Shown one piece after another: positions 1 through 64,000 of a stretch of DNA of 64,000 bases (position 1 is its first letter; each line of letters opens with the position of its first letter). The stretch spans positions 13,715 through 77,714 of the forward strand of contig CAYUWG010000006.1 of NCBI GenBank assembly GCA_964448285.1, written 5' to 3'. The stretch comes from an uncultured Chromatiales bacterium. GTDB lineage: Bacteria > Bacteroidota > Ignavibacteria > SZUA-365. The position numbers and the translations under genes were made by a program. The notes below the pieces were generated by a model. The model ran no database searches. It was not told the origin of the DNA and worked only from the letters and a program-made list of their open reading frames with translations.

Positions 1-2664
1 GGAGCGTGTGTTCATATATATGAGGAACATCACGATGAGCAGCGTGATGGGTATCACCAACATCAATTGCTTTTTGGCATGCTGCATGTATTCATATTGA
101 CCGCTCCACACGATGTTGTATCCCTGCGGAAGCTTTACGTTTTGCGCGACAATCTTTTGTGCTTCCTTCACATAGCTTCCGATGTCCGACGTCTTGAGAT
201 CGACATAGACCCAGGCGTTGGGACGCGAATTTTCGGACTTGATTCCCGGCGGGCCTTTCTTGATCTGAATATCGGCGATTTCACTGATCGGTATCTTGCC
301 ACCCCCCTGCAAGGGTATCAGAACGCGACGAAGCGCGTTGATATCTTCCCGGTAATCACGTTGGTAGCGCAGGTTGACCGGATAGCGTTCGAGGCCTTCC
401 ACCGTGGTGGTGATGTTCATTCCACCGATGGCGGACATGATCACGTTTTGCACGTCCTGTACGGAAAGCCCATAGCGTGCAATCGCTTTACGGTTGATGG
501 TATAGTCCAGATAATTCCCACCCATGACGCGTTCGGCATAGGCGGAGAGTGTCCCAGGTACCTTCTTCACAGAAACTTCGATCTGCTTCCCAATCTCCTC
601 CAAAACCGTGAGATCGGGTCCCGAAATCTTGATTCCTACAGGTGTCTTGATACCAGTGGAAAGCATGTCGATGCGTGTTTTGATAGGCATTGTCCAGGCA
701 TTGGTGACGCCAGGGAATTGTATGGCAGCGTTGAGTTCGCTGATGAGTTTCTCGCCAGTCATTCCCGGGCGCCATTCACTTTCGGGTTTGAGTTGAATGG
801 TGGTTTCGACCATGGAAAGCGGCGCTGGATCGGTTGCAGTTTCGGCTCGACCAATCTTCCCGAAAACATGATCCACTTCCGGGAAGGATTTGATGATCTT
901 GTCGGTCTGCTGAAGGATTTCACGCGCCTTCGTGATGGAGATACCGGGCAGTGTTGTCGGCATGTAGAGAAGATCTCCTTCATACAACGGTGGCATGAAC
1001 TCACTTCCGATCTTGTTGAATGGAAAGACTATGGAGAGCATCAATATCACCGCGCCGCCTACGAACCACCATTTATACTTGAGCGAGAGGTTATTCAATG
1101 GTCGGTACAATCGAATGATCCAACGGTTGAGTGGGTTTTCACTCTCCTTCTTCATTTTGCCCCGTATGAAGAAACCCATCAGCACCGGCACCAGTGTTAC
1201 GGCGAGAATAGCCGCTGCACCCATTGCATACGTCTTGGTGTAAGCCAGCGGTTTGAAAAGACGTCCTTCCTGCTGTTCGAGCGTGAAAATCGGGAGGAAC
1301 GACACCGTGATGACGAGCAGGGAATAAAACAGTGAGGGGCCGACTTCCTTGGCAGCTTCTGTGATAATCGTCCAGTTCTGTCGTCGCTTCTCCTGCGGAA
1401 GCAGATTCTCATGCTCAATGTGCTTGTGCGCGTTTTCAATCATAATAATTGCCGCATCGACCATCGCCCCGATAGCGATGGCAATCCCTCCTAGCGACAT
1501 GATGTTGGCGTTGATGCCCTGTGCATGCATGACGATGAACGCCATGAGTATGGCCACCGGCAACGTGATGATGGCCACGAATGAACTGCGGAAATGCAGG
1601 AGAAAGAGGAGGATCACGATGGAAACGACAATCGCTTCCTCGATCAGTTTTTCACTCAGATTGTCGATGGCGCGTTCAATAAGACTGGAACGGTCGTAGG
1701 CCGGAACGATTTTCACCTCATCCGGCAGGCCTGCTTTCAATTCCTCCAACTTCATCTTGACGCGCTGTATTGTGGCGAGGGCGTTTTCTCCGAAGCGCAT
1801 CACGATAATCCCGCCGACTGTTTCACCGGTTCCGTCATGTTCCGCCAAACCCCGGCGGAGTTCCGGGCCGAGGGCCACATCCGCCACGTCGTTAAGATAG
1901 ACAGGTGTGCCGGCGGGCGTGGAGCCAAGAGAAATTTCCTTCACGTCATCCACGGACTTGATGTAGCCAAGCCCGCGCACCATGAATTCGGATTCCGCGA
2001 ATTCCAGCAACCGGCCGCCGACATCGTTGTTGCTGCGTTTGATCGCGTCGCGTACGTGTGCGAGTGAGATTCCGTACGACTGAAGTTTGTTGGGATCGAC
2101 GGCGACCTGGTATTGCTTGACATAGCCGCCGATGGATGCGACTTCAGAAACACCACTCACTGAAGTGAGTTCATACTTTAAATACCAATCCTGGATCGAT
2201 CGCAATTCCTGAAGACTGTGCTTGTCGGATTGCAACGTGTATTGATAAATCCATCCCAATCCGGTCGCGTCGGGGCCAAGTTGTGGCGTTATGCCCCGGG
2301 GCAATTGGCCTTGCAGCGTGCTGAGATACTCGAGGACGCGGCTGCGCGCCCAGTACATGTCCGTCCCGTCTTCGAAGATCACGTACACGAACGAGAAGCC
2401 AAAAAAGGAATATCCCCGTACGACACGCGCATATGGGACGGACAACATCTTCGTGGTGAGGGGGTAGGTGACCTGATCCTCAACGATACGCGGCGCCTGA
2501 CCGGGATACTCCGTGTAGATGATGACCTGCACATCGCTGAGGTCGGGGATAGCATCCACCGGTGTGTTCAGCATGGAATAGATCCCCAGTCCGATCAGAA
2601 CGAGCGTTCCGAGGATCACCATGAACTTGTTGTTAATGCACCACTCTATGATTTTTCCAAGCAT
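1..2664 (-). CDS. cusA: Heavy-metal efflux RND transporter (CusA/CzcA family), partial: N-terminal 888 aa, C-terminus beyond left window edge
   Basis: Hand translation of the minus strand from ATG at 2664 (RBS AAGGAG 7 nt upstream) gives an uninterrupted 888-codon frame ending exactly at position 1. The N-terminus reads MLGKIIEWCINNKFMVILGTLVLIGLGIYSMLNTPVDAIPDLSDVQVIIYTEYPGQAPRIVEDQVTYPLTTKMLSVP, near-identical to the canonical CusA N-terminus. Spot checks of the hand translation at 1-66 (reads LMLVIPITLLIVMFLIYMNTRS), 2401-2460 and 2521-2580 confirm the frame. It is absent from the ORF track because no stop lies inside the window. It sits downstream of cusB in the same orientation. Confidence 0.9.
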   Translation of the reverse strand, partial: MLGKIIEWCINNKFMVILGTLVLIGLGIYSMLNTPVDAIPDLSDVQVIIYTEYPGQAPRIVEDQVTYPLTTKMLSVPYARVVRGYSFFGFSFVYVIFEDGTDMYWARSRVLEYLSTLQGQLPRGITPQLGPDATGLGWIYQYTLQSDKHSLQELRSIQDWYLKYELTSVSGVSEVASIGGYVKQYQVAVDPNKLQSYGISLAHVRDAIKRSNNDVGGRLLEFAESEFMVRGLGYIKSVDDVKEISLGSTPAGTPVYLNDVADVALGPELRRGLAEHDGTGETVGGIIVMRFGENALATIQRVKMKLEELKAGLPDEVKIVPAYDRSSLIERAIDNLSEKLIEEAIVVSIVILLFLLHFRSSFVAIITLPVAILMAFIVMHAQGINANIMSLGGIAIAIGAMVDAAIIMIENAHKHIEHENLLPQEKRRQNWTIITEAAKEVGPSLFYSLLVITVSFLPIFTLEQQEGRLFKPLAYTKTYAMGAAAILAVTLVPVLMGFFIRGKMKKESENPLNRWIIRLYRPLNNLSLKYKWWFVGGAVILMLSIVFPFNKIGSEFMPPLYEGDLLYMPTTLPGISITKAREILQQTDKIIKSFPEVDHVFGKIGRAETATDPAPLSMVETTIQLKPESEWRPGMTGEKLISELNAAIQFPGVTNAWTMPIKTRIDMLSTGIKTPVGIKISGPDLTVLEEIGKQIEVSVKKVPGTLSAYAERVMGGNYLDYTINRKAIARYGLSVQDVQNVIMSAIGGMNITTTVEGLERYPVNLRYQRDYREDINALRRVLIPLQGGGKIPISEIADIQIKKGPPGIKSENSRPNAWVYVDLKTSDIGSYVKEAQKIVAQNVKLPQGYNIVWSGQYEYMQHAKKQLMLVIPITLLIVMFLIYMNTRS

Positions 2665-2674
2665 CGGTTTCTCC

Positions 2675-4174
2675 TTAGTGATTATGACCTTGTGTGGGAA
2701 CGGCTGTCTTGGAGTCCGTCGACCTTGGTGTATCAGCTTTTTCACCTGTCATGGCATTGAGCGCAGCACGAAGATTGCTTTCGGAATCGATAAGGAATTG
2801 CGCGGAAAGCACAATGCGTTCACCGGGTTGCACCCCTTTCAGAATTTGATAGAAACCCTGCGAAAGAATACCAAGCGTCACTTCGCGTGGTTCGAAGCGT
2901 CCGCCACCGAGAGAGACAACGATCATGTCGCGCGTCCCTCCGCGGATGACCGCTTGTTCCGGAACGACGACCGCATCATGGATCGGATCGCCGAAGATCT
3001 CCACGTCCGCGAACATCTCCGGCTTGAGTTCCATTTTTGGATTGGGAAAATCTATACGGACGCGACCTGTGCGCGACTTCGCGACGAGCGTCGGATAGAA
3101 GAATGCAACGCGTCCGGTAAATGTCCTGCCGGGAGCGAACGGCAATGTCATCACAGCCTTCTGGCCCACCTTCGCATTTCCGAGTTCGTACTCATACAGA
3201 TCGGCATGGAGCCACACGATCGAGAGATCGGCAATCTTCAGCAGTTGCTCGCCTGTCTGCACGCGTTGCCCCTGAATGACGTTCTTCTCCAACACGACAC
3301 CACGTGCAGGCGCGTGGAGCGTGATGGTGCGCTGGATTTTCCGTGAAGTGACGATCTGCTGAATCTGCTCATCGGTGATGTCCCAGAGTTGAAGCTTGCG
3401 TTTCGCTGTTTCCAGCAATGCGTCACCACTTTTTGCAACGTCATTGAAGCTGCTTGATGAAACACCTTTCTGATAATCCAGAGCGGTGATCAGTTCCTGT
3501 TCGGCGGCGACAAACTCCGGGCTGTAAATCTCCATGAGCTTCTGTCCGCGTCGGACGGATTGCCCGACGTAATCCACGTAGAGCTTCTCCACCCAGCCGC
3601 TGATCTTTGTGTTGAGAATCGCCTGTCTCGGTTCAGCGATGGCGATGTGTCCGTTGGTTCGAATGGTGGTGCTCAGCGATCGTTTTTCCGCTTCGCCGAT
3701 TTTCACGTTGATGTTCTGCTCCACCGCCGGGTCGATGCGGATCACTCCCGCCGAACCTTCCTGACCTTCATAGACAGGAACGAGATCCATTCCGCAATCC
3801 GGAGCTTTCCCCGGATGCTCGGATGTGTACCAGGGATGCATGGGATCCTTGTAATAGAGAATCTTCTTTTCGCCGCCTGCATCAGCATCCGTCCCACCCA
3901 TCGTCGATTGCTTGACGGGCATCAGTTTCATGCCACAGATCGGGCAGTCGCCTGACTCATCGCGGATAATCTCCGGATGCATCCCGCACGTGTAGAGCTG
4001 CTTCTGTTCGGTTTGCGTGGTGGTTTGCTTGTCGTCCGATGAGCATGAAACGAATGCAACGCTTCCCACGAGGACGAGCAGGACAATGATGAATACCTTC
4101 ATGGTGTTTTGCTCCTTCAATAATCTCGATATCAGTTGTTGTTTCATTTTTCTGTTCCATTCGTTGCTTCTCAT
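2675..4174 (-). CDS. cusB: Efflux RND periplasmic adaptor (CusB-like membrane fusion protein) with two N-terminal Cys-x-x-Cys heavy-metal-binding domains
   Basis: 499-aa ORF with an N-terminal signal/TM segment. Two HMBD-like motifs: YTCGMHPEIIRDESGDCPICGMKL and YYKDPMHPWYTSEHPGKAPDCGMDL. The remainder is an MFP beta-barrel/lipoyl-like region. Lies between a TolC-like gene and cusA; start/stop overlaps suggest one operon. Confidence 0.88.
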   Translation of the reverse strand: MRSNEWNRKMKQQLISRLLKEQNTMKVFIIVLLVLVGSVAFVSCSSDDKQTTTQTEQKQLYTCGMHPEIIRDESGDCPICGMKLMPVKQSTMGGTDADAGGEKKILYYKDPMHPWYTSEHPGKAPDCGMDLVPVYEGQEGSAGVIRIDPAVEQNINVKIGEAEKRSLSTTIRTNGHIAIAEPRQAILNTKISGWVEKLYVDYVGQSVRRGQKLMEIYSPEFVAAEQELITALDYQKGVSSSSFNDVAKSGDALLETAKRKLQLWDITDEQIQQIVTSRKIQRTITLHAPARGVVLEKNVIQGQRVQTGEQLLKIADLSIVWLHADLYEYELGNAKVGQKAVMTLPFAPGRTFTGRVAFFYPTLVAKSRTGRVRIDFPNPKMELKPEMFADVEIFGDPIHDAVVVPEQAVIRGGTRDMIVVSLGGGRFEPREVTLGILSQGFYQILKGVQPGERIVLSAQFLIDSESNLRAALNAMTGEKADTPRSTDSKTAVPTQGHNH

Positions 4175-5448
4175 GGCTGCACCGCCTTTCCGGTGTGAAA
4201 GTCGATGTCCGCGCGAGTTTTCCAGTAGTCTGCGCGAAGTCGATGGTAATCCGTTTGCAGTTGATAGAGCTTGACCAGATTGTCGAGAACGGTGAGGTAA
4301 TCGACATCCCCGACCTGATAACCGGCCAGCGATGCGTTCAATGCCTGCGACGCCTGCGGGAGAAGACCCGTCGTCAACAGTTCCAGGCGCTCATGCACGG
4401 TCGCCAGCGTGGCGAGCGATGAAGAAAATGATGTCTGGAGTTGTTGCAAGGCGGTGTTGTACGACTCGGTGTACATGTTGATCATCGCCTCTGCTTCCTC
4501 CACCGCTGCCGATCGCTTTCCCCCGTTATTCAGAGGCAGATTCAGGTTGAGGGACAAGGAAAGGAAGTCCACAAGATTGTTATTATTCGCCGCGAGATAA
4601 TCCCTTTGCGAGTATGCGGCCCCGATCATGAAATCGGGGTACCATTCAAGATTGGCGAGTTCCTTCTGTGCCCGAGCCTTATCGGCCGCATTCTTTATGC
4701 CTTGTAGAAATGGCCGATGCTGAATCGCTTCATCGAGCAGGTCACGAACCGAGAACTGATCTTTTCCAACCTCAGTGAGTGAATCGATCCTCATCCCTGT
4801 ACCTGCTTCACGCAGGAGAAGACTGTTCATCTCATCCACCTTCCTGCGGTACTCTTCACGGAGCTTCAGAATGCGATCCGTGATGCGGCTGATCTCGAAA
4901 TCAGATTTGATGACGTCCTGCTGCGTTCCTCTCGCGACTTCATACTTCGCGCGCACCACTTTCGAGATGTTTCGAAGCACGTCACGGGATTCCTCGTCGA
5001 CGGCGATTGCTTTCTGAAGGAAGGCAAGTTCGTAATAGACCTTCCGCACATTTCGCACGATATCGTTTCGCGTATCGAAGAATTCCTGTTGGGCGATGCG
5101 TTCATCCTGTCCGGCGATGTCGCCTCGTGTGGAAAGCTTCCCGGGGAAAGGAAACATCTGTGATAGACCGAGCATCTTGCCGGTCATCGGTTCCTGTGTA
5201 AAGCTGAAGCTGTTGACCGGAAGATTGTTCATGCTGAATGCAACACGCGGATCGGGAAGGCTGGAAACCTGCGGAACACGTTGGTTGAACATTCTTACCC
5301 GGGCTTCGAGTGCTTTCAGGCGAGGACTGACGTACAAGGCTTCGCGGACGTATCCGGAGAGAACGGTGTCATGGATTTCCTGCCCTTGCACCGTCTGAAG
5401 AAACATCACCAGGAGTGTGGTAAGGAGTAAAGGGATTGTTCGATACAT
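4171..5448 (-). CDS. TolC-family outer membrane efflux protein (CusC-like outer membrane factor)
   Basis: Track ORF 4171..5565. The likely true start is the internal ATG at 5448 (MYRTIPLLLTTLLVMFLQTVQGQ signal peptide). Alpha-helical/coiled-coil-rich sequence typical of TolC-family proteins. Overlaps the cusB start by 4 bp. Confidence 0.8.
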   Translation of the reverse strand: MYRTIPLLLTTLLVMFLQTVQGQEIHDTVLSGYVREALYVSPRLKALEARVRMFNQRVPQVSSLPDPRVAFSMNNLPVNSFSFTQEPMTGKMLGLSQMFPFPGKLSTRGDIAGQDERIAQQEFFDTRNDIVRNVRKVYYELAFLQKAIAVDEESRDVLRNISKVVRAKYEVARGTQQDVIKSDFEISRITDRILKLREEYRRKVDEMNSLLLREAGTGMRIDSLTEVGKDQFSVRDLLDEAIQHRPFLQGIKNAADKARAQKELANLEWYPDFMIGAAYSQRDYLAANNNNLVDFLSLSLNLNLPLNNGGKRSAAVEEAEAMINMYTESYNTALQQLQTSFSSSLATLATVHERLELLTTGLLPQASQALNASLAGYQVGDVDYLTVLDNLVKLYQLQTDYHRLRADYWKTRADIDFHTGKAVQP

Positions 5449-5589
5449 GGATCTGACCTTGTAGTTCATGAAACAGCTGGAAGAACTGGTTGAGAGCTTG
5501 TCCTTGCCACATGTCAGCAGCATGACAGGGGATAAAACGAACCACCCGTGCGCAGAACGGCGCACGAATCTTCGTTCAAAGAGACAGGG

Positions 5590-6054
5590 TCAGATTAAAA
5601 AGGAGGAGTTGAATAGGTAGGTATTTTCTCCGCCACCAGGGGGGAAGTGGTCGCGATGAAGATGCTGATAGAGGGCCGAGCGTAGAGCCAAGAATGAATG
5701 TGAGACATCAGTAACAGAATTATCTACTGTGAACCTCAGAGGTTGGAACGTCGGCCTGAACTGATATTCGAATGCATTATGAATCTGTTTCGTGGCGTCT
5801 ATTTCATAGCAGCACTCCACACCGTCGAGCTTCTGTTTCGTTGGTTGTGAGGACCGCTCAGAGCAACACGAGAAGTCATGCGTTTCCCGTTCGTGCATCG
5901 TGCACGTGGAGAACAATTCCGCAACACCCATTTCCGCACAGATGTGCTGATACAATGGAATCCCGATCACACCGAATGAAAGGGAAACGAGCATGATGGC
6001 TGTTGTGATATTTCTCGTTGCGTTTCGCATCCGATGACAACTTAGTTTATTCAC
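5590..6054 (-). CDS. Hypothetical small membrane-anchored Cys/His-rich protein, possible metal-binding accessory protein
   Basis: 154-aa ORF (probable start at internal MRNATRNITTAIMLVSLSFGVIGIPLY with one TM helix). Contains CAEMG, STCTMHERETHDFSCC, GVECC and HLHRDH clusters. Placed between the multicopper oxidase genes and the TolC-like gene on the same strand. No family recognised. Confidence 0.4.
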   Translation of the reverse strand: MNKLSCHRMRNATRNITTAIMLVSLSFGVIGIPLYQHICAEMGVAELFSTCTMHERETHDFSCCSERSSQPTKQKLDGVECCYEIDATKQIHNAFEYQFRPTFQPLRFTVDNSVTDVSHSFLALRSALYQHLHRDHFPPGGGENTYLFNSSFLI

Positions 6055-6131
6055 ATCAGCGAATCAATGACATTTGTTACAAGATCTTTTGAAACAGTTG
6101 TAAAATCGTTGGGATCGCTACGAGTAAACTC

Positions 6132-7346
6132 CTACTCCACGACGATCATCTTCCTAAGCACATGCACTCCGTCTCGTATCTCGATGAATGAACTCCCGCG
6201 AAGTCCGTTCAACTCGAATGCGAGGTTGTGAGTCCCGGATTCGAGTGCAATACCACCCGCAAGTGTGCGCACCCTTCGCCCGAGCAGATCATACACAAAG
6301 ACCGAGAACACCGACGGCGTCCGTGTGACAAGTTTCAGCGAGAGCTTCGAAGACGACGCAAGCGGATTTGGATAGACAGTGAAGTCGAAAGTGCGTGGAG
6401 TTTCGATGTTCGATACGGATAAGGGGCCGGTTACCTGGACAGGCACGGTGAGTTTATGGCGACTCATCTCATTGTACATCGTGAGAAACTCGACGCTGAT
6501 GGAATGAAGTCCGCTCGTGTTCGCGGTAATGAGTACATCGTACCGCTCACCCGGCAGAACCTCCAATGAAGAGGAATGGATAGCCGAAGGCAGTGGTCTT
6601 CCATCGGAGGCGATAATGGTCGCACCAAGATTCGCGAAGTCATACCGATGCACCATATAGCCGGCGTTCAAAAGTCGAAGCAGGACAGTATCTCCTAAGG
6701 AAAATGCGACGTGAGAGTTCGGGTCACCGTTGATTCCGGATTGTTCCTTCCCGTTGATCATGAAATACTTCGGGCGATAGTATTTGAAATCCGCGTCCAT
6801 CGTCTGCCGCAGCCAGAGCGAATCGAATTCGGAGGCGATCCACATCCGTTCAACGTCGAAAGAAGGCCCTCCCTCCCATGCGGTCGTGGAACTATCCGGA
6901 GGGCGCACGATGATCGCACCCCACATGCCCATGTGTGCATGGAGAAAACTTTCGACGTGGCAGTGATACCAGTACGTTCCGGCATGTGGCGCGGTGAATT
7001 CATATGAACCCGTGCGACCCATTCGTACGGAAAAGGAAGTCTCCGGAAATCCGTCATTCGCCTGGTCAACGTCTAAGCCATGGAGATGCACGGTGTGATC
7101 TTCCATCGAGTTGTTCGTGAAATTGATTTTGTATTGCTGTCCTTGTATCAGTGTAAACATCGGTCCCGGTAGTTGAATCGTCGGCGGCATGCTCGGATAG
7201 CCGAATCCCCAGTAGGTATGGTTCGCGCCGTCGGAGGTCGTCATCCGACCGGTCATGGTTGCGATGAGATTGAGCTCCGTGACCTGGGATAAGGCGATCG
7301 GTGAATGAGCCAAACAGACGAGACCGATAAAGACCAACTTCTTCAT
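6132..7346 (-). CDS. Multicopper oxidase family protein (two cupredoxin domains) with T9SS C-terminal sorting domain
   Basis: Signal peptide. Copper-ligand motifs HTVHLHG (HxH) and YWYHCHVESFLHAHMGMW (HCH...H...M). The C-terminal ~80 aa (YPNPLASSSKLSLKL...VFVYDLLGRRVRTL...) match the T9SS CTD pattern. Confidence 0.8.
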   Translation of the reverse strand: MKKLVFIGLVCLAHSPIALSQVTELNLIATMTGRMTTSDGANHTYWGFGYPSMPPTIQLPGPMFTLIQGQQYKINFTNNSMEDHTVHLHGLDVDQANDGFPETSFSVRMGRTGSYEFTAPHAGTYWYHCHVESFLHAHMGMWGAIIVRPPDSSTTAWEGGPSFDVERMWIASEFDSLWLRQTMDADFKYYRPKYFMINGKEQSGINGDPNSHVAFSLGDTVLLRLLNAGYMVHRYDFANLGATIIASDGRPLPSAIHSSSLEVLPGERYDVLITANTSGLHSISVEFLTMYNEMSRHKLTVPVQVTGPLSVSNIETPRTFDFTVYPNPLASSSKLSLKLVTRTPSVFSVFVYDLLGRRVRTLAGGIALESGTHNLAFELNGLRGSSFIEIRDGVHVLRKMIVVE

Positions 7347-8206
7347 GGCAGAACCTCCATCAAATCGAGCATCCCGTTGTGATGCTGCCCGCCTCCGATT
7401 TCCCCTGCGAGATTATTGTGATCGTGCACGGGGAATTTACCCGGTTGGTCAGGAGTCAGCAGCAATTCCATGCTTTCTCCCCATCGAATCGGAATCGTGT
7501 CTTTCCACAAAGGAGGGTCGATCATGACGTGATTTCTTCGCGTCAGAGCTAAGTGATAGCCGTGAAAATGCAGGCTGTGCCACATCAATCCGGCATTGAG
7601 CACACGAATGCGAATGGTCTCCCCGACGCGACCCATGATGTGCGTCGAAGGATCGGATTGAATGTTCGGCTGACTTTTCCCATTTATAGTGAAGTAGTCC
7701 GGCCAATACTCATTCACGTCTGCGATACCCGTGGTCATCCATGTACTGTCATGCTCGCTCAGAATCCACAGGTACTCACGGTCGTAGCTCTTGCCATCAT
7801 CTACGATGATTGCACCGAAGAGTCCGGTACTCTGATTGCGAGGATAGTTAATCGGATCGTGATAGAGATAGACGCCCGGTTCCGAAAAAGACAAGTCTAT
7901 CGGTCTCGATTCGTTTGGAGGTATTATCGTCACGAGCGGCCTGCCTTCGGTTCGAATCGCAAACCCGTGCTCGACCGAATCAGTGTTGAAGACCTGAATC
8001 TGCAATGTGACGTCTTTGTCGCACTTCAGTACAGGGCCCGGAAGCGTCGCTTCGCCGTCCTTCGACGCGCTGAACGTCGTGATCGGTATGCGTCCGCCTA
8101 AGGAACTGACTATTGTTCCTGATCGGATGAAGAGTGTGTCAGGATTTCGGGAGAGTGCGCTCCAAAGTGGCGTGAGTAAAAGAACACAGAGAAAGGCGCT
8201 TTTCAT
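7343..8206 (-). CDS. Cupredoxin/multicopper-oxidase-like secreted protein
   Basis: 287 aa with a signal peptide. HxH motif WHSLHFHGYH and His-rich PVHDHNNLAGEIGGGQHHNGM. Overlaps the downstream MCO gene by 4 bp (operon). Lacks a full HCH motif, so it may be a partner or degenerate MCO. Confidence 0.65.
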   Translation of the reverse strand: MKSAFLCVLLLTPLWSALSRNPDTLFIRSGTIVSSLGGRIPITTFSASKDGEATLPGPVLKCDKDVTLQIQVFNTDSVEHGFAIRTEGRPLVTIIPPNESRPIDLSFSEPGVYLYHDPINYPRNQSTGLFGAIIVDDGKSYDREYLWILSEHDSTWMTTGIADVNEYWPDYFTINGKSQPNIQSDPSTHIMGRVGETIRIRVLNAGLMWHSLHFHGYHLALTRRNHVMIDPPLWKDTIPIRWGESMELLLTPDQPGKFPVHDHNNLAGEIGGGQHHNGMLDLMEVLP

Positions 8207-8430
8207 GAGAAAATCTTTCTTGCTTTATCGCGAAAACTTTCATGGGAGAATAATGCAACCTTGTTTTCCAAGATGCAAGCAGTTTCCTCTCGGAAATCCT
8301 GTCATCGGATCGGCGATGGTTCCAAACTGCGAATCGCATTGCCTTTATTGATCTTCATTCATACCTTGAAAAGGGAAATGAATAGCTTCTCGACACCCGT
8401 ACACTCTCCAATCAACGAAAAGGAATTCCG

Positions 8431-8766
8431 ATGAAAATACTTCTCACTCTCTTCGCAACGACGCTCTTTTTCACCGCGTGCAGTTCAGAAAAACAGGAGC
8501 AGAAATCCGGTCAGGAAAATCAAACGGAAACCAAACCTGCACAGACAACTGAATTGCAAAGCCTGGATGAATGGATCCGTCCGACACCGGTCAAGAGCGT
8601 TGCGGATTTCGATGAGAACCATGATGGACACGTGTATAACGACAACATGTGCTGGAACGTCATCGCGGACGTACCGGGGAAATGTCCCAAGTGCGGAATG
8701 AAGATGAAGGAAGTCACGGTCGCAGATGCCGAGGCCAAGCTCAAAGAGCACGGCATGATGGAATAG
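8431..8766 (+). CDS. Lipoprotein with C-terminal Cys-x-x-Cys heavy-metal-binding domain (copper chaperone-like)
   Basis: Lipobox LFFTAC. C-terminal NMCWNVIADVPGKCPKCGMKMKEV matches the HMBD motifs in cusB. Transcribed divergently from the copper operon. Confidence 0.7.
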   Translation: MKILLTLFATTLFFTACSSEKQEQKSGQENQTETKPAQTTELQSLDEWIRPTPVKSVADFDENHDGHVYNDNMCWNVIADVPGKCPKCGMKMKEVTVADAEAKLKEHGMME

Positions 8767-8771
8767 GAAAT

Positions 8772-10724
8772 TCAGTACACCGTTTTCGATCGCAACAAAC
8801 TGTCCAGTACATCAGCGCGCTGAAGCGCCGGAGTGTATCGCGATTGCCGGTAATAAGAAATCGCAAGGCGATGATCGCCGAGGCGTTCGGCGGTTTCGCC
8901 CGCTAGGAGAAATCCGTTCGCGCCCGGATCGCCGTGTCTGCCTGATTCGGCGTAAGCTTGCATCGCCTCGTAAGGCTTCGATGTCGCGAGCAAATCCCCA
9001 TACAAACGCCAGCGTAAACCATCCGTCGGGTCGCGTTCGAGTCCTCTTCGATATGCGACGATGGCGCGCGCGGTATCGTGTGTTTTCACTGCCGAAGCGA
9101 ACCAGAAATACGCAAGCGCTTCATCTGAGTAGTGATTTACCGCAAGTGCCGCGAGTGTCGTATCGTTTGGGCGCAGCATCATGAGATATCGCAAGTGTCG
9201 TGAAGTGTGACGCAGTTCATCGCTCCATGCCGACGTTGCCGAAGAGTGGTCACTGCTGGTTCGGTAGAGGTGTCCCATGAACCAATTCAGTGAAGGAATT
9301 GAGTAAGACTCTCTTCGCATTTCATGGAGCAATTCGAGGTCGCGTGCATCTGAGTGCATTACATGAACAGCCTTCAGGTTCCGGAAGTTTACTTCACGAA
9401 CCGGTGAGATCGAGAGCATGACGATGACACATGCAACGGAACATGCTGTGATAATCCGAGAGTGTCGCCGCAGTGCATCTCGTTGGAGACAGTAGTATTC
9501 TGACGCAATCAATCCGGCAAATAGAAACAGGAAGAGCGATGCATATGAACCGGGCGCAAGAGCATCGAACATCCCGAATACGACCATTGCAACGAATGAG
9601 CCACTGAGGCCGACGATCGGGATGCGATTCTCGGAAGTGGTCGCATGCCTCCGAAGGAGACTTCGCAACATCATCACGATGAGCATGCCGACACCGATGA
9701 AAAGAACTCCTCCGCCGATACCGAAATCCATGAACACGTGTAAAAACATCTGATGGGCATCCATCTGCCCATGCAATTCTGTCCCTGAAGCGGAGTAGTA
9801 TCGAGTCACCAGATGAGACATGGATGATAGACCGATGCCGGTCGTGGGAAAATCCTGAATCAATGTGACCGCAGTTCTCCAGATGTCGAGCCGTCCGGAA
9901 AGAACATTATTCAATGACACGCCGCTGTTTTTCCCCGCAAAGAGAAGGACGTCGAAAAATCGCGTGACACCGAAAATGAGAAGGACGGCACCTGCGGCGA
10001 TCAATCCGACGAACAAACGCTTCTGACCCCAGCGCCCGGAGAGCAGGAAAATCGTCGTAACACCGGCAAGGGAGGCAAGCAATCCCGCTCGCGATTGCGT
10101 GAGGAGCAAACCGAAAACGGGGACAACGAACATAGATGTAGTGATCCAAACCGACGAACGATCTCGCTTTCGAATCGCAGTGAGCAAGACCGCGACGGAC
10201 AGGGGGATGAAAAGCGCCAGCTCCCCGGCGAGTTCATTCCCATTCACTGAATTGAAGAAAGAACGAATGGGTGAGATCTCAGCGATTGCGAAACTGATTT
10301 CACTCACGACTGGAAATTTGTACGACGGTTGAAGACAGAGTATGCCTGCGAGCGAAACGATTGCACCGAGAATAGTAACGACACGATAGCCGGTGAAATC
10401 GATTTCTCGTTCACTGAGGTATAGCATCGTGAACACACCGACGACAAGAACATTAGCCTGAGCGACCGATGCAGTGCCTACCGAGACCGCGATGCTCATA
10501 GGTATGAAGAGAACAAGAAACACGAGAAGCGGGAAAGTGACAGGACTGCGAGGCAGGAGCGGTGATTTCTGCACAACGCGAAGACCGATCCACGATGCGA
10601 AGAGAAGTACCGACAAGATGAGCAGAGGTATCTCAGCGAAATGCAAGAATGGAATGAGTACTCCATCGATCCCAAGCGCGAGTGCACCAAACGATTCATG
10701 ACGAATGAAACGTTTTACTTTCAT
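8772..10724 (-). CDS. O-antigen ligase (Wzy_C) family polytopic membrane protein with C-terminal TPR-repeat domain
   Basis: 650 aa with many TM helices. Ligase-family signature region RLDIWRTAVTLIQDFPTTGIGL...HQMFLHVFMDFGIGGGVLF. C-terminal ~200 aa are TPR-like (AYFWFASAVK...AISYYRQS). Confidence 0.7.
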   Translation of the reverse strand: MKVKRFIRHESFGALALGIDGVLIPFLHFAEIPLLILSVLLFASWIGLRVVQKSPLLPRSPVTFPLLVFLVLFIPMSIAVSVGTASVAQANVLVVGVFTMLYLSEREIDFTGYRVVTILGAIVSLAGILCLQPSYKFPVVSEISFAIAEISPIRSFFNSVNGNELAGELALFIPLSVAVLLTAIRKRDRSSVWITTSMFVVPVFGLLLTQSRAGLLASLAGVTTIFLLSGRWGQKRLFVGLIAAGAVLLIFGVTRFFDVLLFAGKNSGVSLNNVLSGRLDIWRTAVTLIQDFPTTGIGLSSMSHLVTRYYSASGTELHGQMDAHQMFLHVFMDFGIGGGVLFIGVGMLIVMMLRSLLRRHATTSENRIPIVGLSGSFVAMVVFGMFDALAPGSYASLFLFLFAGLIASEYYCLQRDALRRHSRIITACSVACVIVMLSISPVREVNFRNLKAVHVMHSDARDLELLHEMRRESYSIPSLNWFMGHLYRTSSDHSSATSAWSDELRHTSRHLRYLMMLRPNDTTLAALAVNHYSDEALAYFWFASAVKTHDTARAIVAYRRGLERDPTDGLRWRLYGDLLATSKPYEAMQAYAESGRHGDPGANGFLLAGETAERLGDHRLAISYYRQSRYTPALQRADVLDSLLRSKTVY

Positions 10725-10926
10725 GCGATGCGGTTGCCAGGCTGTGTCATCGTTTCGAAACTTGCATCATGGAGATGAGAACGGGAAACGGTATTCAAGG
10801 CCTGAATCCGGCGAGCCAATTCATCGCGAAATTTCCCCGGAAGGATTTGATACATCCTATTGAGTTTGAAAGTCTTTTTCTTCACATTGTCGCGGCAATT
10901 CGTTTTCCTTTCACCAACTCAAAGGA

Positions 10927-11499
10927 TTGGCTATGAAGAAAATTTTGATCGCAGCATTGTCAGGCGGAATCACGGCATTTGTTTGGGGGTGGGTCTCATG
11001 GGGAATGCTTCCATGGCATAATTCCGTTATGCCGTCAATACCAAATGAAGACGCGACCATTTCCCATCTGCAGGAAGCTCTGCCGTCAACAGGCGTGTAC
11101 GCCTTCCCCGGTTATACAATGAGCATGTCAGACGCCGAGCAGGAGGCTGTCAATACGAAATACAAACGCGGTCCCTATGGTATGATCGTTTACTCCGCGT
11201 CGGGAGTGGATATGTGGGATCCGATGATCTTCATCCAGGGGTTGGTGCTTTCCGTAATCATGACGTGGATACTTGCCGTTCTTCTTTCGATGGCTGGTCC
11301 TCGGCTTGGCACCTACTCGTCGCGCGTGTTCTTTTCGGTACTGGTTGGCGTATTGATTGCCTTGAATGCGCACTTCTCGAACTGGATTTGGATGGGCTAT
11401 CCGACGGACTACACGATGGTGAATGCCGCGGATACGGTGCTTACCGTTCTGTTCGTCGGGTTGGTTATATCCGCCATCATGAAACCATCGAACGCGTAG
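10927..11499 (+). CDS. Hypothetical integral membrane protein
   Basis: 190-aa ORF with 4-5 hydrophobic helices, a Trp-rich N-terminus (VWGWVSWGMLPWHN) and an RBS-like GGA upstream. Confidence 0.5.
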   Translation: MAMKKILIAALSGGITAFVWGWVSWGMLPWHNSVMPSIPNEDATISHLQEALPSTGVYAFPGYTMSMSDAEQEAVNTKYKRGPYGMIVYSASGVDMWDPMIFIQGLVLSVIMTWILAVLLSMAGPRLGTYSSRVFFSVLVGVLIALNAHFSNWIWMGYPTDYTMVNAADTVLTVLFVGLVISAIMKPSNA

Positions 11500-12038
11500 A
11501 GCCTGTGATCGGTGAATCATACTTACACCTTTGTTTTGTGAAGAAACACGTCGTGATCGGGGCTTGACAAACAGACGGATGAGTGTGATCCAACCACCTT
11601 CATAATTCCTTCCAACTGACGAGCGAAATATTACTCCGGTTTGTGTACTCGCAAATGCGGAAAGGGTGTTTATTGTCGATTCCTGATTCTTCCTGCGCGA
11701 ATTTTCGTTCGTCCGGGCACCGGAATTTCTCAACGTCAGCCGGTTCCGGTTTTTGCCCATCTCCCGAATGATTACGAATTTCGTAGCGGCTCTAACAGCC
11801 AAGCGAACATTCGATGATGACCAGCGAGCAATACTTGACAACGAACGACGGCATACAGCCGTCCCGTCTCGTGTGTCTTCCCTTCAATCGCTGTCGCACG
11901 CGCTCCCGCAAGATCTCTCAGTTCCAGCATTACGTTACCGACGCACCCGTCTAAGGAGTGCGCGATCTCAGCATGAACCTTCGTTCGTGTGAACGAAGGC
12001 GTCCCCTTTTTCTGAATTCTAACACTGGAGTTTTTATC

Positions 12039-12959
12039 GTGAGCAAACGCGATTTTCTTGAAGTCACTGATTTTTCCACCGAAGAGATCAACGAGGTCTT
12101 CCAGCTTGCGCTGGACATGAAAGCGGATCGGCGTAAGTACGCCGAGGCGCTCAAAGGCGAAGCCCTCGCGCTCATTTTCGAAAAACCGTCGCTTCGTACG
12201 CGCACGACATTCGACATCGGTATCCAGCAGCTTGGCGGTTACTCGCTCTACCTCTCGCCGAACGAAATCAGTCTCGGCAAGCGCGAATCGGTTTACGACG
12301 TGGCGAAGAATCTCGAACGCATGGTGCAAGGGATCATGCTTCGCACGTTCGGGCACGATATCGTTGTGGACATGGCGAAGTATGCGAGCATCCCGATCAT
12401 CAACGGCCTGACGGACTTCGCGCATCCCTGCCAGGCGATGGCGGACTTCCTCACGCTGCATGAAGTGAAAGGCAGCCTCGAAGGTTTGAAGCTTACCTAC
12501 GTGGGTGACGGCAACAACGTCGCGCATTCGCTCATGGCTGCCGGTGCAAGGCTCGGTGTACACGTCACCGTTGCGTGTCCGAAGGGGTTCGAGCCGCAGG
12601 AGAACACCGTCAACGCAGCACGCGATGCCGCGAAAGAAACCGGCGCTCGCATCGAGGTGGTGAACGATCCGGTCGAGGGAGTGAAAGACGCCGACGCGGT
12701 TTACACGGACGTCTGGGCTTCGATGGGTCAGGAAGCGGAAGCAGAAGAGCGCAAGAATATCTTTCGTCCATATCAGGTGAATGAAGAGCTGATGTCGAAC
12801 GCGAAGAGCGATGCAATCTTCATGCACTGCCTGCCCGCGCATCGCGGCGATGAAGTCACCGATGGGGTTATCGACGCTGCGTACTCCGTCGTCTTCCAGG
12901 AAGCGGAGAACCGCCTCCACGTGCAAAAGGCCATCCTCTACAAATTGATGAAGCAATAA
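12039..12959 (+). CDS. argF: Ornithine carbamoyltransferase
   Basis: Motifs SLRTRTTF (STRTR), HPCQ, DVWASMG and FMHCLPAHRGDEV (HCLP). Probable GTG start at 12039 (VSKRDFLEV...) preceded by GGAG; the track's upstream ATG at 11958 adds a non-homologous extension. Confidence 0.85.
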   Translation: MSKRDFLEVTDFSTEEINEVFQLALDMKADRRKYAEALKGEALALIFEKPSLRTRTTFDIGIQQLGGYSLYLSPNEISLGKRESVYDVAKNLERMVQGIMLRTFGHDIVVDMAKYASIPIINGLTDFAHPCQAMADFLTLHEVKGSLEGLKLTYVGDGNNVAHSLMAAGARLGVHVTVACPKGFEPQENTVNAARDAAKETGARIEVVNDPVEGVKDADAVYTDVWASMGQEAEAEERKNIFRPYQVNEELMSNAKSDAIFMHCLPAHRGDEVTDGVIDAAYSVVFQEAENRLHVQKAILYKLMKQ

Positions 12960-12962
12960 TCC

Positions 12963-13901
12963 ATGTCGAAAACCGCGCTCATAGCGATCGGAGGAAACTC
13001 ACTCATCCAGGCGGGCGAGCGCGGGACTATTGAAGAACAGCTTCTCAACGCGCACGCAACGGCGCGCGCTATCGTTCACATGGTGAAGGACGGCTGGCGA
13101 ATCGTAATCACGCATGGCAATGGACCGCAAGTCGGTGCCGCCCTGTTGAGAAGTGAACGAGCCGCCGGCGAGGTTTACACCCATCCGCTCGACGTTTGCG
13201 TTGCGACGACGCAGAGCGAGATCGGCTATCTCCTGCAACGTGCCATGGAGTATGAGCTCAGGCAGTTAGGTCTCACGACTCCCGTCATCACTGTCCTGAC
13301 GCAGGTGAGGGTCGATCCGCGCGACCCGGCATTCGAGAATCCGACGAAACCGGTCGGCCCGTTTTACACGAAGCGCGTTGCCGAAGAAAAGAAGCGGACG
13401 TTGGGCTGGCACATCATCGAGGACTCCTCGCGCGGCTGGCGACGGGTTGTGCCTTCACCGGAACCGGTGGAAGTCTTCGAGCTGGACATCATCCGCACGA
13501 TGATGGAGCAGGGGATGATCGTCATCGCGTGCGGCGGCGGCGGCATCCCGGTGATCGAACACGAGGACCATCGCGTCGAAGGAGCGGAAGCGGTTATCGA
13601 CAAAGATCGCGCGTCAGCGTTACTCGCCGCAGGACTTAACGTCGATCTCTTCATCATCTCGACCGCGACGCCTCAGGTCTATGTCGATTTTAAATCGCGG
13701 ACGCAGCGCGGTTTGGGCGACGTCTCCGCTGACGAATTGCAACGGTATCTCGATGAAGGGCAATTCCCGGAAGGCAGCATGGGTCCGAAGGTGGAATCGG
13801 CGCTGGATTTCATCCGAAAGGGCGGCCGGCATGTGATCATTACATCGTATGAGTTTCTCATGGATGCGTTGAAAGGAAAGGCGGGGACGCATGTGCGATA
13901 G
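12963..13901 (+). CDS. arcC: Carbamate kinase
   Basis: N-terminus MSKTALIAIGGNSL...VITHGNGPQVG and the glycine-rich IACGGGGIPV are canonical carbamate kinase features. 312 aa. Confidence 0.88.
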   Translation: MSKTALIAIGGNSLIQAGERGTIEEQLLNAHATARAIVHMVKDGWRIVITHGNGPQVGAALLRSERAAGEVYTHPLDVCVATTQSEIGYLLQRAMEYELRQLGLTTPVITVLTQVRVDPRDPAFENPTKPVGPFYTKRVAEEKKRTLGWHIIEDSSRGWRRVVPSPEPVEVFELDIIRTMMEQGMIVIACGGGGIPVIEHEDHRVEGAEAVIDKDRASALLAAGLNVDLFIISTATPQVYVDFKSRTQRGLGDVSADELQRYLDEGQFPEGSMGPKVESALDFIRKGGRHVIITSYEFLMDALKGKAGTHVR

Positions 13902-14069
13902 AAAGGCCAGTGCGCGGCGCAGCAGTTCCGATAGTCCTGTTGGGCGCAATGAATCAAACCGAAGAATGAAAACTCATGTGCGGGAAACCATCGCGACTCA
14001 AACGAATCTCAATCGACAACCATCGACTATTCACAATTCACAAAACGCTCAACGCTATCCGGTGGTAAC

Positions 14070-14987
14070 ATGAAACTTCAACACATCGTCGAGTCGCAGC
14101 AATTCACGGTTCCGTTTCTCATGGAGTTGTTCGAACGCATCGAACGCATGAAGCGCATCGATCAGCGGGGAGGAACACGGGACTACAACAACCGGATCAT
14201 GACGACGCTCTTCTCGCGGCCTTCGACGCGCACGCGATTTTCGTTCGAAGCCGCGATGTACCGTCTCGGCGGAAGCGTTCTTTCGACGGAATCGGCGCAA
14301 GCGTTTTCCTCTGAGATCGAAGGAAGCCAGTTGGAGGATACGATTCGCATCATCGGAGCGTATTGCGACGTGATCGTCCTTCGTCACCACGAAGAAGGGG
14401 GAGCGAAACGCGCCGCCGCCGTGTCGAGCGTGCCGATCATCAATGCAGGCGACGGCGCAGGCGGGCAGCATCCGACGCTGGCGCTCACGGATCTCTATAC
14501 GATTTACAACGAGTGCAAAACGCTCGACGGTTTGAGCGTTGCACTCATCGGCGCACTGGATACCGGCAGGACGGCTCGCTCGCTCGCGTATCTTCTCAGC
14601 AAGTTCGAGCGCACGAAACTCTACTTCATCGCGCCGGAGGAAATGCAGATCAAACCGGATATCCTCGCCTATCTCGATCAGCACGACGTTGCCTATGAGT
14701 GCACGACGAACACGCGCGGCATCATCAATCACGTGGACGTCGTGTATCAGACGAGGATCGACCGCGAACGGCTGCGTAATCGCGAGATGGATTTGAGCGC
14801 ATACAACATCGACAGTGCCGTTCTCCACGAGATGAAGAAGAACGCGATCGTCATGCACCCGCTCCCGCGTTCCGTCGAGATCGATGCATCGGTCGATTCC
14901 GATCCAAGGGCGGCGTACTTCAGGCAAGCACGAAACGGATTGTTCGTCCGCATGGCGTTGCTCACGATGCTTTTCGACAATGAATAA
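14070..14987 (+). CDS. Aspartate/ornithine carbamoyltransferase superfamily protein, PyrB-like (aspartate carbamoyltransferase catalytic-chain-like)
   Basis: STRTRFSFE, QHPTLALTDL (the ATCase motif is HPTQALLD) and HPLPR motifs. 305 aa. No pyrI-like gene follows. Confidence 0.75.
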   Translation: MKLQHIVESQQFTVPFLMELFERIERMKRIDQRGGTRDYNNRIMTTLFSRPSTRTRFSFEAAMYRLGGSVLSTESAQAFSSEIEGSQLEDTIRIIGAYCDVIVLRHHEEGGAKRAAAVSSVPIINAGDGAGGQHPTLALTDLYTIYNECKTLDGLSVALIGALDTGRTARSLAYLLSKFERTKLYFIAPEEMQIKPDILAYLDQHDVAYECTTNTRGIINHVDVVYQTRIDRERLRNREMDLSAYNIDSAVLHEMKKNAIVMHPLPRSVEIDASVDSDPRAAYFRQARNGLFVRMALLTMLFDNE

Positions 14988-15011
14988 CAGACAATTCAAA
15001 CCAAGGACTTT

Positions 15012-16214
15012 ATGAAAACACAAGACTATATCGCGCTCGAAGAGCAGTACGGCGCACATAACTATCATCCGCTTGACGTCGTCATCGCGAGCGCGTCTGG
15101 TGCATGGGTGACGGACGTCGATGGGAACAAGTATCTCGACTGTCTCGCCGCTTACTCGGCGGTGAATCAGGGGCACTGCCATCCGAAGATCCTGGAAGCA
15201 TTTATCGCGCAAGCGAAACGCGTCACGCTGACGAGCCGCGCATTCCGCAACGATCAGTTGCCCCTTCTCTACAAAAAACTGCACGACCTCACCGGTTACG
15301 AATTCTCACTCCCCATGAACTCCGGCGCTGAAGCCGTGGAAACCGCGATCAAGTGCGCTCGCAAGTGGGGCTACAAGGTGAAGGGCATCGCGCATGACAA
15401 GGCTGAGATAGTCTGTGCGACCGATAACTTCCACGGACGCACGACAACCATCGTCAGCTTTTCAACCGAGCCGCAATACCGCGACGGTTTCGGGCCGATG
15501 ACGCCGGGCTTTCCAATAGCGAAGTACGGCGACATCGACGACATGAAATCGAAGATCAACGAGAACACCGCCGCTATTCTCATCGAGCCGATTCAGGGCG
15601 AGAGCGGCATCGTCGTTCCACCGGAAGGCTACCTGAAGCAGATCGCACAGCTTTGCAAGGATCAGAATATTCTCTTCATCTGCGATGAAGTGCAGTCCGG
15701 TTTGGGACGCAGCGGTAAGCTCTTCGCGTTCGAGTACGAAGGCGTTCGCCCGGACATGGTCATCATCGGGAAGGCGTTGTCGGGTGGCTTTTATCCGGTC
15801 TCTGCAGTGCTTTCGAGCAAGGCAATTCTCGGCGTGTTCAAACCCGGAGATCACGGTTCGACGTTCGGCGGTAACCCGCTCGCGGCCGCGGTCGCATGTG
15901 CATCGCTCGACGTCATCGTGGAAGAAAAACTGATCGAGCGTTCCTTCGAACTTGGGAATTACTTCATGGAGAAACTGCGCACGATCCGGGACCCGCACGT
16001 CGTCGAAGTTCGCGGGCGAGGATTGTGGATCGGTTTCGTTCTCGATACGAAAGCGCGTCCCTATTGCGAAGCGCTCATGAAGGAAGGAATCCTCTGCAAG
16101 GAAACGCACGACAACATCATCCGCTTCGCACCGCCGTTGGTGATCACGAAGGAAGAAATCGACTGGGCATTCGAACGCATCGCGCGCGTCGTTACGAACA
16201 TGAGTTTACAATAG
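15012..16214 (+). CDS. rocD: Ornithine aminotransferase (class-III PLP aminotransferase)
   Basis: DEVQSGLGRSGKLFAFEYEGVRPDMVIIGKALSGGFYPVSAV closely matches the OAT signature around the PLP lysine. 400 aa. Confidence 0.8.
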   Translation: MKTQDYIALEEQYGAHNYHPLDVVIASASGAWVTDVDGNKYLDCLAAYSAVNQGHCHPKILEAFIAQAKRVTLTSRAFRNDQLPLLYKKLHDLTGYEFSLPMNSGAEAVETAIKCARKWGYKVKGIAHDKAEIVCATDNFHGRTTTIVSFSTEPQYRDGFGPMTPGFPIAKYGDIDDMKSKINENTAAILIEPIQGESGIVVPPEGYLKQIAQLCKDQNILFICDEVQSGLGRSGKLFAFEYEGVRPDMVIIGKALSGGFYPVSAVLSSKAILGVFKPGDHGSTFGGNPLAAAVACASLDVIVEEKLIERSFELGNYFMEKLRTIRDPHVVEVRGRGLWIGFVLDTKARPYCEALMKEGILCKETHDNIIRFAPPLVITKEEIDWAFERIARVVTNMSLQ

Positions 16215-16233
16215 AATCATATCAGGAGTCTTT

Positions 16234-17559
16234 ATGGCAGAACAGAATCGCATCAACACCATCATCGTCGGAGCCGCAGGACGCGACTTCCACAATTTCA
16301 ACATGCTCTATCGCGACAACGAGCGTTACAACGTCGTCGCGTTCACGGCGAACCAGATCCCGAACATCGACGGAAGGAAATACCCCGCGTCGCTTGCGGG
16401 AAAGCTCTATCCCAAAGGCATTCCCATCCATAAGGAAGCGGAACTCGATGCGCTCATCGCAAAGCACGACGTTGAGGAGGTCGTCTTTTCGTACAGCGAC
16501 GTGGACTACGAGCACGTGATGCGCATCGGTGCCCGCGTGAATGCCGCTGGGGCGCATTTCAAAATGCTCGGCTCGACAAGGACCATGTTGAAAAGTTCGA
16601 AGCCGGTGATCGCCGTGTGTGCCGTTCGTACCGGTTGCGGGAAGAGCCAGACCACGAGGCGCGTCGCGAAACTTCTGCAGGAGATGGGAAAGAAAGTCGT
16701 TGCCGTGCGTCACCCGATGCCATACGGCGATCTCGCGAAGCAGGCGGTGCAGCGATTCGCTTCCGTTACAGATATGAAGAAGCACAAGTGCACCATCGAA
16801 GAAATGGAGGAATACGAACCGCACGTCGTGAGCGGAACCGTGATCTATGCCGGCGTGGATTACGAACGCATTCTTCGCGAAGCGGAGAAGGAAGCGGACG
16901 TGATCCTGTGGGACGGAGGCAACAACGACCTGCCGTTCTTCAAGCCGGACGTGCACATCGTCGTCACCGATCCTCACCGCGCAGGCGACGAACTGTACTA
17001 CTATCCCGGCGAAGCGAACCTGCGCATGGCCGACGTGGTTGTGATCAACAAGATCGACACGGCCGGACCTGAAGAGATTCACATTCTGCGGGACAACATC
17101 CGCTTCGCGAATCCGAAGGCCGTCGTCATCGATGCGGCCTCACCGATTCTCGTGAAGAACGCGGAGAAGATCGCCGGGAAGCGCGCACTGGTCGTTGAAG
17201 ACGGTCCGACGCTGACGCATGGCGAAATGAAATTCGGAGCGGGTGTGATCGCCGCACAAAAATTCGGCGCGAGCGAACTCGTCGATCCCCGCGCGTACGC
17301 AGTCGGCACGATCAAAGACACGTTCGCGAAGTATCCCGATATCGGCACGCTCCTCCCTGCGATGGGTTATGGCGACAAGCAGATCAAGGATCTCGAAAGC
17401 ACGATCAACAAAACGCCGTGCGACGTTGTCGTAATCGGAACGCCGATCGATCTTTCCCGCATCATTGAAATGAAAAAACCTGCCGTGCGCGTGACGTACG
17501 AACTTCAAGAGATCGGTGAGCCAAGCTTGAGGACGGTGTTAGGGAAGATGCAGAAATAG
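16234..17559 (+). CDS. P-loop NTPase of the COG2403 / cyclic-2,3-diphosphoglycerate-synthetase-like family (tentative)
   Basis: 441 aa. N-terminal Rossmann-like segment, then Walker A AVRTGCGKSQTT and Walker B-like ADVILWDGG. Its last ~20 codons are duplicated at 31979-32042. Confidence 0.55.
   Translation: MAEQNRINTIIVGAAGRDFHNFNMLYRDNERYNVVAFTANQIPNIDGRKYPASLAGKLYPKGIPIHKEAELDALIAKHDVEEVVFSYSDVDYEHVMRIGARVNAAGAHFKMLGSTRTMLKSSKPVIAVCAVRTGCGKSQTTRRVAKLLQEMGKKVVAVRHPMPYGDLAKQAVQRFASVTDMKKHKCTIEEMEEYEPHVVSGTVIYAGVDYERILREAEKEADVILWDGGNNDLPFFKPDVHIVVTDPHRAGDELYYYPGEANLRMADVVVINKIDTAGPEEIHILRDNIRFANPKAVVIDAASPILVKNAEKIAGKRALVVEDGPTLTHGEMKFGAGVIAAQKFGASELVDPRAYAVGTIKDTFAKYPDIGTLLPAMGYGDKQIKDLESTINKTPCDVVVIGTPIDLSRIIEMKKPAVRVTYELQEIGEPSLRTVLGKMQK
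17485..17548. repeat. Left copy of ~64-bp imperfect direct repeat (3' end of COG2403 gene); attL-like
   Basis: GTGCGCGTGACGTACGAACTTCA[A]GAGATCGGTGAGCCAAGCTTGAGGACGGTGTT[A]GGGAAGA recurs at 31979-32042 with 3-4 mismatches. Confidence 0.8.
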
Positions 17560-17678
17560 AGCGAGACCGAGGGTAACACTTTAGATTGGTATGCGAATGA
17601 CTTAAATCTAACTCTTTTCTGCGATTTTAAGATAAGACATCTCATTTCAAGACTTATTCAAGAAAAATAGAATGAGCC

Positions 17679-17708
17679 TTGACATTGACTCCGTCGATTT
17701 TCTATATT
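17679..17708 (+). promoter_or_regulatory. Candidate sigma70-like promoter (TTGACA-N18-TATATT) upstream of the first island gene
   Basis: TTGACA at 17679-17684, TATATT at 17703-17708, GGAG RBS at 17727-17730, ATG at 17739. Sits in AT-rich intergenic DNA. Confidence 0.35.
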
Positions 17709-17738
17709 TGTAATAGGTAATGGAAAACGGAGCTAAAC

Positions 17739-20327
17739 ATGAGCTTTTCTAACATCATCAAGCCACGGCCGGAAGTTCTTAAAAAAGATGGAATTGATAG
17801 CGTCATCGATATCGAGAATTTGCGTTCGAAGAGGTTAAAAGCAGTCGAAAGTAGGCCCAAGGACTTTTTCGATCTCACATATCCTACGAGCGACATCAGG
17901 TTTGTCGTAGAACATCTTCATCGAAGGTTCATGGGCAAAGAGGCTGGTGCAGGAACGTACTTGCTTGAAGGGTACAAAGGGAGTGGAAAATCTCATCTTG
18001 AATTGTTCGTGTACCATTTGCTCAATAGCCCAAATGATGCGCAGGAATGGCTGCTTCGAAACGATCTTGAGTGTGCGCTTCCAAAACAGCCGGTTACGGT
18101 TATTCGGAAATTCACCGATTTCCATATCGACACACTGTGGAACTGGATTTTTGACGAGTTGGGAGATCGGAAAAATATGGATCGCCCACCTGACTTGGAC
18201 CAATTTCGAAGAACACTGGCGGGTAGGCAGTTAATCCTGATTCTCGATGAATTGGAGATGGGTATCAAGAGCATTCCGAATGAGGCGAGCCGGGCACAAA
18301 ACCTCGCATTCATTCAAATGCTTAGCGAGGAGGCACAGAGATCGGAATCAGCCACGGTGACGGTGTTCGCATCCGTGTACGATTCAAACCAGGAAGCCGG
18401 GGCAACTCTTAAACGTGTCTCTCCGGTCAACATACGTTTCATGGAGCCGCAGGACAGAAGGAGAATCATTCAGCATAGATTGTTCGCTCAATTCGAAAAG
18501 CGTGAGACGAACCGGATAGATCAAGTCATCCAATCATATGTCAACGAATGGAAAAGGCATGATATCCAGGTTGATGAACGACACATCGAAAGCATGAGGG
18601 AGTCCTTTCCCTTCAGTCCTGAACTTCTTGATACAGTTTTGTACCGTGTTCCCGCAAAAGGTGGGTTTCAGGCGAACAGAGGAGCGCTCGGTCTTCTTGG
18701 AACGGTGGTTCGGCTAACACATAACAAAACCGATCTAATCACTACTGCGCATCTTGCTATCAGCGAACCTACGGTAAGAAATAAACTCGCCGACCTTGAT
18801 CCTGCCCAGAACTTCCTCGATTGCGCTGGCAGTGATTTCAATGATCTCAAAGAACTCAGTGTGGCTGAAGAAATCATTTCCAGTGTCCTTGTCGCATCAC
18901 TCGCGCCCGCTGGCCAGACCATCGGAATAACGGAGATGGAATTGAAGCGGCAAATCATCGAACCAGGGGATGACATCAATGTCTTCTCGAGTACGCTTCA
19001 TGCACTTGAAAAACTTGGGACCTACTTTCAACACCAAGAGGACAGATACTTTTTCGACACGCATGAGAAACCGAACGCCAAAGTGGAATATCGATCCCTA
19101 CGTATCGAAAGAGGCCGAGCGATCGACTATGCTTTGACAAAATGGAAGGTTGACCTTTTCAAAGATCCGGAAGCAGTAGTCTATCGTGATAGAGTTCAGG
19201 TTAACGAGGATCTTTCAATGAGGGACGCTAAGAGGATTAGGTTCGTCCTATCACCCTTTCGATTGAATGAAGATGAGAGAAGGAATGTCTTTCACGGTCA
19301 GCAGAACCAGAACATTATCCTACTCCTCGAACCGCGAACAACGACGTTCAATGCATTGGAGCACCCTGATATTATCAAATGGGGACAAAGGGCGCTTGCC
19401 GCCCAAGAGCTTATTCCCACAGCAGAATCAGACAGACGAAAGCACTATGAGAAGATTTTGGCGGAAGACACGAGATGGATCATCGATACGATCAAGCGGA
19501 CAGGGCTGCATCTGGTCTGGATACAGGACTATGGTGTCATGGAAGAGGAGAATCTTGGAAACGCGTCGACACGTGACGATGTCCTGAAACAATTGCGCGA
19601 CACAATATTTCCTCGTCAGCGCTTCGAGGAACATATCAAGGACCATATCAAGGATTTCTTCGGACAAACGGTTCGCTCCGTCGATGCAATATACAGGAAG
19701 ACGCTTGGCTACCCGATCAGAACAGCTGATTCAACTATCCCTGATGCTATTCGGGAATTATGCAAGTCTGGTGTCCTCGGTCTTATTCATGAACGAGCGA
19801 AAGCATGCGGAACGACCTTCGACCTATCATCGATGGAACTACTCGATGCGACGATTTCAGAGCCATTTGAGGAAGATCAGCCCGCAAAGATGCCCTTCAC
19901 TGAAGGTCTGGGATTCAAGGATCATACGGATACTAAATCGACTACGATCATCGATAAGTCACCCATTTACGATTCTCCTGTGTATTCGTACGAAACGCTC
20001 CAGTTACCGTTCACAACATCAATTCACTCACTACGACAGGGAATCGCAAGTCGTCTGGAGAATCACCCACAGTCGCAGATACACAAGGCAACGTTTTACA
20101 TTCTCATGAAGCATTCGGAGGTTGAACTTTCTTCTTTATCTGCTGCGGTTCGCGGCTCTCTGTCAGGAAAAGGTAGTATTGTCGCTGACATCACTATCAG
20201 TAGGGTTGGCGTCTTTTCCAAAGCTGCGATCGAACAGATGGTTGAGCAACTCCCGTCCTTCGAAGGCGCTCAGTACGGAATGGAATGCAAGATTGAAACT
20301 GTCAGGGAGACCGTATCAAGTGAATGA
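17739..20327 (+). CDS. P-loop ATPase, DUF499/BrxC(PglY)-like defence ATPase (tentative family assignment)
   Basis: 862 aa. Walker A LLEGYKGSGKSH near residue 80 and Walker B LILILDELE near residue 170, followed by a long non-enzymatic C-terminal region as in BREX BrxC-type ATPases. First gene after the AT-rich junction. Confidence 0.65.
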   Translation: MSFSNIIKPRPEVLKKDGIDSVIDIENLRSKRLKAVESRPKDFFDLTYPTSDIRFVVEHLHRRFMGKEAGAGTYLLEGYKGSGKSHLELFVYHLLNSPNDAQEWLLRNDLECALPKQPVTVIRKFTDFHIDTLWNWIFDELGDRKNMDRPPDLDQFRRTLAGRQLILILDELEMGIKSIPNEASRAQNLAFIQMLSEEAQRSESATVTVFASVYDSNQEAGATLKRVSPVNIRFMEPQDRRRIIQHRLFAQFEKRETNRIDQVIQSYVNEWKRHDIQVDERHIESMRESFPFSPELLDTVLYRVPAKGGFQANRGALGLLGTVVRLTHNKTDLITTAHLAISEPTVRNKLADLDPAQNFLDCAGSDFNDLKELSVAEEIISSVLVASLAPAGQTIGITEMELKRQIIEPGDDINVFSSTLHALEKLGTYFQHQEDRYFFDTHEKPNAKVEYRSLRIERGRAIDYALTKWKVDLFKDPEAVVYRDRVQVNEDLSMRDAKRIRFVLSPFRLNEDERRNVFHGQQNQNIILLLEPRTTTFNALEHPDIIKWGQRALAAQELIPTAESDRRKHYEKILAEDTRWIIDTIKRTGLHLVWIQDYGVMEEENLGNASTRDDVLKQLRDTIFPRQRFEEHIKDHIKDFFGQTVRSVDAIYRKTLGYPIRTADSTIPDAIRELCKSGVLGLIHERAKACGTTFDLSSMELLDATISEPFEEDQPAKMPFTEGLGFKDHTDTKSTTIIDKSPIYDSPVYSYETLQLPFTTSIHSLRQGIASRLENHPQSQIHKATFYILMKHSEVELSSLSAAVRGSLSGKGSIVADITISRVGVFSKAAIEQMVEQLPSFEGAQYGMECKIETVRETVSSE

Positions 20328-20346
20328 TAAGCGGAATATCTTCAAC

Positions 20347-21288
20347 ATGATGCTGCAGCCGGGAGACCGACTGCCTGCAATTCAGATGTGGTTGAAGCAA
20401 TATGTGTGGTCCATTGACCGCTTTTCAGCGATGCCACCGGAAGACTATCTGAGAGACGGTGAGGCATGTGTTTTCAACGTGGAGGAGTTGATGCTTATTG
20501 CGGCGCCGAGGGTTTATGATGAGCTTTATGGTGCTTCCGAACGAGCAAAGCGAATCGAACAGCAGATCGCACCTGACGAACCAACCGCATTCGTCGTGCT
20601 TGATGGTGCCTCGATTCGGGAGATTCCCTTGTTCGAACGTTTAGCTTCCGAAACGGGCTTCCAGATAGTGGAATCAAGCTACAACATTTCAGCTCTCCCA
20701 AGTGATACTCTTTCTTTCATCGTTCAACGTATCACGAGCAAAGAAGTAGCTCCAGTCCAACTTCCAACGAGAAAGGAACTTATAGAACGAGGATGGAGCG
20801 TGTGGTATTACGACGCTGCGATTCGGAATCATGAGCTGCCGAACGATGGAAGACATCTCCTTCTCTGGTCTGCATTTCCGGACGCGACGTATGGGAATTT
20901 TGAAGCCAGGGCTGCGAGCCATTTCACAGGGATCGTCACGCTGTATGAGACAGTCTGGAAGAACGTAGTGCAGGCGATACCGAACGGATACAGGATCATT
21001 CTGACCAGCGACCACGGATATGCGTATTTCGGGACCGGGCTGGATTCGAATCATACAGTTTCGGGTCCGCGAATTCTGGAACAAGCACGTTACAAGTTTT
21101 TTTCAGACAGTGACGACTTTCCTGAACCTGCAATCGACCTCTACACACTCCCAGAAAAGCGACTCGCTGTCCTGAAAGGTCGGGTGAAGAACAGGCCACA
21201 GGGACCGATGGGGAATCGCGTGTATAGGCACGGCGGAATGTCGTTGATGGAAATGCTCACACCATGGCTCGTACTGAAAAGAATGTGA
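20347..21288 (+). CDS. PglZ-like alkaline-phosphatase-superfamily protein
   Basis: Motifs FVVLDGASIRE (metal-binding Asp strand), ILTSDHGYAYFG (DHG) and YRHGGMSLMEMLTPW (HGG.S..E..P) are the alkaline-phosphatase-superfamily core as seen in PglZ. An alternative GTG start at 20320 overlaps the upstream stop. Confidence 0.65.
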   Translation: MMLQPGDRLPAIQMWLKQYVWSIDRFSAMPPEDYLRDGEACVFNVEELMLIAAPRVYDELYGASERAKRIEQQIAPDEPTAFVVLDGASIREIPLFERLASETGFQIVESSYNISALPSDTLSFIVQRITSKEVAPVQLPTRKELIERGWSVWYYDAAIRNHELPNDGRHLLLWSAFPDATYGNFEARAASHFTGIVTLYETVWKNVVQAIPNGYRIILTSDHGYAYFGTGLDSNHTVSGPRILEQARYKFFSDSDDFPEPAIDLYTLPEKRLAVLKGRVKNRPQGPMGNRVYRHGGMSLMEMLTPWLVLKRM

Positions 21289-21316
21289 TGAAACCGATGA
21301 ACGAAAAGGAACCATC

Positions 21317-21583
21317 ATGAAAACACTCCAGCATCAGTCGAAGAAAGTAAAGATCGGAACGGTTCTCGATGAGGACATCCTCCGAAGATTGAAAGAACGA
21401 GCCGCACGTGAAGGGCGCACTATCGCCGCGCTCATCGAGGAAGCCGTCCTCAAGTACGAACAGGAGGAAGCGTTTGCGCGTGAGATGCGGCTCCGCGCTC
21501 TTGAATCAGTCTTTGCCGTCAAATTCAATATCTCGCGGGAGGACTTCGAGGCGATCATGGAAGAGGATTACTACGACCAATGA
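21317..21583 (+). CDS. Ribbon-helix-helix (CopG/VapB-like) antitoxin
   Basis: 88 aa. ILRRLKERAAREGRTIAALIEEAV is a typical RHH fold sequence. Overlaps the downstream PIN gene by 4 bp. Confidence 0.7.
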   Translation: MKTLQHQSKKVKIGTVLDEDILRRLKERAAREGRTIAALIEEAVLKYEQEEAFAREMRLRALESVFAVKFNISREDFEAIMEEDYYDQ

Positions 21584-22089
21584 ACCTGGACGACGTGAGA
21601 AATAGGGACGTGATCATTCTCGACGCGAATATCTTCGTGTATGGAGCGCTGGAGATGTCCGAGCAATGTATGCGTTTGCTCCGGCGATGCGCGGCGCGGG
21701 ATGTAACCGGTGTCGTTGGGTTGCAACAGATGGCGGAGGTCATGCACCGCCTCATGATGATCGAAGCGCGTGAAAACAAATGGACGCCGGGAGCGAATCC
21801 GGCCAAGACCCTTGCCAACCACCCGGATCGCGTGCGCTCGCTCAACAGGTACGAGCAGGCAGTCAAGGGATTCTTTGCAAGTGGCTTTCGATTTGAAACG
21901 CTCATGAAGGAGGATTTCGGGATCGCGCTCTCGTTGCAGCGGCAATTCGGGCTGATGACGAACGATGCACTTCTGGCTGCCATGGCGGAAAGACTCCGCA
22001 TCCAATCCATTGCGAGCGCGGATACGTCATTCGCGAACGTGCGAGGGATGATGCTGTATCAACCGGATGACGTTGTATCAACCGGATGA
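21580..22089 (+). CDS. PIN-domain ribonuclease toxin (VapC-like)
   Basis: 169 aa. N-terminal VIILDANIFVY (first acidic residue) and later MTNDALLAA motif typical of PIN domains. Confidence 0.75.
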   Translation: MNLDDVRNRDVIILDANIFVYGALEMSEQCMRLLRRCAARDVTGVVGLQQMAEVMHRLMMIEARENKWTPGANPAKTLANHPDRVRSLNRYEQAVKGFFASGFRFETLMKEDFGIALSLQRQFGLMTNDALLAAMAERLRIQSIASADTSFANVRGMMLYQPDDVVSTG

Positions 22090-22111
22090 TATGAAATAAG
22101 ACAGGCAGACA

Positions 22112-22531
22112 ATGAAGGAAAAAGAGGAAATATATCTTGAGGAACGAAGGATGCTGGTTCAGGCGGAGCAAGATGCTTATCAGCAGTTCGATAAAACGAT
22201 CATTACAATTGCAAGCGGAGGATTAGGACTCTCACTTCTTTTCTTGAAAGATATTCTCGACAAGGATCAAATCACTAGTCAATGGCTCCTGATTGTCTCA
22301 TGGTGTTCATTCATCCTTTCGATTCTTTCTACTCTCTTGTCATTTATGGGAAGCCAGCGCGCCTTTAGAAGACAAATAGAAATTACCGATGAATTGTATT
22401 CAAAGAATCAGACTCATGATTCTAATAACAAGCCAGCAAAAGCCACTGAGAAGTTGAACTACTTTTCGATTGGTTTCCTGATCTTAGCGATTATTCTCCT
22501 CGTCATTTTTGTTTCACTAAACTTTCAATGA
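22112..22531 (+). CDS. Hypothetical membrane protein (AT-rich cassette)
   Basis: 139 aa. Charged coiled N-terminus followed by 3 TM helices. Local GC about 38% versus about 55% in surrounding genes. Confidence 0.45.
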   Translation: MKEKEEIYLEERRMLVQAEQDAYQQFDKTIITIASGGLGLSLLFLKDILDKDQITSQWLLIVSWCSFILSILSTLLSFMGSQRAFRRQIEITDELYSKNQTHDSNNKPAKATEKLNYFSIGFLILAIILLVIFVSLNFQ

Positions 22532-22540
22532 GGTTTTATC

Positions 22541-22744
22541 ATGTCTGAAGACAAAAACGAAATAATTACAGTTGCAAATGGTAGGGTTCCATCTCTCTCG
22601 CACCCTCTTCTCAGCGATGCTAAAAAACCGCGTCTTGAGGGAGCCGTCCCTCCAAAACCTCCGGTGCCGCTGAAACCGACAACAAGCGAACCACAACCGG
22701 AGGGTGGAAGTCAGGGAAGCCCGCCGAAGGAGAAGAAGGAATGA
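22541..22744 (+). CDS. Hypothetical small Pro-rich protein
   Basis: 67 aa (PPKPPVPLKPTTSEPQPEGG). Overlaps the next ORF by 4 bp, with a GAGG-like RBS. Could be spurious. Confidence 0.3.
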   Translation: MSEDKNEIITVANGRVPSLSHPLLSDAKKPRLEGAVPPKPPVPLKPTTSEPQPEGGSQGSPPKEKKE

Positions 22745-23379
22745 CTTTGAGAAAAGGATTTGACCTCTATGAATACACAGGGATTCTCGTCCCTGGTTAC
22801 TTACTGTTGGTAGGAATAGCTCTTTTGCATCCTGAAGCGAAATCCTTCCTATTGTCTGTTAATTTCACAGTTGGCCATTTTGGGCTTTCGGTACTCCTTG
22901 CGTATTCCGCAGGGCATCTTCTACAAGCACTGGGAAACATGATCGAATATCTGTGGTGGGAACTCTATGGTGGTATGCCTACCGATTGGGTAAGAACTGG
23001 AAAGCATTTCCTCCTTGCACCAGATCAGATCGTAATGCTGAAGAACAAGATGTCAGCTATACTTGGACTTTCGGTCAAGAATGAACTGCAAGAATATTCG
23101 AAGGAGGAATGGTCCTCTATAATCCGGCAAGTATATGCGGCAATTGATGGAGATAACCGTTCAAAGCGTGTCGATATCTTCAACGGTCAATATGGCTTGA
23201 ACAGAGGTATAGGAGCTTCCTTTCTATTCCTTCTTGTTGTCACGTTGCTTTACTATGGGCTCTCCTCGTGGAGTATCCAGATTTGGCTATGTGCAGGATT
23301 CGTTGTTTCGATTTACAGGATGCATCGGTTTGGTAGGAATTATGGACACTCTCTTTTCATGTCTTTTATTATCGAATAA
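22741..23379 (+). CDS. Hypothetical polytopic membrane protein (AT-rich cassette)
   Basis: 212 aa with 4-5 TM segments. No recognisable family. Confidence 0.45.
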   Translation: MTLRKGFDLYEYTGILVPGYLLLVGIALLHPEAKSFLLSVNFTVGHFGLSVLLAYSAGHLLQALGNMIEYLWWELYGGMPTDWVRTGKHFLLAPDQIVMLKNKMSAILGLSVKNELQEYSKEEWSSIIRQVYAAIDGDNRSKRVDIFNGQYGLNRGIGASFLFLLVVTLLYYGLSSWSIQIWLCAGFVVSIYRMHRFGRNYGHSLFMSFIIE

Positions 23380-23482
23380 TAACAGTTTGTACTGAGCGTG
23401 GAAGATTTGTATAATTGCTTCTTATGTTGTATATTCATAATATGAAACAAATATTTATTACCCAAAATACAGGAGATAAGAA

Positions 23483-24424
23483 ATGAACATTCCAAAAAAG
23501 CGAACACGATTTCGTGCATATCAACTAAAGACTGAGGGGTCCTCATTTTCGTACTTTGATGGAGACGCATTTACACTTATCGAAGCGCGCTGCAATGAAC
23601 ATAATTGTTCGAATATATGTGATGAATTGGGGGAATGCGACAAGAGTAGAATTGATTCTCTTCATATTACGAGTTGGGATGAAGACCATTGTGCTTTTAA
23701 GGAGTTAGAGGAAATACTCGACACCTTCACGCCAAAAAGGATTGAATATCCTGGCTACGAACCGAAAACTGAAAATGGTAAGCATTGTTTAAGTGCAATT
23801 TATTCATACAATAAGAAAGAATGGAGATGGATAGTAAAAGTAAATCCAGAATATATTCGCGGTTTGAAGAAGGCGGAAGCGCTTGGCTATCAAGACATTT
23901 TGTACAATCCATTGGTTATCATGGAGACGTCGAACGACAATTCGACTATTAAATTCTTTCGAAAGGGATCATTTAACGTAATAAGCCTCGGTGATGTTGA
24001 GAGCCCGATGATTCGCTCGAGACTTGAAAGGCTCAGTATTTTCAATTCTGAGATAGACGTCATGATATTATCCCATCACGGCGCAGATAATGGCTTTACA
24101 ACCAAATCATTTTTAAGCAAAACAAAACCAACTGTGGCTATAGCTTCAGCTAATTACGAAAATGAATATGAACATCCAAGAAAGAGTATTCGAAACGATC
24201 TGTACGAATTGAACATACCAATCTTTACGTCTAAAACGGGAGATGTGATAATCGAATCCACAGGAGATCACACAGGCTCATATAGAGTCACAAACTTAAA
24301 GAGTGATTCGACGGATATATCGTCGCAAAGGGATTTTAAATCAAAGAAGGCATCCAAATTGACTCATAATGCGGATTCGATTCGAAATCATTATAATCCC
24401 AAGAGACCGTTTTATAGGTTCTGA
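23483..24424 (+). CDS. MBL-fold metallo-hydrolase, ComEC-C-terminal-like (possible nuclease)
   Basis: 313 aa. DVMILSHHGADNGFTTKSFLSKTKPTVAIASANYENEYEHPRKSIRNDLYELNIPIFTSKTGDVIIE parallels the ComEC/MBL pattern V.HHGS......FL..V.P..A.IS.G..N.YGHP. AT-rich. Confidence 0.5.
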   Translation: MNIPKKRTRFRAYQLKTEGSSFSYFDGDAFTLIEARCNEHNCSNICDELGECDKSRIDSLHITSWDEDHCAFKELEEILDTFTPKRIEYPGYEPKTENGKHCLSAIYSYNKKEWRWIVKVNPEYIRGLKKAEALGYQDILYNPLVIMETSNDNSTIKFFRKGSFNVISLGDVESPMIRSRLERLSIFNSEIDVMILSHHGADNGFTTKSFLSKTKPTVAIASANYENEYEHPRKSIRNDLYELNIPIFTSKTGDVIIESTGDHTGSYRVTNLKSDSTDISSQRDFKSKKASKLTHNADSIRNHYNPKRPFYRF

Positions 24425-24435
24425 CTACTTACCCC

Positions 24436-24642
24436 ATGATCCGCGCCATCGAAGAGTATTTCCCCATCGTGGACATCAACCGCCTTGCGGTGCCGGAGCG
24501 AAATGCGTTCAAACCGATCTATCAGATGCACAAGGGGTTTGCGCGGCGTTCGGTTATGGTTTTTCGTACGATCCTGTTGGGCGCGATGAAACCTGTCAAC
24601 CCAGATATTATGGAGGAGTTCTACGGGACGGAGAGACGATGA
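24436..24642 (+). pseudogene. Decayed in-frame duplicate of the first ~65 codons of the DUF1156 methyltransferase gene
   Basis: MIRAIEEYFPIVDINRLAVPERNAFKPIYQMHKGFARR... versus MTRAIEEYFPIVDINRLAVPERNAFKPIYQMHKWFARR... at 25609. Roughly 85% nucleotide identity over ~190 bp (my manual alignment). Terminates at an ATGA overlap with the next gene. Confidence 0.7.
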
Positions 24643-24983
24643 AACGAAGCACATCCCAAAGAAAATCGCAACTCGAGCGCCTACCTCAATCGGTTCGTGA
24701 TATCTTCTGGGAATACGAAAAAGGGTCCATCTCATGGCAGAAGGACCGCGACCTCATCATCAAGAAAATCTTACATCACGGGTCGTGGGACGCCCTGTGT
24801 TGGATGAGGTCGGTCATCGATGACGAATCGCTTCGAACGTGGTTGATCGATCATGATGGTGCGGGTCTCGATGCGAAGCGATTGCGCTACTGGCAACTCA
24901 TCCTCAACCTGCCGGTGTCCAACGTGAACAAGTGGATTCAAACATACCGGGATAATCCCTGGAGCCGGAGGATGACGGGATGA
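24639..24983 (+). CDS. Small protein encoded upstream of and overlapping the AbiEii-type toxin gene; putative cognate antitoxin/regulator
   Basis: 114 aa (MKRSTSQRKSQLERLPQSVRDIFWEYEKGS...). Its start overlaps the stop of the methylase fragment and its stop overlaps the AbiEii start (ATGA). Family not recognised; shorter than classical AbiEi. Confidence 0.45.
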   Translation: MKRSTSQRKSQLERLPQSVRDIFWEYEKGSISWQKDRDLIIKKILHHGSWDALCWMRSVIDDESLRTWLIDHDGAGLDAKRLRYWQLILNLPVSNVNKWIQTYRDNPWSRRMTG

Positions 24984-25612
24984 AGATCCACGAGGAGGTA
25001 TTGTCGCCGCGGCAAAAGAACCTTGCCCGTCGCATCGGGCCGGCACTTTCCCGACAGGGTTTTTATCTCGCAGGTGGGACGGCATTGGCTCTCATGGTGG
25101 GACATCGGCATTCTGTTGACTTCGACTACTTCATCGACGATCCGATGAACGATCCTCAATCCGTCATCGAGACCTTGCGCAAGGTCGGTTGTAATCCTAT
25201 CGTGGAGATTCTGGAGAAAGGCACTGTTCACGTGACGTGGTCGAGCGTCAGGATGTCTTTCATTACGTACCGCTATCCGATGCTCCAGCCTTTCGTTGAA
25301 TGGAAAGAAGGTGGATGTCGGCTTGCTTCGCTGGACGATATCGCATGCATGAAGCTTTCCGCTCTTGCGCAACGTGGTTCGAAGAAAGACTTCATCGATG
25401 CATTCGCGCTGATCCGGAAACACAAACCGCTTTCGGATCTCCTGCAACTCTATCAAAAAAAATTCGATGTCTCTGAGATTGTTCATGTGCTCTATGGATT
25501 GAGCTATTTCGACGACGCAGACAAAGAGCGTTCACCCAGGATGCTGTGGGATGTCTCATGGAAAGAGATAAAGAAAAAGCTCACAGAACACGTAAGGAAC
25601 CTCTCCCCATGA
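24980..25612 (+). CDS. Nucleotidyltransferase of the AbiEii/AbiGii toxin family
   Basis: 210 aa. FYLAGGTALALMVGHRHSVDFDYF is the family's characteristic GG.AL..HR.S.D.D motif region. Stop overlaps the methylase start (ATGA). Confidence 0.7.
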   Translation: MKIHEEVLSPRQKNLARRIGPALSRQGFYLAGGTALALMVGHRHSVDFDYFIDDPMNDPQSVIETLRKVGCNPIVEILEKGTVHVTWSSVRMSFITYRYPMLQPFVEWKEGGCRLASLDDIACMKLSALAQRGSKKDFIDAFALIRKHKPLSDLLQLYQKKFDVSEIVHVLYGLSYFDDADKERSPRMLWDVSWKEIKKKLTEHVRNLSP

Positions 25613-28600
25613 CCCGCGCCATTGAAGAATACTTCCCCATCGTGGACATCAACCGCCTCGCGGTGCCGGAGCGCAATGCGTTCAAGCCGATCTACCAGAT
25701 GCACAAGTGGTTTGCGCGACGTTCGTCGTCGGTGTTTCGCGCGATACTGCTTGCGGCAATGAAGCCCGCCGGTATGGACATCATGAAGGAATTTTACCTG
25801 GATCACACGAACGATCCCGACACGAATGGGAAGGTGATACTCGACCCGTTCATGGGCGGTGGCACCACCGTCGTGGAGGCACTACGGCTTGGCTGCAACG
25901 TGATCGGCATCGACCTCAATCCCGTCGCGTGGTTCATCGTGAAGACGGAAGTGGAACCGGTGGACATCGACAGCTTGAAAGCCTCGTTCGAACGGCTCGC
26001 GAATCGCACAGTGGACTGGTCGGGCAAACCGCTGAAGGAAACACTGCTCGATCTGTACAAAACCGTGTGCCCGGGTTGCGGCGGTGAAGCGGATATCATC
26101 TACACGTTCTGGGTAAAATCCGCGCCCTGCACGACGGGAACTTGTAAAACGCAGACGCCGCTGTTTTCTGACTTCATCATCGCACAGAAGAAACCGTCCA
26201 TTCGGTACTCCCCTGACTGCACCTGTCCTTCCTGTGCGAAGGAATTCGACTGGGAGCGCGAACCCGCTTCGCTGATCGCTGAAGAAAAACTGATGGTGTC
26301 TGCGACGGCTTATTCCGCCGGTGATGGAAGGCAGAATGCACGATGGGCCTTTTCGGCTGACAAGAAAGTGACCTGTCCGTGGTGTAGGATGGATGTTAGG
26401 CCGAAACCCAAATCGCTCAAACTCAAACGCAAGAAGATTCCGCTCAATGTGTTGCTCTGCCCGCACTGCGAGGAAGTCTGGCAGTACCGTGGTGAGTTGC
26501 CGGATTCCGTTGCATGCCCGACGTGCGCACATGAATACGATCCAACGAAAGGCAACATCCCCGGCACGGGGAAGTTCATCTGTCGCGGCACGTGCAACGG
26601 CAACGTCGATACCGTGATTACCGCCATTCGCACGCTTCCTGAAGAAAGACTCTTGCCCATCCGCCTGTATGCGATGGAAGGCTACTGCCCCCGCTGTGCG
26701 AAAAAACCGGGCGGGAAAGAAACTCCGATGGTTGTTAACGAACCGATGTTCGAATATCAACCCTCTCCCGGTCACTCCGTGACACCCCTCTCCCGAACCG
26801 GGAGAGGGGACGGGGGTGAGGGTCTTCTCTGGAAAAACTCCGGCAAGTTCTTCAAGCGCGTTTCACCCGTTGACCTTGCCCGGTACCTGGAAGCAAGTTC
26901 TATCTGGCAGAGAGAGAAAAAGAATCTACCGCACCCGGTTTCCGAAATACCAGTCGGTGAAAAAACGAAGTCTGGCTTACATTCACATCACTACCGCTAT
27001 TGGTGGCAGATGTTCAATGACAGACAGTTGTTGGCGCTGAGCACGCTACTGAAAGGGATTGGGGAGGAGGGTGAGCAGGTAGCAAAGGAGATGTTATTAA
27101 CAGCGTTTTTCAGTGCGCTTGAGACAAGTAATTTGTTTACTAGATATCACTCTACGAGGTTTTTGTCCGCTGGAGTTTTTGCCCGTCATGATTACCAACC
27201 GAAGGTGACAATTTGCGAAAACAACGTCTGGGGTACGCTATATGGAAATCAAACATATAACAATACGTTTGAGAAGGTTATTGATGGAAAATCTTTCGCA
27301 CTTAATCCTACTGATCTAAAATATTGTGATGAAAAATATAAACCGATAGCTTCCCATGATTCACTTTCCAACCTCGAGCTGGATGAAAATGTCCTATTAA
27401 AAGCTAAATCATCAACCAATATGGATGAGATAGAAAACTCTTCCATAGAATTTGTTATTACAGATCCACCATACGCCGGCAATGTCAACTACGCGGAGTT
27501 GTCGGACTTCTTCTATGTCTGGCTTCGTCTCCTGCTGAAGGAGAAGTATCCGCAGTTTCTTCCGGAGTATGTGCCAAAGGCGGAGGAGATTATCGAGAAC
27601 AGAACGCGGGGAAAATCATCGAAGGACTTCAAGGAGGGACTCCGCGCCGTCTTCCGCGAAGGGCATCGCGTCTTGAAAGACGACGGATTGCTTGTATTCA
27701 CCTTCCATCACGCTGAAGGCTCTGCCTGGGAGGCACTGCTCGAATCGGTCTGTGAAGCGGGCTATTACATCGAAGCCGTGTATCCCATACACGGGGAGGC
27801 GGAGAACTCACTGCACCTGATGAACAACGAAGCCATCTCCTACGATCTCATACACGTCTGCAAGAAAGCAACCGCCCAGCAGACCTGGGCGAAGCGCTCC
27901 TGGGCAGGCGTACGGCACGATATCAGGAAGAGGGCACGCGAAGAAGCGAGGCTCATCGAGTCCGGCAGGTACGGCAACGAGCCACTCCCTGCTGCTGATA
28001 TCAACATTCTCCTCATCGGAAAATGCCTCGAGCTGTACAGCAAGCACTACAACCGCATCGTGGATCATGAAGACAAGCCGATACCTCTGCATCAGGCGTT
28101 GGAAGAAATCAAGATGCTCGTCGATCAGATCGTCGCGCGCGAGAAGCCGCTCCCGCCGGAACTCGAAGAGGGCGTCGATCCCGTCTCCTACGTCTATCTC
28201 ACTGCTCTTGCCGGTCAACGGGAAATCCAGAGCGATCACGTCAGCAAGCAGACGCGCGGCATCATCGAAACGTCCGAGTTGAAGGAACATGGCCTGCTCA
28301 TCAAAGGTCGCGCGAAGCGCGGACGTACGTTCGAGATCAAACAACCGGTTGAGCGCCTCAACGACCTGAAGAAGAAGTTCTACGACGACGGGGTGTTGAC
28401 GCAACTCCCGCTGTTCGGTGAGAACGGTTCACCGCTGCCCAAGGGCCTGCTCTTCGTGGATTGCGTGCAACTGCTGTTGGGTCTCGCGGAGAACGGTGAG
28501 AACGTGCTACCGTGGCTCGACCGTCTTCGTGGTTTGCGTCCGCAACTTCGCGCCGCGCTTTCATATCTGCATGACCGGAATATCTTCACCGTTCCCTCCA

Positions 28601-28647
28601 GGAAAATCCTCTCCCTCATCGACGAGCGTACGCTCTTCAATACGTGA
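25609..28647 (+). CDS. DUF1156-type adenine-specific DNA methyltransferase with multiple Zn-ribbon inserts
   Basis: 1013 aa from ATG 25609; the track's upstream extension is unlikely. N-terminus MTRAIEEYFPIVDINRL. Motif I DPFMGGGTTVVEA lies before motif IV FVITDPPYAGNV. Five Cys-x-x-Cys pairs lie between them (CPGCGG, CPSC, CPWC, CPHC, CPTC). Confidence 0.8.
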   Translation: MTRAIEEYFPIVDINRLAVPERNAFKPIYQMHKWFARRSSSVFRAILLAAMKPAGMDIMKEFYLDHTNDPDTNGKVILDPFMGGGTTVVEALRLGCNVIGIDLNPVAWFIVKTEVEPVDIDSLKASFERLANRTVDWSGKPLKETLLDLYKTVCPGCGGEADIIYTFWVKSAPCTTGTCKTQTPLFSDFIIAQKKPSIRYSPDCTCPSCAKEFDWEREPASLIAEEKLMVSATAYSAGDGRQNARWAFSADKKVTCPWCRMDVRPKPKSLKLKRKKIPLNVLLCPHCEEVWQYRGELPDSVACPTCAHEYDPTKGNIPGTGKFICRGTCNGNVDTVITAIRTLPEERLLPIRLYAMEGYCPRCAKKPGGKETPMVVNEPMFEYQPSPGHSVTPLSRTGRGDGGEGLLWKNSGKFFKRVSPVDLARYLEASSIWQREKKNLPHPVSEIPVGEKTKSGLHSHHYRYWWQMFNDRQLLALSTLLKGIGEEGEQVAKEMLLTAFFSALETSNLFTRYHSTRFLSAGVFARHDYQPKVTICENNVWGTLYGNQTYNNTFEKVIDGKSFALNPTDLKYCDEKYKPIASHDSLSNLELDENVLLKAKSSTNMDEIENSSIEFVITDPPYAGNVNYAELSDFFYVWLRLLLKEKYPQFLPEYVPKAEEIIENRTRGKSSKDFKEGLRAVFREGHRVLKDDGLLVFTFHHAEGSAWEALLESVCEAGYYIEAVYPIHGEAENSLHLMNNEAISYDLIHVCKKATAQQTWAKRSWAGVRHDIRKRAREEARLIESGRYGNEPLPAADINILLIGKCLELYSKHYNRIVDHEDKPIPLHQALEEIKMLVDQIVAREKPLPPELEEGVDPVSYVYLTALAGQREIQSDHVSKQTRGIIETSELKEHGLLIKGRAKRGRTFEIKQPVERLNDLKKKFYDDGVLTQLPLFGENGSPLPKGLLFVDCVQLLLGLAENGENVLPWLDRLRGLRPQLRAALSYLHDRNIFTVPSRKILSLIDERTLFNT

Positions 28648-28656
28648 GGCAATGCC

Positions 28657-29079
28657 ATGTCCTACATACTCATAGAACACAACCATCTCTCACCGCCCCG
28701 CTTGGCAGGTCAGGGTTTTAAGGCAAACACGCACCGTATCGGATTTCTGGACTTCCTCCGTGAATTGGACAGGGAAGAATTTCCATTCCACGAAAGCAGT
28801 CACCTGCTTGTTGTTGGCCTTGAGGACGTACTGCTTTTTTCGCGTCCCCACATGCACTCCATTGCGTTAGACATCCGAAATCGATTGAAGCGTGTCGCGA
28901 ATGATTTTGAACGATGTCCTCATGTTCAAATCGTTTTCATGAAAGGGCATCTCGTCGCAGGCGCAGAGCTTCGGTTGGAAATGAAACCTGAGCCATTGCC
29001 TCTGCACCTCATTTTCGGAACGCCACAACGGATGGAAAACGGCTTCGTCTATTACTTGGCGCCGTTCAACCTGAGTTAA
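28657..29079 (+). CDS. Small conserved-looking protein between methylase and helicase (DUF3780-like position; unassigned)
   Basis: 140-aa ORF 10 bp after the methylase stop, same strand. No motif recognised. Confidence 0.45.
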   Translation: MSYILIEHNHLSPPRLAGQGFKANTHRIGFLDFLRELDREEFPFHESSHLLVVGLEDVLLFSRPHMHSIALDIRNRLKRVANDFERCPHVQIVFMKGHLVAGAELRLEMKPEPLPLHLIFGTPQRMENGFVYYLAPFNLS

Positions 29080-29115
29080 GTGGAATCAGAGTAGGAAAAG
29101 GATACAAGGACAGAT

Positions 29116-31971
29116 ATGAATACATCGGCGTTTACCGACAGAACATCGGAAAAGGGCACACCCTATAGTCCCGGCCAACGTGTCCGAGTAGCCGGACGAG
29201 AAGATCTCGGAATAGGCGAAGTGCTACGTGTGAGTGATATCTACGGCGTGTATCAGGCGGACATTATCTTTGAAACCAGTGGATTACGACGATTGGAAAG
29301 CTTCCCTGTCGAGCGTCTCGAGCATGCCCCCGACTTATGGGAGCGATTGAAGAAGGGAATGTTCGACGATCCGAATGACGTACTCTTCAAACAACTCGCG
29401 TTTCAGTTTCCATTGCAAAACAAGGGAGGTCAACTCTCGAACAGTCGAACGCAATTGTTACCTCATCAGATTCTGCTGACTCGGGACGTGGTTGCATCAC
29501 ACCGTCGTCGCTATCTCATCGCTGATGAAGTGGGGCTGGGGAAAACGATCGAGATCGGCATGATCCTTAGGGAACTGGAGTCCCGGCGTGAAGCGTCACG
29601 CATGTTGATCATTGCGCCGGCAGGCCTGATCAAAAACTGGCAACAGGAATTACGGGATGCATTTCGACTGCATTTCGAAATTCTTGGGATCGACTTCATG
29701 GACCACGGCTCAACAACGTGGGAAATGAAAAGCAAGGTGATCGTTTCCATCGATACGATCAAGCGCAGCCCGAGGCTCGATCGTTTGCTTGCGGGTCCTC
29801 GTTGGGACGTGATCGTTTTCGATGAAGCCCACCATTTGAGTCGCAATCGGTATGGAAAGAAAATCGTCCCAACTCAAAACTATCGTCTTGCCGAATCCCT
29901 TCGTTCTCACACGAGGGATTTCCTTCTCCTTTCTGCAACACCCCATCAGGGAAACACCTATCAGTTCTGGTCGCTCATCCAACTCTTGAACGATTCGCTG
30001 TTCGATTCCGAAGAGGCCATGATCCAGCATCGAGGGCTTTTGAATCAGGTCATGATTCGTCGAACGAAACGGGAGGTAACGGATCGTCACGGGAATCCTA
30101 TTTTCATGCGTCGTCAGGTTCATACAGAACGCTTTCTGCAATCCGCACGGGAGCGAATGTTCTATGAGAAGCTTACGGAATACCTCAAGGAGGGGTACTC
30201 CGTTGCCCGGATCGGTGAAACCAAAGTGACGACAGAGGAACGCGCGATCGGGTTTGTCATGACGACGTTTCAGAAGATCATGTCCTCCAGCATTCGTGCT
30301 ATCCGGCAGGCATTGCGTCGAAGATTGCTCGTATTGCTCATCCGCCATTATATGGAATTAGAGCAGAAGAGATCGAAGCGTGGGCCTGACGAGACTATAG
30401 ATCGGAAGATTCTGGAAGTGCAGGATGAAATGCGCATGATTACTTCACATATCCTTGGCATTGATAATATCGCTGCCAATACAGGCGACATCGATGCCTT
30501 CATAGCGCAGACCAGACAAAAGGTGAGTCGCAAATTTCTCGTCGAAGAAAGCACACTGTGGTCCCTTGACGCTGACGAAGAGGCAGAGGAAGAACTCTAT
30601 GCCACGGTGAATATTCCCGATGAGATTCGGAAAGTCCGTTCGCTCATCTCCGTTATTCCTGACGGTCGGGATAGGAAATTTGAAACGCTCATCAACGCAA
30701 TCGAATCTATCCGGCAGGATAACCCATCCGAGAAGTTCGTGATCTTTACGCAGTACATCGAGACCTTGAAATTTCTCGAGGAGGAGTTGGGGGCGCTTTA
30801 TGGAAAACAAAAGATTGCGATCATTCGGGGTGGTCCACTGGAAAACAAGATTGAAGCTGTAGAAAGGTTCTGGGATGAACGAGGTGCACAATTCCTTATC
30901 TGCACATCGGCTGGTGGAGAAGGGATCAATCTTCAGATCGGAAGGATCCTTTTCAATTACGATTTGCCCTGGAATCCTATGGCGGTTGAACAACGCATAG
31001 GGCGCATTCACCGCTTCGGGCAGAAGGAAACGGCACAGATATATAATCTCATTGCCGAGGATACTGTAGAAGAACATATCTATGACCTTCTGAACAGGAA
31101 GTTGAGGGAAATTGCGTCACAAATCGGTAAAGTAGATTCATCCACAGGTGAGCCGCGTGAAGATTTCCGCAATGAAATACTGGGATTTCTCGGTTCCAGT
31201 CCCAGCTATCTCGATCTGTACAAGCGTGCTATCTTGGACAGAGATTACCGACGAACGGAACACGAGATTGAAGAAGCGATACGGAAAGCGCGTGAAGCAA
31301 GTGAAGCGCTTTCATCCTTCACTCAAGATCTCGATTCATTCGATTTGCGCGATTATCTCGCGATGGAGGGATCGTTTACACTTGATCACCTAATGGAATT
31401 CATTTTTCAAGCAGTACTCCGATTGGAAGGCGCTGTTCTTCCCCGTGATGAGTTTCATTCCATACAGACCCCTCCCAGTCTTTTACGGTACCCAAGTGTT
31501 TCCGCGAAGTATGACACTGTCACTTTCGATCGTGACGCGGCTATGAGAAAAAAGAGTGTCGAATTCCTTGGTCTCGGACATCCTTTCGTAGATGCAGTGG
31601 TAGAGCATTTTCAACAGTCTGCATTTCCAGGCGACGTGAGCTGTATCTCGCGTTTGAGTCATGAACAACCCTATACCGTCTTCCTTACCTTGATCACGAT
31701 CGGTTTGGAAGATGGTACTGTCCACCAGGAATTGAATCTCATGCGGGTAACACAATCGGGTGATGCACAGGTGTTGCCTGATCACTGGCTCTTTCAGCGG
31801 TTCGAACAGCGCGATTCCTTGTTCGAACCAGTGGAGAGTCTTTTTGATTTCATGTCAATCAGGATGTCGTACGAATCAGCAATCGGCGCTATTCTGACTC
31901 AAATGAAAGCATCAATGATCAATCCTATCAGCGCACGGTTGCGATTGCTTGGAGTATTGAACGTCGCTTGA
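29116..31971 (+). CDS. SNF2/RapA-family helicase (DISARM DrmD-like position)
   Basis: 951 aa. Motifs I LIADEVGLGKTIE, II VIVFDEAHHL, III LLLSATPHQG, V ICTSAGGEGINLQ and VI YDLPWNPMAVEQRIGRIHRFGQ. Confidence 0.88.
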   Translation: MNTSAFTDRTSEKGTPYSPGQRVRVAGREDLGIGEVLRVSDIYGVYQADIIFETSGLRRLESFPVERLEHAPDLWERLKKGMFDDPNDVLFKQLAFQFPLQNKGGQLSNSRTQLLPHQILLTRDVVASHRRRYLIADEVGLGKTIEIGMILRELESRREASRMLIIAPAGLIKNWQQELRDAFRLHFEILGIDFMDHGSTTWEMKSKVIVSIDTIKRSPRLDRLLAGPRWDVIVFDEAHHLSRNRYGKKIVPTQNYRLAESLRSHTRDFLLLSATPHQGNTYQFWSLIQLLNDSLFDSEEAMIQHRGLLNQVMIRRTKREVTDRHGNPIFMRRQVHTERFLQSARERMFYEKLTEYLKEGYSVARIGETKVTTEERAIGFVMTTFQKIMSSSIRAIRQALRRRLLVLLIRHYMELEQKRSKRGPDETIDRKILEVQDEMRMITSHILGIDNIAANTGDIDAFIAQTRQKVSRKFLVEESTLWSLDADEEAEEELYATVNIPDEIRKVRSLISVIPDGRDRKFETLINAIESIRQDNPSEKFVIFTQYIETLKFLEEELGALYGKQKIAIIRGGPLENKIEAVERFWDERGAQFLICTSAGGEGINLQIGRILFNYDLPWNPMAVEQRIGRIHRFGQKETAQIYNLIAEDTVEEHIYDLLNRKLREIASQIGKVDSSTGEPREDFRNEILGFLGSSPSYLDLYKRAILDRDYRRTEHEIEEAIRKAREASEALSSFTQDLDSFDLRDYLAMEGSFTLDHLMEFIFQAVLRLEGAVLPRDEFHSIQTPPSLLRYPSVSAKYDTVTFDRDAAMRKKSVEFLGLGHPFVDAVVEHFQQSAFPGDVSCISRLSHEQPYTVFLTLITIGLEDGTVHQELNLMRVTQSGDAQVLPDHWLFQRFEQRDSLFEPVESLFDFMSIRMSYESAIGAILTQMKASMINPISARLRLLGVLNVA

Positions 31972-31978
31972 TTCCCCA

Positions 31979-32042
31979 GTGCGCGTGACGTACGAACTTC
32001 AGGAGATCGGTGAGCCAAGCTTGAGGACGGTGTTGGAGAAGA
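31979..32042. repeat. Right copy of the ~64-bp imperfect direct repeat; displaced original 3' end of the COG2403 gene (attR-like)
   Basis: In the gene's frame it would encode ...VRVTYELQEIGEPSLRTVLEKKFGSE*, an alternative C-terminus to the ...TVLGKMQK* read at 17559. Confidence 0.8.
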
Positions 32043-32266
32043 AGTTCGGAAGCGAATAAGTGAGGTGATAGATAAAACAAGGCGGATCCTTTTACTCGAT
32101 CGAAGCCAGCAGATAAATCCCTGCGAGAATGACGAGCACTCCGCACACTCTGCGTAGCCATACCATGAAAGACGAAAAGGGCTGGACGCCTCCCTATGGT
32201 TAATGGAGAAGTGGCTCGCTACCGTCATCGATTCGATTTACATTGAGCAATGGATGATGGAAGCCA

Positions 32267-33153
32267 ATGTTCTTCAACGGTATTGATCACTCTATAAGGA
32301 GAGGTTCTATGATTCGGACCTTTGTGTACATCCTCACATTTTGTCTCGCACGAAGCCTTTGTGCACAAGATATCTATTACCCACTGTCCGCTGGGAATAA
32401 GTGGCAACTTTCTGTTATCCTATCGACGAACCCGATTATCTACGATTACATCAATCTCAAGATTGTCCGTGACACGACAATGCCAAATGGACATACATAC
32501 GCTGCCTTCGAAGACTATGGGCCATTCGAGCGGCAAGTCGGAAATCAGGTTTTCATCTACTCTCAAGCTGACAGCCAGGAGTACGTCAGGTTCGATTTTT
32601 CACGAGCGATTGGTGACACGTCGTTCTATTTCAATTCCGGTAGGGTCATGATGGTCGTTGTGCTGGATACTGGTACATGGAACATATTTGGAGAGCCAAG
32701 GCGAACCTTCACCTTTTATGAAGGAGAACATCCCGGCATCGATGCATACCACATCATTACTATTGCCGACAGTATCGGACCGATCCGAATTACACCTTCC
32801 CTTGGCGGAGATTATGGCCTCAACGGAGCGGTCATTTCCGGCGCGACATACGGTAAGATCGTCTCCATAGAGAGAGAACAACGACCACGATCACCGGTAC
32901 TCTATCAGAACTCCCCCAATCCGTTCAATTCCAGAACCACAATCTCCTTCGAGGTTGAGGCTAAGTCCAAGGTCAAGCTGGAGGTGTCGATGTTCTGGGT
33001 CGAATGATTTCTGTTCTCGTCGATCAGTCAATCACTCAAGGTTTTCACTCAGTCATCTTTGAAGGCGCGACATCGCTTCCGTCAGGTGTGTATAGCTACC
33101 GACTCATTACCGATCAAGGCGTGTTCACTCGAAGAATGATTCTCCGTAAATAA
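32267..33153 (+). pseudogene. T9SS cargo protein with a frameshift inside its C-terminal sorting domain
   Basis: ORF 32267..33007 has a signal peptide and ends ...PVLYQNSPNPFNSRTTISFEVEAKSKVKLEVSMFWVE*. A shift of one base near 32988 restores the canonical CTD ...KLEV(x)DVLGRMISVLVDQSITQGFHSVIFEGATSLPSGVYSYRLITDQGVFTRRMILRK* ending at 33153. Either a true frameshift or an indel sequencing error. Confidence 0.55.
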
Positions 33154-33367
33154 ACGGCTGCATCACCTGACATGCGCATTCGAGGTTTGAGAGACAGAAG
33201 GAAGCCTTTACTTGCTCAACCTTCGATTCTGGATTTGGGAATGCAGCGAAGCTACTTCGGGTTAACTGAAACTCCATTGCACACATCAACGACCCTTTTG
33301 ATTTGTTCGAGCTTTGCTCTATGTTTTCGGTCGGTAAAGGTTCTCATCACTCTTGGAACGAGCCTGA

Positions 33368-33991
33368 ATGCGTTGGAAGATAGTACTCATAGGGGCATTG
33401 CTTGGCGTCGGGCTGTGCAGTCAATCTCTTCTGTCGCAGGATAAGAAAGCACACGACTGGTTTGCGGACATAACACCATCGCTTTTGTTTGGCATATCAG
33501 CACACTCATTGACCGACTACGAGGGCGGAGTTGGTATTGGTCTTCACGCTACACCGTGGACACTTTGGCGCGTTGGCGCGAGTGTACGATACAGGTCTTC
33601 GCGTTCGATTGATGTGAGTGATACGCTGTTTTCCAGTGACGAGAAATCCTCAAACTTAACCCTTTCCTTTTCCTTTTCTCCGATATTTCTGCTTCGGAAA
33701 TGGGATATCTACTATCTTTTCACGGCGCCATTTATAGAGTGTGGTTATTCATGGAGTTCAAGCGAGTGGAAGAACCGAAATCCTATGGAGTACCTTTCGG
33801 GGAGTTACTCCAACGAGGATTGGAATTTTGCCGGTGGTATTGGACTTGGAGGTGGATTAACTGTCTCCTCACAAATCACGTTTACGGGGGAGTATCGGCT
33901 GATTTTTTCCCCATCATATGCTCCGGTGTTTTTGTTCGACGGCCTGTATTGCGGGACTTCATTATCTCTAGCGATCATGGTTAAACTCTGA
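33368..33991 (+). CDS. Outer-membrane beta-barrel protein (small OMP, paralog 1 of 3)
   Basis: Signal peptide, alternating amphipathic strands, C-terminal aromatic-rich end. Paralogous to 34139..34789. Confidence 0.55.
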   Translation: MRWKIVLIGALLGVGLCSQSLLSQDKKAHDWFADITPSLLFGISAHSLTDYEGGVGIGLHATPWTLWRVGASVRYRSSRSIDVSDTLFSSDEKSSNLTLSFSFSPIFLLRKWDIYYLFTAPFIECGYSWSSSEWKNRNPMEYLSGSYSNEDWNFAGGIGLGGGLTVSSQITFTGEYRLIFSPSYAPVFLFDGLYCGTSLSLAIMVKL

Positions 33992-34138
33992 TCGATAAAG
34001 TTCACAATGGTAGCATCGGATATACCCCGTACTTGTTCGAGAAAGCATCGTGGTAGTACCGACCAGCAATATCGTGACACTCTTTGCTCCGTTCTCTCAA
34101 TCCACTTCAGAAAATCTCATTCACATTAAGGTAACCTT

Positions 34139-34789
34139 ATGGCTATAGCGAAACGACACATCCGTGCAATAGTATTCGCACTGATGTTCCTCTGTCACGG
34201 CCTCTTCGCTCAGGAGGCGAGTAAGAACGAATGGTTCTTGGAGACATCGCCTTCGCTCCTGTTCTCCGTCTCATCTTTGACTACATACAGCTATCAAGGC
34301 GGCGTCGGTATCGGATTCCAGCGATCACCGGATGCTCTGTGGCGTATCGCCGTCATCGTCAGTCACAGATCCGAAAGTTCAACAAGATCTTCTGATTATC
34401 CCTTTCATGACCTGAGGAAGGGGACAGAGTCGCAGTTATCTCTTTTCGTTTCTCCGCTATTCCCTATTCGCAACTGGGATGCCTTCTATGTATTTACTGC
34501 ACCATCCGTGCAAGGGGGAAATAGTTGGAGCTCATCCGATTTCGAAAGGATGGATATAAGTAGAGTATCAACATGGAGTACAACACGCTCAATATGGAAC
34601 ATCGCCGGCGGATTCGGTTTTGGTGTAGGTGCCACGATAAGTAAAAGAATCTCTCTGACCGCAGAATACCGCATATCGCTTTCATACACAAGAGAATACG
34701 CGGATGACACTCGGTTTAAGCAAGTATCTTCATTTGAAATGTGGTCATTCAGCACTTACGCATCATTAACGTTGATGTATAAGTTATGA
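34139..34789 (+). CDS. Outer-membrane beta-barrel protein (paralog 2)
   Basis: Shares ITPSLLF, GGVGIG, LWR, WSSS and AGG.G.G segments with paralog 1. Signal peptide. Confidence 0.55.
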   Translation: MAIAKRHIRAIVFALMFLCHGLFAQEASKNEWFLETSPSLLFSVSSLTTYSYQGGVGIGFQRSPDALWRIAVIVSHRSESSTRSSDYPFHDLRKGTESQLSLFVSPLFPIRNWDAFYVFTAPSVQGGNSWSSSDFERMDISRVSTWSTTRSIWNIAGGFGFGVGATISKRISLTAEYRISLSYTREYADDTRFKQVSSFEMWSFSTYASLTLMYKL

Positions 34790-35355
34790 AAAGCATTCTC
34801 ACGGCATGCGTATTCTTATCGATTGCCGCGTTCGGACAATCGCCATCTGCAGTGGATTCTGTTTTCGCAAGGGATCTGTCGAATCCTTCTCTGCTTGTTC
34901 AGTTTTTTAACTTACCGAATTTTGATCCTTCGCATGAATTAGCACTCGGAGTGGCGATGTCGTTGTCAAAAAGCCAGGAATTGCACGTACTTATGCATTA
35001 CGGGTGGAGCCGGGATCCTATGCACTATGGCTTAGGCATACATTTAGGTTGGTACCAATACTTTCACGGTGACCACATTTCATCGCCGTATATCGGCGGA
35101 ATGATTTCTTCCATTTTTTATTACACGGAGTATTTCCGCCTTCCTATACAAAAAGCCCTTTCAACGGGTAAAGCAACCTATAGCAGTGGTCTCAGCGCCG
35201 GTATTCTGTTTTTTCCAGAATCGATATTCCAGCTATCTGTCGATTATTTGCTTCGCTACGATTACAGCGTTTACCCAGATTTCGAACGTCATTCGTTCGG
35301 TCACAGCGTTCGGTTTATTGGGAGGTTATCGCTGGCGAAACTGTTCCGTGAATGA
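34786..35355 (+). CDS. Small secreted/outer-membrane protein (distant third member)
   Basis: Signal peptide MKSILTACVFLSIAAFGQ. 4-bp overlap with paralog 2. Similarity to the other two is weak. Confidence 0.45.
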   Translation: MKSILTACVFLSIAAFGQSPSAVDSVFARDLSNPSLLVQFFNLPNFDPSHELALGVAMSLSKSQELHVLMHYGWSRDPMHYGLGIHLGWYQYFHGDHISSPYIGGMISSIFYYTEYFRLPIQKALSTGKATYSSGLSAGILFFPESIFQLSVDYLLRYDYSVYPDFERHSFGHSVRFIGRLSLAKLFRE

Positions 35356-35404
35356 GAGGAAATCATTCCACAGACAATGCATTCCTCTCATCGACAGAAA
35401 CACG

Positions 35405-35812
35405 TCACGCCTGCGGCATCGCGTTCATATCCATGTGGAAGATTTCCCAGATGTGTCCGTCAGGATCGGAGAAGGAACGGCCGTACATCCAGCCGTGGTC
35501 TTCCGGCTTGCGATGTTCATTCGCTCCGTGTTCTATAGCTTTTTGAATCAGGCCATCGACTTCGTCGCGGCTGGAGGCAGAGAGGGCTGTGATCACTTCC
35601 GCGTTCCGGGCCGTGTCGCACAGATCTCTGCGTGAAAAGGACTTGAAGAACGGTTCAACGAGAAGCATCACGAAGCTTTCTTCGGAGATGATCATACACG
35701 TCGCGTTCTCATCAGTGAATTGCGGATTGAACGTGAATCCCAGCGCCGTAAAGAAGGCAACGGATCTGTCGAGGTCTTTCACGGGGAGATTGATGAATGT
35801 CTGTCGTGCCAT
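35405..35812 (-). CDS. VOC/glyoxalase-family protein
   Basis: Only the C-terminal 135 aa of track ORF 35405..37057 (from MARQTFINLPVKDLDRSVAFF) look real: the glyoxalase-like fold pattern is present, the ATG is at 35812, and the rest of that ORF is antisense to phoD. Confidence 0.65.
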   Translation of the reverse strand: MARQTFINLPVKDLDRSVAFFTALGFTFNPQFTDENATCMIISEESFVMLLVEPFFKSFSRRDLCDTARNAEVITALSASSRDEVDGLIQKAIEHGANEHRKPEDHGWMYGRSFSDPDGHIWEIFHMDMNAMPQA

Positions 35813-35965
35813 ACCAGGCCTTTCGAAAGAAGTGGATGAAGGGTGAGCAAGCTTTCCGCACAACCTTAGCGAGTTGACGCGCGATTTGCAAAGTCGTCGA
35901 ATGTCGAGACGTGGAATCATCATCCTGTTTCGTATTGCCTCCCTTCGAACATATTTTGCAGCGCG

Positions 35966-37321
35966 ATGAATACACTTTCCGAAATACGCCCCTTCCCTCC
36001 CGTCCTTACTTTCATCCTCTTCGCCTCGATCAGCAGCCTTTGTTTCGCTCAGCAAGACCTGCTTCAATCCGGTCCGATGCTTGGGTATGCGGACTATCGT
36101 GAGGTGTTGCTGTGGGTGCAAACCAAAGCGGAAGCGAAGGTGCATTTCACTTACTACGAAATCGACAATCCGGCGAAAAGGTATCGCACCGCGGACTTCC
36201 CAACGAAGAAGAACGAAGGCTGCGTCGCCAAACTCGTCGCGGATCAGGTTGAGCCGGGAAAGCGATACTGGTACGATCTCTACATCAACAACAAGCTCGT
36301 GAAGCGACCATATCCGACGGAGTTTCAGACGCTCACTCTCTGGCAGTGGCGAACCGATCCACCGGAGTTCACCGTTGCGACGGGAAGCTGTTTCTATGTC
36401 AACGAGGAACAATACGACCGTCCCGGCACACCGTACGGAAGCGAATACGAGATTATGCAGGCGATTCACTCGAAGCGTCCCGAACTCATGCTCTGGCTCG
36501 GTGACAACACGTATTTGCGCGAAGTCGATTGGAACACGTGGACGGGCATCATCCGCCGATGGACGAACACGCGTTCGATTCCCGAGCTGCAGCCGCTGCT
36601 CGCCTCGACGCATCATTACATGATCTGGGACGATCACGATTACGGTCCGAACGATAGCGACCGCGGCTTCTGGAACAAGGAACAGACGCTTGCAGCCTTC
36701 AAGCTTTTTTCCGGGAATCCGAACTACGGCGTGCATGGGGCGGGAGGAATCGCCTCGCGTTTCGAATGGGGCGACGTGGAGTTTTTCCTGCTCGATAACC
36801 GATGGTTCCGTACACCGAACAGGCGGCTGACCGGCGAGCGGCACATACTCGGCAATAAACAGATTCACTGGATCATCGATGCACTTTCCACAAGCAGGGC
36901 GACGTTCAAGATCGTTGCCATCGGCGGGCAGGTGCTCAATACGGCAGCGGTCTATGAGAACTACGCCAACTACGAAGAGGAACGCACGGAATTCCTGGAC
37001 GCAATCAAGAAGAACGGTATCCAGGGCGTCTTCTTCATCGATGGCGACAGGCATCACACCGAGCTTACCATGATGCCGCGCGAGGAAACCTATCCGCTGT
37101 ACGATCTTACGGTCTCATCCCTTACCGCAGGCGTCAACACGAAATCCGGAGATGAAGCCAACACGCTGCGCGTTCAGGGGACCCACGTGATGAAGCACAA
37201 CTTCGCGACGCTGAAATTCAGCGGTCCACGCAAGGAGCGCGTGATGACGATTACGATTTTCGATAAAGACGGCAACGAAATCTGGACGCGAAGAATCACG
37301 GCGAAAGAACTCGGCAGTTGA
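35966..37321 (+). CDS. phoD: PhoD-like alkaline phosphatase/phosphodiesterase
   Basis: Signal peptide. Metallophosphatase motifs LWLGDNTY, WDDHDYGPND, FLLDNRW and DGDRHHTEL. Confidence 0.85.
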   Translation: MNTLSEIRPFPPVLTFILFASISSLCFAQQDLLQSGPMLGYADYREVLLWVQTKAEAKVHFTYYEIDNPAKRYRTADFPTKKNEGCVAKLVADQVEPGKRYWYDLYINNKLVKRPYPTEFQTLTLWQWRTDPPEFTVATGSCFYVNEEQYDRPGTPYGSEYEIMQAIHSKRPELMLWLGDNTYLREVDWNTWTGIIRRWTNTRSIPELQPLLASTHHYMIWDDHDYGPNDSDRGFWNKEQTLAAFKLFSGNPNYGVHGAGGIASRFEWGDVEFFLLDNRWFRTPNRRLTGERHILGNKQIHWIIDALSTSRATFKIVAIGGQVLNTAAVYENYANYEEERTEFLDAIKKNGIQGVFFIDGDRHHTELTMMPREETYPLYDLTVSSLTAGVNTKSGDEANTLRVQGTHVMKHNFATLKFSGPRKERVMTITIFDKDGNEIWTRRITAKELGS

Positions 37322-37397
37322 GATTCGATTGCCTGAGAGCGTTGGCAGGGCTACATTCGCTGACGGCGGCAATCCAAACGAGCCGTCGCCCCACCAC

Positions 37398-38009
37398 ATG
37401 AAATCCCGGCATTTTATCCTTCTCTCCCTCATTGCACTTCCGTTCATGATGTCGTTCGGGCAGCAGCAGCAGCAACCGATGAAGTTCATCATCGAAAAGA
37501 AGGAAGTGTATAGCCGTTATCTCCTCGGTGCCGAAGGACACTTGTTCGTTGCGGATCCCATCACGTCAGTCTCCACGATCGAAGCATATCCCGGACTTTC
37601 GTTCATGGGAGAGTATGCACTCGATAACGTGTTCGACCGCGCCGATTGGTTTTTCCGCAGCAGGATCGGCGGCTCGCATAAGTTCGTCTATGGGGAAATC
37701 GGAACGCGCTTCGGCCAGGGTCTTTTCGGCTCAGTATCTGCAACGTACCTTCACCACTTCGAACAGGAGCGCGTTCTGCAGAGAGACGATACTTCGAAGG
37801 TGGTCTTTTATTCGAAAAAAGTTCTGCACAATCTCTATTTGTCACTCGGTTTGGGTTTCTCACTCGAAGACATCTCGATAGAAGCGTCGTATCGCACACC
37901 CGTCGAGAACACGCTTGAAGTCGTGAAGACGAACGTGTACGAAGGATCACCGCGTTTCGGCGTGTGGCGCCATGCGTATGTCACGGTAACGTTCTGGCTC
38001 GTGCTGTAA
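37398..38009 (+). CDS. Hypothetical outer-membrane beta-barrel-like protein
   Basis: Start at internal ATG 37398 (MKSRHFILLSLIALPFMMSFGQQQQQ signal). Ends ...VTVTFWLVL (aromatic C-terminus). Confidence 0.45.
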   Translation: MKSRHFILLSLIALPFMMSFGQQQQQPMKFIIEKKEVYSRYLLGAEGHLFVADPITSVSTIEAYPGLSFMGEYALDNVFDRADWFFRSRIGGSHKFVYGEIGTRFGQGLFGSVSATYLHHFEQERVLQRDDTSKVVFYSKKVLHNLYLSLGLGFSLEDISIEASYRTPVENTLEVVKTNVYEGSPRFGVWRHAYVTVTFWLVL

Positions 38010-38044
38010 AGGAAGCAGCGTCGCCTGCGTTGCGATGATTCGGG

Positions 38045-38275
38045 TTATGCTTTCGGTTGAATGGGAGGCAATGCACGCGCTTTCGATTCGTCGTCGAATC
38101 CGATCTCGCGGTGTGTGCTGTCGCAGAAGGGAGCATTCTTCGTGTGTCCGCATCGACAGAGTTTTATCACTTCGCGTCCGCCGAGGTCGTAGCGGTTTCC
38201 CTCCGCGTCGTAGAGTTCGAAATCTCCTTCGATTTTCACGGAGCCTTTCGGATTTATGGTAAGTCTTGCAGTCAT
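38045..38275 (-). CDS. CDGSH-type iron-sulfur domain protein
   Basis: 76 aa from ATG 38275. CRCGHTKNAPFCDSTH matches the CDGSH motif C-x-C-x2-(S/T)-x3-P-x-C-D-(G/S)-(S/T)-H. The longer track ORF 38045..38734 is read-through in another gene's shadow. Confidence 0.65.
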   Translation of the reverse strand: MTARLTINPKGSVKIEGDFELYDAEGNRYDLGGREVIKLCRCGHTKNAPFCDSTHREIGFDDESKARALPPIQPKA

Positions 38276-38844
38276 ATCTCTCGAAATCGTTTGATGAAGT
38301 TTCTGTCCCGTTTCCCGTCGTGCCTGTGTTTTGCGATGAGCTTCAGTGCGATTCCCGGAGGCTGCTTTGCGAATGCATCGTACTTGCGAAGCGGTTTCTT
38401 TCCCAACTCGACGAACGATTCCACGACGTCGGCGAGAAGGATGACGCGGTCTCCGCTGTCCATGCTGTTCACGGTGAGGCATTCGCTCCAACCGCACGTG
38501 CCGGGGAGGACGGGCAATCCACTCGGTGATCGTTCGAGCGCGATGCCTTCGAACTTGTTTCGATCGCGACCGGAGTTCAATCCGAAAAGCGGAAGCCACT
38601 CGTATTGATCTTCCGCGAGCATGTTCGCGACAAAGCGTCCGCTCTTCCGGATAAGCTCGAACGTGTAATTCATCGGTGAAAAAACCGCGACGACGCGCGG
38701 GAGATCGGGTACGAGCGTCGCCGGCATGAGCCACGTCGCAACGAAACCGCTTTCCTGTTCCCCATCTTTCGCCGTAATGACGAAAACCTCATGATTGGTC
38801 AGTGAAAAGACGGAGCCGGGATAGACGAGCGATTCTCCCGACAC
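38272..38844 (-). CDS. Flavin reductase-like (FMN-binding split-barrel) protein
   Basis: 190 aa. Conserved flavin-reductase-domain pattern (GFVATW...P...V...). 4-bp overlap with the CDGSH gene. Confidence 0.6.
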   Translation of the reverse strand: MSGESLVYPGSVFSLTNHEVFVITAKDGEQESGFVATWLMPATLVPDLPRVVAVFSPMNYTFELIRKSGRFVANMLAEDQYEWLPLFGLNSGRDRNKFEGIALERSPSGLPVLPGTCGWSECLTVNSMDSGDRVILLADVVESFVELGKKPLRKYDAFAKQPPGIALKLIAKHRHDGKRDRNFIKRFREI

Positions 38845-38845
38845 G

Positions 38846-39181
38846 CTACTCTTCCTTCAAGTCGATCGCTCGGCCGACTTTTTCAGAGATCATTTTATTC
38901 AACGATGCGATGAGCGGCACCTCGGTCGTTTCGTTGAACCACTCCTCTTCAACGTCGTCGTAGTAAAACCGATGGATCGTCCCCGTTGTATGTTCCAATT
39001 GAATGCGACGCTCGGCGGTGTCGCGCTTCATGACGATGCGGGACACGTCCTCGAATTCAATAACGCAGTTTCCACCGTGAGCGGTGACTTCCACGTGATT
39101 GATGGCTAATTCATCGATACGCCGCTCGATAAATTCGTAGGTCTCTTCAACCGTGATTTCAAAATCTGTATGATCGAGCAT
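38846..39181 (-). CDS. Frataxin/CyaY-like iron-binding protein
   Basis: 111 aa from ATG 39181 (MLDHTDFEITVEETYEFIERRIDEL...). Acidic helix then beta-sheet, CyaY-like in length and pattern. The track start at 39295 adds a 38-aa non-conserved extension. Confidence 0.5.
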   Translation of the reverse strand: MLDHTDFEITVEETYEFIERRIDELAINHVEVTAHGGNCVIEFEDVSRIVMKRDTAERRIQLEHTTGTIHRFYYDDVEEEWFNETTEVPLIASLNKMISEKVGRAIDLKEE

Positions 39182-39455
39182 AGAAGGAATGGTTGGTTCG
39201 ACAAAAAACATGGAGCAAAATACGGCTCGGGTGAAGGATGGACAAAGATCGTGACCCTGAGCTATTTCAAATACCCGTGCACGGTATCGCGACAAACGAA
39301 GGCGAGACGGGATTCAACGCCATGCCAATGCTTCCGCGTGCATTACAGAAAGGAATCATCGACCTGCATCCTGCGGCATATCCGAAAATCTCACGGGAGA
39401 TTTCTTTCTCTCGTGTTTTTCTCCATCTTGCTTCCATCAATACGGAGGATCATCC

Positions 39456-40316
39456 ATGAGAAATTCCTTTCACATAGAGCCGCGCACGAAGGTCTCGCTC
39501 AAGAAATTCGATACGGCTTTCACCGGGGAGTATTCCAGCAAACAGGACGCGAAGGAAAAGCTTGAACAATCCGTCAAGAAGCTCGCGGGGATGCAGGATA
39601 TTCTCTATGCGAGCGATACTTACGGCTTGCTGCTGATCTTTCAGGCAATGGACGCTGCAGGAAAAGACAGCACGATCAAGCATGTCATGTCCGGAGTCAA
39701 TCCACAGGGTTGCCAGGTGTTCAGCTTCAAAACGCCGAGCGCGGAAGAACAGGACCATGACTTTCTCTGGCGATACATGAAAGCGCTGCCGGAGCGTGGC
39801 CGCATCGGCATATTCAATCGCTCCTATTATGAGGACGTCCTGATCGTTCGCGTGCACGATGCCATCCGCGAGAAACTGAAACTCCCCGCATCGGCGATGA
39901 CGGAGGACATGTGGAAGCGTCGCTTCGAAGACATAAACAACCTCGAACGCTACCTTACGCGCAACGGCATCATCATTCTGAAATTTTTCCTGCACGTCTC
40001 CAAGGGGGAGCAGAAGAAGCGTTTCCTCAAACGCATCAACACGCCGGAGAAGAACTGGAAGTTCTCGTTGCAGGACGTTCGTGAACGTCAGCATTGGGAC
40101 AAGTACATGTATACATACGAAGAAGTCCTAGCCCATACGAGCACGGAGTATGCGCCGTGGTACGTGATCCCGGCAGACCATAAGTGGTTCACGCGCGTTG
40201 CCGTTTCTGAAATCATTCTCTCGCGTCTCGAATCGCTCGATCTTCAATACCCGGTCGTGAGTGATGAACACAAACGCGAACTCGAAGAAGCGCGCATCGC
40301 ATTGGAAAGCGAGTGA
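39456..40316 (+). CDS. ppk2: Polyphosphate kinase 2 family (polyphosphate:nucleotide phosphotransferase)
   Basis: FQAMDAAGKDSTI (Walker A), FNRSYYEDVL and lid motifs typical of PPK2. 286 aa. Confidence 0.85.
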   Translation: MRNSFHIEPRTKVSLKKFDTAFTGEYSSKQDAKEKLEQSVKKLAGMQDILYASDTYGLLLIFQAMDAAGKDSTIKHVMSGVNPQGCQVFSFKTPSAEEQDHDFLWRYMKALPERGRIGIFNRSYYEDVLIVRVHDAIREKLKLPASAMTEDMWKRRFEDINNLERYLTRNGIIILKFFLHVSKGEQKKRFLKRINTPEKNWKFSLQDVRERQHWDKYMYTYEEVLAHTSTEYAPWYVIPADHKWFTRVAVSEIILSRLESLDLQYPVVSDEHKRELEEARIALESE

Positions 40317-40322
40317 CGCACG

Positions 40323-41072
40323 TTACGCTTTTCTGAGAGCGAAAAGCACGTCGGTGTTCTCCACGTCGATCCTTTGAAATGAAACTGCACGGACGACAAC
40401 CTGAAACACGCGCCATATTTGCCGCAATACCACGTTTCGCTCTTCCACCCAATCGACAAACTCGTTGCGATACGTTTCCAGCATGAGAATGTCTGCCTGA
40501 TGAAGTCCGGCCCAGCGTTCCAACGCCGCCGGCGCGATGCCTGACCGATGATAGGTACGAAACGGTGCCCGGTCATTTCTCCCCGCATCGCGATCGCGAA
40601 GAATGCGGCGATACACCCACACGTGGAATGCATGCGGTGTGAAGCGCGTAATCAATCCCTTGAGTGAGCGCACGTGCGGAAGCGCAAGAATCATCATTCC
40701 ACCGGTGCGAAGCGCGGCAAACAGATTCTCCAACGCTTGTTCAGGCGCGCGAAGGTGTTCGAGAACGTCCCAGCATACGATTGCGTGGAATGTGCCTTCC
40801 GCGAAGCGATGCTTCTGAATATCCGCACAGATTTTTTCCTGAATGAACGGATTGCGATCCAACTGTGATTGCGAAATATCGATTCCGGTAACGCGGGCGT
40901 CGCGAGGAAACGAAAGGTGGCTCAACGAACCGCATCCCGCTTCGAGTATGCGTGGATCATCGACGCCTTCGAGGGCTTCGTCGAGGTATCGCTGAAGACT
41001 TTCTATCCGCGTGCTCATCGAATGGAAACTACGGGATAAACGCATAACAGTGTAAGGCTCTCTCCGGCTCAT
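40323..41072 (-). CDS. Class I SAM-dependent methyltransferase
   Basis: ILEAGCGSLSHL (motif I), VTGIDIS and CWDVLEHL (motif II/III region). Confidence 0.75.
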   Translation of the reverse strand: MSRREPYTVMRLSRSFHSMSTRIESLQRYLDEALEGVDDPRILEAGCGSLSHLSFPRDARVTGIDISQSQLDRNPFIQEKICADIQKHRFAEGTFHAIVCWDVLEHLRAPEQALENLFAALRTGGMMILALPHVRSLKGLITRFTPHAFHVWVYRRILRDRDAGRNDRAPFRTYHRSGIAPAALERWAGLHQADILMLETYRNEFVDWVEERNVVLRQIWRVFQVVVRAVSFQRIDVENTDVLFALRKA

Positions 41073-41120
41073 TTCGTAGCTTTCACGCGATGAATCACTC
41101 CCGAATAAATGGAAACTTTC

Positions 41121-42419
41121 ATGTCAACCCTTCAACAATCAGATCCCGAACTTCACCAGATCATTCAGAATGAAATCGAACGGCAGGTAACCAAACTCCA
41201 GCTTATCGCCTCCGAGAACTACGCTTCGCCTGCGGTGATGGAAGCCGCCGGCAGCGTCATGACGAACAAATACGCGGAAGGCTATCCCGGCAAGCGCTAC
41301 TACGGAGGCTGTGAGTTCGTCGATGATGCGGAGGAGCTTGCACGCAAGCGCCTGCGGCAGCTCTTCGGTGCGGAGTACGTGAACGTTCAACCCCACTCAG
41401 GCGCGACGGCAAATCAGGCCGTGTATTTCGCTTACCTCAAGCCGGGCGACAAAGTGCTCGGCATGGACTTAGCGCACGGCGGACACCTCACACACGGTTC
41501 ACCGGTCAACTTCAGCGGACAGTTGTACTCCATCATCCCATATGGCGTGAAGAAGGAAACCGGCACGATCGACTACGACGAACTTGAAGCGATCGCGCTT
41601 CGCGAGAGACCGAAGATGATCATCGCCGGCGCAAGCTCGTATCCGCGCAACATCGACTATGCTCGCTTTCGCGCGATCGCGGAAAAGGTCGGCGCGTTTC
41701 TCTGGGCGGATATCGCACATCCCGCGGCGCTCATTGCCACCGGACTCCTCGACGATCCGATGCCGCATTGCCACGTCGTCACATCAACGACGCACAAGAC
41801 CCTTCGCGGTCCCCGAGGAGGCGTCATCATGATGCAGAAGGACGCGGAGAATCCGTTCGGCATCGTCATGGCGAAGAGCGGCCGAACGAAAATGATGTCG
41901 GAAATTCTCGACAGCACCGTGATGCCCGGCGTGCAAGGCGGGCCGCTCATGCACATCATCGCTGCGAAGGCCGTTGCGTTCAATGAAGCATTACAGCCGA
42001 CGTTTGCGAACTATGCGCGGCAAGTGAAGAACAATGCGGCAAACCTCGGTGAACTGCTCGTTGAAAAAGGATTCAATCTCATTTCGAACGGCACCGACAA
42101 TCACCTGATGCTCATCGATCTTCACAACAAGAACGTCACGGGAAAAGAAGCTGAACAGGCTTTGGAACGCGCCGGAATCACGCTCAACAAGAACATGGTT
42201 CCCTTCGACGACCGTTCGCCGTTCGTCACGAGCGGGATTCGTCTCGGAACGGCAGCCATCACGACACGCGGTTTTCGGGAGAAGGACATGGTTTTCATTG
42301 CCCGGCAGATCGATACGGTGATCAGCAATATTTCCGATGAGGCAACGCTCGACCGCGTACGCGGCGAAGTGAAAGCATATTGCGAGCAGTTTCCGCTATA
42401 TACAGAACTGCACGATTGA
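41121..42419 (+). CDS. glyA: Serine hydroxymethyltransferase
   Basis: [38 protein letters not shown] and PLP-lysine region [14 protein letters not shown]. Start taken as MSTLQQ at 41121. Confidence 0.9.
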
Positions 42420-42432
42420 GTGAGGGAATGAA

Positions 42433-42479
42433 AACTGCTGAATCACATTGTGATATGCATGAGGATTTGAATCAGCAGA
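42433..42479. terminator. Imperfect stem-loop between convergent genes (11-bp arms, one mismatch); possible bidirectional terminator
   Basis: CTGCTGAATCA at 42435-42445 pairs with TGAATCAGCAG at 42469-42479. No strong T-tract. Confidence 0.3.
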
Positions 42480-42846
42480 GCTCTTTCACTGTGGAAAGAC
42501 ATTCGACTGCTTTGCTGGCGATATTCCGTGGTGTGTCATAATCGTTATAGCGAGCTTTCTTCGATTCGTTCATGAGGAATCGATACGATTCGTACGCAGG
42601 CCTAAGGTGTTGAAAGACGAGTGTCAGGAGTAGTTGGTGTTTATCCTGACGAAAGTGCGAATTGAGCGCACAATACTCTTCGAAATTTCGATAGACTTGA
42701 TCTCCGAGCGATAATGGGAAAAGTCTGCTTCGAACGTAATGGAGCGCTGAATAGAACGCTGTCGTCACAACCCAGTCAGGCCATCTTCCATTATCATGCA
42801 GGAATGAACAGATGGCTTCATTGCGTTCAGCCCGAATCTTGCTCAT
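42472..42846 (-). CDS. Hypothetical protein
   Basis: 124-aa ORF overlapping the next by 4 bp. No family recognised. Confidence 0.4.
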   Translation of the reverse strand: MSKIRAERNEAICSFLHDNGRWPDWVVTTAFYSALHYVRSRLFPLSLGDQVYRNFEEYCALNSHFRQDKHQLLLTLVFQHLRPAYESYRFLMNESKKARYNDYDTPRNIASKAVECLSTVKELC

Positions 42847-43352
42847 TTCCCAAGAAATGTATGGTAACGTAAATAGCCGTCAGCCTTCAGTAAATCCTCG
42901 TTGAAATTCTCACCGACGTATGAGAACGAGAAGTGAATCATGTACTCCGGAGTGCGCCATTCATTTTCACGCTCTCCAACGTAATCGTAAACTCCTTCGA
43001 ATTGGCGTCCAGCGTATTCCTCCGGCGGAAGAAGTACGAGTACCTCAGGTGCATCGAAGCGTGCTTCGTTCAATCGCGCAGAGATAGGATGAAGTCCTTT
43101 TTGAATGAGCCACTTAAGAATGGTGTGAGTATGTGCCGCAGCTTTTGTGATGTTTTCTTCTCGCTTTCTCGCGAACCATTCCTGCGCAGCTGCAAACGCA
43201 CTTTCAATTCCAGTCGTTACCCCTGCTTTCCATGCACTGATCATCTGGTTTGGACTGTATCGTTCGTCTCCGGGTTCAGGATCTGACCAGTCTATTGGAT
43301 CGACATTCGGGCGAATTTTTCCTTCAAAGATTTTCGAACCAGATGTGCTCAC
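42843..43352 (-). CDS. Hypothetical protein
   Basis: 169-aa ORF, first gene of a two-gene overlapped pair. Confidence 0.4.
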   Translation of the reverse strand: MSTSGSKIFEGKIRPNVDPIDWSDPEPGDERYSPNQMISAWKAGVTTGIESAFAAAQEWFARKREENITKAAAHTHTILKWLIQKGLHPISARLNEARFDAPEVLVLLPPEEYAGRQFEGVYDYVGERENEWRTPEYMIHFSFSYVGENFNEDLLKADGYLRYHTFLGK

Positions 43353-43459
43353 TTCATTCTCCTTTCAAAGGTGCATGGCAATCTACACGTGCTTTCATCG
43401 CCACGCAATTGAAAATTGCATTCGCTGCGTCTCGCTATCCTATCAATTGACAGGATATC

Positions 43460-43855
43460 TCACCCTTTCTGCGGCTTCAGTGACCGCAGCATCAATCCGC
43501 ACCCTGCTGCGATCATGCCGAGCATGAGCAGCGTGATGATGAGATTCGTCGGCAGGAAGAAGAACGTCAGGTTCGTGATGATTCCGATGAGGATGATGAG
43601 AAAGCTGCCGACTGCGAGTATCCAGCCGGCGATGGACTTTCCGTTGAAGAACAGCAGCGCGACTCCGAGCATCAGCGGAATGAGAGCGACGCCGAATGCA
43701 TTGAAACCGAGTATCGTCCAGAGATTCGAAAAGACGATGATGCGGCTGAGAAAGAGATACAGCCCAAGCACGAAGAGAGCGAGGCCGAGGAAAAACTGTC
43801 CGATGCCCCCGCTCGTCCCGCCGGCGCCTTTGAACGCACGCTCATCATTTGCCAT
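43460..43855 (-). CDS. Hypothetical small membrane protein
   Basis: Start at MANDERAFKG (43855). 3-4 TM helices. 8 bp downstream of the response regulator stop. Confidence 0.45.
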   Translation of the reverse strand: MANDERAFKGAGGTSGGIGQFFLGLALFVLGLYLFLSRIIVFSNLWTILGFNAFGVALIPLMLGVALLFFNGKSIAGWILAVGSFLIILIGIITNLTFFFLPTNLIITLLMLGMIAAGCGLMLRSLKPQKG

Positions 43856-44513
43856 GAATACCTCCTGAGGTTGCACGCGCACGCGGCTGCGATGAAAGCC
43901 AGGTGATGATCTCGGACTTCGAGTGCACGTGGAGTTTTTGATAGATGTTTTTTACATGGGATTGAACGGTGCCAAGCGAAATGGAGAGCGCATCGGCGAT
44001 GGCTCTGTACGATTTCCCTTCACCGAGAAGCGCAAGGAGCTCCGATTCTCTCTCGGACAACTCGTCGCTCGGATGGGCCGCCGGTTTCGGTCGGAACATC
44101 GAGAGAACGCGACGGGCAACTTTCGGCGTCATCGGCGCTCCGCCATCATACACTTCGTGGATCGCCGCGAGGATTTCATCGAGAGGTGTGCTCTTGAGGA
44201 TGTAGCCGCACGCACCGGCTCGCAGAGATTGAAAGATATTGTCGTCATCCTCATACACCGTGCACATAAGCACGTCTAAATCCGGGAAACGCTTCTTCAA
44301 TTCCACGACGCCTTCGATGCCCGACATCATCGGAAGATTGATGTCCATCACGACGAGGTCGGGAGCTTCCTTCATTACATCGAGAAGGGAAGGGACATTG
44401 GCGTATGCCCCCGTAACGCACAGCGAAGAATCAGATTCGATGGCGAGTCGAAGAGTCTCGCGATAGTCCGCGATATCCTCGACGATGACGACAGCTATTC
44501 CGTCGCGCTTCAT
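43845..44513 (-). CDS. LuxR/NarL-family response regulator (REC + HTH)
   Basis: 222 aa from ATG 44513. REC domain with VVIVEDIADYRE and phospho-acceptor region LVVMDINLP. C-terminal LuxR HTH ESELLALLGEGKSYRAIADALSISLGTVQSHVKNIYQKL. The rest of track ORF 43845..45032 is shadow. Confidence 0.85.
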   Translation of the reverse strand: MKRDGIAVVIVEDIADYRETLRLAIESDSSLCVTGAYANVPSLLDVMKEAPDLVVMDINLPMMSGIEGVVELKKRFPDLDVLMCTVYEDDDNIFQSLRAGACGYILKSTPLDEILAAIHEVYDGGAPMTPKVARRVLSMFRPKPAAHPSDELSERESELLALLGEGKSYRAIADALSISLGTVQSHVKNIYQKLHVHSKSEIITWLSSQPRARATSGGIHGK

Positions 44514-45814
44514 CCGTGAACGACTCCGGCCACGAGCAGCGTTGCAAGGAAAAGTGATATGAGCGCGGGAAGCACGAACCGTCGCAGGGAAGGCGACGCG
44601 AAGAAAAGCACCATCACGCTCTTCATAACCGTGTTGACCGCGACGGCAATGAGTATCGCTGATATCGCCGTCACCTGGGGCACGCTCGTTTTCGAAAGGC
44701 TTGCCATCGAAAGGGTGATCGCATCGACCTGGGTCACGCCGGAGAGCGCAGCCGCGATGAAGACGCCGCTGTCGCCGAGATATTCCTGGGCAGCCTTCGA
44801 GAGAAAGAGAATCGCGGCGAAGATCACTCCGAACCACAACGCCGTCGTCAGACGAAACGGGTTTTCGAGCTTCACGGCGTCGCCGGATTCTTCTCTCGTA
44901 CCGCGAAGAAGGATCAGGCTCAGGAGTACGCCGACGCCGGCAAGCGCAAGCAGGTATGGCCACATCGCTCGCAGCAAGTCCCCGTTGATGATTGCGATTT
45001 CGATTGCGACACGAGGATACAGTACGGTGCAAGCGAGAACGATCGCTGCGGCGAAGAGTCTTCCAAGGTCGGGCGCTTCCTTGCTCTTTTGCGATAGCGA
45101 AAGCGTGACGGCTGTGCTCGATGCCATTCCGCCGACAAGCCCCGTAAGGGAAATTCCTTTGCCGGGTCCCATGATCTTCACGAGGATGTATCCGAGGAAA
45201 CTCACTCCTGCGATAAGGATGACCATGTACCAGATCTGTCGTGGATTGAGTACGTCGAACGGCCCCATCGTCCTGTCGGGAAGGACGGGAAGAATGATCG
45301 CCGTGATGATGGCGAACTTCAACGTTGCGTAAATGTCTTCCTCATGCACTTTGCTGATGAAGGAGTGCAGCGGCGCCTTGAGCGAAAGGAAAAGCGCAAG
45401 GATGACGCTCCCGGCAATCGCGACGAGGTACATTTCCCAAAACGTAAACGCGCCGAGAATGAAGACGATCATTGCGGCGACTTCACTCGTCATGCCGGGA
45501 AAGCCCTGCCGCGCGGAAAAGACATACGCAACGATGATGAGCGCCATGAATCCGACGGCAAAGGCGATGAACGACCACATGCCCGTGATGGAACCGATGA
45601 GCGCGGCAAGCAGGCCAAGCAACGCGATCAGGGGAAATGTCCTGATGCCGGCGAAAAGCTGTTTGCGGTCCTGAAGCGAGCGCTCGCGTTCAAGCCCGAC
45701 GAGCGCACCGATCAAAAGCGCAACCGCGCCTTTCTCAAACAGCGACGGAATGTCCGTTAAGAAGGAACTCGGTTCGAATTGCGGAACGATTTGGAAGAGG
45801 AGAGCAGCGTTCAT
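44510..45814 (-). CDS. MgtC/SapB-family membrane protein with DUF4010-like extension
   Basis: 434 aa. N-terminal ALLIGALVGLERE is the MgtC signature. Ten or more TM helices. 4-bp overlap with the response regulator gene. Confidence 0.7.
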   Translation of the reverse strand: MNAALLFQIVPQFEPSSFLTDIPSLFEKGAVALLIGALVGLERERSLQDRKQLFAGIRTFPLIALLGLLAALIGSITGMWSFIAFAVGFMALIIVAYVFSARQGFPGMTSEVAAMIVFILGAFTFWEMYLVAIAGSVILALFLSLKAPLHSFISKVHEEDIYATLKFAIITAIILPVLPDRTMGPFDVLNPRQIWYMVILIAGVSFLGYILVKIMGPGKGISLTGLVGGMASSTAVTLSLSQKSKEAPDLGRLFAAAIVLACTVLYPRVAIEIAIINGDLLRAMWPYLLALAGVGVLLSLILLRGTREESGDAVKLENPFRLTTALWFGVIFAAILFLSKAAQEYLGDSGVFIAAALSGVTQVDAITLSMASLSKTSVPQVTAISAILIAVAVNTVMKSVMVLFFASPSLRRFVLPALISLFLATLLVAGVVHG

Positions 45815-45919
45815 GTTTCATCCTGCCCGCACAATATAAACCCGCGCCTGCTTCCGGCACATTGCTTCGCATCACCGGCATGAGACCGATTCGGTCCGGA
45901 GTTTTCACTCGCGATTCCT

Positions 45920-47989
45920 TTAGCGGACGACGGTGAGTGAACGCAAGACGGAGTATTCTCCTCTCGAAAGCCGGCAGATGTACAGCCCGCTTGGAAGCGA
46001 GGATGCTAAGAGTGGAAAAGTATGCTCACCGGTAGAGAGTTCTTTATCGATAGGAGTATGGACAGCCCTTCCAGTGAGATCGAAGAGTTGGAGGCGCACA
46101 CGGCCGCCATCCGTCCGAAAGCGAATCTCGCCTGAGCGAATGATCGGTTGAGGCGAAATGTCTATGAAGGATACCGGCTGCGCTGCAGCGCTTCCCGGAT
46201 CTATTCGCGTCGTCGTTTGTGATGTACGGTAAACGCCGTTCGAAAGCGTGCCTGCCAGGAGCGTATTGTCAGGGAGCGCAAGAAGAGACATCACATTTTC
46301 GTTCGCCGGTTGATTATCCGAACGTGTCCATGTTCGCCCGAGGTCTGTGGACGAGTAAACTCCGTGTTCATAAGTTCCGAGATAGAGTATGCCCTGATGC
46401 GATAGTGCGACCGAGTATCCATCCACGGAGGCGGGACCGGATGCACTCCAGGTTTTCCCGTCATCGGTTGACAGGTAAACGGCGAAGTCCGATCCACCGG
46501 ATTCGCAAGCTGCAAACACTTTCCCGTCACTCGTTTCGACAAACGAACGAAAGTTGGACTGCGGCAATCCGGCTATCGGTTGCCATGATACCCCATCGTC
46601 GGTCGAACGGTCTATGCCGATACTCCCACCGGCAAGTAGTGTCCCGGATTTCAACTGAATGAAGCGCCATGTTGCATGCGTGTTCGTCGCGGCCAGTTCC
46701 CATGTCTCTCCGAAGTTCGTCGAGCGGTAGATGCCATCGTAGGTAAGGCCTGCAAGCAATGTATGATTCGATGTGAGCAGGATGCTTCTCGGGTCGGCAA
46801 TCGGTCGTGGATCGGGGAGCGTTTCCCATTCTGTCGAGCCTTTCCTTTTCATTTTGTATTTCTCTCCGGCGACAAACAACGTTCCGTCATTCGCTTCGGC
46901 GATATCGAAAGCTTGTCCGTACCATCCGATGTCCGACCACGACCGCCCTCCGTCCGTCGATGCCGCGATGCTGTTTCCAAGCTGGGCGGCATAGATGGTA
47001 CCGTCGGATGCTTTGAATAAGTGATACACCTCCGTTGCAGTGAGGCCGGTGTTCCGCTGCACCCAGCCGGAATCATCCTGAATGAACACACCCTGCCACG
47101 TACCGACGATGAGGCGATCATGCGAATCGAAGGCGAGGGAAAAGACATCCTGATAGGGCATGCGAGATGTATCGGGAAAAACTAACATCCAGGTATTCCC
47201 TTCGTCCTCGGAACGATATGCACCATTTCCTGAGCCGAAGAACAAACTTCCATTCGCACTTCGCGCCATCGTCCAAACGACGTTCGATTCAAGGCGGTCG
47301 ATAAGTTTCTCCCAAACCGCACCTCGGTCGCTGCTGCGATACACACCGTTTCCACCTGCATAGATTCGCCCCGATTCATCGATGCATAAGGCGTTCGCGA
47401 AAACGTCATTCAAGCCCGGCCGCTCCCAACGCGCACCATCGTCCGTACTGACATAGACGCCTTCCCATGTCCCGCAGTACAGTGTGCCGTCAGAACCGGA
47501 GATGATTGACGAAATGCGAATGCCTTCCAAAGCAGGCCCTGACCATGATAGACCCATATCGGTGCTGCGAAAAACTCCGTGCCATTCGGTCCCGGCGAGA
47601 ATGATGCCGCTTTCAGTGAAGTAGGCTGTTTGCACTTGTGCGAACGGTGCTTGAATGCTCGGCCCGATACCGGTCCATGAGCTTCCGCCATCTGTTGTAA
47701 GAAATGTCATACGATTCGTCGCGGCGAAGACCGTATCTCCTCGCCCGGCAAAATCGAAAACGTAGGTTCCCGGAATTTCCGGTCCCGACCAGGACCGTCC
47801 TTCATCTGTCGAACGGAATATTCCTCCAGAGCGAGCGCCCGCGATCACTGTCGTACCGGTGCGATACAGCGCATGTATGGTTCCCCCCTCGGGTCCAAAT
47901 GAATTCCAGCGAGCGCCTTGCGAGAACAGCAGTGCGCTTTGCATGGCTAAAGCGAGAGCAGACAGAGTGAAAAGGAGAAATCGTTTCAT
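45920..47989 (-). CDS. BNR/Asp-box repeat beta-propeller protein with T9SS C-terminal sorting domain
   Basis: At least eleven S-x-D-x-G-x-(T/S)-W repeats (STDEGRSW, TTDGGSSW, STDMGLSW, and others). C-terminal CTD ...LQLFDLTGRAVHTPIDKELSTGEHTFPL...GLYICRLSRGEYSVLRSLTVVR. Confidence 0.8.
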   Translation of the reverse strand: MKRFLLFTLSALALAMQSALLFSQGARWNSFGPEGGTIHALYRTGTTVIAGARSGGIFRSTDEGRSWSGPEIPGTYVFDFAGRGDTVFAATNRMTFLTTDGGSSWTGIGPSIQAPFAQVQTAYFTESGIILAGTEWHGVFRSTDMGLSWSGPALEGIRISSIISGSDGTLYCGTWEGVYVSTDDGARWERPGLNDVFANALCIDESGRIYAGGNGVYRSSDRGAVWEKLIDRLESNVVWTMARSANGSLFFGSGNGAYRSEDEGNTWMLVFPDTSRMPYQDVFSLAFDSHDRLIVGTWQGVFIQDDSGWVQRNTGLTATEVYHLFKASDGTIYAAQLGNSIAASTDGGRSWSDIGWYGQAFDIAEANDGTLFVAGEKYKMKRKGSTEWETLPDPRPIADPRSILLTSNHTLLAGLTYDGIYRSTNFGETWELAATNTHATWRFIQLKSGTLLAGGSIGIDRSTDDGVSWQPIAGLPQSNFRSFVETSDGKVFAACESGGSDFAVYLSTDDGKTWSASGPASVDGYSVALSHQGILYLGTYEHGVYSSTDLGRTWTRSDNQPANENVMSLLALPDNTLLAGTLSNGVYRTSQTTTRIDPGSAAAQPVSFIDISPQPIIRSGEIRFRTDGGRVRLQLFDLTGRAVHTPIDKELSTGEHTFPLLASSLPSGLYICRLSRGEYSVLRSLTVVR

Positions 47990-48210
47990 TGTTGTGTCGT
48001 CATTTGTGATACAAAAGGCCGATCAACTACGAAGGTTTGCTTTGAGGTTACACGCTATGGATGTGGAAAAAAATATTACCCAATGCGACCTCGATGACTT
48101 ATCGCGGTCATACATCCTTACTTCGTGCATTTGTAGTTTATCGACATGTCCAACGGCAGACAATCTTGTCTAAATTGTAGTAATGAAGGGGTAGGTTTAA
48201 GGAGCAAAGA

Positions 48211-48888
48211 GTGAAGTCGGAAATTGAAAGCATCATCCAACAATTGAAACGTTTCGGAAATCCGGAGTCCGCGGAAGGGATGAAGCGATTCGGGATAACG
48301 CCGGAACATACGTTCGGTGTGCGAATCCCGAATCTGCGCGCGCTCGGGAAAACGCTTGGCCGGAGTCATGACCTGGCCCTTGCGCTTTGGGCTATCGACA
48401 CGCGCGAAACACGAATCCTCGCAAGCATCGTGGACGAACCGAAGAAGCTCACCGCAAAACAAATGGACGCTTGGGCGAAGGACTTTTCGTACTGGGAAAT
48501 ATGCGACCAGGTGTGCATGAACCTGTTCGAGAAATCATCGCTGGCCTGGGACAAGACTATCGAGTGGAGTGGGAGCGAACACGAATTCATCAAGCGTGCT
48601 GGATTCGTGCTCATGGCGCGGCTTGCGGTCAGCGACAAGAACGCGATCGATGCACGGTTCGAGGCATTCTTTCCGATCATCGTCCGTGAGTCCGGTGACA
48701 ACCGAAACAATGTGAGGAAAGCCGTCAACTGGGCCTTACGTCAGATCGGAAAGCGGAATCGTGCGCTGAACGAAACGGCCATTCATATAGCGGAGGAAAT
48801 TCACGCGCAGGATTCACCCGCTGCGAAGTGGATTGCATCGGATGCTCTCCGGGAGTTGCGGAGCCGCTCCGATTCCTTGAAGCGCTGA
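48211..48888 (+). CDS. DNA alkylation repair protein (AlkD/AlkC-like HEAT-repeat glycosylase family)
   Basis: 225 aa. Repeated helical HEAT-like units and the family's characteristic W...D region (ALALWAIDTRETRILASIV). Confidence 0.75.
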   Translation: MKSEIESIIQQLKRFGNPESAEGMKRFGITPEHTFGVRIPNLRALGKTLGRSHDLALALWAIDTRETRILASIVDEPKKLTAKQMDAWAKDFSYWEICDQVCMNLFEKSSLAWDKTIEWSGSEHEFIKRAGFVLMARLAVSDKNAIDARFEAFFPIIVRESGDNRNNVRKAVNWALRQIGKRNRALNETAIHIAEEIHAQDSPAAKWIASDALRELRSRSDSLKR

Positions 48889-48893
48889 TACAT

Positions 48894-48941
48894 AAAAAAG
48901 AAGCTGCCCGAAATGTCGGTTTTTCGGGCAGCTTCTTTTTT
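48894..48941. terminator. Rho-independent bidirectional terminator
   Basis: A6-GAAGCTGCCCGAAA-(8-nt loop)-TTTCGGGCAGCTTC-T6: a perfect 14-bp GC-rich stem flanked by an A-tract and a T-tract, between convergent alkD-like (+) and cytochrome c (-) genes. Confidence 0.85.
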
Positions 48942-48958
48942 GCAGAAGAGTCTTGGGT

Positions 48959-49549
48959 TTACTTATTCGTCCCGGACTGCATCGCCATCACGGCATCCGG
49001 CGGCAATGGCGCAGGAACGGCGTTGTTCACCGGCTTGAGCGATTTGAGATAGGCGAAGATGTCTTTCAAATCGTCGTCGGTCGCCAGTGCGAAATTGAAC
49101 CACGGCATTGGCGGGAGAATCGGGCGGCCGGTTCCCATGTGCTTTCCGGTGCGCATCGCGCTTAGGAAAATTTCTTCCGTCCAGCCTGCAAGACCGGTTG
49201 CGTCAGGCGTCAGGTTCGCGGCATACGACATTCCCCACGGACCGGCCCATGCGGTGAAATCCTCGTTGCAGAGATAGAGCTTTCCATCCTTGACTAAATT
49301 GAAATCGAACGGCGCCACGTTCCCGGCGTGATGGCCGGAGAGCAACCGTGCAGGATCTGGCTCGGGGCCTTTCTCCGTCATGATCTTGGGCGAGTGACAA
49401 TCGTTGCACCCTCCGATAGTCACCAGATACTCTCCATGCTTGACGCGTTCCTCGGTGGTGCGCTCTTTCGGTTTCGTATCGCAATGAATACAGGTGAACG
49501 CGAATGCGAACACCAACGACACAACGATGTTCGGGAGTTGTGATTTCAT
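48959..49549 (-). CDS. c-type cytochrome (single CxxCH haem-binding site)
   Basis: Signal peptide. CNDCHS haem-binding motif, with a Met-rich region later (PMPWF...). Confidence 0.65.
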   Translation of the reverse strand: MKSQLPNIVVSLVFAFAFTCIHCDTKPKERTTEERVKHGEYLVTIGGCNDCHSPKIMTEKGPEPDPARLLSGHHAGNVAPFDFNLVKDGKLYLCNEDFTAWAGPWGMSYAANLTPDATGLAGWTEEIFLSAMRTGKHMGTGRPILPPMPWFNFALATDDDLKDIFAYLKSLKPVNNAVPAPLPPDAVMAMQSGTNK

Positions 49550-49704
49550 CAGAAATCCTTTCTTGAAATATGAAAGTGGATGATGGATGATGGCTCAGAT
49601 AGCCTTTCTTTCCTTTTCTCGCCCGCAAACCTACAGCGGTCACTTCATATTATCAAAACAGACGAACGGTGAGCCTCGACCAGACGTCTTTGCGTTTCAG
49701 TTCG

Positions 49705-51090
49705 TCACACCGTGCTTGAGAAGACCGGCTTCTCCATCTGCTTCTTCAGATAGGCGTCGAATGCCATCGCGATGTTGCGGATGACGAGGATGCCCATGCC
49801 GAGCACCTCGATCTTGTCATCGGTGATGCGAACGAGACCATCGGCGACGGGTTCTTCCAACAGCGGATAGGTATCGGCGAAATAGGCGTCGAAGTCGATG
49901 CCGTATTTCTCTTCCACCTTTCGCTTGTCGAGTGAGAAGTCGCACATGATACTCATGATCACATCGCGACGAAGGACGTCGTCGTCGGTGAGGCGAATGC
50001 CTGCGTGCGTCGCAAGTTCGTTCGCGTCGATGCGTTTGTAGTACTCGCCGATCGTCTTCACATTCTGAGCATACATCCGGTCGAATTGCCCGATGCTCGT
50101 GATCCCGAAACCGTACAGGTCCGCGCCCGCGTGTGTCGTGTATCCCTGGAAGTTGCGATAGAGCGTACCGTTGCGCTGTGCGACGGCGAGTTCGTTGTCC
50201 TCCTTCGCGAAGTGATCCATGCCGACGTAGATATACCCCGCTTCATTCAAGCGCTCGATCGTGCGGACGAGAATGCGAAGCTTCTCTTCGGGCGTCGGCA
50301 AGTCTTCCGGATGGATGAGTGACATGTGCTTCTTGAGCCAAGGCACATGCGCGTAGTTGAACACTGCAAAACGGTCGGGATCGATGTCGATGACACGTTC
50401 GAGCGTTTCTTCGAACGTCTCCAACGTTTGAAAGGGCAGTCCGTAAATGAGGTCGAGATTGACGCTGTGGATGCCGACTTCATGCGCCCATTCGAGAACC
50501 TGACGGGTGATATCCTCCGGCTGAATGCGATTGACGGCAAGCTGCACATTCTCGTTGAAGTCCTGCACGCCCATCGAGATGCGGTTGAATCCGCCTTCTG
50601 CCAGCGCGACGAGATGATCCTTCGTCATTCCGCGCGGGTCGATCTCAACGCCTGCTTCGATGTTCGGGTCGAAGGGGAAGAGCGTTTTCGTTGCGAGCGC
50701 GAGATCGCGAATCTCATCCGGGTTGAGGTACGTGGGCGTGCCGCCTCCCCAAGCGATTTGCGCGGTGAGACGGTCATCGCGGATCATCGGTCGGAGCATT
50801 TCCATTTCGCGCTTGACGTACTGCACGTAGCGGTTGATCTTTTCGCGGTCTCGCGTGATGAGCATGTTGCAGCCGCAGAAATAGCAGAGTGTATCGCAGA
50901 ACGGAATGTGGAAATACAGAGACAAAGGCGGAGGTTTCGGGACCGCGTTCGTTCGCTCGATCTCCGCGCGGTAGTCTTCCGCCGTGAACGATTCACTGAA
51001 CGCAGGTGCAGTGGGATAACTTGTATAGCGCGGACCGGGTCGCGAGTATTTTTTCAGGAGATCAGTGTTTATCGTGTCGAATTGTTGCAT
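49705..51090 (-). CDS. hemN: Oxygen-independent coproporphyrinogen-III oxidase (radical SAM)
   Basis: YSRPGPRYTSYPTAPAF N-terminus and radical-SAM CxxxCxxC HIPFCDTLCYFCGCN. Confidence 0.88.
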   Translation of the reverse strand: MQQFDTINTDLLKKYSRPGPRYTSYPTAPAFSESFTAEDYRAEIERTNAVPKPPPLSLYFHIPFCDTLCYFCGCNMLITRDREKINRYVQYVKREMEMLRPMIRDDRLTAQIAWGGGTPTYLNPDEIRDLALATKTLFPFDPNIEAGVEIDPRGMTKDHLVALAEGGFNRISMGVQDFNENVQLAVNRIQPEDITRQVLEWAHEVGIHSVNLDLIYGLPFQTLETFEETLERVIDIDPDRFAVFNYAHVPWLKKHMSLIHPEDLPTPEEKLRILVRTIERLNEAGYIYVGMDHFAKEDNELAVAQRNGTLYRNFQGYTTHAGADLYGFGITSIGQFDRMYAQNVKTIGEYYKRIDANELATHAGIRLTDDDVLRRDVIMSIMCDFSLDKRKVEEKYGIDFDAYFADTYPLLEEPVADGLVRITDDKIEVLGMGILVIRNIAMAFDAYLKKQMEKPVFSSTV

Positions 51091-51142
51091 GGTGTTTATC
51101 GATTACAGTTGCTTGAATACTTGCAAGGAAATACTCCTTCCA

Positions 51143-52156
51143 TCACATCCCGGTAAGCTCGTTCATTCTATTTCGAATGAGCAATTCAATTTCATCGAAC
51201 GGAATCGTTGCTTCTTTCTTGAAGTACCTCTCCGGGTCGAGGAGCAAACCGTTCACTAACTCAAAACGCTTTACGGGTGCGACTACCCAACGAAACGGCC
51301 CTTTGCTATTGAAACCGGGACTTCGAAAATAACCGGTGAAGACAAGGTAATCATGTCCCGGCATCATCCTGCTTCTTCTCCATTGCGATGAGTCACATGT
51401 AAAGACATCCCATTTAATGCGAAGGCATCCTGCTCCTTCCGGGAGTTCGTGTTGCAGTGGATTACAGCTTGAATAGAACCTTCGTCCTTTGTAAACTTCC
51501 ACGACTTCGACATCTGCGCACTGTGTAATCTTTGAACATGGCCCCGGCCATTCGACGGCAAAGCCCGTGTCATGTCGTTCAAAGAACGATAGACCTCTAA
51601 CACGATAAATTCCATCGGCTCTTCGAATAAGATCCTCTGGCTTATCAATATCCACTCCCTGATAATTTGCTATACCGAGATATCTTCTGTAGTACTCGGT
51701 TACCAGTTCCCAAATGTACCCGCTCCAATCGGATTTATACTCTTGAGGCTTATGAGTCCTCAAATAATGCCATTGAAATTCGAAAAGGAATGGATCGTAC
51801 ATTTGAGATTCATTGTACCATTTCCAAAGCATTTGTATCGAGTCATCAGCAATCATGGGTAATCGTTCTCTGGACTCGAATAGCGTGTATAGTCTGCAAG
51901 TGCTGTCGAGAAAAGTATAGAATCGTCTCACTTCATCAGGCATATCAGGATTTATGATCGGTATCCTCTCGGGTGGTGAGACGTGAAACACTTCGCAAGA
52001 ATCGGGATCAGGCCAGAATTCAAGGTTTATATTCTGACTGAAAGTTGAAGCGACAAGAACGAAGGTGAGAACATTTATGACGAGGAGTTGCTTCACACGG
52101 ATTCTTCTATCCAAAAAGGTCAAACACTTATTCGGCTGTCGTAACCGAATTCTCAT
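51143..52156 (-). CDS. Hypothetical secreted Cys-rich protein, paralog A
   Basis: 337 aa. EFWPDPDSCEVFHVSPPERIP near the N-terminus. The C-terminal ~170 aa are ~93-95% nucleotide-identical (my manual alignment) to paralog B at 53626..54615. Confidence 0.55.
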   Translation of the reverse strand: MRIRLRQPNKCLTFLDRRIRVKQLLVINVLTFVLVASTFSQNINLEFWPDPDSCEVFHVSPPERIPIINPDMPDEVRRFYTFLDSTCRLYTLFESRERLPMIADDSIQMLWKWYNESQMYDPFLFEFQWHYLRTHKPQEYKSDWSGYIWELVTEYYRRYLGIANYQGVDIDKPEDLIRRADGIYRVRGLSFFERHDTGFAVEWPGPCSKITQCADVEVVEVYKGRRFYSSCNPLQHELPEGAGCLRIKWDVFTCDSSQWRRSRMMPGHDYLVFTGYFRSPGFNSKGPFRWVVAPVKRFELVNGLLLDPERYFKKEATIPFDEIELLIRNRMNELTGM

Positions 52157-52391
52157 GAAACTCTCTGCTCATTTCCTTCACCGCATCGATCAGCGCTTTC
52201 GCATGTGATACCGGTACATCGGGAAGGATGCCGTGGCCGAGATTGAAGATATGGCCGGGGTGCGGGCCGTAGCATTTAAGGATGCTTCGAACTTCGCTGC
52301 GAATGTTCTCCGGCGATGCGTAGAGTGCGACCGGATCGAAGTTCACTTCACGGTTTCTGCTATAGAAAACTTCGAAACGCCTTTCTTTCAA
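52128..52391 (-). pseudogene. Duplicated 3' fragment of hemE (last ~70 codons of uroporphyrinogen decarboxylase)
   Basis: Translates to ...NFDPVALYASPENIRSEVRSILKCYGPHPGHIFNLGHGILPDVPVSHAKALIDAVKEMSREF... About 200 bp (52173-52373) are ~98% identical (my manual alignment) to 54675-54875 at the true hemE 3' end. Confidence 0.65.
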
Positions 52392-52399
52392 AAGTCCTA

Positions 52400-53620
52400 C
52401 TATCGCGTAACTAAAAATCGCATGGATTTAATAATGCTATCTGATGATACTACTGCGTAGTATGTCCCGGATGAGTATGACTGTGTAGGAATAGTAACAG
52501 TTTCCTTTAAGCTCCTCATTTCAATTATTCGCTTATCAACGATACTGCCATCGGCCGAGTAAATATCCAGCGCGAGATACTTTTCATTCGACTGTATCGT
52601 AATAAAAATATTAATAGAAGTTGGTTGAGGGTATAAGACTAATTTAATTGAAGAAGGAAATGGCCAAATCGCTTCAATGGCAGTTGGCTGACAACCGGAT
52701 AACGTAGCTGACTTTCTAAAACCAGCTAGATCAGGACAGTAAAGTTTCTTCAAAGCGCATCCCATATAACAAGAAATTGAGGACCTATTTTGGAAGTTGT
52801 CACTTAAATAACCGTCTAACATTGTCTCAGATGTTATGTTTTCGGGAGCCATAGAGGCATCAGTATTGCATGGTGAACCAAAACTATCAAACCCATGATT
52901 ACTTTTCAATCCCTCTATGTGCCCCAAACCAAGTGCATGTGCGATTTCATGCATCAAAATTGTCTCCATCTCTATACAGGTCTTTGTTTTCCCTGAGTTT
53001 GGGTCAATAACAGCTATTGCATCGCATTCCTTCGACCAACAGTGAGGCGGAAATTTGTCGTTCCCATCTCTAAATTCGTCTGTGAGATTTAGATACAGCA
53101 ATCCCGATCCAAATCCAGGTATAGGATAATTAGGGAAAATCGTTTCGGTAAAGCCAATAGCTGTATATATTTTATTATCTACCTCCGTGAAAGCTCCACC
53201 AGCACGACCTTCGGGGATAATCCCTATCCCATCGATGCAGCCTTCTTCAATGTTGATTGCAAGCAAAGAATTGTCAGGAGCGCAGACGTCATTTAAGGCC
53301 TGAACCACCTTTTCCAAGGCTGGTTTAAAGATGTCGAAAAGTTTATCTCCGTCGCAAGTGTGTTCCTCGTAATCTGTATTATTTGCATTTTTGTGAAAAG
53401 TTTCTTTGTCGTAACACATTTTGAGTGGCGTATGTGCTTTTTTTATCTGTGATACTGTAGAGGGATCGCGTGTACAAATAGTTTTTGCTTTTAACTCGGG
53501 ATTTCCATCGTTGTATAAATAGGAATAGTTGTATTTCTCTGGACATTGGCTATTCATGTTAAAACAATTAATAAAGCCAGCGACTATAATAGAAGTGTAT
53601 AGGAGTTTCACTCGTTTCAC
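52400..53620 (-). CDS. Zinc metalloprotease (zincin HEIAHALGLGH) with T9SS C-terminal sorting domain
   Basis: 406 aa with a signal peptide. HEIAHALGLGHIEG is an HExxHxxGxxH metzincin-type motif. C-terminal ...LVLYPQPTSINIFITIQSNEKYLALDIYSADGSIVDK...GTYYAVVSSDSIIKSMRFLVTR resembles a CTD. AT-rich. Confidence 0.7.
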   Translation of the reverse strand: MKRVKLLYTSIIVAGFINCFNMNSQCPEKYNYSYLYNDGNPELKAKTICTRDPSTVSQIKKAHTPLKMCYDKETFHKNANNTDYEEHTCDGDKLFDIFKPALEKVVQALNDVCAPDNSLLAINIEEGCIDGIGIIPEGRAGGAFTEVDNKIYTAIGFTETIFPNYPIPGFGSGLLYLNLTDEFRDGNDKFPPHCWSKECDAIAVIDPNSGKTKTCIEMETILMHEIAHALGLGHIEGLKSNHGFDSFGSPCNTDASMAPENITSETMLDGYLSDNFQNRSSISCYMGCALKKLYCPDLAGFRKSATLSGCQPTAIEAIWPFPSSIKLVLYPQPTSINIFITIQSNEKYLALDIYSADGSIVDKRIIEMRSLKETVTIPTQSYSSGTYYAVVSSDSIIKSMRFLVTR

Positions 53621-53625
53621 CGTGT

Positions 53626-54615
53626 TTATCCTCCTCTTCCTGTAAGTGTGTTCATCGTGTTTCGGATGAATAATTCAATTTCATAAAAAGGTATCGCTTC
53701 TTCTCTCTTGAAATACCTCTCCGGGTCGAGGAGCAAACCGTTCACTATCTCAAAACGCTTTATGGGTGCGACTACCCAACGAAATGGGCCATTGCTATTG
53801 AACCCAGGACTTCGAAAATAGCCGGTGAAGACAAGGTAATCATGTCCCGGCATCATCCTGCTGCTTCTCCATTGCGATGAGTCACATGTAAAGACGTTCC
53901 ATTTAATGCGAAGGCAGCCTGTTCCTTCCGGGAGTTCGTGTTGCAGTGGATTACAGCTTGAATAGAACCTCAGTCCTTTGTAAACTTCGACGACTTCAAC
54001 ATCTGCGCACTGCGTAATCTTTGAACATGGCCCTGGCCATTTGACGGTATAGCCTGTGTCATTCCGTTCGAAGAAAGATAGACCTCGGACACGGTATATG
54101 CCCTCAGAAGCAAAGATAAGCTCCTCAGGGAGGTTGATATTGGGACCTCTATAGTTTGCGTTTTCAATTCCCCTAAATCGTAATGAATACTCCATGTTTA
54201 ACGGTATAAGAACGTCTTGCCAGTCAGCTTTGTAATCAGGAATCGTTCGAAGCATTGAGTATCTGAGTTGATATAGTAGCAGAAACGGATCGTAATCAGC
54301 GATACGGTTATACAAATGCCATCCAATAATCAGGGAGTCATTAGAGATTAAAGGAATGCGTGCTCGTATCTCGTATGGAGTATAGGTCTTACAAATCGTA
54401 TCGAGGACAGTGTAAGCAAGCCACACATCCCAAGGCATATCAGGTCGTGTAACTGGTATCCTCTCAGGTGGTGAGACGTGAAAAACTTCGCATGAATCGG
54501 GATCTGGCCAAATCTCAAAACCATTGCCGGATTGACCATTGGTAGAGCTTACAAGGCATATGAGTAGAAAGAGAGCGAGGGTGGGTATCATGAAAGTCTC
54601 CTTAACGTTCATCAT
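53626..54615 (-). CDS. Hypothetical secreted Cys-rich protein, paralog B
   Basis: 329 aa with a signal peptide. Same family as 51143..52156; the N-terminal halves have diverged and the C-terminal halves are near-identical. Confidence 0.55.
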   Translation of the reverse strand: MMNVKETFMIPTLALFLLICLVSSTNGQSGNGFEIWPDPDSCEVFHVSPPERIPVTRPDMPWDVWLAYTVLDTICKTYTPYEIRARIPLISNDSLIIGWHLYNRIADYDPFLLLYQLRYSMLRTIPDYKADWQDVLIPLNMEYSLRFRGIENANYRGPNINLPEELIFASEGIYRVRGLSFFERNDTGYTVKWPGPCSKITQCADVEVVEVYKGLRFYSSCNPLQHELPEGTGCLRIKWNVFTCDSSQWRSSRMMPGHDYLVFTGYFRSPGFNSNGPFRWVVAPIKRFEIVNGLLLDPERYFKREEAIPFYEIELFIRNTMNTLTGRGG

Positions 54616-54663
54616 GGTACAACGATATCACTTTTCGTCATTGAAAGCAATAGAGATACTGTC

Positions 54664-55716
54664 TTATTTGACAATTTCCTTCACCGCATCAATCAGCGCT
54701 TTCGCATGTGATACCGGTACATCGGGAAGGATGCCGTGGCCGAGATTGAAGATATGGCCGGGGTGCGGGCCGTAGCTTTTAAGGATGCTTCGGACTTCGC
54801 TGCGAATGTTCTCCGGCGATGCGTAGAGTGCGACCGGATCGAAGTTCCCCTGAAGCGCTACACGGTTGTGCAGCGATGTGCGTACCTCCCCGATGTCCAC
54901 AGTCCAGTCGAGCCCGACAACGTCGCAACCGCATTCCGCAAGTTCCTGCAGCGACGTGTTCGCGCCTTTCGCAAAGACGATAACCGGAACGCTCGTGTTC
55001 GCTTTCACGTGCTCGACGATTTGCATGATGTACGGCAGCGAGAATTCGAGAAAGGCTTCTTTGCTGAGAATGCCCGCCCAAGTGTCGAAGATCTGCACGA
55101 CGTCCGCGCCGTGCTGCGCTTGAAACACGAGGTACTCGCTCACGACGCGCGATAATTTTTCGAGCAGCGTGTGCAACGTCGCGGGTTCATCGTAGAGCAT
55201 CGTCTTTACGACGGCGAAGTTTTTCGAGCCATGACCTTCGACGGCGTACGCAGCGAGCGTCCATGGTGCGCCGGCAAAGCCGATGAGCGGCACGCGGTCG
55301 TTCAACGCCCTCTTCGTCGTGCTGAGCGCGTCATACACGAACCGCAGATTCTCCGCAGCACCTTCGATCCGCAATGCGTCGATCGCTTCACGCGAACGAA
55401 GCGGAGACGGAAACCGCGGTCCGCCCTTTCCTTCCTCCACGATGAGTTCCATGCCCATCGCTTCCTGCACGACGAGGATGTCGGAGAAAATGATCGCGGC
55501 ATCCACACCGACGATGTCCACCGGTTGGATGGTGACTTCGGCGGCGAGTTCGGGAGTTTTGCAGAGCGTGAGGAAGTCCGCTTTCTCTCGAACCGCCCGA
55601 TACTCCGGGAGATAGCGCCCGGCTTGCCGCATCATCCACACGGGAGTGCGTTCGACGGGTTGACGGCGTGCGGCTCGGAGAAGGAGGTCGTTTTGAGGGG
55701 CGTTCGATGGAGGCAT
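54664..55716 (-). CDS. hemE: Uroporphyrinogen decarboxylase
   Basis: Start at ATG 55716 (MPPSNAPQNDLLLRAARRQPVERTPVWMMRQAGRYLPEYR, canonical HemE N-terminus). The track's longer start adds 42 unrelated residues. Confidence 0.88.
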   Translation of the reverse strand: MPPSNAPQNDLLLRAARRQPVERTPVWMMRQAGRYLPEYRAVREKADFLTLCKTPELAAEVTIQPVDIVGVDAAIIFSDILVVQEAMGMELIVEEGKGGPRFPSPLRSREAIDALRIEGAAENLRFVYDALSTTKRALNDRVPLIGFAGAPWTLAAYAVEGHGSKNFAVVKTMLYDEPATLHTLLEKLSRVVSEYLVFQAQHGADVVQIFDTWAGILSKEAFLEFSLPYIMQIVEHVKANTSVPVIVFAKGANTSLQELAECGCDVVGLDWTVDIGEVRTSLHNRVALQGNFDPVALYASPENIRSEVRSILKSYGPHPGHIFNLGHGILPDVPVSHAKALIDAVKEIVK

Positions 55717-56111
55717 GAAATACGGGGTAATTAGGGATTGCTTCGCGTGTAGTAAGTTCGGGTTGTTAAACCCGTACAATGTTACGAGATTAAAATATGG
55801 AGACGGATGATGAGAATCATACCCACGCGACTGATCGCTCAAACATGTACGCAGGAGAAGTGAAAAACTGTCTCCGTTCTTATTGTGTGAAGTCCATTGT
55901 TCCTACGACGACGCAATCTCTTCCTCTCGGCTATAAGCAGAACTGAGAAAGTGTGTCACACTTTCGATTCGTTACAAGGACCTCACGATAAACGACCGCA
56001 CTTGCTCATTATCGAGTGTAACCCAACTCCTGTACGATGTGTCTTTCATTGCATAGATTGGACTCCTCTTTCCAATCACATGATCTAAACGATACAGCAA
56101 CGGAGGTATCA

Positions 56112-57440
56112 ATGAGTCTGAAACGGTTACAGAGTGAAGTTGTTCTTCGTCTGGCATTGCTCGTATGTGCAGCAGGCTCGTTGTTTTTTGGCATTGCTTG
56201 CGATGACGACCCGCCGATGAAGCCGCCACCTGTGCTCGGCGAGATCACACTAACACTTGTGGATGTTGGTGTTACTGAAGCGGTTATAAGGGTCGCTTTC
56301 CCGGATTCCATTGGCTATTGGACGCTCAGCCTCCGACGCGACGGTCAGACGTTGCGGACCTTGACTGTGCAGAGGAGGGACACGATCCTCACAGACCAGG
56401 AGCTTACGCCTTCCCGGACCTACACTTACCAAGTTGTTCGCATGATCGATTCCATAACGATGAGGGAGAAGAGCAACGAACTACGCGTGACGACGATGGC
56501 GCCGACCTCCTCTGCGTTCCATTGGCGCCTTGATTCACTTGCGGGTGGGACTTCGAGTGCGCTATATGACGTAGCGATCATTAGAACGGATCCACCATTG
56601 ATTTACGCGGTCGGGGAAATGTACAAATCAGGGGAATCGAAGCTCTACAATCTGGCCGTTTGGAAGGGGCAGGAGTGGGAGTTGAAGCGAGTTACTGCAA
56701 TGTTTAGGGGAAATCCGGTAACCGTGCGACTTGAAGGAGTATTCGCGCATTCTGAGACAGATATATGGCTTGCAGGTGGTCTTCCTATTCATGGGGATGG
56801 AGATAATTGGACATTGTATGATCCCCGAGCTCAGCTTGGTGACAGCGTTTCAGTTTCGAGGGTTTGGGGTACTGAGAAAGACATGTACTTCGTAGGACGT
56901 GGCGGAACCATCTTACACTTCAATGGAACAAGCTGGCGTAGAATCATCAGCGGAACGACATTGCCATTCCGTGGTCTTTATGGCGCTCCTACGAAGGATG
57001 GTACCGATTACGAAATCCTATGTGTGGGGGACGGCTACATGGAACCAGGAGGAAGCAAGGTCTTTTCTATAAGGGATGGCAAGACGACCTTGGTCTGGAC
57101 GGACCCCCGGCAAGATGGACTCGACGATATCTGGTTCATACCGGGGAAGAGGTATATCGTCGTAGGAGACGGTTTCTGGGAAACGGATTCGCTCTCAAAG
57201 CCATTTACGAAGAGAGATGTTTTGACATCAGCCGCAAAGCACTCGATTTATGGAATAGATAATAGAGACATTTTCGCGGCTGGTTCGTTCAAATTGTTGG
57301 CTCATTTCAACGGTTACAAATGGACATCCTTTTTCCCATTCAGTTCAGGAGGTTTCGGTTCCGTCAAAATGAAAGGCGATCTCGTTGTCGCCGTTGGCGC
57401 TGACGGGAGATATGCTCTTGCCGCTATCGGGAAAAGATGA
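56112..57440 (+). CDS. Hypothetical lipoprotein (N-terminal Ig/Fn3-like region plus beta-propeller-like repeats)
   Basis: Start ATG 56112 with a GGAGG RBS. Signal + lipobox FFGIAC. Repeated DIW..G and W..G strands. Confidence 0.5.
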   Translation: MSLKRLQSEVVLRLALLVCAAGSLFFGIACDDDPPMKPPPVLGEITLTLVDVGVTEAVIRVAFPDSIGYWTLSLRRDGQTLRTLTVQRRDTILTDQELTPSRTYTYQVVRMIDSITMREKSNELRVTTMAPTSSAFHWRLDSLAGGTSSALYDVAIIRTDPPLIYAVGEMYKSGESKLYNLAVWKGQEWELKRVTAMFRGNPVTVRLEGVFAHSETDIWLAGGLPIHGDGDNWTLYDPRAQLGDSVSVSRVWGTEKDMYFVGRGGTILHFNGTSWRRIISGTTLPFRGLYGAPTKDGTDYEILCVGDGYMEPGGSKVFSIRDGKTTLVWTDPRQDGLDDIWFIPGKRYIVVGDGFWETDSLSKPFTKRDVLTSAAKHSIYGIDNRDIFAAGSFKLLAHFNGYKWTSFFPFSSGGFGSVKMKGDLVVAVGADGRYALAAIGKR

Positions 57441-57562
57441 TTCTAATCTAATATCCGATGCAATCTCTTATTGATAGTACTTTGACCTTTGTAAACCGAA
57501 GCCATTTTAAATGCCAATGGCTTTTCACACCCAATCATAGATCAAACAGATAGAGGAGTTCC

Positions 57563-60500
57563 ATGAACATCCACATCATTTTCGCAAGTCTCGTTGCAAG
57601 CATGCTTTGCCTGAGCAGTACTGTTCATGCACAACAACAACAGCCTTTTCCACCACTAAGCGACAGTATTTCGCTTCCGCAGTACATTCATACTGTGACG
57701 ATGTCTTCTCTGGACATTGAAACACTACTCACCGAAGACAGCATAGATGCGCAATATTCAAACATCCCACCTCGTTTTGGTTTCGCTCAACCAGTCGATT
57801 TAGGCGTCACGAATGCTGGAACCTGGGACACACTGGTATCCGGAGATCGCATCTGGCGTCTCAGAATCATTTCAAGCGGCGCATACTCAATAAACCTCAA
57901 CTTCAACAGGTTTCTCATACCTGAAGGAGGAAGGTTATTCGTGTACAATGAACAGAAAACGATGACTATAGGAGCTTTCACTAACGAAAACAACCTTCCT
58001 GACAGCGTCTTCGCAACGCGACCGGTGAAAGGCGACACGATAATCCTTGAGTACAACCATCCCGCGTCAGCCCAGGTCCTTCCACTGCTGAACATTGTTG
58101 GAATCGTACATGGTTACAGGGATATGTTTAGCAACGATGCAGGATTCCGGAGATCCCTTTTCTGCCAGCGGAATGTTCATTGCCCTGAAGGCACGGAATG
58201 GCAAATGCAAGCGCGCAGCGTTGCTATGGTGCTCAATGATAAAGGACAAAGGTGGTGCAGTGGGGCCACGATCAACGATGTTACTAATAATAGTGATAAA
58301 GCGTACTTCATCACAGCAGACCACTGCCTTTCTGGATCAGACCCATCCGGATCCGGACTCGTATTCATCTTCAGCTATGAAAGCGCTGACTGTGACTATC
58401 CACCGAGTGAACCAAGTACAGATAAATCGATAAATGGCGCGACAATCATTTCGCGCTGCAGTACGGTAGATATTGCACTTTTGGAGCTATCTAAGTTGCC
58501 TCATAAACTATACGACCCGGATATCTACTATGCAGGTTGGAGTTTAGACGACATCGCACCTAGCCGCATAGCTGTAGTTCACCATCCGAAGGGTGACATT
58601 AAAAAAATCCTTCTCTCGAGCAGTATCCCGGTTTTCAATACTTCATTCATAGAAGCCAATGTGAATGAAACAACAGGCCTTGTTGAGTCAGCGACGTCAG
58701 GCGCCCCGGCATTTGACCAAAACGGTCGGATTATCGGTATCGTTACTGATGCGATGAATAAGGAAGGTTGTTCGATAATAGGTGATCTTTTCATCTCACG
58801 ACTCTCTGCCGCTTTTGAGTGCCAGACAGCTCCACTCAAAACCTCACTGGATCCTAATGACATCGGTGTTCTTCGTATCAACGGTCGTCATCCATATCCT
58901 CCCGCAGATGTTGAAATCACAGTCGATCAGAAGCGAGCGAGCGACGACCGGCTGGCAAATACGATTGTTGAACGTTGGGATTTTACAAATTCCAATTTCG
59001 CCAACCTTGATATCACGGACCAGCCAGCCACCTTCACATCGACGAAAGCCGCTCTCGAAGTACTTAAGGGCATGCAGGATCGGGTAGAAAATCCGAATGA
59101 GAAATACCATGTTTGGAGGATCGGTTCTCAATCCCCCCTCTTCAGCAACGTCCAAAATCAAAGAAGCTTCTTCATTAGAGAGCAACCCATTACGATTACT
59201 TCACAATTCAACTATACGAAGGAGAACGTCATCATCGCGACGGACCTCTTCGAGCATAACCCACCCGCGATGGGAGGAGAGATCAACTTCCTCGACCCGT
59301 GGTACATTGACTTCCAGGACCCTTTATATAACAATAGTTGGCGCAATCGAGGAATGAACCAGGCTTTCCCGCACTCACGCAGCGTCGGTACTACAGGGTT
59401 CAAACCGTATTTTACGACTCCCTTCCAGGAGAGCCCTAATCATCCATATCGAGGAGTCTTTCTGAATCAAAACCCATTGTGGTTGCCACATATTCCAAAC
59501 TACTCCCTCTCTGTTCCTGAAGTTCAAACCATCAATGGTGTTGATTATGCGGCCATCGGTTGGTATAGTCCGAATCAGAAAGCATCGCTTCAATACCCGG
59601 ATAGACTGGAAACAGGTGTTGTGTTCGAGGAAGAAGATGCAAACGAGCCAATCGTCAAGGCTCGCCTGAAGGGACATTTGCTTTCAACATCAACCACACC
59701 GCCCACGAAAAACAACAACCAACGTAAAATCGCTATACAGTTCATGGGAAGTGGGCAAGAGAAACATCTTCATGCCGTGTATGAAAGCGGTGGTCGTATC
59801 TATTACACGAAGTCCACAAACCACGGAACTTCCTGGAGTGGTGAAGTGCTTGTCAGTAATTTCACTGAAACAACATCCGTAAACCCGAGCATCGCTTTTG
59901 AAGGCAACCACGTCTTTGTGACCTATGTAGAAGGGAGTGATATTGTCACCAAGTCGAAAGATTATCAACAAGACATCTGGTTGGAAATAGATAGGCAGTC
60001 GTTAAGGGTACCGATGGCAAGTGTACCTGCAATTGCTGCTTCGTTGGTTGCACTCTCCAATGAACCTTACCCAATTCCAGTTTGTGTAACAATCTGGGAG
60101 GATGGAGATAAAAAATTGAAGTATTCCGTGGTAAGGTTCGATGGGACTCCTGGAGAAGTCGAAATCTCCGGTTCATGGACACCAGCGCTTGGTTTGGAAC
60201 TTCGTGAGGGACGCTATATTGGACAGACACAAGTTCAACCACGATACCCTTCTATCGTTGGCCAACGAAATGGAACTATGCCAGGGTTCGGAATCGTATG
60301 GAACGAACATGGTGAGCTTTACTACAGCGATTTAAACGTGTTGGGTGAAGTTCAAAATACGTTTCGCATCTATCATTATAACCAGGCCGAATTGGTACGA
60401 TCAACGGCTGGATACGGAATACTTGCGAATCAGGCACCTTCAATTACTCTGATAAACAATACGTATCCAATTATCGCTTACACATGCAACAGAAGTATGA

Positions 60501-61789
60501 GCAATCCTGTCTTCTTACCTACACAAACGACGGTAGGAGGACTACAACTTGGCCCGGGAAATGTACAATGGTCTCCATGCTTATATGGGACGAACGAAAT
60601 TATTGTTCGAATGCGATCAGGATCAATCGGTTCTGCAGCATCTTCTGGTTGGAGTGTACAGACATACGCATCACGAAATCAATGTAACGAAGTGTGGGAC
60701 CCATCTATCAGCCATACGGGTGAAGATCCATTGTTTGGAATAAACTTGTACCATGGTCTTCGCGTCGTCGCAAACGATGGTATCAGGACACATAGTGTCG
60801 GAAGAGTATCGCTTAGCTCGTCGTTTTTTGTTACACGAGAAAGAGACGGATACGATCCAAATCTCCCAGTATATGGTTTTTACGATTCGCAACAGTCGAA
60901 TAATCTGAGATACCTTGCGTCAAATCTTGCCTCATCCCCATTCGTACATGGAATATCTTCAGATGATTTTGCAATGACACCAAAAACAGCGGCGTTCACC
61001 ACCCATCACGTGCGGTTGCTCATAGCTACCGGCGACAACGACACGACCTTTGCACTCTACGGCATACACAACCCCGTCGTCCGCGACGGCGAGCAAAACG
61101 AAACCCCAATCGAATGGCTTATGACGGTGGATACAACGACAATACAAGAAGGCATAACTATCGAAGAGCGCATGCGGTCGGATGCCTTTACCGTCCCGAT
61201 GTCAGGCTCGATGAAATACGGGGTCATGCTCTATGCTCGCAATACGAACCAGTTCGAACAGCAATTCAACTTCATCGTGAAGTTCATCAGCACGTCGAGC
61301 GGGAACGTTGTCCTATCGGATTCCATCGCGGCAAGCGCTTTGCCTGACAGCAATATCTATGCGGAATACGTTATCGATCTCTCTTCGATTGCAGGACAGG
61401 AAGTCTATTTGACAGCTACGCTTTCGACGACGCCGGATTCGGCGTTCACCGAGGTAATCGATCTCTTCATCACGGAAGAGGATGCGGAGAAAGTCAGAGC
61501 GCGTGAGCAAGAGAAGCTTACACCCGGTGGTATCACGTTGGATGAGAACCGTCCCAATCCTTTCAGCGCTTCGACTTCGATTACCTTCTCTATTCAGGAA
61601 TCAGGAACCGTTCGACTTTCGGTCTATGATCTTTACGGTCGTCTCATGAAAGAGATTATCAACGGTCGTCGCAATGCCGGTCGTTACACGCACACTTTCA
61701 GTGCCTCCGAGCTTCCATCCGGCGTCTATCTTTATCGCCTTGAAGCGAACGGCCAGATGCTCACCCGGCGCATGTCGGTCATCAAATGA
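57563..61789 (+). CDS. Large T9SS-secreted protein with N-terminal trypsin-like (V8/glutamyl-endopeptidase-like S1B) serine protease domain
   Basis: 1408 aa with a signal peptide. AYFITADHCL (His), ESATSGAPAFDQNGRIIGIVTD (parallels GNSGSPVFNEKNEVIGI of V8 protease, Ser retained). About 900 aa of beta-rich sequence follow. C-terminal CTD ...LSVYDLYGRLMKEIINGRRNAGRYTHTFSASELPSGVYLYRLEANGQMLTRRMSVIK. Confidence 0.75.
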   Translation: MNIHIIFASLVASMLCLSSTVHAQQQQPFPPLSDSISLPQYIHTVTMSSLDIETLLTEDSIDAQYSNIPPRFGFAQPVDLGVTNAGTWDTLVSGDRIWRLRIISSGAYSINLNFNRFLIPEGGRLFVYNEQKTMTIGAFTNENNLPDSVFATRPVKGDTIILEYNHPASAQVLPLLNIVGIVHGYRDMFSNDAGFRRSLFCQRNVHCPEGTEWQMQARSVAMVLNDKGQRWCSGATINDVTNNSDKAYFITADHCLSGSDPSGSGLVFIFSYESADCDYPPSEPSTDKSINGATIISRCSTVDIALLELSKLPHKLYDPDIYYAGWSLDDIAPSRIAVVHHPKGDIKKILLSSSIPVFNTSFIEANVNETTGLVESATSGAPAFDQNGRIIGIVTDAMNKEGCSIIGDLFISRLSAAFECQTAPLKTSLDPNDIGVLRINGRHPYPPADVEITVDQKRASDDRLANTIVERWDFTNSNFANLDITDQPATFTSTKAALEVLKGMQDRVENPNEKYHVWRIGSQSPLFSNVQNQRSFFIREQPITITSQFNYTKENVIIATDLFEHNPPAMGGEINFLDPWYIDFQDPLYNNSWRNRGMNQAFPHSRSVGTTGFKPYFTTPFQESPNHPYRGVFLNQNPLWLPHIPNYSLSVPEVQTINGVDYAAIGWYSPNQKASLQYPDRLETGVVFEEEDANEPIVKARLKGHLLSTSTTPPTKNNNQRKIAIQFMGSGQEKHLHAVYESGGRIYYTKSTNHGTSWSGEVLVSNFTETTSVNPSIAFEGNHVFVTYVEGSDIVTKSKDYQQDIWLEIDRQSLRVPMASVPAIAASLVALSNEPYPIPVCVTIWEDGDKKLKYSVVRFDGTPGEVEISGSWTPALGLELREGRYIGQTQVQPRYPSIVGQRNGTMPGFGIVWNEHGELYYSDLNVLGEVQNTFRIYHYNQAELVRSTAGYGILANQAPSITLINNTYPIIAYTCNRSMSNPVFLPTQTTVGGLQLGPGNVQWSPCLYGTNEIIVRMRSGSIGSAASSGWSVQTYASRNQCNEVWDPSISHTGEDPLFGINLYHGLRVVANDGIRTHSVGRVSLSSSFFVTRERDGYDPNLPVYGFYDSQQSNNLRYLASNLASSPFVHGISSDDFAMTPKTAAFTTHHVRLLIATGDNDTTFALYGIHNPVVRDGEQNETPIEWLMTVDTTTIQEGITIEERMRSDAFTVPMSGSMKYGVMLYARNTNQFEQQFNFIVKFISTSSGNVVLSDSIAASALPDSNIYAEYVIDLSSIAGQEVYLTATLSTTPDSAFTEVIDLFITEEDAEKVRAREQEKLTPGGITLDENRPNPFSASTSITFSIQESGTVRLSVYDLYGRLMKEIINGRRNAGRYTHTFSASELPSGVYLYRLEANGQMLTRRMSVIK

Positions 61790-61813
61790 TCGGTTCGTTA
61801 CTTCATCGATCTA

Positions 61814-61842
61814 AAAACGTCTGTTTACGCGGGCGTTTTTTA
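61814..61842 (+). terminator. Weak AT-rich hairpin plus T-tract after the 1408-aa gene
   Basis: AAAAACG-(loop)-CGTTTTTT at 61814-61841. Low stem stability. Confidence 0.3.
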
Positions 61843-61931
61843 TATACGCGGATTCTTTATACAACCTTTTCCTGAGGCGTATTTGAAACGCGTTATCGCA
61901 ATGCGCTTCCAAACAACCGACGCAAATCGTT

Positions 61932-62717
61932 TCAGATACCGTGCGTGAGCAAGGCACCGGATTGATTGAACGTGAGATAGCGGGCGATGAGCGTTGCAAG
62001 CGCTTCGGCTGTCTGCTCCTGCGGAACGACATCGACGCGGACGCCAAACTCCAACAACGCATCGGCAGTCGTGCGTCCGATTGCAGCGATGAGGATTTCG
62101 CCTTCATGAAAATTCGGGAAGGTGCGGATGAAGCGCGCAACCGCGGAGGGCGAAAAGAACGCGATACATCCGATGGATTCCGATTCGACGCGGCTGCGCA
62201 TCGCTTCGAGTTGGTCGTCCGGAACGTCGTTCGTGAGATAGACTACGAGCGATTCGACCGAACCGCCGCGTTTCGCAATTGCATCCCTCAGTTCCTGACG
62301 CGCGATGTTCGAACAGGGATGAAGGAATCTCTTTCCGGCGACCTCGCCAAGAGCGGCGGCGAGTTCCTCAGCGCTTGCACTCGCAGGAACGACACCGGCT
62401 GCGAGTGCTAACTCCTTCACTGCTTCCTCCGTGCGTTCACCGACGCAATGCATCGGCGGGAGAACGTCGAGCGTTGGGAAGATACTCTTCAGACGCTCTA
62501 TCGTGAAGCGAACAGCATTTGCGCTCGTGAAAAGCACGCCGTCGTATTGCGCTATGTCCGCGAGGGTCGCATCCACTTCGGACCAATCGTCGAGCGATTG
62601 AATGGCGATCATCGGGACGTGAAGCACATCGAGGCCGTGCTCGCGGAGAATGTTTTCGAATACCGGAGATGACCCCTCCGGCCTGGTCAACAGAACCGTG
62701 TTTCTGTGTGTACTCAT
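61932..62717 (-). CDS. hemD: Uroporphyrinogen-III synthase
   Basis: 261 aa from ATG 62717 (MSTHRNTVLLTRPEG...). HemD-like two-lobe sequence. 4-bp overlap with hemC. The upstream part of track ORF 61932..62930 is shadow inside hemC. Confidence 0.72.
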   Translation of the reverse strand: MSTHRNTVLLTRPEGSSPVFENILREHGLDVLHVPMIAIQSLDDWSEVDATLADIAQYDGVLFTSANAVRFTIERLKSIFPTLDVLPPMHCVGERTEEAVKELALAAGVVPASASAEELAAALGEVAGKRFLHPCSNIARQELRDAIAKRGGSVESLVVYLTNDVPDDQLEAMRSRVESESIGCIAFFSPSAVARFIRTFPNFHEGEILIAAIGRTTADALLEFGVRVDVVPQEQTAEALATLIARYLTFNQSGALLTHGI

Positions 62718-63646
62718 TGTGTTTCCCTTCGAATGTCTTGTAAAATTCTTTCGGCTCCGTTCGCGAGGAGTCGTTTGGCAAGGCGCTTCCCGAGCGCTTC
62801 CGCGCGAAGCGGATTTCCGGTCGCAGCGCGCGCGTCGAGTCGTACGTTGCCATCGACCGAACCGACGACTGCATCGAGAACGAGTGTGTCTTTTTCCAAC
62901 CTTCCATACGCTCCGATGGGTATTTGGCATCCGCCTTCAAGTTCGCGCAACAACGCGCGCTCGGCAAGCACGCCGGCCGCGGTCGCTTCGTGATGAAGTG
63001 CGTTGACGACGCGTTGCGCGTGTTCGTCATCTTCCCGTATCTCTATCGCAAGTGCGCCCTGACCGACGGCGGGGAGTATCAACTCCGTCGGTATGAGTTG
63101 CGCGATGCGGTCAGTCCATCCAAGGCGCTTCACTCCTGCATGAGCGAGAATCATTCCGTCCCATTTGGATGCATCGAACTTCTTCATGCGCGTGTTGAGG
63201 TTGCCGCGGATATCGACGATCTGCACGTCGGGTCGCAGATGGAGAAGCTGGCTTCTACGGCGCAGGCTTCCCGTCGCAACGACGGCTCCATCGGGAAGGT
63301 CTTCGAGCGATTTCCACTGCTTTGAAATGAGCACGTCGCGCACGTCCTCGCGTTTCGTGATCGCAGCGATTGCAAGACCTTCCGGTACGAACGTCGGAAG
63401 GTCCTTCATGCTGTGCACGGCAAGATCGATGCGGCGTTCGAGCAAGGCGTGTTCGATCTCTTTCGTGAAAAGACCCTTGTCGCCGATGGTCGAAAGCGCC
63501 TGTCCGAGAATTTTATCACCCGTCGTCTTGATGATCCGTAATTCGATTTCGAGCGAACGAAAGCGTCGGAGCAAACGGTCACGCACGTGATGCGCCTGCC
63601 AGAGAGCAAGCTCGCTTCCGCGCGTTCCGATGACGAGCTTCTTCAT
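62714..63646 (-). CDS. hemC: Hydroxymethylbilane synthase (porphobilinogen deaminase)
   Basis: MKKLVIGTRGSELALWQAHHVRDRL N-terminus. Dipyrromethane cofactor Cys region present. 310 aa. Confidence 0.88.
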   Translation of the reverse strand: MKKLVIGTRGSELALWQAHHVRDRLLRRFRSLEIELRIIKTTGDKILGQALSTIGDKGLFTKEIEHALLERRIDLAVHSMKDLPTFVPEGLAIAAITKREDVRDVLISKQWKSLEDLPDGAVVATGSLRRRSQLLHLRPDVQIVDIRGNLNTRMKKFDASKWDGMILAHAGVKRLGWTDRIAQLIPTELILPAVGQGALAIEIREDDEHAQRVVNALHHEATAAGVLAERALLRELEGGCQIPIGAYGRLEKDTLVLDAVVGSVDGNVRLDARAATGNPLRAEALGKRLAKRLLANGAERILQDIRRETQ

Positions 63647-64000
63647 GGCGAGTGCTCTTTCTTTTGCATCGCGTCTTCCAGGTTGAATATCTCTCGCAGA
63701 AGTTCGGCTTTTTCACTCAACCCCGTCGCACCGAAGCGCTGTTCTTTCAGATTCTTCATCGTCGGATGCAGCAGTTTGTTGATGATGCGCCGCGTCAGCA
63801 TCTCGACCGTTTCGAGATTGTCGGGCGCGAGTTTGTTCTTGAACCGCTCGAACTCCGTTGCGCGGATTTCCTCGAAGTGATTACGCAACTGCTGAATGGT
63901 CGGAATTGCATCGAGCGTGTTGAACCAGAGGAAGAAGTTGACCACTTCCTCCGTGACGATCTGCTCGGCTTTCGGAATCTCGAGCTTGCGCTTTTCAAGG
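63643..64000 (-). CDS. hemA: Glutamyl-tRNA reductase, C-terminal part only (gene continues beyond right window edge)
   Basis: The minus-strand frame stays open to position 64000 (...LEKRKLEIPKAEQIVTEEVVNFFLWFNTLDAIPTIQQLRNHFEEIRATEFERF...), matching the HemA C-terminal dimerisation domain. The track's M at 63945 is an internal GTG. 4-bp overlap with the hemC start. Confidence 0.78.
   Translation of the reverse strand, partial: LEKRKLEIPKAEQIVTEEVVNFFLWFNTLDAIPTIQQLRNHFEEIRATEFERFKNKLAPDNLETVEMLTRRIINKLLHPTMKNLKEQRFGATGLSEKAELLREIFNLEDAMQKKEHSP

Follow-up and report, generated by a model that had tools for sequence, protein, structure and literature searches.

In the 64-kb stretch of DNA analysed here (the window), five intact open reading frames are closely packed on the plus strand. 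They encode, in this order, ornithine carbamoyltransferase (OTC), carbamate kinase (CK), an ATCase-like protein here called XTC, ornithine aminotransferase (OAT) and a 441-aa P-loop protein. The earlier note had described five co-directional, tightly spaced genes, and this was confirmed: all five are present, with gaps of 3, 168, 24 and 19 nt in operon order. The features of the region are:

12039..12959, + strand: ornithine carbamoyltransferase (arcB/argF type), 306 aa, from curated HMMs and motifs
12963..13901, + strand: carbamate kinase (arcC), 312 aa, TIGR00746 at 371.1 bits against a cut-off of 358.25
13902..14069, + strand: spacer between the CK and ATCase-like genes, 168 nt, without recognisable element
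14070..14987, + strand: ATCase-branch transcarbamylase-like protein (XTC), 305 aa, from HMMs and residue alignment
15012..16214, + strand: ornithine delta-aminotransferase (rocD type), 400 aa, TIGR01885 at 542 bits against a cut-off of 378
16234..17559, + strand: putative ArcE-family arginine synthetase homologue, 441 aa, from homology, fold and context
17485..17548, + strand: left 64-bp direct repeat (att-like) inside the arcE 3' end, identical to uninterrupted L088
17549..32042, + strand: inserted island of 14,494 bp, absent from the 99%-identical relative L088
31979..32042, + strand: right 64-bp repeat copy, within the island, 61/64 identical to the left copy

The gene identities proposed earlier hold, those of OTC, CK, the ATCase-like protein and OAT being backed by curated HMMs, and the P-loop protein had also been recognised correctly. 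OTC scores 415 bits with TIGR00658 (cut-off 281) and 437.8 bits with NF001986, also above cut-off, and identification as PTCase, AOTCase or YgeW was rejected as those models score under cut-off. Upstream starts at 11958 and 11973 are also possible; the 306-aa version is the one found in most relatives. The protein carries HPCQ, DVWASMG (the DxxxSMG loop) and HCLP, and its carbamoyl phosphate (CP) motif is SLRTR rather than STRTR, likewise in 67/67 OTCs of related operons. Of the solved structures, P. furiosus OTC (1A1S) comes closest. The best PDB matches of CK are 1E19 (P. furiosus carbamate kinase, the nearest, 300 bits) and 1B7B. In the ArgD/AstC comparison, ArgD-type models score under their cut-offs on OAT, whose best PDB match is the OAT 3RUY (524 bits). 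From these models and motifs the three proteins are identified as OTC, CK and OAT.

The gene order is repeated in dozens of genomes despite unrelated flanks, and the five-gene arrangement is far beyond chance. The OTC-CK-XTC core is constant across about 65 of the 67 related loci, which belong to Bacteroidota (Ignavibacteria, Kapabacteria), Acidobacteriota, Gemmatimonadota and Myxococcota, although in two loci the XTC gene stands solo, apart from OTC and CK. The other two genes are less constant: among 65 informative loci ArcE shares the operon with OTC and CK in 52 and is absent from 13, and OAT is absent from 15, so that the conserved core is the CP triad and not the arginine step. Mean identities to the window across phyla are 71% (OTC), 66% (CK), 72% (XTC), 72% (OAT) and 68.5% (ArcE). 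Compared with one 99%-identical strain, synonymous/non-synonymous codon differences amount to 4/4, 7/3, 5/2, 7/0 and 10/2, respectively; these counts are small, with synonymous differences prevailing in all but OTC. All five proteins are thus constrained to a similar degree. The 168-nt spacer gave no Rfam match, folded as RNA no better than its shuffles (z = +1.5) and contained no terminator-like site.

The P-loop protein, left 'of unknown role' by the earlier note, seems instead to be the key enzyme of the cluster, belonging to the ArcE family described in 2024 (PMC11032458). None of the Pfam and NCBIfam models matched it, and its relatives are named 'predicted GTPase' or 'cyclic 2,3-diphosphoglycerate synthase' in databases. 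TK2200/ArcE itself was an uncharacterised 'putative GTPase' with distant likeness to cDPG synthase (PMC11032458). The window protein is 47% identical to its Hyperthermus butylicus homologue over 439 of 441 aa and 45% identical to a Thermoproteota 'GTPase', and Hyperthermus/Pyrodictium proteins or Korobacteraceae loci are present among the homologue matches; Hyperthermus, Pyrodictium and Koribacter are genera named as ArcE holders (PMC11032458). ArcE orthology was thus established via crenarchaeal homologues, not by comparison with the TK2200 sequence. The Walker A residues T133, G134, G136 and K137 are almost invariant. In Foldseek searches the AF2 model (pLDDT 94.5) best matched M. fervidus cDPGS 8ORU (15% identity) and A. 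aeolicus LpxK 4EHX (E 6e-9), and the same cDPGS and LpxK P-loop matches have been reported for the predicted fold of TK2200p. Homology, fold and context together place the protein in the ArcE family, and arginine synthetase activity is predicted for this bacterial member.

The suggestion that the P-loop gene served as an integration target was borne out. L088 joins window position 17548 straight to 31979-33389, and the 14,494-bp island lies between copies of a 64-bp repeat of the arcE 3' end; its insertion rewrote the final arcE codons. The island carries genes for an HmaC/DUF499-like ATPase, Arc-like + PIN, DUF6922 + AbiEii, an HmaB/DUF1156 methylase and an HmaA/BrxH-like SNF2 helicase. This cargo includes defence and toxin-antitoxin functions, and the island does not belong to the arginine pathway.

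Arginine deiminase had been noted as missing. The remaining large ORFs of the 64-kb window indeed include none, and no carAB, pyrB/pyrI, argG/H or arcD-type gene turned up there either; nor was arcA seen within 10 kb of the related loci examined. ArcE stands in for ArcA in genomes holding ArcC, and sometimes adjoins arcB/arcC (PMC11032458). We therefore consider that the cluster is probably a bacterial operon encoding the arginine synthetase (ArcE) pathway, to which two branch enzymes have been added. It is highly improbable that it serves a classical arginine deiminase pathway or citrulline fermentation, with arcA elsewhere and the P-loop protein an unrelated GTPase or cDPG synthase. The database names would suit that reading, and gene inspection covered 64 kb of the genome, but the ArcE family carries exactly those misnomers and the similarity to solved cDPGS is marginal. 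Furthermore, in several phyla the P-loop gene shares an operon with those for OTC and CK, and CK is fused to the P-loop protein in one natural CK-ArcE protein (P0258).

Reaction chemistry of the ArcE family is Arg + ADP + Pi <-> Cit + NH3 + ATP (Michimori 2024, PMC11032458). In the proposed ArcE pathway, arginine, ADP and Pi would be converted by ArcE to citrulline, NH3 and ATP, and arginine deiminase would thus not be needed. Phosphorolysis of citrulline by OTC would yield ornithine and CP, and CK would use CP and ADP to form ATP and carbamate, the net yield being two ATP per arginine. Ornithine could pass via OAT to glutamate semialdehyde/P5C and on to proline or glutamate, and XTC may act on the CP pool from OTC. 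A network of ArcE, ArcB, ArcC and OrnAT, leading to proline and with CP going to pyrimidines, is known from T. kodakarensis (Michimori 2026, PMC13260591). The five activities match, so that a single operon would here encode the whole network established by genetics in Thermococcus. The citrulline/ornithine module considered earlier is accordingly too narrow a reading, since with an ArcE-family protein the cluster becomes an arginine pathway.

We only infer the catabolic direction, because each of the three core reactions can run both ways; the operon holds no transporter, regulator or P5C enzyme that would fix it. Rather doubtful is an anabolic run of the same genes, in which CK would make CP from carbamate and ATP, OAT would make ornithine from glutamate semialdehyde, OTC citrulline, and ArcE arginine from citrulline, NH3 and ATP, with XTC directing CP to pyrimidines. 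Every gene would then have a role, and the invariant OTC-CK-XTC core would comprise a single enzyme making CP and two that consume it. Such a run would produce arginine without acetylated intermediates or ArgG/H, at a cost of two ATP, and would include a CK-based CP supply. The ArcE reaction is reversible and lies close to equilibrium (K about 10 at 80 degrees C), the enzyme supports the formation of arginine in vivo, and its authors raised a biosynthetic role in organisms without ArgG/H (PMC11032458). A few of the related loci have genes for glutamine synthetase or glutamate dehydrogenase as neighbours, which would also suit synthesis. So would the nearest solved relatives of CK and OTC, the P. 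furiosus pair, for whose CK a role as CP synthetase had at one time been put forward, and OAT reportedly works toward arginine in S. aureus, a bacterial precedent. Against this direction, rocD-type OAT and CK are usually catabolic, XTC is without the aspartate-site signature, and T. kodakarensis CK could not substitute for ArcE/ArcB as CP source (PMC13260591).

The missing-deiminase puzzle has already been solved in the literature by ArcE; the new element of the operon is the ATCase-like gene. XTC scores 281.4 bits with TIGR00670 (cut-off 236.95) and 254.6 with NF002032, under the cut-off of 263. Its identity is 52% to Arabidopsis PYRB (6YPO), 44% to the P. abyssi and 38% to the E. coli enzyme. 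Residues S52, T53, R54, T55, R105, H134, R167, R229, R234 and HPLP are kept, but the substitutions E50R, K84E, D162A, K164D, Q231D and D271V are found. The signature motifs of ATCase are FxExSTR and RxQxER (PMC4581275), the latter 'found in all known ATCases'; in XTC the first is broken at E50 and the second at Q231. The 80s-loop lysine K84, which in ATCase is given to the neighbouring active site, is replaced by E.

The protein had been flagged as atypical from HPTLAL in place of HPTQAL. Residue inspection agrees that it is atypical and that HPTLAL is real, but this motif is no family hallmark: it occurs in 3/120 close homologues, all of this lineage, and HPTQA in the other 117. At position 137, L is confined to the window lineage and the remaining relatives all have Q, with STRTR, R105 and H134 present; Y49S, E86S and L140T are further changes private to this lineage. 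The family-wide departures lie at E50, K84, D162, K164, Q231 and D271. Among 195 family members none has the canonical E50/K84/Q231 set. Position 50 is K in 93, R in 71, Q in 13, A in 6 and E in 4; position 84 is E in 129, K in 27, Q in 15, A in 7 and D in 7; position 231 is D in 146, R in 16, N in 15, E in 6 and Q in 5. Throughout the family D162 is changed to A or E, K164 to D and D271 to V, and the 240s loop is shorter by 3-5 residues. In contrast to these departures, R167, R229, R234, L267 and HPLP are invariant or nearly so (80 loci, 120 proteins), P266, L267 and P268 occur in 120/120 homologues, and Phe at position 79 (F161 in Arabidopsis; plant-type CP loop) in 195/195 members. XTC can thus be described as a protein that retains the CP site, with Q137L in the window lineage, and is without the ATCase aspartate-site signature.

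These residues bear on the idea, put forward earlier, that a CP pool supplies pyrimidine synthesis as it does in some archaea. It comes close to the Thermococcus model (PMC13260591), but a pyrimidine branch is doubtful here because XTC is without E50, K84, D162 and Q231. XTC would sit on the CP pool. Tentatively, it could be a transcarbamylase for a non-aspartate acceptor, or phosphorolyse another ureido compound feeding CK, and would then represent a further class of 'pseudo-ATCase' beside ureidoglycine transcarbamylase. This corresponds to the third alternative of the earlier note, a different carbamoylated substrate, which could apply to the ATCase-like gene alone. Both signatures are broken, the canonical E50/K84/Q231 set occurs in none of the 195 members, positions 162, 164 and 271 are altered family-wide, the 240s loop is shortened, and the position next to CK is constant in 65/67 loci. 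Single substitutions at K84, D162, Q231 or E50 cripple E. coli ATCase. There is also precedent in pseudo-ATCases adjoining CK that proved to be UGTCase (PMC4016543). XTC itself was rejected as UGTCase, its motif being HPLP, not H(T/S)LP, with no allantoin context. Weighing against a new acceptor, positions 50, 84 and 231 vary without a new conserved replacement set, and the charge at 231 flips between Bacteroidota (D/N/E) and Acidobacteriota (R/Q) in the same operon context, which is unlike a new specificity pocket. The carboxylate binders R167, R229 and R234 are, moreover, invariant, and no co-conserved gene hinting at another substrate was found in the related loci examined.

XTC could also be a non- or weakly catalytic CP/nucleotide-binding subunit, acting as scaffold, channel or regulator of OTC-CK, for example by sensing CP or UMP, which we regard as unlikely. 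Invariance is confined to R167/R229 and the CP/phosphate site; in the plant enzyme UMP is held by these residues (PMC7878868), and the plant-type CP loop with its UMP-binding Phe is universal. The catalytic lysine K84 may be E, K, Q, A or D, and positions 50 and 231 carry complementary charges that never share a sign, suggesting a structural salt bridge over substrate contact. The window lineage even tolerates Q137L, E86S and L140T at the CP site, and the strict OTC-CK-XTC order suggests a complex. In Pyrococcus, CP is channelled between CK, OTC and ATCase. However, the case for such a subunit is drawn solely from conservation patterns, and the 50/231 covariation, resting on two clades, is confounded by phylogeny. 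The 72% mean cross-phylum identity and the intact CP site fit an enzyme equally well, and the solo XTC genes of two loci lie away from OTC/CK.

Among known systems, the P-loop protein is structurally closest to Methanothermus fervidus cDPG synthetase (8ORU, 8ORK, 9SXB; Foldseek E 9e-18), which is also the source of the name that NCBI applies to the P-loop family. Identification as a true cDPGS was rejected: structural-alignment identity is 15-16%, TM is about 0.45, and the phmmer match (31.6 bits) is partial, covering residues 215-325 only. Context and the characterised relative indicate arginine/citrulline chemistry, not cDPG. With the arcABC pathway the operon shares OTC and CK following an arginine-to-citrulline step and ATP from carbamoyl phosphate. 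It differs in that the window is without ArcA and the ArcD antiporter, and that the first step would be taken by an unrelated, reversible, energy-conserving P-loop enzyme, giving 2 ATP instead of 1.

The pseudo-ATCases/UGTCase (Barba et al. 2013, PMC4016543) resemble XTC in belonging to the ATCase branch, being annotated as ATCase and departing from RxQ, and one subgroup adjoins carbamate kinase. Their HPLP is altered, however, and they occur in purine/hydantoin catabolic contexts, whereas XTC lies between CK and OAT and keeps HPLP (120/120); membership of pseudo-ATCase groups 1-3 was rejected on this motif and the OTC-CK-OAT-ArcE context. Closest among solved XTC relatives is UMP-inhibited Arabidopsis PYRB (PDB 6YPO, 52%; PMC7878868), likewise a stand-alone catalytic chain of ~305 aa, which shares the CP site, R167, R229, HPLP and the unusual CP loop T-E-x-A-x-x-F-S-S, whose Phe is needed to bind UMP. 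Unlike XTC, which lost all five, it has E50, K84 (K166), D162, Q231 and D271, and a longer Asp loop.

The system most similar as a whole is the ArcE pathway of Thermococcus kodakarensis, with an ArcE-family protein, OTC and CK, no arcA (here, in the 64-kb window), and the outlets from OAT to proline and from CP to pyrimidines that were shown genetically there. The present host is a mesophile-type Bacteroidota-group MAG, its CP-branch protein is not a canonical PyrB, and its ArcE is putative, from sequence and predicted fold. Whereas the genes of T. kodakarensis are scattered (TK2200, TK0871, TK2158, TK2101), those described here form one five-gene bacterial operon.

The region 12039-17559 holds five intact co-directional ORFs on the + strand, separated by spacers of 3, 168, 24 and 19 nt, which bears out the five-gene cluster described in the earlier note. 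Four of the products were identified by curated HMMs, namely ornithine carbamoyltransferase (OTC; TIGR00658, 415 bits vs. cut-off 281), carbamate kinase (CK; TIGR00746, 371 bits vs. cut-off 358), an ATCase-like protein of 305 aa, here named XTC (TIGR00670, 281 vs. cut-off 237; NF002032, 254.6 vs. cut-off 263), and a rocD-type ornithine aminotransferase (OAT; TIGR01885, 542 bits vs. cut-off 378). For the operon OTC, the models of putrescine, N-acetylornithine and YgeW carbamoyltransferases scored below their cut-offs, and the closest solved structures to the OTC and CK pair are the P. furiosus enzymes 1A1S and 1E19, respectively. For the 441-aa fifth protein (16234-17559), neither Pfam nor NCBIfam gave a match, although hits up to E = 10 were allowed. 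Neither riboswitch, attenuator nor terminator was found in the operon or in the 168-nt CK-XTC spacer. The carbamoyl phosphate (CP) motif of the OTC (12039-12959) is SLRTR instead of the usual STRTR, as in all related operons (67/67). N-succinylornithine transcarbamylase has the same Thr-to-Leu change (PMC4581275, Table 1), whereas the operon protein keeps the DxxxSMG loop of OTCs.

Elsewhere in the window, the large ORFs code for copper resistance, haem synthesis, T9SS-tailed proteins, SHMT and PPK2, and a defence island is also present. None of arcA, carAB, pyrB/pyrI, argG/H or an ArcD-type antiporter is among the other large ORFs of the 64-kb window, and within that scan the absence of arginine deiminase noted from the sequence was confirmed. 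The copper/metal resistance cluster lies upstream (2675-8206 on the - strand and 8431-8766 on the + strand), with genes for a CusB/HlyD-like protein carrying heavy-metal-binding domains, an outer-membrane efflux protein, two multicopper oxidases and a small HMBD protein. Genes for a HemN-like radical SAM protein, uroporphyrinogen decarboxylase and HemD (49705-51090, 54664-55842 and 61932-62930) are interspersed with those of T9SS-tailed secreted proteins, as would suit a Bacteroidota-group host.

The key to the operon is its fifth gene. The T. kodakarensis protein TK2200 catalyses Arg + ADP + Pi <-> Cit + NH3 + ATP (Michimori et al., PMC11032458). It was formerly hypothetical, with homologues annotated as 'putative GTPase' and weak similarity to cyclic 2,3-diphosphoglycerate synthase (cDPGS); it stands in for arginine deiminase in genomes holding carbamate kinase, and genes of its family at times adjoin arcB/arcC (PMC11032458). 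Similarly, thousands of relatives of the window protein bear the names 'predicted GTPase' or 'cyclic 2,3-diphosphoglycerate synthase'. An exhaustive HMMER search returned 3,746 relatives, among them a Thermoproteota protein (45% identity), whose own relatives include proteins of Hyperthermus butylicus, Pyrodictium occultum and Ignisphaera, and a full-length alignment with the Hyperthermus protein gave 47% identity for the window protein. Genera reported to hold the arginine synthetase ArcE include Hyperthermus, Pyrodictium and Koribacter (PMC11032458), and Korobacteraceae loci were found in our operon set. For the AlphaFold model (pLDDT 94.5), the top Foldseek matches are cDPGS of M. fervidus (15% identity) and LpxK of A. 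aeolicus, the same P-loop/LpxK picture that the authors obtained for TK2200p (PMC11032458). Fitting every point tested, the protein is, as judged from homology, predicted fold and gene context, an ArcE arginine synthetase homologue, and its orthology to TK2200 would run via crenarchaeal intermediates. The 'P-loop protein of unknown role' of the earlier note can thus be assigned to the ArcE family. Identity as a cDPG synthase was rejected, the match to solved cDPGS being partial (31.6 bits) and the identity low. Two homologues have unusual architectures. In P0258 (766 aa) a CK (residues 1-308; 44% identity over the full length of the window CK) is fused to an ArcE domain (328-755; 48% identity to the window ArcE); this may be a genuine Rosetta-stone protein, or else the gene call may have read through. 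P0357 (806 aa) is an ArcE-family homologue whose sequence is broken by an intein, and the intein contains a LAGLIDADG endonuclease domain.

Among close homologues, the same five genes occur in unrelated flanks. Scanning of GTDB species genomes with XTC returned 80 loci (65-78% identity) in Bacteroidota-group MAGs (Ignavibacteria, Kapabacteria), Acidobacteriota, Gemmatimonadota and Myxococcota. The five window proteins were mapped onto these loci, with the informative loci as denominator:

Presence of the operon genes around XTC
OTC, upstream of XTC, in 64/67 informative loci
CK, upstream of XTC, in 65/67 informative loci
OAT, downstream of XTC, in 50/65 informative loci
ArcE, downstream of XTC, in 52/65 informative loci

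These counts make OTC-CK-XTC the invariant core. Both flanks are informative in 58 loci; among these, 29 have the exact order of the window, OAT is missing in eight and ArcE in six, ArcE is placed first in seven (all Acidobacteriota) and the XTC gene is alone in two. Neither solitary XTC gene has pyrimidine genes adjacent, and the ArcE-less loci have neither arcA nor argG/H in place of ArcE. More distant ArcE homologues are solitary or adjoin CK only. Clustering of 502 neighbouring ORFs from the 80 loci revealed no partner gene for XTC kept in more than nine loci; the sole recurrent neighbours were a Cys/Met-type PLP enzyme and NfnAB-like and hydrogenase-like genes. In one related operon (L006, 12146-12802) an isochorismatase-family hydrolase gene lies between OAT and ArcE; some enzymes of this family have ureido or carbamoyl compounds as substrates. 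Several operon-bearing MAG records are labelled as Proteobacteria: L035, L037, L044, L047 and L054 (Hyphomicrobiales), L030 and L050 (Ectothiorhodospiraceae) and L059 (Chromatiales). Their XTC is 72-75% identical to that of the window, and because of their similarity to the Ignavibacteria and Kapabacteria loci the labels look like mis-binning or mislabelling. A literature search found no published account of the operon in Ignavibacteria or Kapabacteria.

The nearest solved relative of XTC is Arabidopsis PYRB (52% identity), followed by PyrB of P. abyssi (44%) and E. coli (38%). On the E. coli ATCase scale, the family keeps the CP site (S52, T53, R54, T55, R105, H134, P266 and L267) as well as R167, R229, R234 and the HPLP motif. 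ATCases are marked by FxExSTR and RxQxER, the latter present in all known ATCases (PMC4581275). XTC has lost these ATCase-defining residues, and its Asp (240s) loop is 3-5 residues shorter.

Replacement of canonical ATCase residues in the XTC family (195 non-identical members unless otherwise given)
Position 50: canonical E; K, R, Q or A in XTC, E in 4/195
Position 84: canonical K; E in 129, K in 27 and Q in 15 of 195
Position 162: canonical D; A or E in XTC
Position 164: canonical K; D in XTC (80/80 loci; 118/120 homologues)
Position 231: canonical Q; D, R, N or E in XTC, Q in 5/195
Position 271: canonical D; V in XTC

The canonical E50/K84/Q231 set occurs in 0/195 members. In E. coli ATCase, one substitution at any of the positions K84, D162, Q231, E50 or Q137 brings a strong loss of function. 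The charges at positions 50 and 231 are complementary in 144 members (+/-), in 17 a positive 231 is paired with a neutral or negative residue 50, and like signs at the two positions do not occur; the pattern, confounded by two clades, is suggestive of a salt bridge between residues 50 and 231, not of a substrate contact. The HPTLAL motif seen in the earlier note is real (Q137L), although it is private to the window lineage, as are Y49S, E86S and L140T, and was therefore rejected as a family signature. In the known pseudo-ATCase/UGTCase groups HPLP is altered and the gene contexts are purine or hydantoin (PMC4016543); membership of XTC in them was rejected on both motif and gene context.

The XTC gene is without decay, because its mean identity across phyla is 72%, equal to or above that of the operon neighbours, and most of its codon differences from a strain 99% identical leave the amino acid unchanged. 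In addition, the CP loop is of plant type, with T73, E74, F79, S80 and S81 invariant. This loop includes the Phe needed for UMP binding at the Arabidopsis active site (PMC7878868), and the residues that contact UMP in the plant enzyme coincide exactly with the invariant ones of XTC. With an intact CP site, a plant-type CP loop, lost aspartate-site residues and a fixed place between CK and OAT, XTC could, with a chance slightly short of even, be not an aspartate transcarbamylase but the founder of a new class within the ATCase branch that spans phyla, either for another acceptor or as a CP-/UMP-sensing or -channelling subunit of OTC-CK. Considered singly, a transcarbamylase for an acceptor other than aspartate is rather unlikely, since positions 50, 84 and 231 vary without a new fixed replacement set. 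A CP- or nucleotide-binding subunit or regulator, with which the invariant plant-type loop could be reconciled, is more doubtful still. Otherwise XTC would be an ATCase with a rewired active site. If the new-class reading is true, carbamoyl-phosphate metabolism would have in this operon a reaction or a control step not described before. Be it a rewired ATCase, a new transcarbamylase or a regulatory pseudoenzyme, XTC is a concrete target for enzymology, since both ATCase signature motifs failed, yet it is conserved like its neighbours.

The 3' end of arcE is occupied by an island of 14,494 bp (17549-32042), absent from L088, the contig of the 99%-identical strain, which matches the window at 11740-17548 and then runs straight on at 31979-33389. 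A 64-bp direct repeat corresponding to the arcE 3' end flanks the island (17485-17548 and 31979-32042; 61/64 identical). The insertion has rewritten the last residues of ArcE (...LGKMQK* in the window vs. ...LGKKFGSE* in L088). The repeat and the uninterrupted L088 support the proposal that the P-loop gene served as the integration target. The cargo, with Hma-like defence genes, is as follows:

17739-20327, DUF499/HmaC-like ATPase
21317-22089, Arc-like + PIN pair
24369-25612, DUF6922 + AbiEii pair (AbiE)
25546-28647, DUF1156 methylase, Hma-like
29116-31971, SNF2 helicase, Hma-like

Searches of the island with Pfam, PHROGs and PADLOC recognised no integrase. A second direct repeat, of 193 nt (24432-24624 and 25605-25797; 80% identical, 1,173 nt apart), brackets AbiEii.

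At the library dates, neither Pfam nor NCBIfam had a model for the ArcE family, and its naming is a systematic annotation gap, with 'GTPase' or 'cyclic 2,3-DPG synthase' labels in thousands of bacterial genomes. Loci like the window operon are therefore misread as oddities lacking arginine deiminase. Recognised as ArcE loci, they would suggest that the 2-ATP arginine route extends beyond hyperthermophilic archaea and occurs widely among the Bacteroidota, Acidobacteriota and Gemmatimonadota of soil and sediment. The cluster is thus largely accounted for by a 2024 discovery not yet absorbed by annotation resources; the points worth experiment are the conserved XTC and the direction in which bacteria run the module. 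The compact operon is a ready system for testing the activity and direction of bacterial ArcE, including the possibility of cheap, acetyl-free and ArgG/H-free arginine synthesis.

The best-supported reading of the operon is an arginine synthetase pathway. ArcE would convert arginine to citrulline with formation of ATP, OTC would release ornithine and CP, CK would yield a second ATP, OAT would remove ornithine, and XTC would be placed on the CP pool. The ArcE reaction is near equilibrium (PMC11032458), and the operon contains no transporter or regulator. The conserved core, one CP maker/user flanked by two carbamoyltransferases, is equally well accounted for by an anabolic hub, in which CP would come from CK and ornithine from OAT, and arginine would be made by ArcE, the cost being two ATP; against this, in T. 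kodakarensis the CP supply through ArcE/ArcB could not be taken over by CK (PMC13260591). For the arginine synthetase pathway the closest parallel is T. kodakarensis itself, where ArcE, ArcB, ArcC, OrnAT leading to proline, and CP leading to pyrimidines have been linked genetically (Atomi group, PMC13260591); the matching set of activities is here gathered in one operon.

Follow-up and report, generated by a model that had tools for sequence, protein, structure and literature searches.

[quoted passage not shown] 2000, Gene 259:99; Furuta, Abe and Kobayashi 2010, PMC2853133), and in one published example a 46-bp repeat, identical at 44 to 45 of 46 positions, overlaps the 3' end of a gene (PMC2853133). 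The mechanism has never been demonstrated experimentally (PMC2853133); thus, the term names a pattern and not a process. The CIMEs of Streptococcus, too, are flanked by direct repeats, located at a housekeeping gene's 3' end; they are integrase free, may be mobilized in trans, and both derive from and adjoin ICE families whose integrase is known and whose conserved core is short (ICEberg 2.0, PMC6323972; PMC5704250). How defense systems pass between genomes when no phage, plasmid, or integrase-bearing island carries them is a question of general interest. In phage 21 and e14, which reside in icd, and in tRNA-targeting elements, strand exchange takes place where the identity block begins, at its 5' edge, and the duplicated segment comes entirely from the element, whose mimic restores the gene. 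The locus described here belongs, in its structure, with an insertion type that is already known from restriction-modification systems, and it has features in common with each of the other layouts.

In the 64-kb stretch of DNA that was analyzed (the window), an island of 14.5 kb lies between two direct repeats, copy 1 (attL-like) at 17485..17548 and copy 2 (attR-like) at 31979..32042; all features are on the plus strand unless stated otherwise. The copies are identical at 61 of 64 positions and lie 14,494 bp apart from start to start. They consist of 23 identical bases, an A/G mismatch at position 24, 32 identical bases, mismatches at positions 57 and 59, and a terminal GAAGA, 3' of which similarity is gone. 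Alignment confirmed the repeat pair and its 23-base and 32-base blocks as given in a preliminary description of this DNA, which had also correctly recognized copy 1 as the true end of the COG2403 gene (ORF 16234-17559) and copy 2, 14.49 kb away, as coding in the same frame, where it reads ...VRVTYELQEIGEPSLRTVLEKKFGSE before a stop codon. The 32-mer and the 23-mer occur exactly twice each in the window, even with three mismatches allowed, and 100 dinucleotide-preserving shuffles gave no match to the repeat, none being expected by chance. Copy 2 begins 7 nt 3' of the stop codon of a helicase gene, against which it stands as a bare 80-bp gene fragment, and scans around it found neither a terminator nor a promoter. 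That copy 2 might instead be part of a separately conserved gene, an option left open previously, is not the case: the sole ORF across it (31899-32228, minus strand) extends into the helicase 3' end, has no family match, and would be destroyed in the empty-site strain.

This strain, which is 99% identical to the one in the window, provided the empty site that the preliminary description had suggested looking for. An exact-protein look-up of the 441-aa COG2403 product gave no match; the empty-site contig was reached by look-up of the neighboring aminotransferase protein. In two metagenome contigs, L086 and L172, the COG2403 gene continues straight into the flank that begins at 32.05 kb, with a single repeat copy; the empty-site runs are SRR26868043-45. 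By blastn, positions 1-5809 of L086 (7,163 bp) correspond to window positions 11740-17548 and positions 5746-7163 to 31979-33389, and L086 and L172, from two sequencing runs, join these two segments at 99.1% and 97.7% identity. The occupied form cannot be the source of their 31-mers across TTAGGGAAGAAGTT. The inserted DNA (17549..31978, 14,430 bp between the copies) is absent from both contigs, and adjacent intergenic DNA shows 8 differences in 190 bp between the two strains. As one-copy contigs exist in a 99%-identical strain, the 14,494 bp constitute a strain-variable insertion. The island is therefore a real and recent insertion that is present or absent among 99%-identical strains of one species, and the empty site bears out the earlier interpretation that the COG2403 gene received a discrete insertion in its 3' end. 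The locus is a clean natural example, with occupied and empty alleles in one species at 99% identity, and public read sets contain both alleles.

Three-way alignment of the occupied and empty alleles placed the junction precisely. The empty site equals copy 1 across all 64 bp and then continues with the tail that follows copy 2, AGTTCGGAAGCGAATAA; the last difference between attR and attB is at repeat position 59, and the first between attL and attB at position 65. The exchange point thus falls in GAAGA (17544..17548 and 32038-32042), at the 3' edge of the repeat. Left of GAAGA, 3 of the 59 bp of copy 2 differ from the target; right of it, the reconstructed attP does not resemble attB. The three positions that tell the alleles apart (17508, 17541, and 17543 in copy 1, with their equivalents in copy 2) carry changes relative to the target that are synonymous at repeat positions 24 (A>G) and 57 (A>G) and replace Gly by Glu at position 59 (G>A). 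An upstream copy matching the target at 64 of 64 positions, a downstream copy matching at 61 of 64, and a junction at the 3' edge together make up the layout of a target duplication. Beyond the junction, the gene now ends in the island-derived TG CAG AAA TAG (17549..17559; ...K-MQK-stop), so that the island adds three codons and a stop (11 nt), KFGSE-stop becomes MQK-stop, and the reading frame stays open. The displaced native tail, with its end ...KFGSE-stop, lies at 32043..32059 and is identical to that of the empty-site strain. The earlier suggestion that the island supplies a replacement 3' end consequently applies to the new last codons, and not to copy 2, which is not the native end. The junctions read ...GTGTTAGGGAAGATGCAGAAATAG (attL), ...GTGTTGGAGAAGAAGTTCGGAAGCG (attR), ...GTGTTAGGGAAGAAGTTCGGAAGCG (attB), and ...GTGTTGGAGAAGATGCAGAAATAG (attP). 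An excised island is predicted to carry the circle junction GGACGGTGTTGGAGAAGA followed directly by TGCAGAAATAGAGCG; A...GGAGAAGAAGTT is an example of a hybrid junction within the 23-bp and 32-bp blocks, and GTGCGCGTGACGTACGAACTTCA can be used besides the 32-mer to search for further repeat copies.

We cautiously favor the explanation that the defense island was inserted into the last codons of the COG2403 gene without a dedicated recombinase and left a 64-bp target duplication on its two sides. The structure fits published insertion with long target duplication at least as well as it fits site-specific integration. As in the published cases, a methylase-containing, restriction-like unit of <20 kb without mobility genes is flanked by slightly imperfect direct repeats of >30 bp, a related genome has one copy at an empty site, and the repeat spans the stop codon of the flanking gene, which thereby remains intact. 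Of the criteria of Furuta et al. 2010, the locus shows a repeat of >30 bp, an empty site with one copy, an insert of <20 kb, and no mobility genes. The criterion of homologues of both R and M genes applies only loosely because Hma systems have no classical restriction endonuclease gene: the methylase (HmaB) is clear, a separate metallo-beta-lactamase (MBL)-fold nuclease-like ORF is present, and a classical endonuclease gene is lacking. Restriction in Hma/BR systems is assigned to the helicase/ATPase and not to such a gene. The locus differs from the published cases in that its cargo is Hma/BREX-related and not of type I-IV, is larger, and contains nested cargo; in that it comes from an uncultured bacterium of the FCB group, for which metagenomes are the only source; in that the junction can be mapped to 5 bp; and in that the downstream copy has mainly synonymous changes, a hint of passage through another host allele. 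It would thus extend the pattern from classical restriction-modification to a BREX-related system and to this group of uncultured bacteria.

The duplication could have arisen by either of two routes. A gap at a long staggered break may have been filled in upon first insertion. Alternatively, a circle with one repeat copy from an earlier, slightly diverged host may have entered by a Campbell-type single crossover, a route that would account for the synonymous nature of two of the three changes in the right copy. If the repeat was duplicated in place, the 3 substitutions in 64 bp exceed the ~1.3 expected from local neutral divergence (P ~0.14, Poisson estimate), which counts against that route. 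The two repeats would afterwards be substrates for host recombination, giving either precise deletion of the island or a circle able to re-enter the empty site of a sister strain, and such deletion and re-entry would maintain the presence/absence polymorphism. RecA-type re-entry should have placed the crossover in one of the identical blocks of 32 bp and 23 bp and not in the last 5 bp, which speaks against it. A site-specific recombinase, too, would give a junction held to 5 bp in one fixed place, and this counts against the favored explanation.

An integrase acting in trans is the main rival. Under site-specific integration, attL and attR would be represented by the two repeats, and the island would be an integrase-less, cis-mobilizable element (CIME-like, or decayed) whose tyrosine or serine recombinase is encoded elsewhere in the genome or has been lost, with exchange at or next to GAAGA. 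We regard this as possible, if the less probable account. It agrees with a target at the 3' end of a conserved gene whose frame is preserved, with the precise boundaries and the clean empty site in a sister strain, and with the existence of integrase-less att-flanked elements (CIMEs; PMC6323972; PMC5704250), and a 5-bp exchange outside the longest identity blocks fits fixed cleavage better than general recombination. No recombinase was found, however, in any of the island ORFs, all of which were scanned with Pfam, PADLOC, and PHROGs, in agreement with the preliminary description, and none in the ORFs scanned from ~17 kb upstream to ~14 kb downstream of the island or, by precomputed Pfam, in the genes called within 5922-17540. 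More broadly, roughly 45 larger ORFs scanned across the window included no integrase or transposase. Nor is there room for an integrase pseudogene, since the space is only 190 bp between copy 1 and the first gene and 7 bp between the last gene and copy 2. The 59 bp of homology are on the non-restoring side of the crossover, and on the other side attP and attB are unlike. A weak test for dyad symmetry within 80 bp either side of reconstructed attB and attP (inverted repeats with ≥8 matching pairs, ≤2 mismatches, and a loop no longer than 30 nt) found none.

Reuse of the site in relatives was likewise not seen. Neither a related element nor a second COG2403 gene-end copy within 10 kb was found in 80 COG2403 relatives, and neither a COG2403 fragment nor a duplicated methylase start in 80 related Hma loci of metagenomic origin. 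Among 132 COG2403 downstream neighbors, no integrase family was matched by two or more. In these respects the island is unlike CIMEs, as no cognate integrase, related element, or core symmetry was found for it. With phage 21/e14 and tRNA-targeting elements it shares integration at a 3' end, a gene end provided by the element, and a displaced native fragment at the far side; it departs from both in having its crossover at the 3' edge, in supplying only 11 nt, and in lacking an integrase. Judged from the alignments, the geometry of the island is that of a long target duplication and not of a gene-restoring att site. Of the attachment-site integration proposed in the preliminary description, the insertion into a 3' end and the flanking repeats are therefore retained; the 3'-edge crossover and the lack of an integrase, of dyad symmetry, and of site reuse speak against the remainder. 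Targeting of a tRNA or tmRNA was rejected, there being neither in the window. A DNA transposon was also rejected, as there is no transposase family, no inverted repeats pair the island ends, and the duplication measures 64 bp and not 2-15 bp.

A bolder form of the recombinase-free explanation, for which we see only a slim chance, is that the Hma/BREX-related unit is itself the mobile agent. Its own enzymes, or chromosome breaks that these provoke, would make long staggered cuts in the target, and the 64-bp repeats would allow excision as a circle and re-entry at the same gene end in sister strains. If true, this would amount to a recombinase-free "life cycle" for defense systems, such as Kobayashi's group hypothesized, and never demonstrated, for restriction-modification units; a nested 193-nt duplication around an AbiE cassette in the same island would then be a second product of the same process.

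A gene-restoring integration with a crossover at the 5' edge is quite improbable. Here copy 1, as a 75-bp gene end, would be borne by the element and copy 2 would be the native allele of the strain, the empty-site strain having either a natural difference at three positions or a secondary loss of the island. The identity block would then extend from crossover to gene end, as in the textbook layout. Moreover, the end of copy 2 (...LEKKFGSE-stop) is typical of the family, to judge from ...LEKKFGK-stop in the Anaerolineae homologues L076 and L042, and CAG is likewise the position-24 codon in L081, from the nearest species. Such an event nevertheless requires an element mimic identical at 64 of 64 positions to the allele of an island-free strain, together with 3 host changes in 64 coding bases of a gene that differs by ~1% overall (P ~0.004, Poisson estimate), or else a secondary deletion that crossed over in the 5-bp GAAGA and not in the 32-bp block.

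Logan assemblies bear on the physical linkage of the island. In these independent k=31 assemblies from at least five sequencing runs, contigs break exactly at the shared 32-mer (island 17511-32032; left flank ending at 17538-17540; right flank starting at 32005), as is expected of a real repeat with two copies in one genome; the island-bearing runs are SRR22452313, SRR23136762, SRR23136763, SRR23136764, and SRR5011273. We rejected the idea that the Logan contig of 14,522 bp is circular, because its ends at 17511 and 32032 are k=31 graph ends at the 32-bp repeat. That the island is a separate replicon, or was misjoined through a shared k-mer or a chance repeat, is scarcely credible: short-k assemblies that all break at the 32-mer cannot prove linkage by themselves, but a misjoin at shared sequence leaves a single copy and not a pair whose flanks differ, copy 2 is no more than a gene fragment next to the helicase stop codon, the breakpoints are identical in at least five runs, and the shuffles place the repeat far beyond chance.

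Homology searches indicate that the island which, in the favored explanation, was inserted with its target duplicated carries an Hma/DUF499-centered, BREX-related system together with an RHH-PIN pair, an AbiE pair, and a nuclease-like gene. Hma/DUF499-centered BR systems (PMC12839542; PMC11232893) resemble it in the core trio of DUF499 ATPase, DUF1156 methylase, and SNF2 helicase, a likeness that bears on the cargo and not on its movement; here the trio lies in one operon, in the order seen in 80 related loci. The HmaC/DUF499-type AAA+ ATPase (17739..20327, 862 aa; PADLOC HmaC 2.7e-19, DUF499 3e-17) is conserved in relatives. The promoter-like DNA previously noted upstream of its gene corresponds to a sigma-70-like TTGACA-18-TATATT at 17679..17708, a consensus match (11/12). 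HmaB is an N6-adenine DNA methyltransferase with DUF1156 (25609..28647, 1012 aa; Pfam N6_N4_Mtase and DUF1156; PADLOC 3.5e-39). The HmaA/BrxH-like SNF2 helicase (29116..31971, 951 aa; Pfam SNF2-rel_dom and Helicase_C) matches PADLOC BrxHI at 3e-105 and HmaA at 3.9e-96. Between the methylase and helicase genes, a small DUF8076 protein (28657..29079) is conserved by Pfam and synteny.

Of the remaining cargo, a conserved 313-aa partner gene directly after the ATPase gene (20347..21288; gene call in L082) adjoins HmaC in most related loci at 34-50% identity; it has weak PglZ-like matches (PADLOC PglZ E ~2e-4) and no solved-structure match. It is followed by an RHH antitoxin (21317-21583) and a PIN toxin (21580-22089; together 21317..22089; Pfam RHH_1 9.8e-6, PIN 4.5e-8), a pair that occupies the equivalent place in ~20 of the 80 related Hma loci. 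The present locus exceeds the related ones by 3.5 kb, made up of genes embedded between PIN and methylase. These include three small ORFs (22112-22531, 22541-22744, and 22741-23379), probably encoding membrane proteins (Csx27-like, 5e-5), which are missing from related Hma loci, and a 313-aa putative nuclease (23483..24424) with a metallo-beta-lactamase fold, similar to the ComEC C terminus and to LmuA/PDC-M48B (PADLOC, PHROGs). The latter matches the ComEC nuclease domain in the PDB by sequence at 1.9e-5 and is not a recombinase. All island ORFs were scanned; the defense-type content described earlier was recovered, with the qualification that some ORFs are of unknown type. Megablast of the island against phage and plasmid collections gave no match save one 87-bp hit.

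The target gene (16234..17559, 441 aa) encodes a predicted GTPase or cyclic 2,3-diphosphoglycerate synthase-like protein, assigned from the ORF list and its homologues, and closes an arginine-type cluster of OTCase, amino-acid kinase, OTCase, and class-III aminotransferase genes. In the empty-site strain, the native product has 443 aa and ends in ...TVLGKKFGSE-stop, and the gene directly downstream is the first gene of the right flank (32309..33007, 232 aa). Homologues at 60-82% identity occur in many phyla, under the source names predicted GTPase or cyclic 2,3-diphosphoglycerate synthase, and the downstream neighbors of COG2403 relatives are housekeeping genes. A scan of a genome collection returned only relatives of at most 73% identity without downstream synteny, which were thus of no use in searching for an empty site; in the nearest other species (P0002/L081, 82%), COG2403 is followed by a different gene. 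Codon-degenerate DNA patterns for VTYELQEIGEPSLRTV had no match in viral or JGI metagenome contigs.

The locus combines a 5-bp junction and no visible recombinase with a further gene-end duplication, nested inside the island. A direct repeat of 193 nt from the methylase 5' end brackets an AbiE-type toxin-antitoxin cassette (24639..25612), made up of DUF6922 (24639-24983; Pfam 5.2e-7) and an AbiEii nucleotidyltransferase (24980-25612; Pfam 3.5e-15). The repeat shows that gene-end duplications accompany recombinase-free cassette gain in this island. Its right arm (25605-25797) comprises the first 190 nt of the methylase gene. The left arm (24432..24624, 80% identity by repeat search) is a truncated copy of that 5' end, contributes to a 68-aa ORF (24436-24642), and matches a PHROG DNA methyltransferase; 8 of the 10 differences between the arms in the first 110 nt are synonymous.

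The preliminary description had placed imperfect direct repeats at 17485-17548 and 31979-32042, bracketing the island, and this was borne out: the copies align without gaps at exactly those positions and differ at three of them, 24 (A/G), 57 (A/G), and 59 (G/A). The first mismatch separates identical blocks of 23 and 32 bases, and the repeat closes with GAAGA, beyond which similarity is lost. A search of the 64-kb window with 3 mismatches tolerated found each of the two blocks in exactly two places, and 100 dinucleotide-preserving shuffles gave 0 matches. Copy 1 is the terminal part of an ORF (16234-17559; 441 aa) whose widely conserved product is named at source as a predicted GTPase or cyclic 2,3-diphosphoglycerate synthase. 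Copy 2 starts 7 nt past the stop codon of the final island gene, encoding the SNF2 helicase HmaA, and translates in the COG2403 frame as ...VRVTYELQEIGEPSLRTVLEKKFGSE*. No tRNA genes were found in the 64-kb window.

The COG2403 gene is the last of a conserved cluster (11958-17559) that runs OTCase-like gene, amino-acid kinase, second OTCase-like gene, class-III aminotransferase, COG2403 gene; many relatives carry the amino-acid kinase and OTCase genes downstream of it instead. This neighborhood, here and in relatives, suggests that the uncharacterized GTPase-like protein is functionally tied to arginine or carbamoyl-phosphate metabolism.

Looking up the exact COG2403 product returned no record, the closest protein from another species being 82% identical, and the adjoining aminotransferase led to Logan contigs from several sequencing runs. 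In one of these, L086 (SRR26868045; 7,163 bp), positions 1-5809 correspond to window 11740-17548 at 99.1% identity and positions 5746-7163 to 31979-33389 at 97.7%. The COG2403 gene of this strain (443 aa) thus runs directly into the 32.05-kb flank, the arrangement anticipated for an empty site, and contig L172 from a separate run (SRR26868044) has the same junction. Both contigs hold 31-mers (TTAGGGAAGAAGTT) that the occupied form lacks, and hence reflect genuine reads of an empty site. In the island-bearing runs, contigs break at the shared 32-mer (island contig 17511-32032, left ends 17538-17540, right start 32005), precisely as expected of a k=31 graph; these breaks confirm the duplication without reliance on the submitted assembly and are uninformative on circular forms.

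Three-way alignment located the junction. The empty site (attB) equals copy 1 at 64/64 positions, including A24, A57, and G59, and continues past the repeat with the tail of copy 2, AGTTCGGAAGCGAATAA. Since copy 2 (attR) last differs from attB at position 59 and copy 1 (attL) first differs at position 65, exchange maps to within GAAGA at the repeat's 3' edge (17544-17548 and 32038-32042). The C-terminus of the native protein is ...TVLGKKFGSE and that of the occupied allele ...TVLGKMQK; the extreme C-terminus is variable in the COG2403 family, and the occupied allele has therefore probably retained function. Thus, of the classical attL/attR integration with a replacement 3' end proposed earlier, the discrete insertion and its empty site stand, whereas exchange at the 3' edge, with homology on the side that does not restore the gene, does not fit.

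A target copy, the insert, and a second target copy, with junctions at the insert's outer edge, constitute a layout of the target-site duplication type. The island fits the pattern termed insertion with long target duplication, which has been described for restriction-modification units of types I-IV (Nobusato et al. 2000; Furuta et al. 2010, PMC2853133). Like those units, it is an insert of <20 kb flanked by repeats of >30 bp with few mismatches, it carries no mobility genes, and the empty-site genome has a single repeat copy; a further common feature is that the repeats, in the known units often, span the stop or start codon of a neighbor, which thereby survives. The mode of insertion is an already known pattern with an unexplained mechanism; its describers proposed a tie to double-strand breakage and a cycle in which units insert, amplify, and are released via the repeats, only the amplification step being experimentally supported (PMC2853133). 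The locus is a new and unusually well-resolved case, in an uncultured bacterium placed in the FCB group because its upstream genes share 75% identity with their counterparts in an Ignavibacteriaceae MAG and a T9SS sorting domain is present elsewhere in the window. The locus is of value chiefly because both alleles occur in public read sets, which makes the mechanism testable.

Alternatively, a site-specific recombinase acting in trans may have made the insertion, since precise ends, a clean unoccupied site, and exchange within a narrow, fixed interval would also be expected of such an enzyme. However, the homology lies on the non-restoring side of the crossover, the reconstructed circle junction (attP) and attB are dissimilar past GAAGA, and dyad symmetry was not found. 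Scans of the island and of ~45 larger ORFs across the window detected no recombinase, no island ORF matched recombinase or transposase families (Pfam, PADLOC, PHROGs), and the island has no space for a decayed integrase gene. Nor does the target recur: none of 80 COG2403 loci has a second gene-end copy within a 10-kb flank, the downstream neighbors of COG2403 are housekeeping genes, no COG2403 fragment lies beside 80 related helicase genes, and the island lacks similarity to known plasmids or phages. This explanation is less likely but still plausible, and is kept at that level because the sequence examined is 64 kb of the genome. A crossover at the 5' edge, with copy 2 as this strain's native allele, carries little weight because it would require an element mimic identical at 64/64 positions to an island-free strain and 3 host changes within 64 coding bases of a gene that differs by ~1% overall (P about 0.004 by our own Poisson calculation). 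A transposon was rejected, as the island has neither a transposase nor a terminal inverted repeat and a 64-bp duplication is much longer than transposases are known to make.

Within the long-target-duplication class, two variants are possible. The duplication may have been generated in place, after which the non-functional copy decayed; 3 changes in 64 bp compare with ~1.3 expected from adjacent intergenic divergence (8/190; P about 0.14). Alternatively, a circle bearing one repeat copy from an earlier host, with a slightly different allele, may have entered by a Campbell-type event, which would leave mostly synonymous differences in copy 2. Those observed are CAA>CAG and TTA>TTG, both synonymous, and GGG>GAG, a Gly>Glu change at a position where both residues are found within the family. 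A crossover in the last 5 bp instead of the 32-bp block is unexpected under Campbell-type entry.

The island cargo is an Hma system, already known as a defense system and lately reclassified under DUF499-centered BREX-related systems (PMC12839542). It comprises the DUF499/HmaC ATPase (17739-20327), preceded by a sigma-70-like promoter (11/12 consensus match), a conserved 313-aa partner gene (20347-21288), an RHH-PIN pair (21317-22089), the DUF1156 methylase HmaB (25609-28647), DUF8076 (28657-29079), and HmaA (29116-31971). Since this order recurs in 80 related metagenome loci, with the RHH-PIN pair in some, the core genes form one set to which that pair probably belongs. The pair occupies the same position, after the partner gene, in ~20 of those loci (L092-L171; 33-63% identity), and may be integral to this Hma subfamily and not a passenger. 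The PIN and methylase genes are separated by 3.5 kb of additional cargo (22090-25608): three small ORFs (22112-23379) that probably encode membrane proteins, a ComEC-C-like putative nuclease of metallo-beta-lactamase fold (23483-24424), a 68-aa ORF corresponding to a fragment from the start of the methylase gene (24436-24642), and a DUF6922/AbiEii pair (24639-25612). In related loci the methylase gene directly follows the PIN gene (compare L094 5991-6502 and L096 4245-4756), and one relative, L098, likewise has a DUF6922/AbiEii pair in this gap, which looks like a variable slot for embedded defense cargo.

The AbiE toxin-antitoxin cassette is itself bracketed by a nested direct repeat (24432-24624 and 25605-25797; 193 nt, 80% identity, ~91% in the first 110 nt) that begins at the methylase start codon. 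The left arm is a truncated methylase 5' end upstream of the cassette, and the intact gene follows it, forming the island's second case of a cassette enclosed by a gene-end duplication with no recombinase. Of the 10 differences within the first 110 nt, 8 are synonymous; one arm hence derives from a functional, diverged methylase gene, and the nested repeat supports events like Campbell-type entry in the island. A duplicated methylase start was seen in 0/39 related loci having a methylase start.

Several observations concern the surroundings. The window and L086 strains do not differ in the 240 bp left of the island, and 32043-32230 (L086 5810-5996) is their most diverged stretch, with 8 substitutions and a 6-bp indel in ~190 bp. 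The first flank gene (32309-33007; L086 6082-6657) encodes 232 aa here and 191 aa in the empty-site strain, owing to a stop-codon polymorphism at 32882. Another contig, L085, matches the window perfectly from 9481 to 17540 but has 76 differences in 5922-9480, a mosaic that indicates recent homologous exchange among strains of the species near the island. Farther downstream, a tandem duplication of ~2.5 kb (arms 51150-51449/53639-53938 and 52171-52344/54674-54847; 90% and 98% identity) spans two ORFs that are paralogs (51143-52156 and 53626-54615). Of the arms with 98% identity, one lies in the gap downstream of 52400-53620, whose product has a T9SS sorting-domain tail, and the other at the 3' end of the gene for uroporphyrinogen decarboxylase (54664-55842).

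Follow-up and report, generated by a model that had tools for sequence, protein, structure and literature searches.

A Chromatiales genomic island that very likely holds an intact Type-3 DUF499-centred BREX-related operon with inserted cargo

A 14.4-kb island of defence-type genes in an uncultured Chromatiales bacterium raises the question of which system the genes form and whether they still form one. The initial annotation had read them as resembling a hybrid of BREX and DISARM that may be an undescribed or poorly characterised variant. Analysis of the window, the whole 64,000-nt stretch of DNA that holds the island, indicates that it is very likely one intact Type-3 DUF499-centred BREX-related (BR) operon with inserted cargo, for which a mechanism can be proposed. 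The gene set is not undescribed because it maps as a whole onto this named system (PMC12839542), which, by the refutation test set out initially, lowers the claim to novelty.

The island (17560-31978) is bracketed by a direct repeat of 64 nt, 95% identical, located by a repeat search of the window, and its core and cargo genes all lie on the plus strand (Table 1). G+C changes from ~0.57 outside to 0.38-0.52 inside the island, and profile searches detected no integrase in it. The left repeat copy lies in a 441-aa cyclic-2,3-diphosphoglycerate-synthetase-like gene (16234-17559) and is an att-like island boundary. The right copy leads into a different C-terminus and stop codon, presumed to be the 3' end that the target gene had ancestrally. 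The region's best promoter match precedes the ATPase gene, and this is weak evidence because the total number of such sites is not above shuffled expectation. The repeat, the gene calls and the profiles confirm the initial description of an island with an intact ATPase, PglZ, DUF1156 methylase, 140-aa ORF and SNF2 helicase.

Table 1. Features of the island and its boundaries, in window coordinates.
Feature	Position	Strand	Evidence or remark
Left 64-nt repeat copy	17485..17548	.	inside 3' end of the 441-aa gene
Promoter-like site TTGACA-18-TATATT	17679..17708	+	11/12 matches, ~30 nt upstream of ATPase start
DUF499-like AAA+ ATPase, 862 aa	17739..20327	+	HmaC/DUF499 profile matches, Walker A and B
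Stand-alone PglZ, 313 aa	20347..21288	+	homologues, structure model, invariant residues
Ribbon-helix-helix (RHH) protein, 88 aa	21317..21583	+	Pfam RHH_1 E 9.8e-6
PIN-domain (VapC-like) RNase, 169 aa	21580..22089	+	Pfam PIN E 4.5e-8
AT-rich cargo cassette	22112..24424	+	G+C 0.38-0.46
Truncated methylase 5' copy (DUF1156 N-terminus), 68 aa	24436..24642	+	repeat and blastn
DUF6922 protein, 114 aa	24639..24983	+	Pfam DUF6922 E 5e-7; cargo
AbiEii-family nucleotidyltransferase toxin, 210 aa	24980..25612	+	Pfam AbiEii E 3.5e-15, PADLOC AbiEii E 5.6e-7; cargo
DUF1156/PglXI-like N6-adenine DNA methylase, 1013 aa	25606..28647	+	Pfam, PADLOC, motifs
140-aa DUF8076 protein	28657..29079	+	
SNF2-family helicase, BrxHII/RapA-like, 951 aa	29116..31971	+	profiles, motifs
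Right 64-nt repeat copy	31979..32042	.	8 nt past helicase stop codon

The family assignments made initially, including those of the ATPase and PglZ, were upheld by profile searches and, for PglZ, also by a confident structure model. The Walker A (GYKGSGKS, 78-85) and Walker B (ILILDE, 166-171) motifs of the ATPase are kept in 68-71 of 72 relatives. The protein matches the PADLOC models HmaC (E 2.7e-19) and DUF499 (E 3e-17) and, distantly, NCBIfam DUF499_antiphage (E 3.6e-21; 75 bits against a cut-off of 1200); one relative has a weak PF04465 match. Its counterparts are BrxC, HmaC and MtsA, and by analogy it may be a loader or scaffold for the methylase. A 388-aa ORF for PglZ that starts with TTG and overlaps the ATPase gene was rejected, and the real start (20347) gives 313 residues. 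PglZ has at least 467 homologues of ~320 aa each, many with PF08665, and aligns only to positions ~520-725 of the PADLOC PglZ models. Its AlphaFold model (pLDDT 91.6) gave as best Foldseek matches the PorX PglZ domain (E 4e-10) and the BREX PglZ 9zn5_B (E 1.6e-6). All of 80 relatives keep D86, S89, D222 and H223, and 79 of them keep H295. Sequence and model predict a metal-dependent phosphodiesterase of the alkaline-phosphatase/NPP superfamily. PglZ nuclease activity is reported for Type-1 BREX in literature cited in PMC12839542, and by analogy the short form is a candidate restriction effector.

The methylase starts at 25606 or 25609 (1013 or 1012 aa). It scores over the Pfam cut-offs for N6_N4_Mtase (54 bits) and DUF1156 (28 bits) and matches the PADLOC models HmaB (E 3.5e-39) and PglXI (E 5e-27). 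Between motif I (LDPFMGGG at 79) and DPPY (at 620; 51/51 relatives) lies a Cys-rich insert with 16 Cys that are conserved in 41-51 of 51 relatives. These form six CxxC and two CxnC pairs, ~four Cys4 clusters, where five CxxC pairs had been counted initially. Residues 551-600 are a hypervariable low-GC patch. By analogy, the enzyme would mark self DNA and set site specificity. The 140-aa DUF8076 protein probably corresponds to the small subunit with a degenerate P-loop ('iSTAND') in the published type and, again by analogy, may be a co-regulator or sensor. The helicase has the motifs GLGKT, DEAH, SAT and QRIGRIHR, and motifs I, II and VI are kept in 48-49 of 49 relatives. It matches SNF2-rel_dom (E 4.5e-20), Helicase_C (E 5e-19) and, weakly, RapA_C in Pfam, BrxHI/BrxHII (E 3e-105), HmaA (E 4e-96) and DrmD (E 5e-86) in PADLOC, and DrmD (332 bits; cut-off 610) and RapA (E 4.7e-64) in NCBIfam. 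Searches with Pfam, PADLOC and NCBIfam profiles gave no PLD or PD-(D/E)XK match that would point to a fused nuclease.

Conservation of the gene set was examined in a sample of ~80 non-redundant loci, 80 from a species-genome scan together with L001, L003 and L004. The co-occurrence in conserved order on which the initial reading depended was seen across phyla. An ATPase gene stands directly upstream of PglZ in 66/68 loci, and the methylase, the helicase and the 140-aa gene follow it in 46/48, 47/48 and 43/48 loci, respectively. Co-occurrence is far beyond chance, and gene order is identical in L001-L005. A seven-gene unit of ATPase, PglZ, RHH, PIN, methylase, DUF8076 protein and SNF2 helicase recurs in fixed order over many bacterial phyla. 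Core protein lengths here compare with those of relatives as follows: ATPase 862 vs 861-869, PglZ 313 vs 315-324, PIN 169 vs 167, methylase 1013 vs 974-1020, DUF8076 protein 140 vs 131-139 and helicase 951 vs 943-948 aa. A motif search and family alignments found the catalytic motifs intact in every catalytic core gene.

Type-3 DUF499-centred BR systems were described, computationally only, by Rakesh & Krishnan (NAR 2026; preprint bioRxiv October 2025; PMC12839542), and a literature search found no experimental work on any of them. The definition comprises a DUF499 ATPase, a methylase, a nuclease-less helicase, a stand-alone active PglZ and a small inactive STAND (iSTAND) protein, the last present in 82% of the published loci (PMC12839542). 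Members listed there include the PglZ KAA0250883.1 and the iSTAND protein EKO9556875.1. The island has a DUF499-family ATPase, a PglXI/DUF1156 methylase with a Zn-finger insert, a nuclease-less BrxHII-like SNF2 helicase, a stand-alone PglZ with an intact set of metal-binding residues and a small, fast-evolving extra protein, and its family shares the wide phyletic spread; the assignment is made by composition against the published description. By sequence, the modification-based, defence-type and BREX-related character proposed initially fits this set of BrxC-like ATPase, PglXI-like methylase, BrxHII-like helicase and PglZ. The paper gives one or two Cys4 fingers, whereas the methylase here has 16 Cys in ~four clusters. 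It also describes few auxiliary effectors and no conserved stand-alone nucleases beside the core, whereas an RHH-PIN pair stands in 37/37 loci of one clade here and an adjacent busy cargo junction is a feature of these loci. RHH-PIN as a clade-wide component is absent from the published description.

Type-3 BR is a relative of Hma and MANTIS/Gao_RL. In MANTIS (formerly Gao_RL / Gao_29; BR type 2), the ATPase loads hemimethylation at 6-bp sites and restriction needs all components (bioRxiv 10.64898/2026.09.23.753747). The likeness lies in a homologous AAA+ ATPase (MtsA), DUF1156 methylase (MtsC) and SF2 helicase core (MtsD), a small accessory protein and, in some MANTIS operons, an Arc/CopG-type (RHH) regulator. 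The helicase here differs in having no PLD nuclease: its alignments with the PLD_Helicase and phospholipD_antiphage models are confined to residues ~472-673 (483-672 for PLD_Helicase), with no PLD match. MANTIS has DUF3780 (MtsB) between ATPase and methylase, whereas none of the small island ORFs matches DUF3780 and PglZ and RHH-PIN occupy that position. The small protein precedes the methylase in MANTIS, whereas the DUF8076 protein follows it here. NCBIfam scores in this comparison reach ~6-16% of the cut-offs. Hma (HmaA/HmaB/HmaC; BR type 1), from the Halomonas meridiana study (PMC11232893), is matched by the three core proteins helicase, methylase and ATPase at the PADLOC E values given above, and other defence genes are inserted within Hma operons too. 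Defence by Hma requires the C-terminal PD-(D/E)XK nickase domain of HmaA (PMC11232893), whereas the HmaA model aligns only to helicase residues 110-673 and residues 680-951 have no nuclease (NOV_C) match. Hma also differs in having no PglZ, DUF8076 protein or RHH-PIN. The eight-gene mad1-mad8 set of MADS is absent, with a single local mad2 match (E 3.7e-9) on the SAM-binding motif. Matches to named defence families all lie far below NCBIfam curated cut-offs, so these relationships are remote and the mechanism could be a different one.

The mechanism proposed for the island is modelled on MANTIS, which has been studied experimentally and offers the best template, and on BREX. Through the ATPase, the methylase would be loaded at a short asymmetric DNA motif, where adenine methylation of the host genome would be the self mark. 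The small DUF8076 protein would be a co-activator or sensor. Where incoming DNA lacks the modification, the same complex that recognises the motif would recruit the SNF2 motor. In other BR types the helicase has a fused PLD or PD-(D/E)XK nuclease, whose place as restriction effector would be taken in this system by the free PglZ phosphodiesterase.

The true insertions occupy 22.1-25.6 kb and consist of a membrane/MBL-fold cassette, a methylase 5' scar and a DUF6922-AbiEii pair. The AT-rich cassette has ORFs for proteins of 139, 67, 212 and 313 aa, the third a membrane protein with a weak likeness to Csx27 and the last a protein with a metallo-beta-lactamase fold. It matches Csx27 (E 5e-5), PDC-M48B (E 7e-8) and LmuA (E 4e-5) in PADLOC and the ComEC/Rec2 C-terminal region (E 1.4e-11) in NCBIfam. 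The cassette is missing from most relatives, L018 having a homologue of the 212-aa ORF at the same junction, and it is cargo outside the core system. DUF6922-AbiEii pairs stand at this junction in L007, L017, L021 and L074; the DUF6922 protein, in the AbiEi position, is a putative antitoxin-like partner of AbiEii. In relatives, cargo at this junction includes Schlafen, MNT-HEPN, Fic, RelA/SpoT, AAA_21 and AbiE. Toxin and defence cassettes are swapped at the junction, a recurrent hotspot upstream of the methylase. The initial picture of a system interleaved with toxin-antitoxin modules holds for DUF6922-AbiEii and the AT-rich cassette, which are cargo, and fails for RHH-PIN, a fixed clade component. 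The truncated methylase 5' copy had been missed initially. Segment 24432-24624 repeats 25605-25797 at 80%, blastn aligns the copy to the locus's own methylase at 84.6% over 162 nt, and it is called as a 68-aa gene on a Logan contig. It is read as the scar of a recombination event. With 3.5 kb inserted between PIN and methylase, expression of the operon could be disturbed.

Three other readings of the locus as a whole were weighed. That it is not DUF499-centred but belongs to canonical BREX type 3 as a variant, or to DISARM class 1 as a hybrid, is very unlikely. BREX type 3 (BrxF, BrxC, PglXI, BrxHII, PglZ, BrxA) shares the PglXI-like methylase, the BrxHII-like helicase, which also matches DrmD, the PglZ catalytic domain, a BrxC-related ATPase and possibly a degenerate, BrxF/BrxB-like P-loop protein. 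However, the ATPase is of the DUF499 branch, scoring with HmaC/DUF499 while PADLOC BrxC models give no match and SspC only marginal ones, and the gene order differs. The PglZ is a bare 313-aa domain without flanking domains, whereas canonical BREX (types 1-6) pairs a multidomain PglZ of ~700-900 aa with BrxA, BrxB/BrxF and PglX or PglXI. The island ORFs scanned gave no match to BrxA, BrxB, BrxF, BrxL, PglX, DrmA, DrmB or DrmC. DISARM class 1 comprises DrmA, DrmB (DUF1998), the PLD protein DrmC, DrmD and DrmMI, whereas profile searches of the island found no DUF1998 or PLD protein and only a sub-threshold DrmD-like match at about half the curated cut-off. The initial statement that the set is neither a canonical BREX nor a canonical DISARM type is borne out by these absences and by matches far below cut-offs. 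The hybrid label falls, the SNF2 helicase being BrxHII/RapA-like and common to all BR systems and not a DISARM import. It is also highly improbable that the operon is a decayed mosaic, its genes brought together by serial hotspot insertions and no longer one system. The 3.5 kb of foreign cargo and the methylase pseudo-fragment within the operon, the missing integrase and the frameshifts that riddle relatives L012 and L052 would suit such decay, but the seven core ORFs are full length against relatives, no catalytic motif has been lost, relatives that are otherwise intact often have inserts at this junction too, and comparable inserts are known in Hma operons. It is extremely unlikely that the locus serves epigenetic control, transcription or repair, through a module of methylase, RapA-like helicase and ATPase, and not immunity. 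This reading draws on the resemblance of the helicase to the RNA-polymerase-associated protein RapA and on the lack of a canonical endonuclease. Against it, HmaA and MANTIS, relatives validated by experiment, act against phages and plasmids, the island varies between strains and is lower in G+C than its flanks, relatives adjoin CBASS-like and Hachiman-like genes (both flank L003), and the cargo is of abortive-infection-type toxins.

Within the Type-3 BR reading, the place of RHH-PIN is the remaining question. The RHH gene overlaps the PIN gene by 4 nt, which suggests translational coupling. The RHH protein is the putative partner of PIN, as antitoxin and/or repressor, and the PIN RNase is predicted to be active, its acidic residues D15, E53, D129 and D148 being at least 90% conserved over 42 loci. 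As in VapBC-type pairs, an RHH gene overlaps a PIN gene with four acidic residues and free-standing homologues exist; the pair here differs in standing at one fixed position of a seven-gene defence operon and being inherited with it. RHH accompanies PIN in 40/71 loci and in every locus of the PIN+ clade, where the pair is retained in 37/37 loci over several phyla, always directly after PglZ. On the ATPase+PglZ tree its distribution takes 1 parsimony change, whereas 1000 shuffles gave 20 on average and never fewer than 14. Pairwise PIN identities correlate with those of PglZ at a rho of 0.73, similar to the 0.78 of the core ATPase. Because of the single gain, the 37/37 retention, the kept catalytic acids and the divergence in step with PglZ, RHH-PIN is a fixed component of one system clade, acquired once, and not a stray toxin-antitoxin insert. 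The module would be a VapBC-type RNase captured once by the clade ancestor and kept since, most likely to act as an abortive effector in a second line of defence and/or to repress and stabilise the operon.

There is a sizeable minority chance that the pair is nonetheless a selfish or stabilising VapBC hitch-hiker with no defence role. Free-standing homologues (an 80-aa protein plus PIN, 40-46% identity) lie among metabolic genes in L087 and L088, one of them being named a VapC toxin by NCBI, and such ordinary contexts mean that the pair could be merely selfish or stabilising. RHH-PIN also has no match among PADLOC models and adjoins the junction where AbiE, MNT-HEPN and Fic modules come and go. 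Toxin-antitoxin pairs of this kind are, however, expected to show repeated gain and loss, like the other cargo, and not a single acquisition with full retention and a divergence as tightly coupled to PglZ as that of the ATPase. A more elaborate proposal, speculative and rather unlikely in full, makes the PIN+ clade a distinct seven-gene BR subtype in which the VapBC-like pair is obligatory. The RHH protein would repress the operon or restrain PIN, a role that the Arc/CopG protein MtsR may have in certain MANTIS loci, and PIN would be an abortive second line once a phage blocks or overwhelms the PglZ/helicase arm. The conserved methylase 5' end would be a recombination handle for the exchange of toxin cassettes between systems.

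The 14.4-kb island at 17560-31978 maps onto an already named class, the computationally defined Type-3 DUF499-centred BREX-related (BR) system (Rakesh & Krishnan, PMC12839542), to whose published members it was matched by their described composition. Type-3 BR systems were found in 569 taxa and combine a DUF499 ATPase, a PglXI-like methylase with additional Cys4 fingers in some cases, a BrxHII-like helicase whose nuclease has been lost, an active PglZ that stands alone and is nearly universal, and a small inactive-STAND protein present in 82% of taxa (PMC12839542). The initial annotation had listed the same gene set and suggested that it may be undescribed. The gene set is real once three minor points are corrected (PglZ start, count of cysteine pairs and a missed methylase fragment), but the system has a name. 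A role in defence, as had been proposed, is well founded by homology and context. A near-consensus promoter-like site (11/12) lies 30 nt 5' of the ATPase gene, but there is no overall enrichment of such sites.

Features of the island and its insertion site (window positions)
Feature	Position	Strand
441-aa target gene	16234-17559	
Direct repeat, left copy	17485-17548	
ATPase, 862 aa	17739-20327	+
PglZ-like, 313 aa	20347-21288	+
RHH	21317-21583	+
PIN	21580-22089	+
AT-rich cassette, four ORFs	22112-24424	+
68-aa copy of methylase 5' end	24436-24642	+
DUF6922	24639-24983	+
AbiEii	24980-25612	+
Methylase	25606-28647	+
140-aa ORF	28657-29079	+
SNF2 helicase	29116-31971	+
Direct repeat, right copy	31979-32042	

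Related systems differ from the island in diagnostic components. MANTIS (formerly Gao_RL, BR type 2) has a PLD domain and a DUF3780 protein, neither of which was found in the island, and Hma (BR type 1) has a C-terminal nuclease on its helicase that was not found on the window helicase. In contrast to canonical BREX, the PglZ is bare and BrxA, BrxB, BrxF and BrxL were not found. The DISARM proteins DrmA, DrmB and DrmC were not found in the island, and the only match to MADS there was a local one to mad2.

Profile searches bore out the proposed ATPase, methylase and helicase. The ATPase has both a Walker A (GYKGSGKS) and a Walker B (ILILDE) motif, and its matches to HmaC (E 2.7e-19) and DUF499 (E 3e-17) are significant but distant; the NCBIfam DUF499_antiphage model gave 75 bits (E 3.6e-21), where its cut-off is 1200. 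The methylase exceeds the Pfam cut-offs for DUF1156 and N6_N4_Mtase and also matches the HmaB and PglXI models. The protein has motif I (LDPFMGGG) at residue 79 and DPPY at residue 620. The cysteine pairs described for a Zn-ribbon are present between these motifs, but they number six CxxC and two CxnC rather than the five claimed, and the 16 cysteines are kept in 41-51 of 51 relatives. The helicase has a complete set of SF2 motifs, is RapA-like, and its top PADLOC matches are BrxHI/BrxHII (E 3e-105), HmaA and DrmD; profile searches detected no nuclease domain. The 140-aa protein is a DUF8076 member. Catalytic motifs of all the enzymes are kept family-wide among relatives.

Two stretches of the methylase are hypervariable. 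Residues 551-600 (27256-27406), just 5' of DPPY, form a patch of G+C 0.33 in a gene of 0.55 and are the most variable part of the protein (mean identity 0.23). The second stretch, residues 351-400, is gap-rich. Both may be horizontally exchanged specificity segments.

The PglZ-like protein required a fold search because sequence searches of the PDB gave marginal matches only (family profile against PorX and BREX PglZ, E 0.017-0.24). PADLOC PglZ models also matched marginally, and a Pfam scan of the 388-aa ORF that contains the protein found nothing. This ORF, which starts with TTG at 20122, was rejected as the PglZ gene in favor of the ATG at 20347, because relatives are 313-326 aa long and the gene called on an identical Logan contig begins at that codon. 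The PglZ-like protein has at least 467 family members of ~320 aa, many with PF08665, and its nearest relatives (~52% identical) come from MAGs of several phyla. An alignment-based AlphaFold model was confident (pLDDT 91.6), and its top fold matches were the PorX PglZ domain (E 4e-10) and an Acinetobacter BREX PglZ (E 1.6e-6), with NPP enzymes ranked lower. All or nearly all of 80 relatives keep the alkaline-phosphatase-type residues D86, S89, D222, H223 and H295. These results identify the protein as a PglZ, as initially annotated.

Recurrence of the gene set in conserved order was checked across genomes. Three contexts of PglZ homologues had an identical order of ATPase, short PglZ, 79-90-aa protein, 167-aa PIN, methylase, DUF8076 and SNF2 helicase. 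A scan of species genomes, one per species, yielded 80 loci from Ignavibacteriota, Verrucomicrobiota, Desulfobacterota, Nitrospirota, Planctomycetota, Acidobacteriota, Binatia and others, and all were scored with the window proteins. Among loci with enough sequence, the ATPase lies directly upstream in 66/68, and the methylase (46/48), helicase (47/48) and 140-aa gene (43/48) lie downstream. The RHH-PIN pair immediately follows PglZ in 40/71. Two Ignavibacteria MAG loci (L012 and L052) have the whole operon split into many short ORFs, which could be pseudogenization or long-read assembly errors, and were left out of the alignments. One related locus (L003, contig_79827) lies in a classic defence island, with a patatin and DncV-like (CBASS-type) pair upstream and HamA with a helicase (Hachiman-type) downstream.

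The initial annotation had treated the toxin-antitoxin genes as interleaved inserts. This holds for DUF6922-AbiEii, a true insertion, but not for RHH-PIN, which was present in 37/37 loci of one clade and 0/26 others, every locus agreeing with its nearest neighbor. When ATPase and PglZ are concatenated in a UPGMA tree, PIN presence requires a single change, whereas 1000 label shuffles gave a mean of 20 changes and a minimum of 14. Pairwise identity of PIN correlates with that of PglZ (rho 0.73) much as the ATPase (0.78) and helicase (0.68) do, and all four PIN acidic residues (D15, E53, D129 and D148) are conserved. Free-standing PIN homologues, 40-46% identical, occur in two-gene pairs amid metabolic genes; in two loci (L087:5049-5806 and L088:8762-9513) such a pair joins an 80-aa protein to the PIN protein and has no BR system nearby. 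The pair is best regarded as a clade-defining component rather than a random insert. The single gain, clade-wide retention, PglZ-matched divergence and free-standing homologues together make it look like a VapBC-type pair acquired in one capture event and retained thereafter. It may contribute to defence or only stabilize the locus.

True insertions cluster between PglZ (or PIN) and the methylase, a junction with 0.4-4.4 kb of extra DNA in many relatives. DUF6922-AbiEii lies directly upstream of the methylase in five loci of the PIN-containing clade, the window (24639-25612) and related loci L007, L017, L021 and L074. In seven loci, most of them from the clade without PIN, the PglZ-methylase junction holds a ~550-aa Schlafen/AlbA_2 and HATPase_c_4 protein (L029:7723-9372, L045, L049, L066 and L086; shorter copies in L042 and L053). 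Other cargo at this junction includes MNT-HEPN (L032), Fic (L058 and L067), RelA/SpoT-like (L081) and AAA_21 (L072) proteins. The AT-rich cassette of the window (G+C 0.38-0.46) encodes proteins of 139, 67, 212 and 313 aa. The 212-aa membrane protein matches Csx27 weakly, and L018 encodes a homologue of it at this junction; the 313-aa metallo-beta-lactamase-fold protein has weak PDC-M48B, LmuA and ComEC C-terminal matches. The cassette may be an uncharacterized accessory defence module. Across phyla, DNA conservation is unusually high (70-86%) in the first ~190 nt of the methylase gene, which suggests that this segment is a recombination handle for cassette exchange. The truncated methylase copy is 84.6% identical to the intact gene (25606-25800) and sits between two cargo blocks, the AT-rich cassette and the AbiE pair; it is probably the scar of such an exchange at the conserved 5' segment. 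Type-3 BR neighborhoods were reported to have no conserved stand-alone nucleases and few auxiliary effectors (PMC12839542), a statement that needs qualifying, given the clade in which RHH-PIN is fixed and the heavily used cargo junction.

In MANTIS, the methylase is placed on asymmetric 6-bp sites by an AAA+ ATPase and hemimethylates them when triggered by a small co-factor, and restriction requires all components and the ATPase activity of the helicase-nuclease (bioRxiv 10.64898/2026.09.23.753747). The helicase-fused nuclease of Hma is essential (PMC11232893). The window locus is a conserved operon with intact catalytic sites, and by analogy the same recognition and modification core would operate here. 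The free PglZ phosphodiesterase would replace the fused nuclease as effector, DUF8076 would be a co-regulator, and RHH-PIN might be a back-up abortive effector and/or a repressor and stabilizer. The literature search found no experimental test of any Type-3 BR system. The value of the locus lies in testable details rather than discovery because the class is already published. PglZ function and the way in which BREX arrests phage DNA are questions of long standing, and in Type-3 BR systems PglZ is a bare 313-aa catalytic domain in the very position of the PLD or PD-(D/E)XK nuclease of sister systems. Such systems thus offer a minimal, genetically tractable test of PglZ as a restriction effector, and the one in the window is complete, seems intact and has defined boundaries. 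Sister clades that have or lack the fixed RHH-PIN module form a clean natural experiment for asking whether RNases of toxin-antitoxin type work as integrated effectors in methylation-based immunity or just ride along as passengers. The cassette-exchange junction is also worth following.

The island is bracketed by a 64-nt direct repeat whose copies are 95% identical. The left copy is within the 3' end of the 441-aa gene, and the right copy begins 8 nt past the helicase stop codon and continues into an alternative C-terminus and stop. Such a layout is characteristic of islands that have inserted into a gene's 3' end. G+C falls from ~0.57 outside to 0.38-0.52 inside, and no integrase or recombinase was found in the island or adjoining DNA. 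An independent assembly (L006, Logan SRR22452313, 14,522 bp) has the island as a separate contig that ends inside both repeat copies (window 17511-32032). An assembly break at a 31-nt exact stretch within the repeat accounts for this more simply than excision would. The target gene matches no Pfam or NCBIfam family above cut-off and is only distantly like cyclic 2,3-diphosphoglycerate synthetase (E 9e-7). Within 11958-17559 it is preceded by two ornithine/aspartate carbamoyltransferase paralogues, a carbamate-kinase-family gene and a class-III aminotransferase. G+C is still low (0.44-0.50) for ~3.5 kb past the right repeat (32000-35500), where the ORFs have no family matches except an outer-membrane beta-barrel protein; this stretch could be what is left of an earlier island, or just variable DNA.
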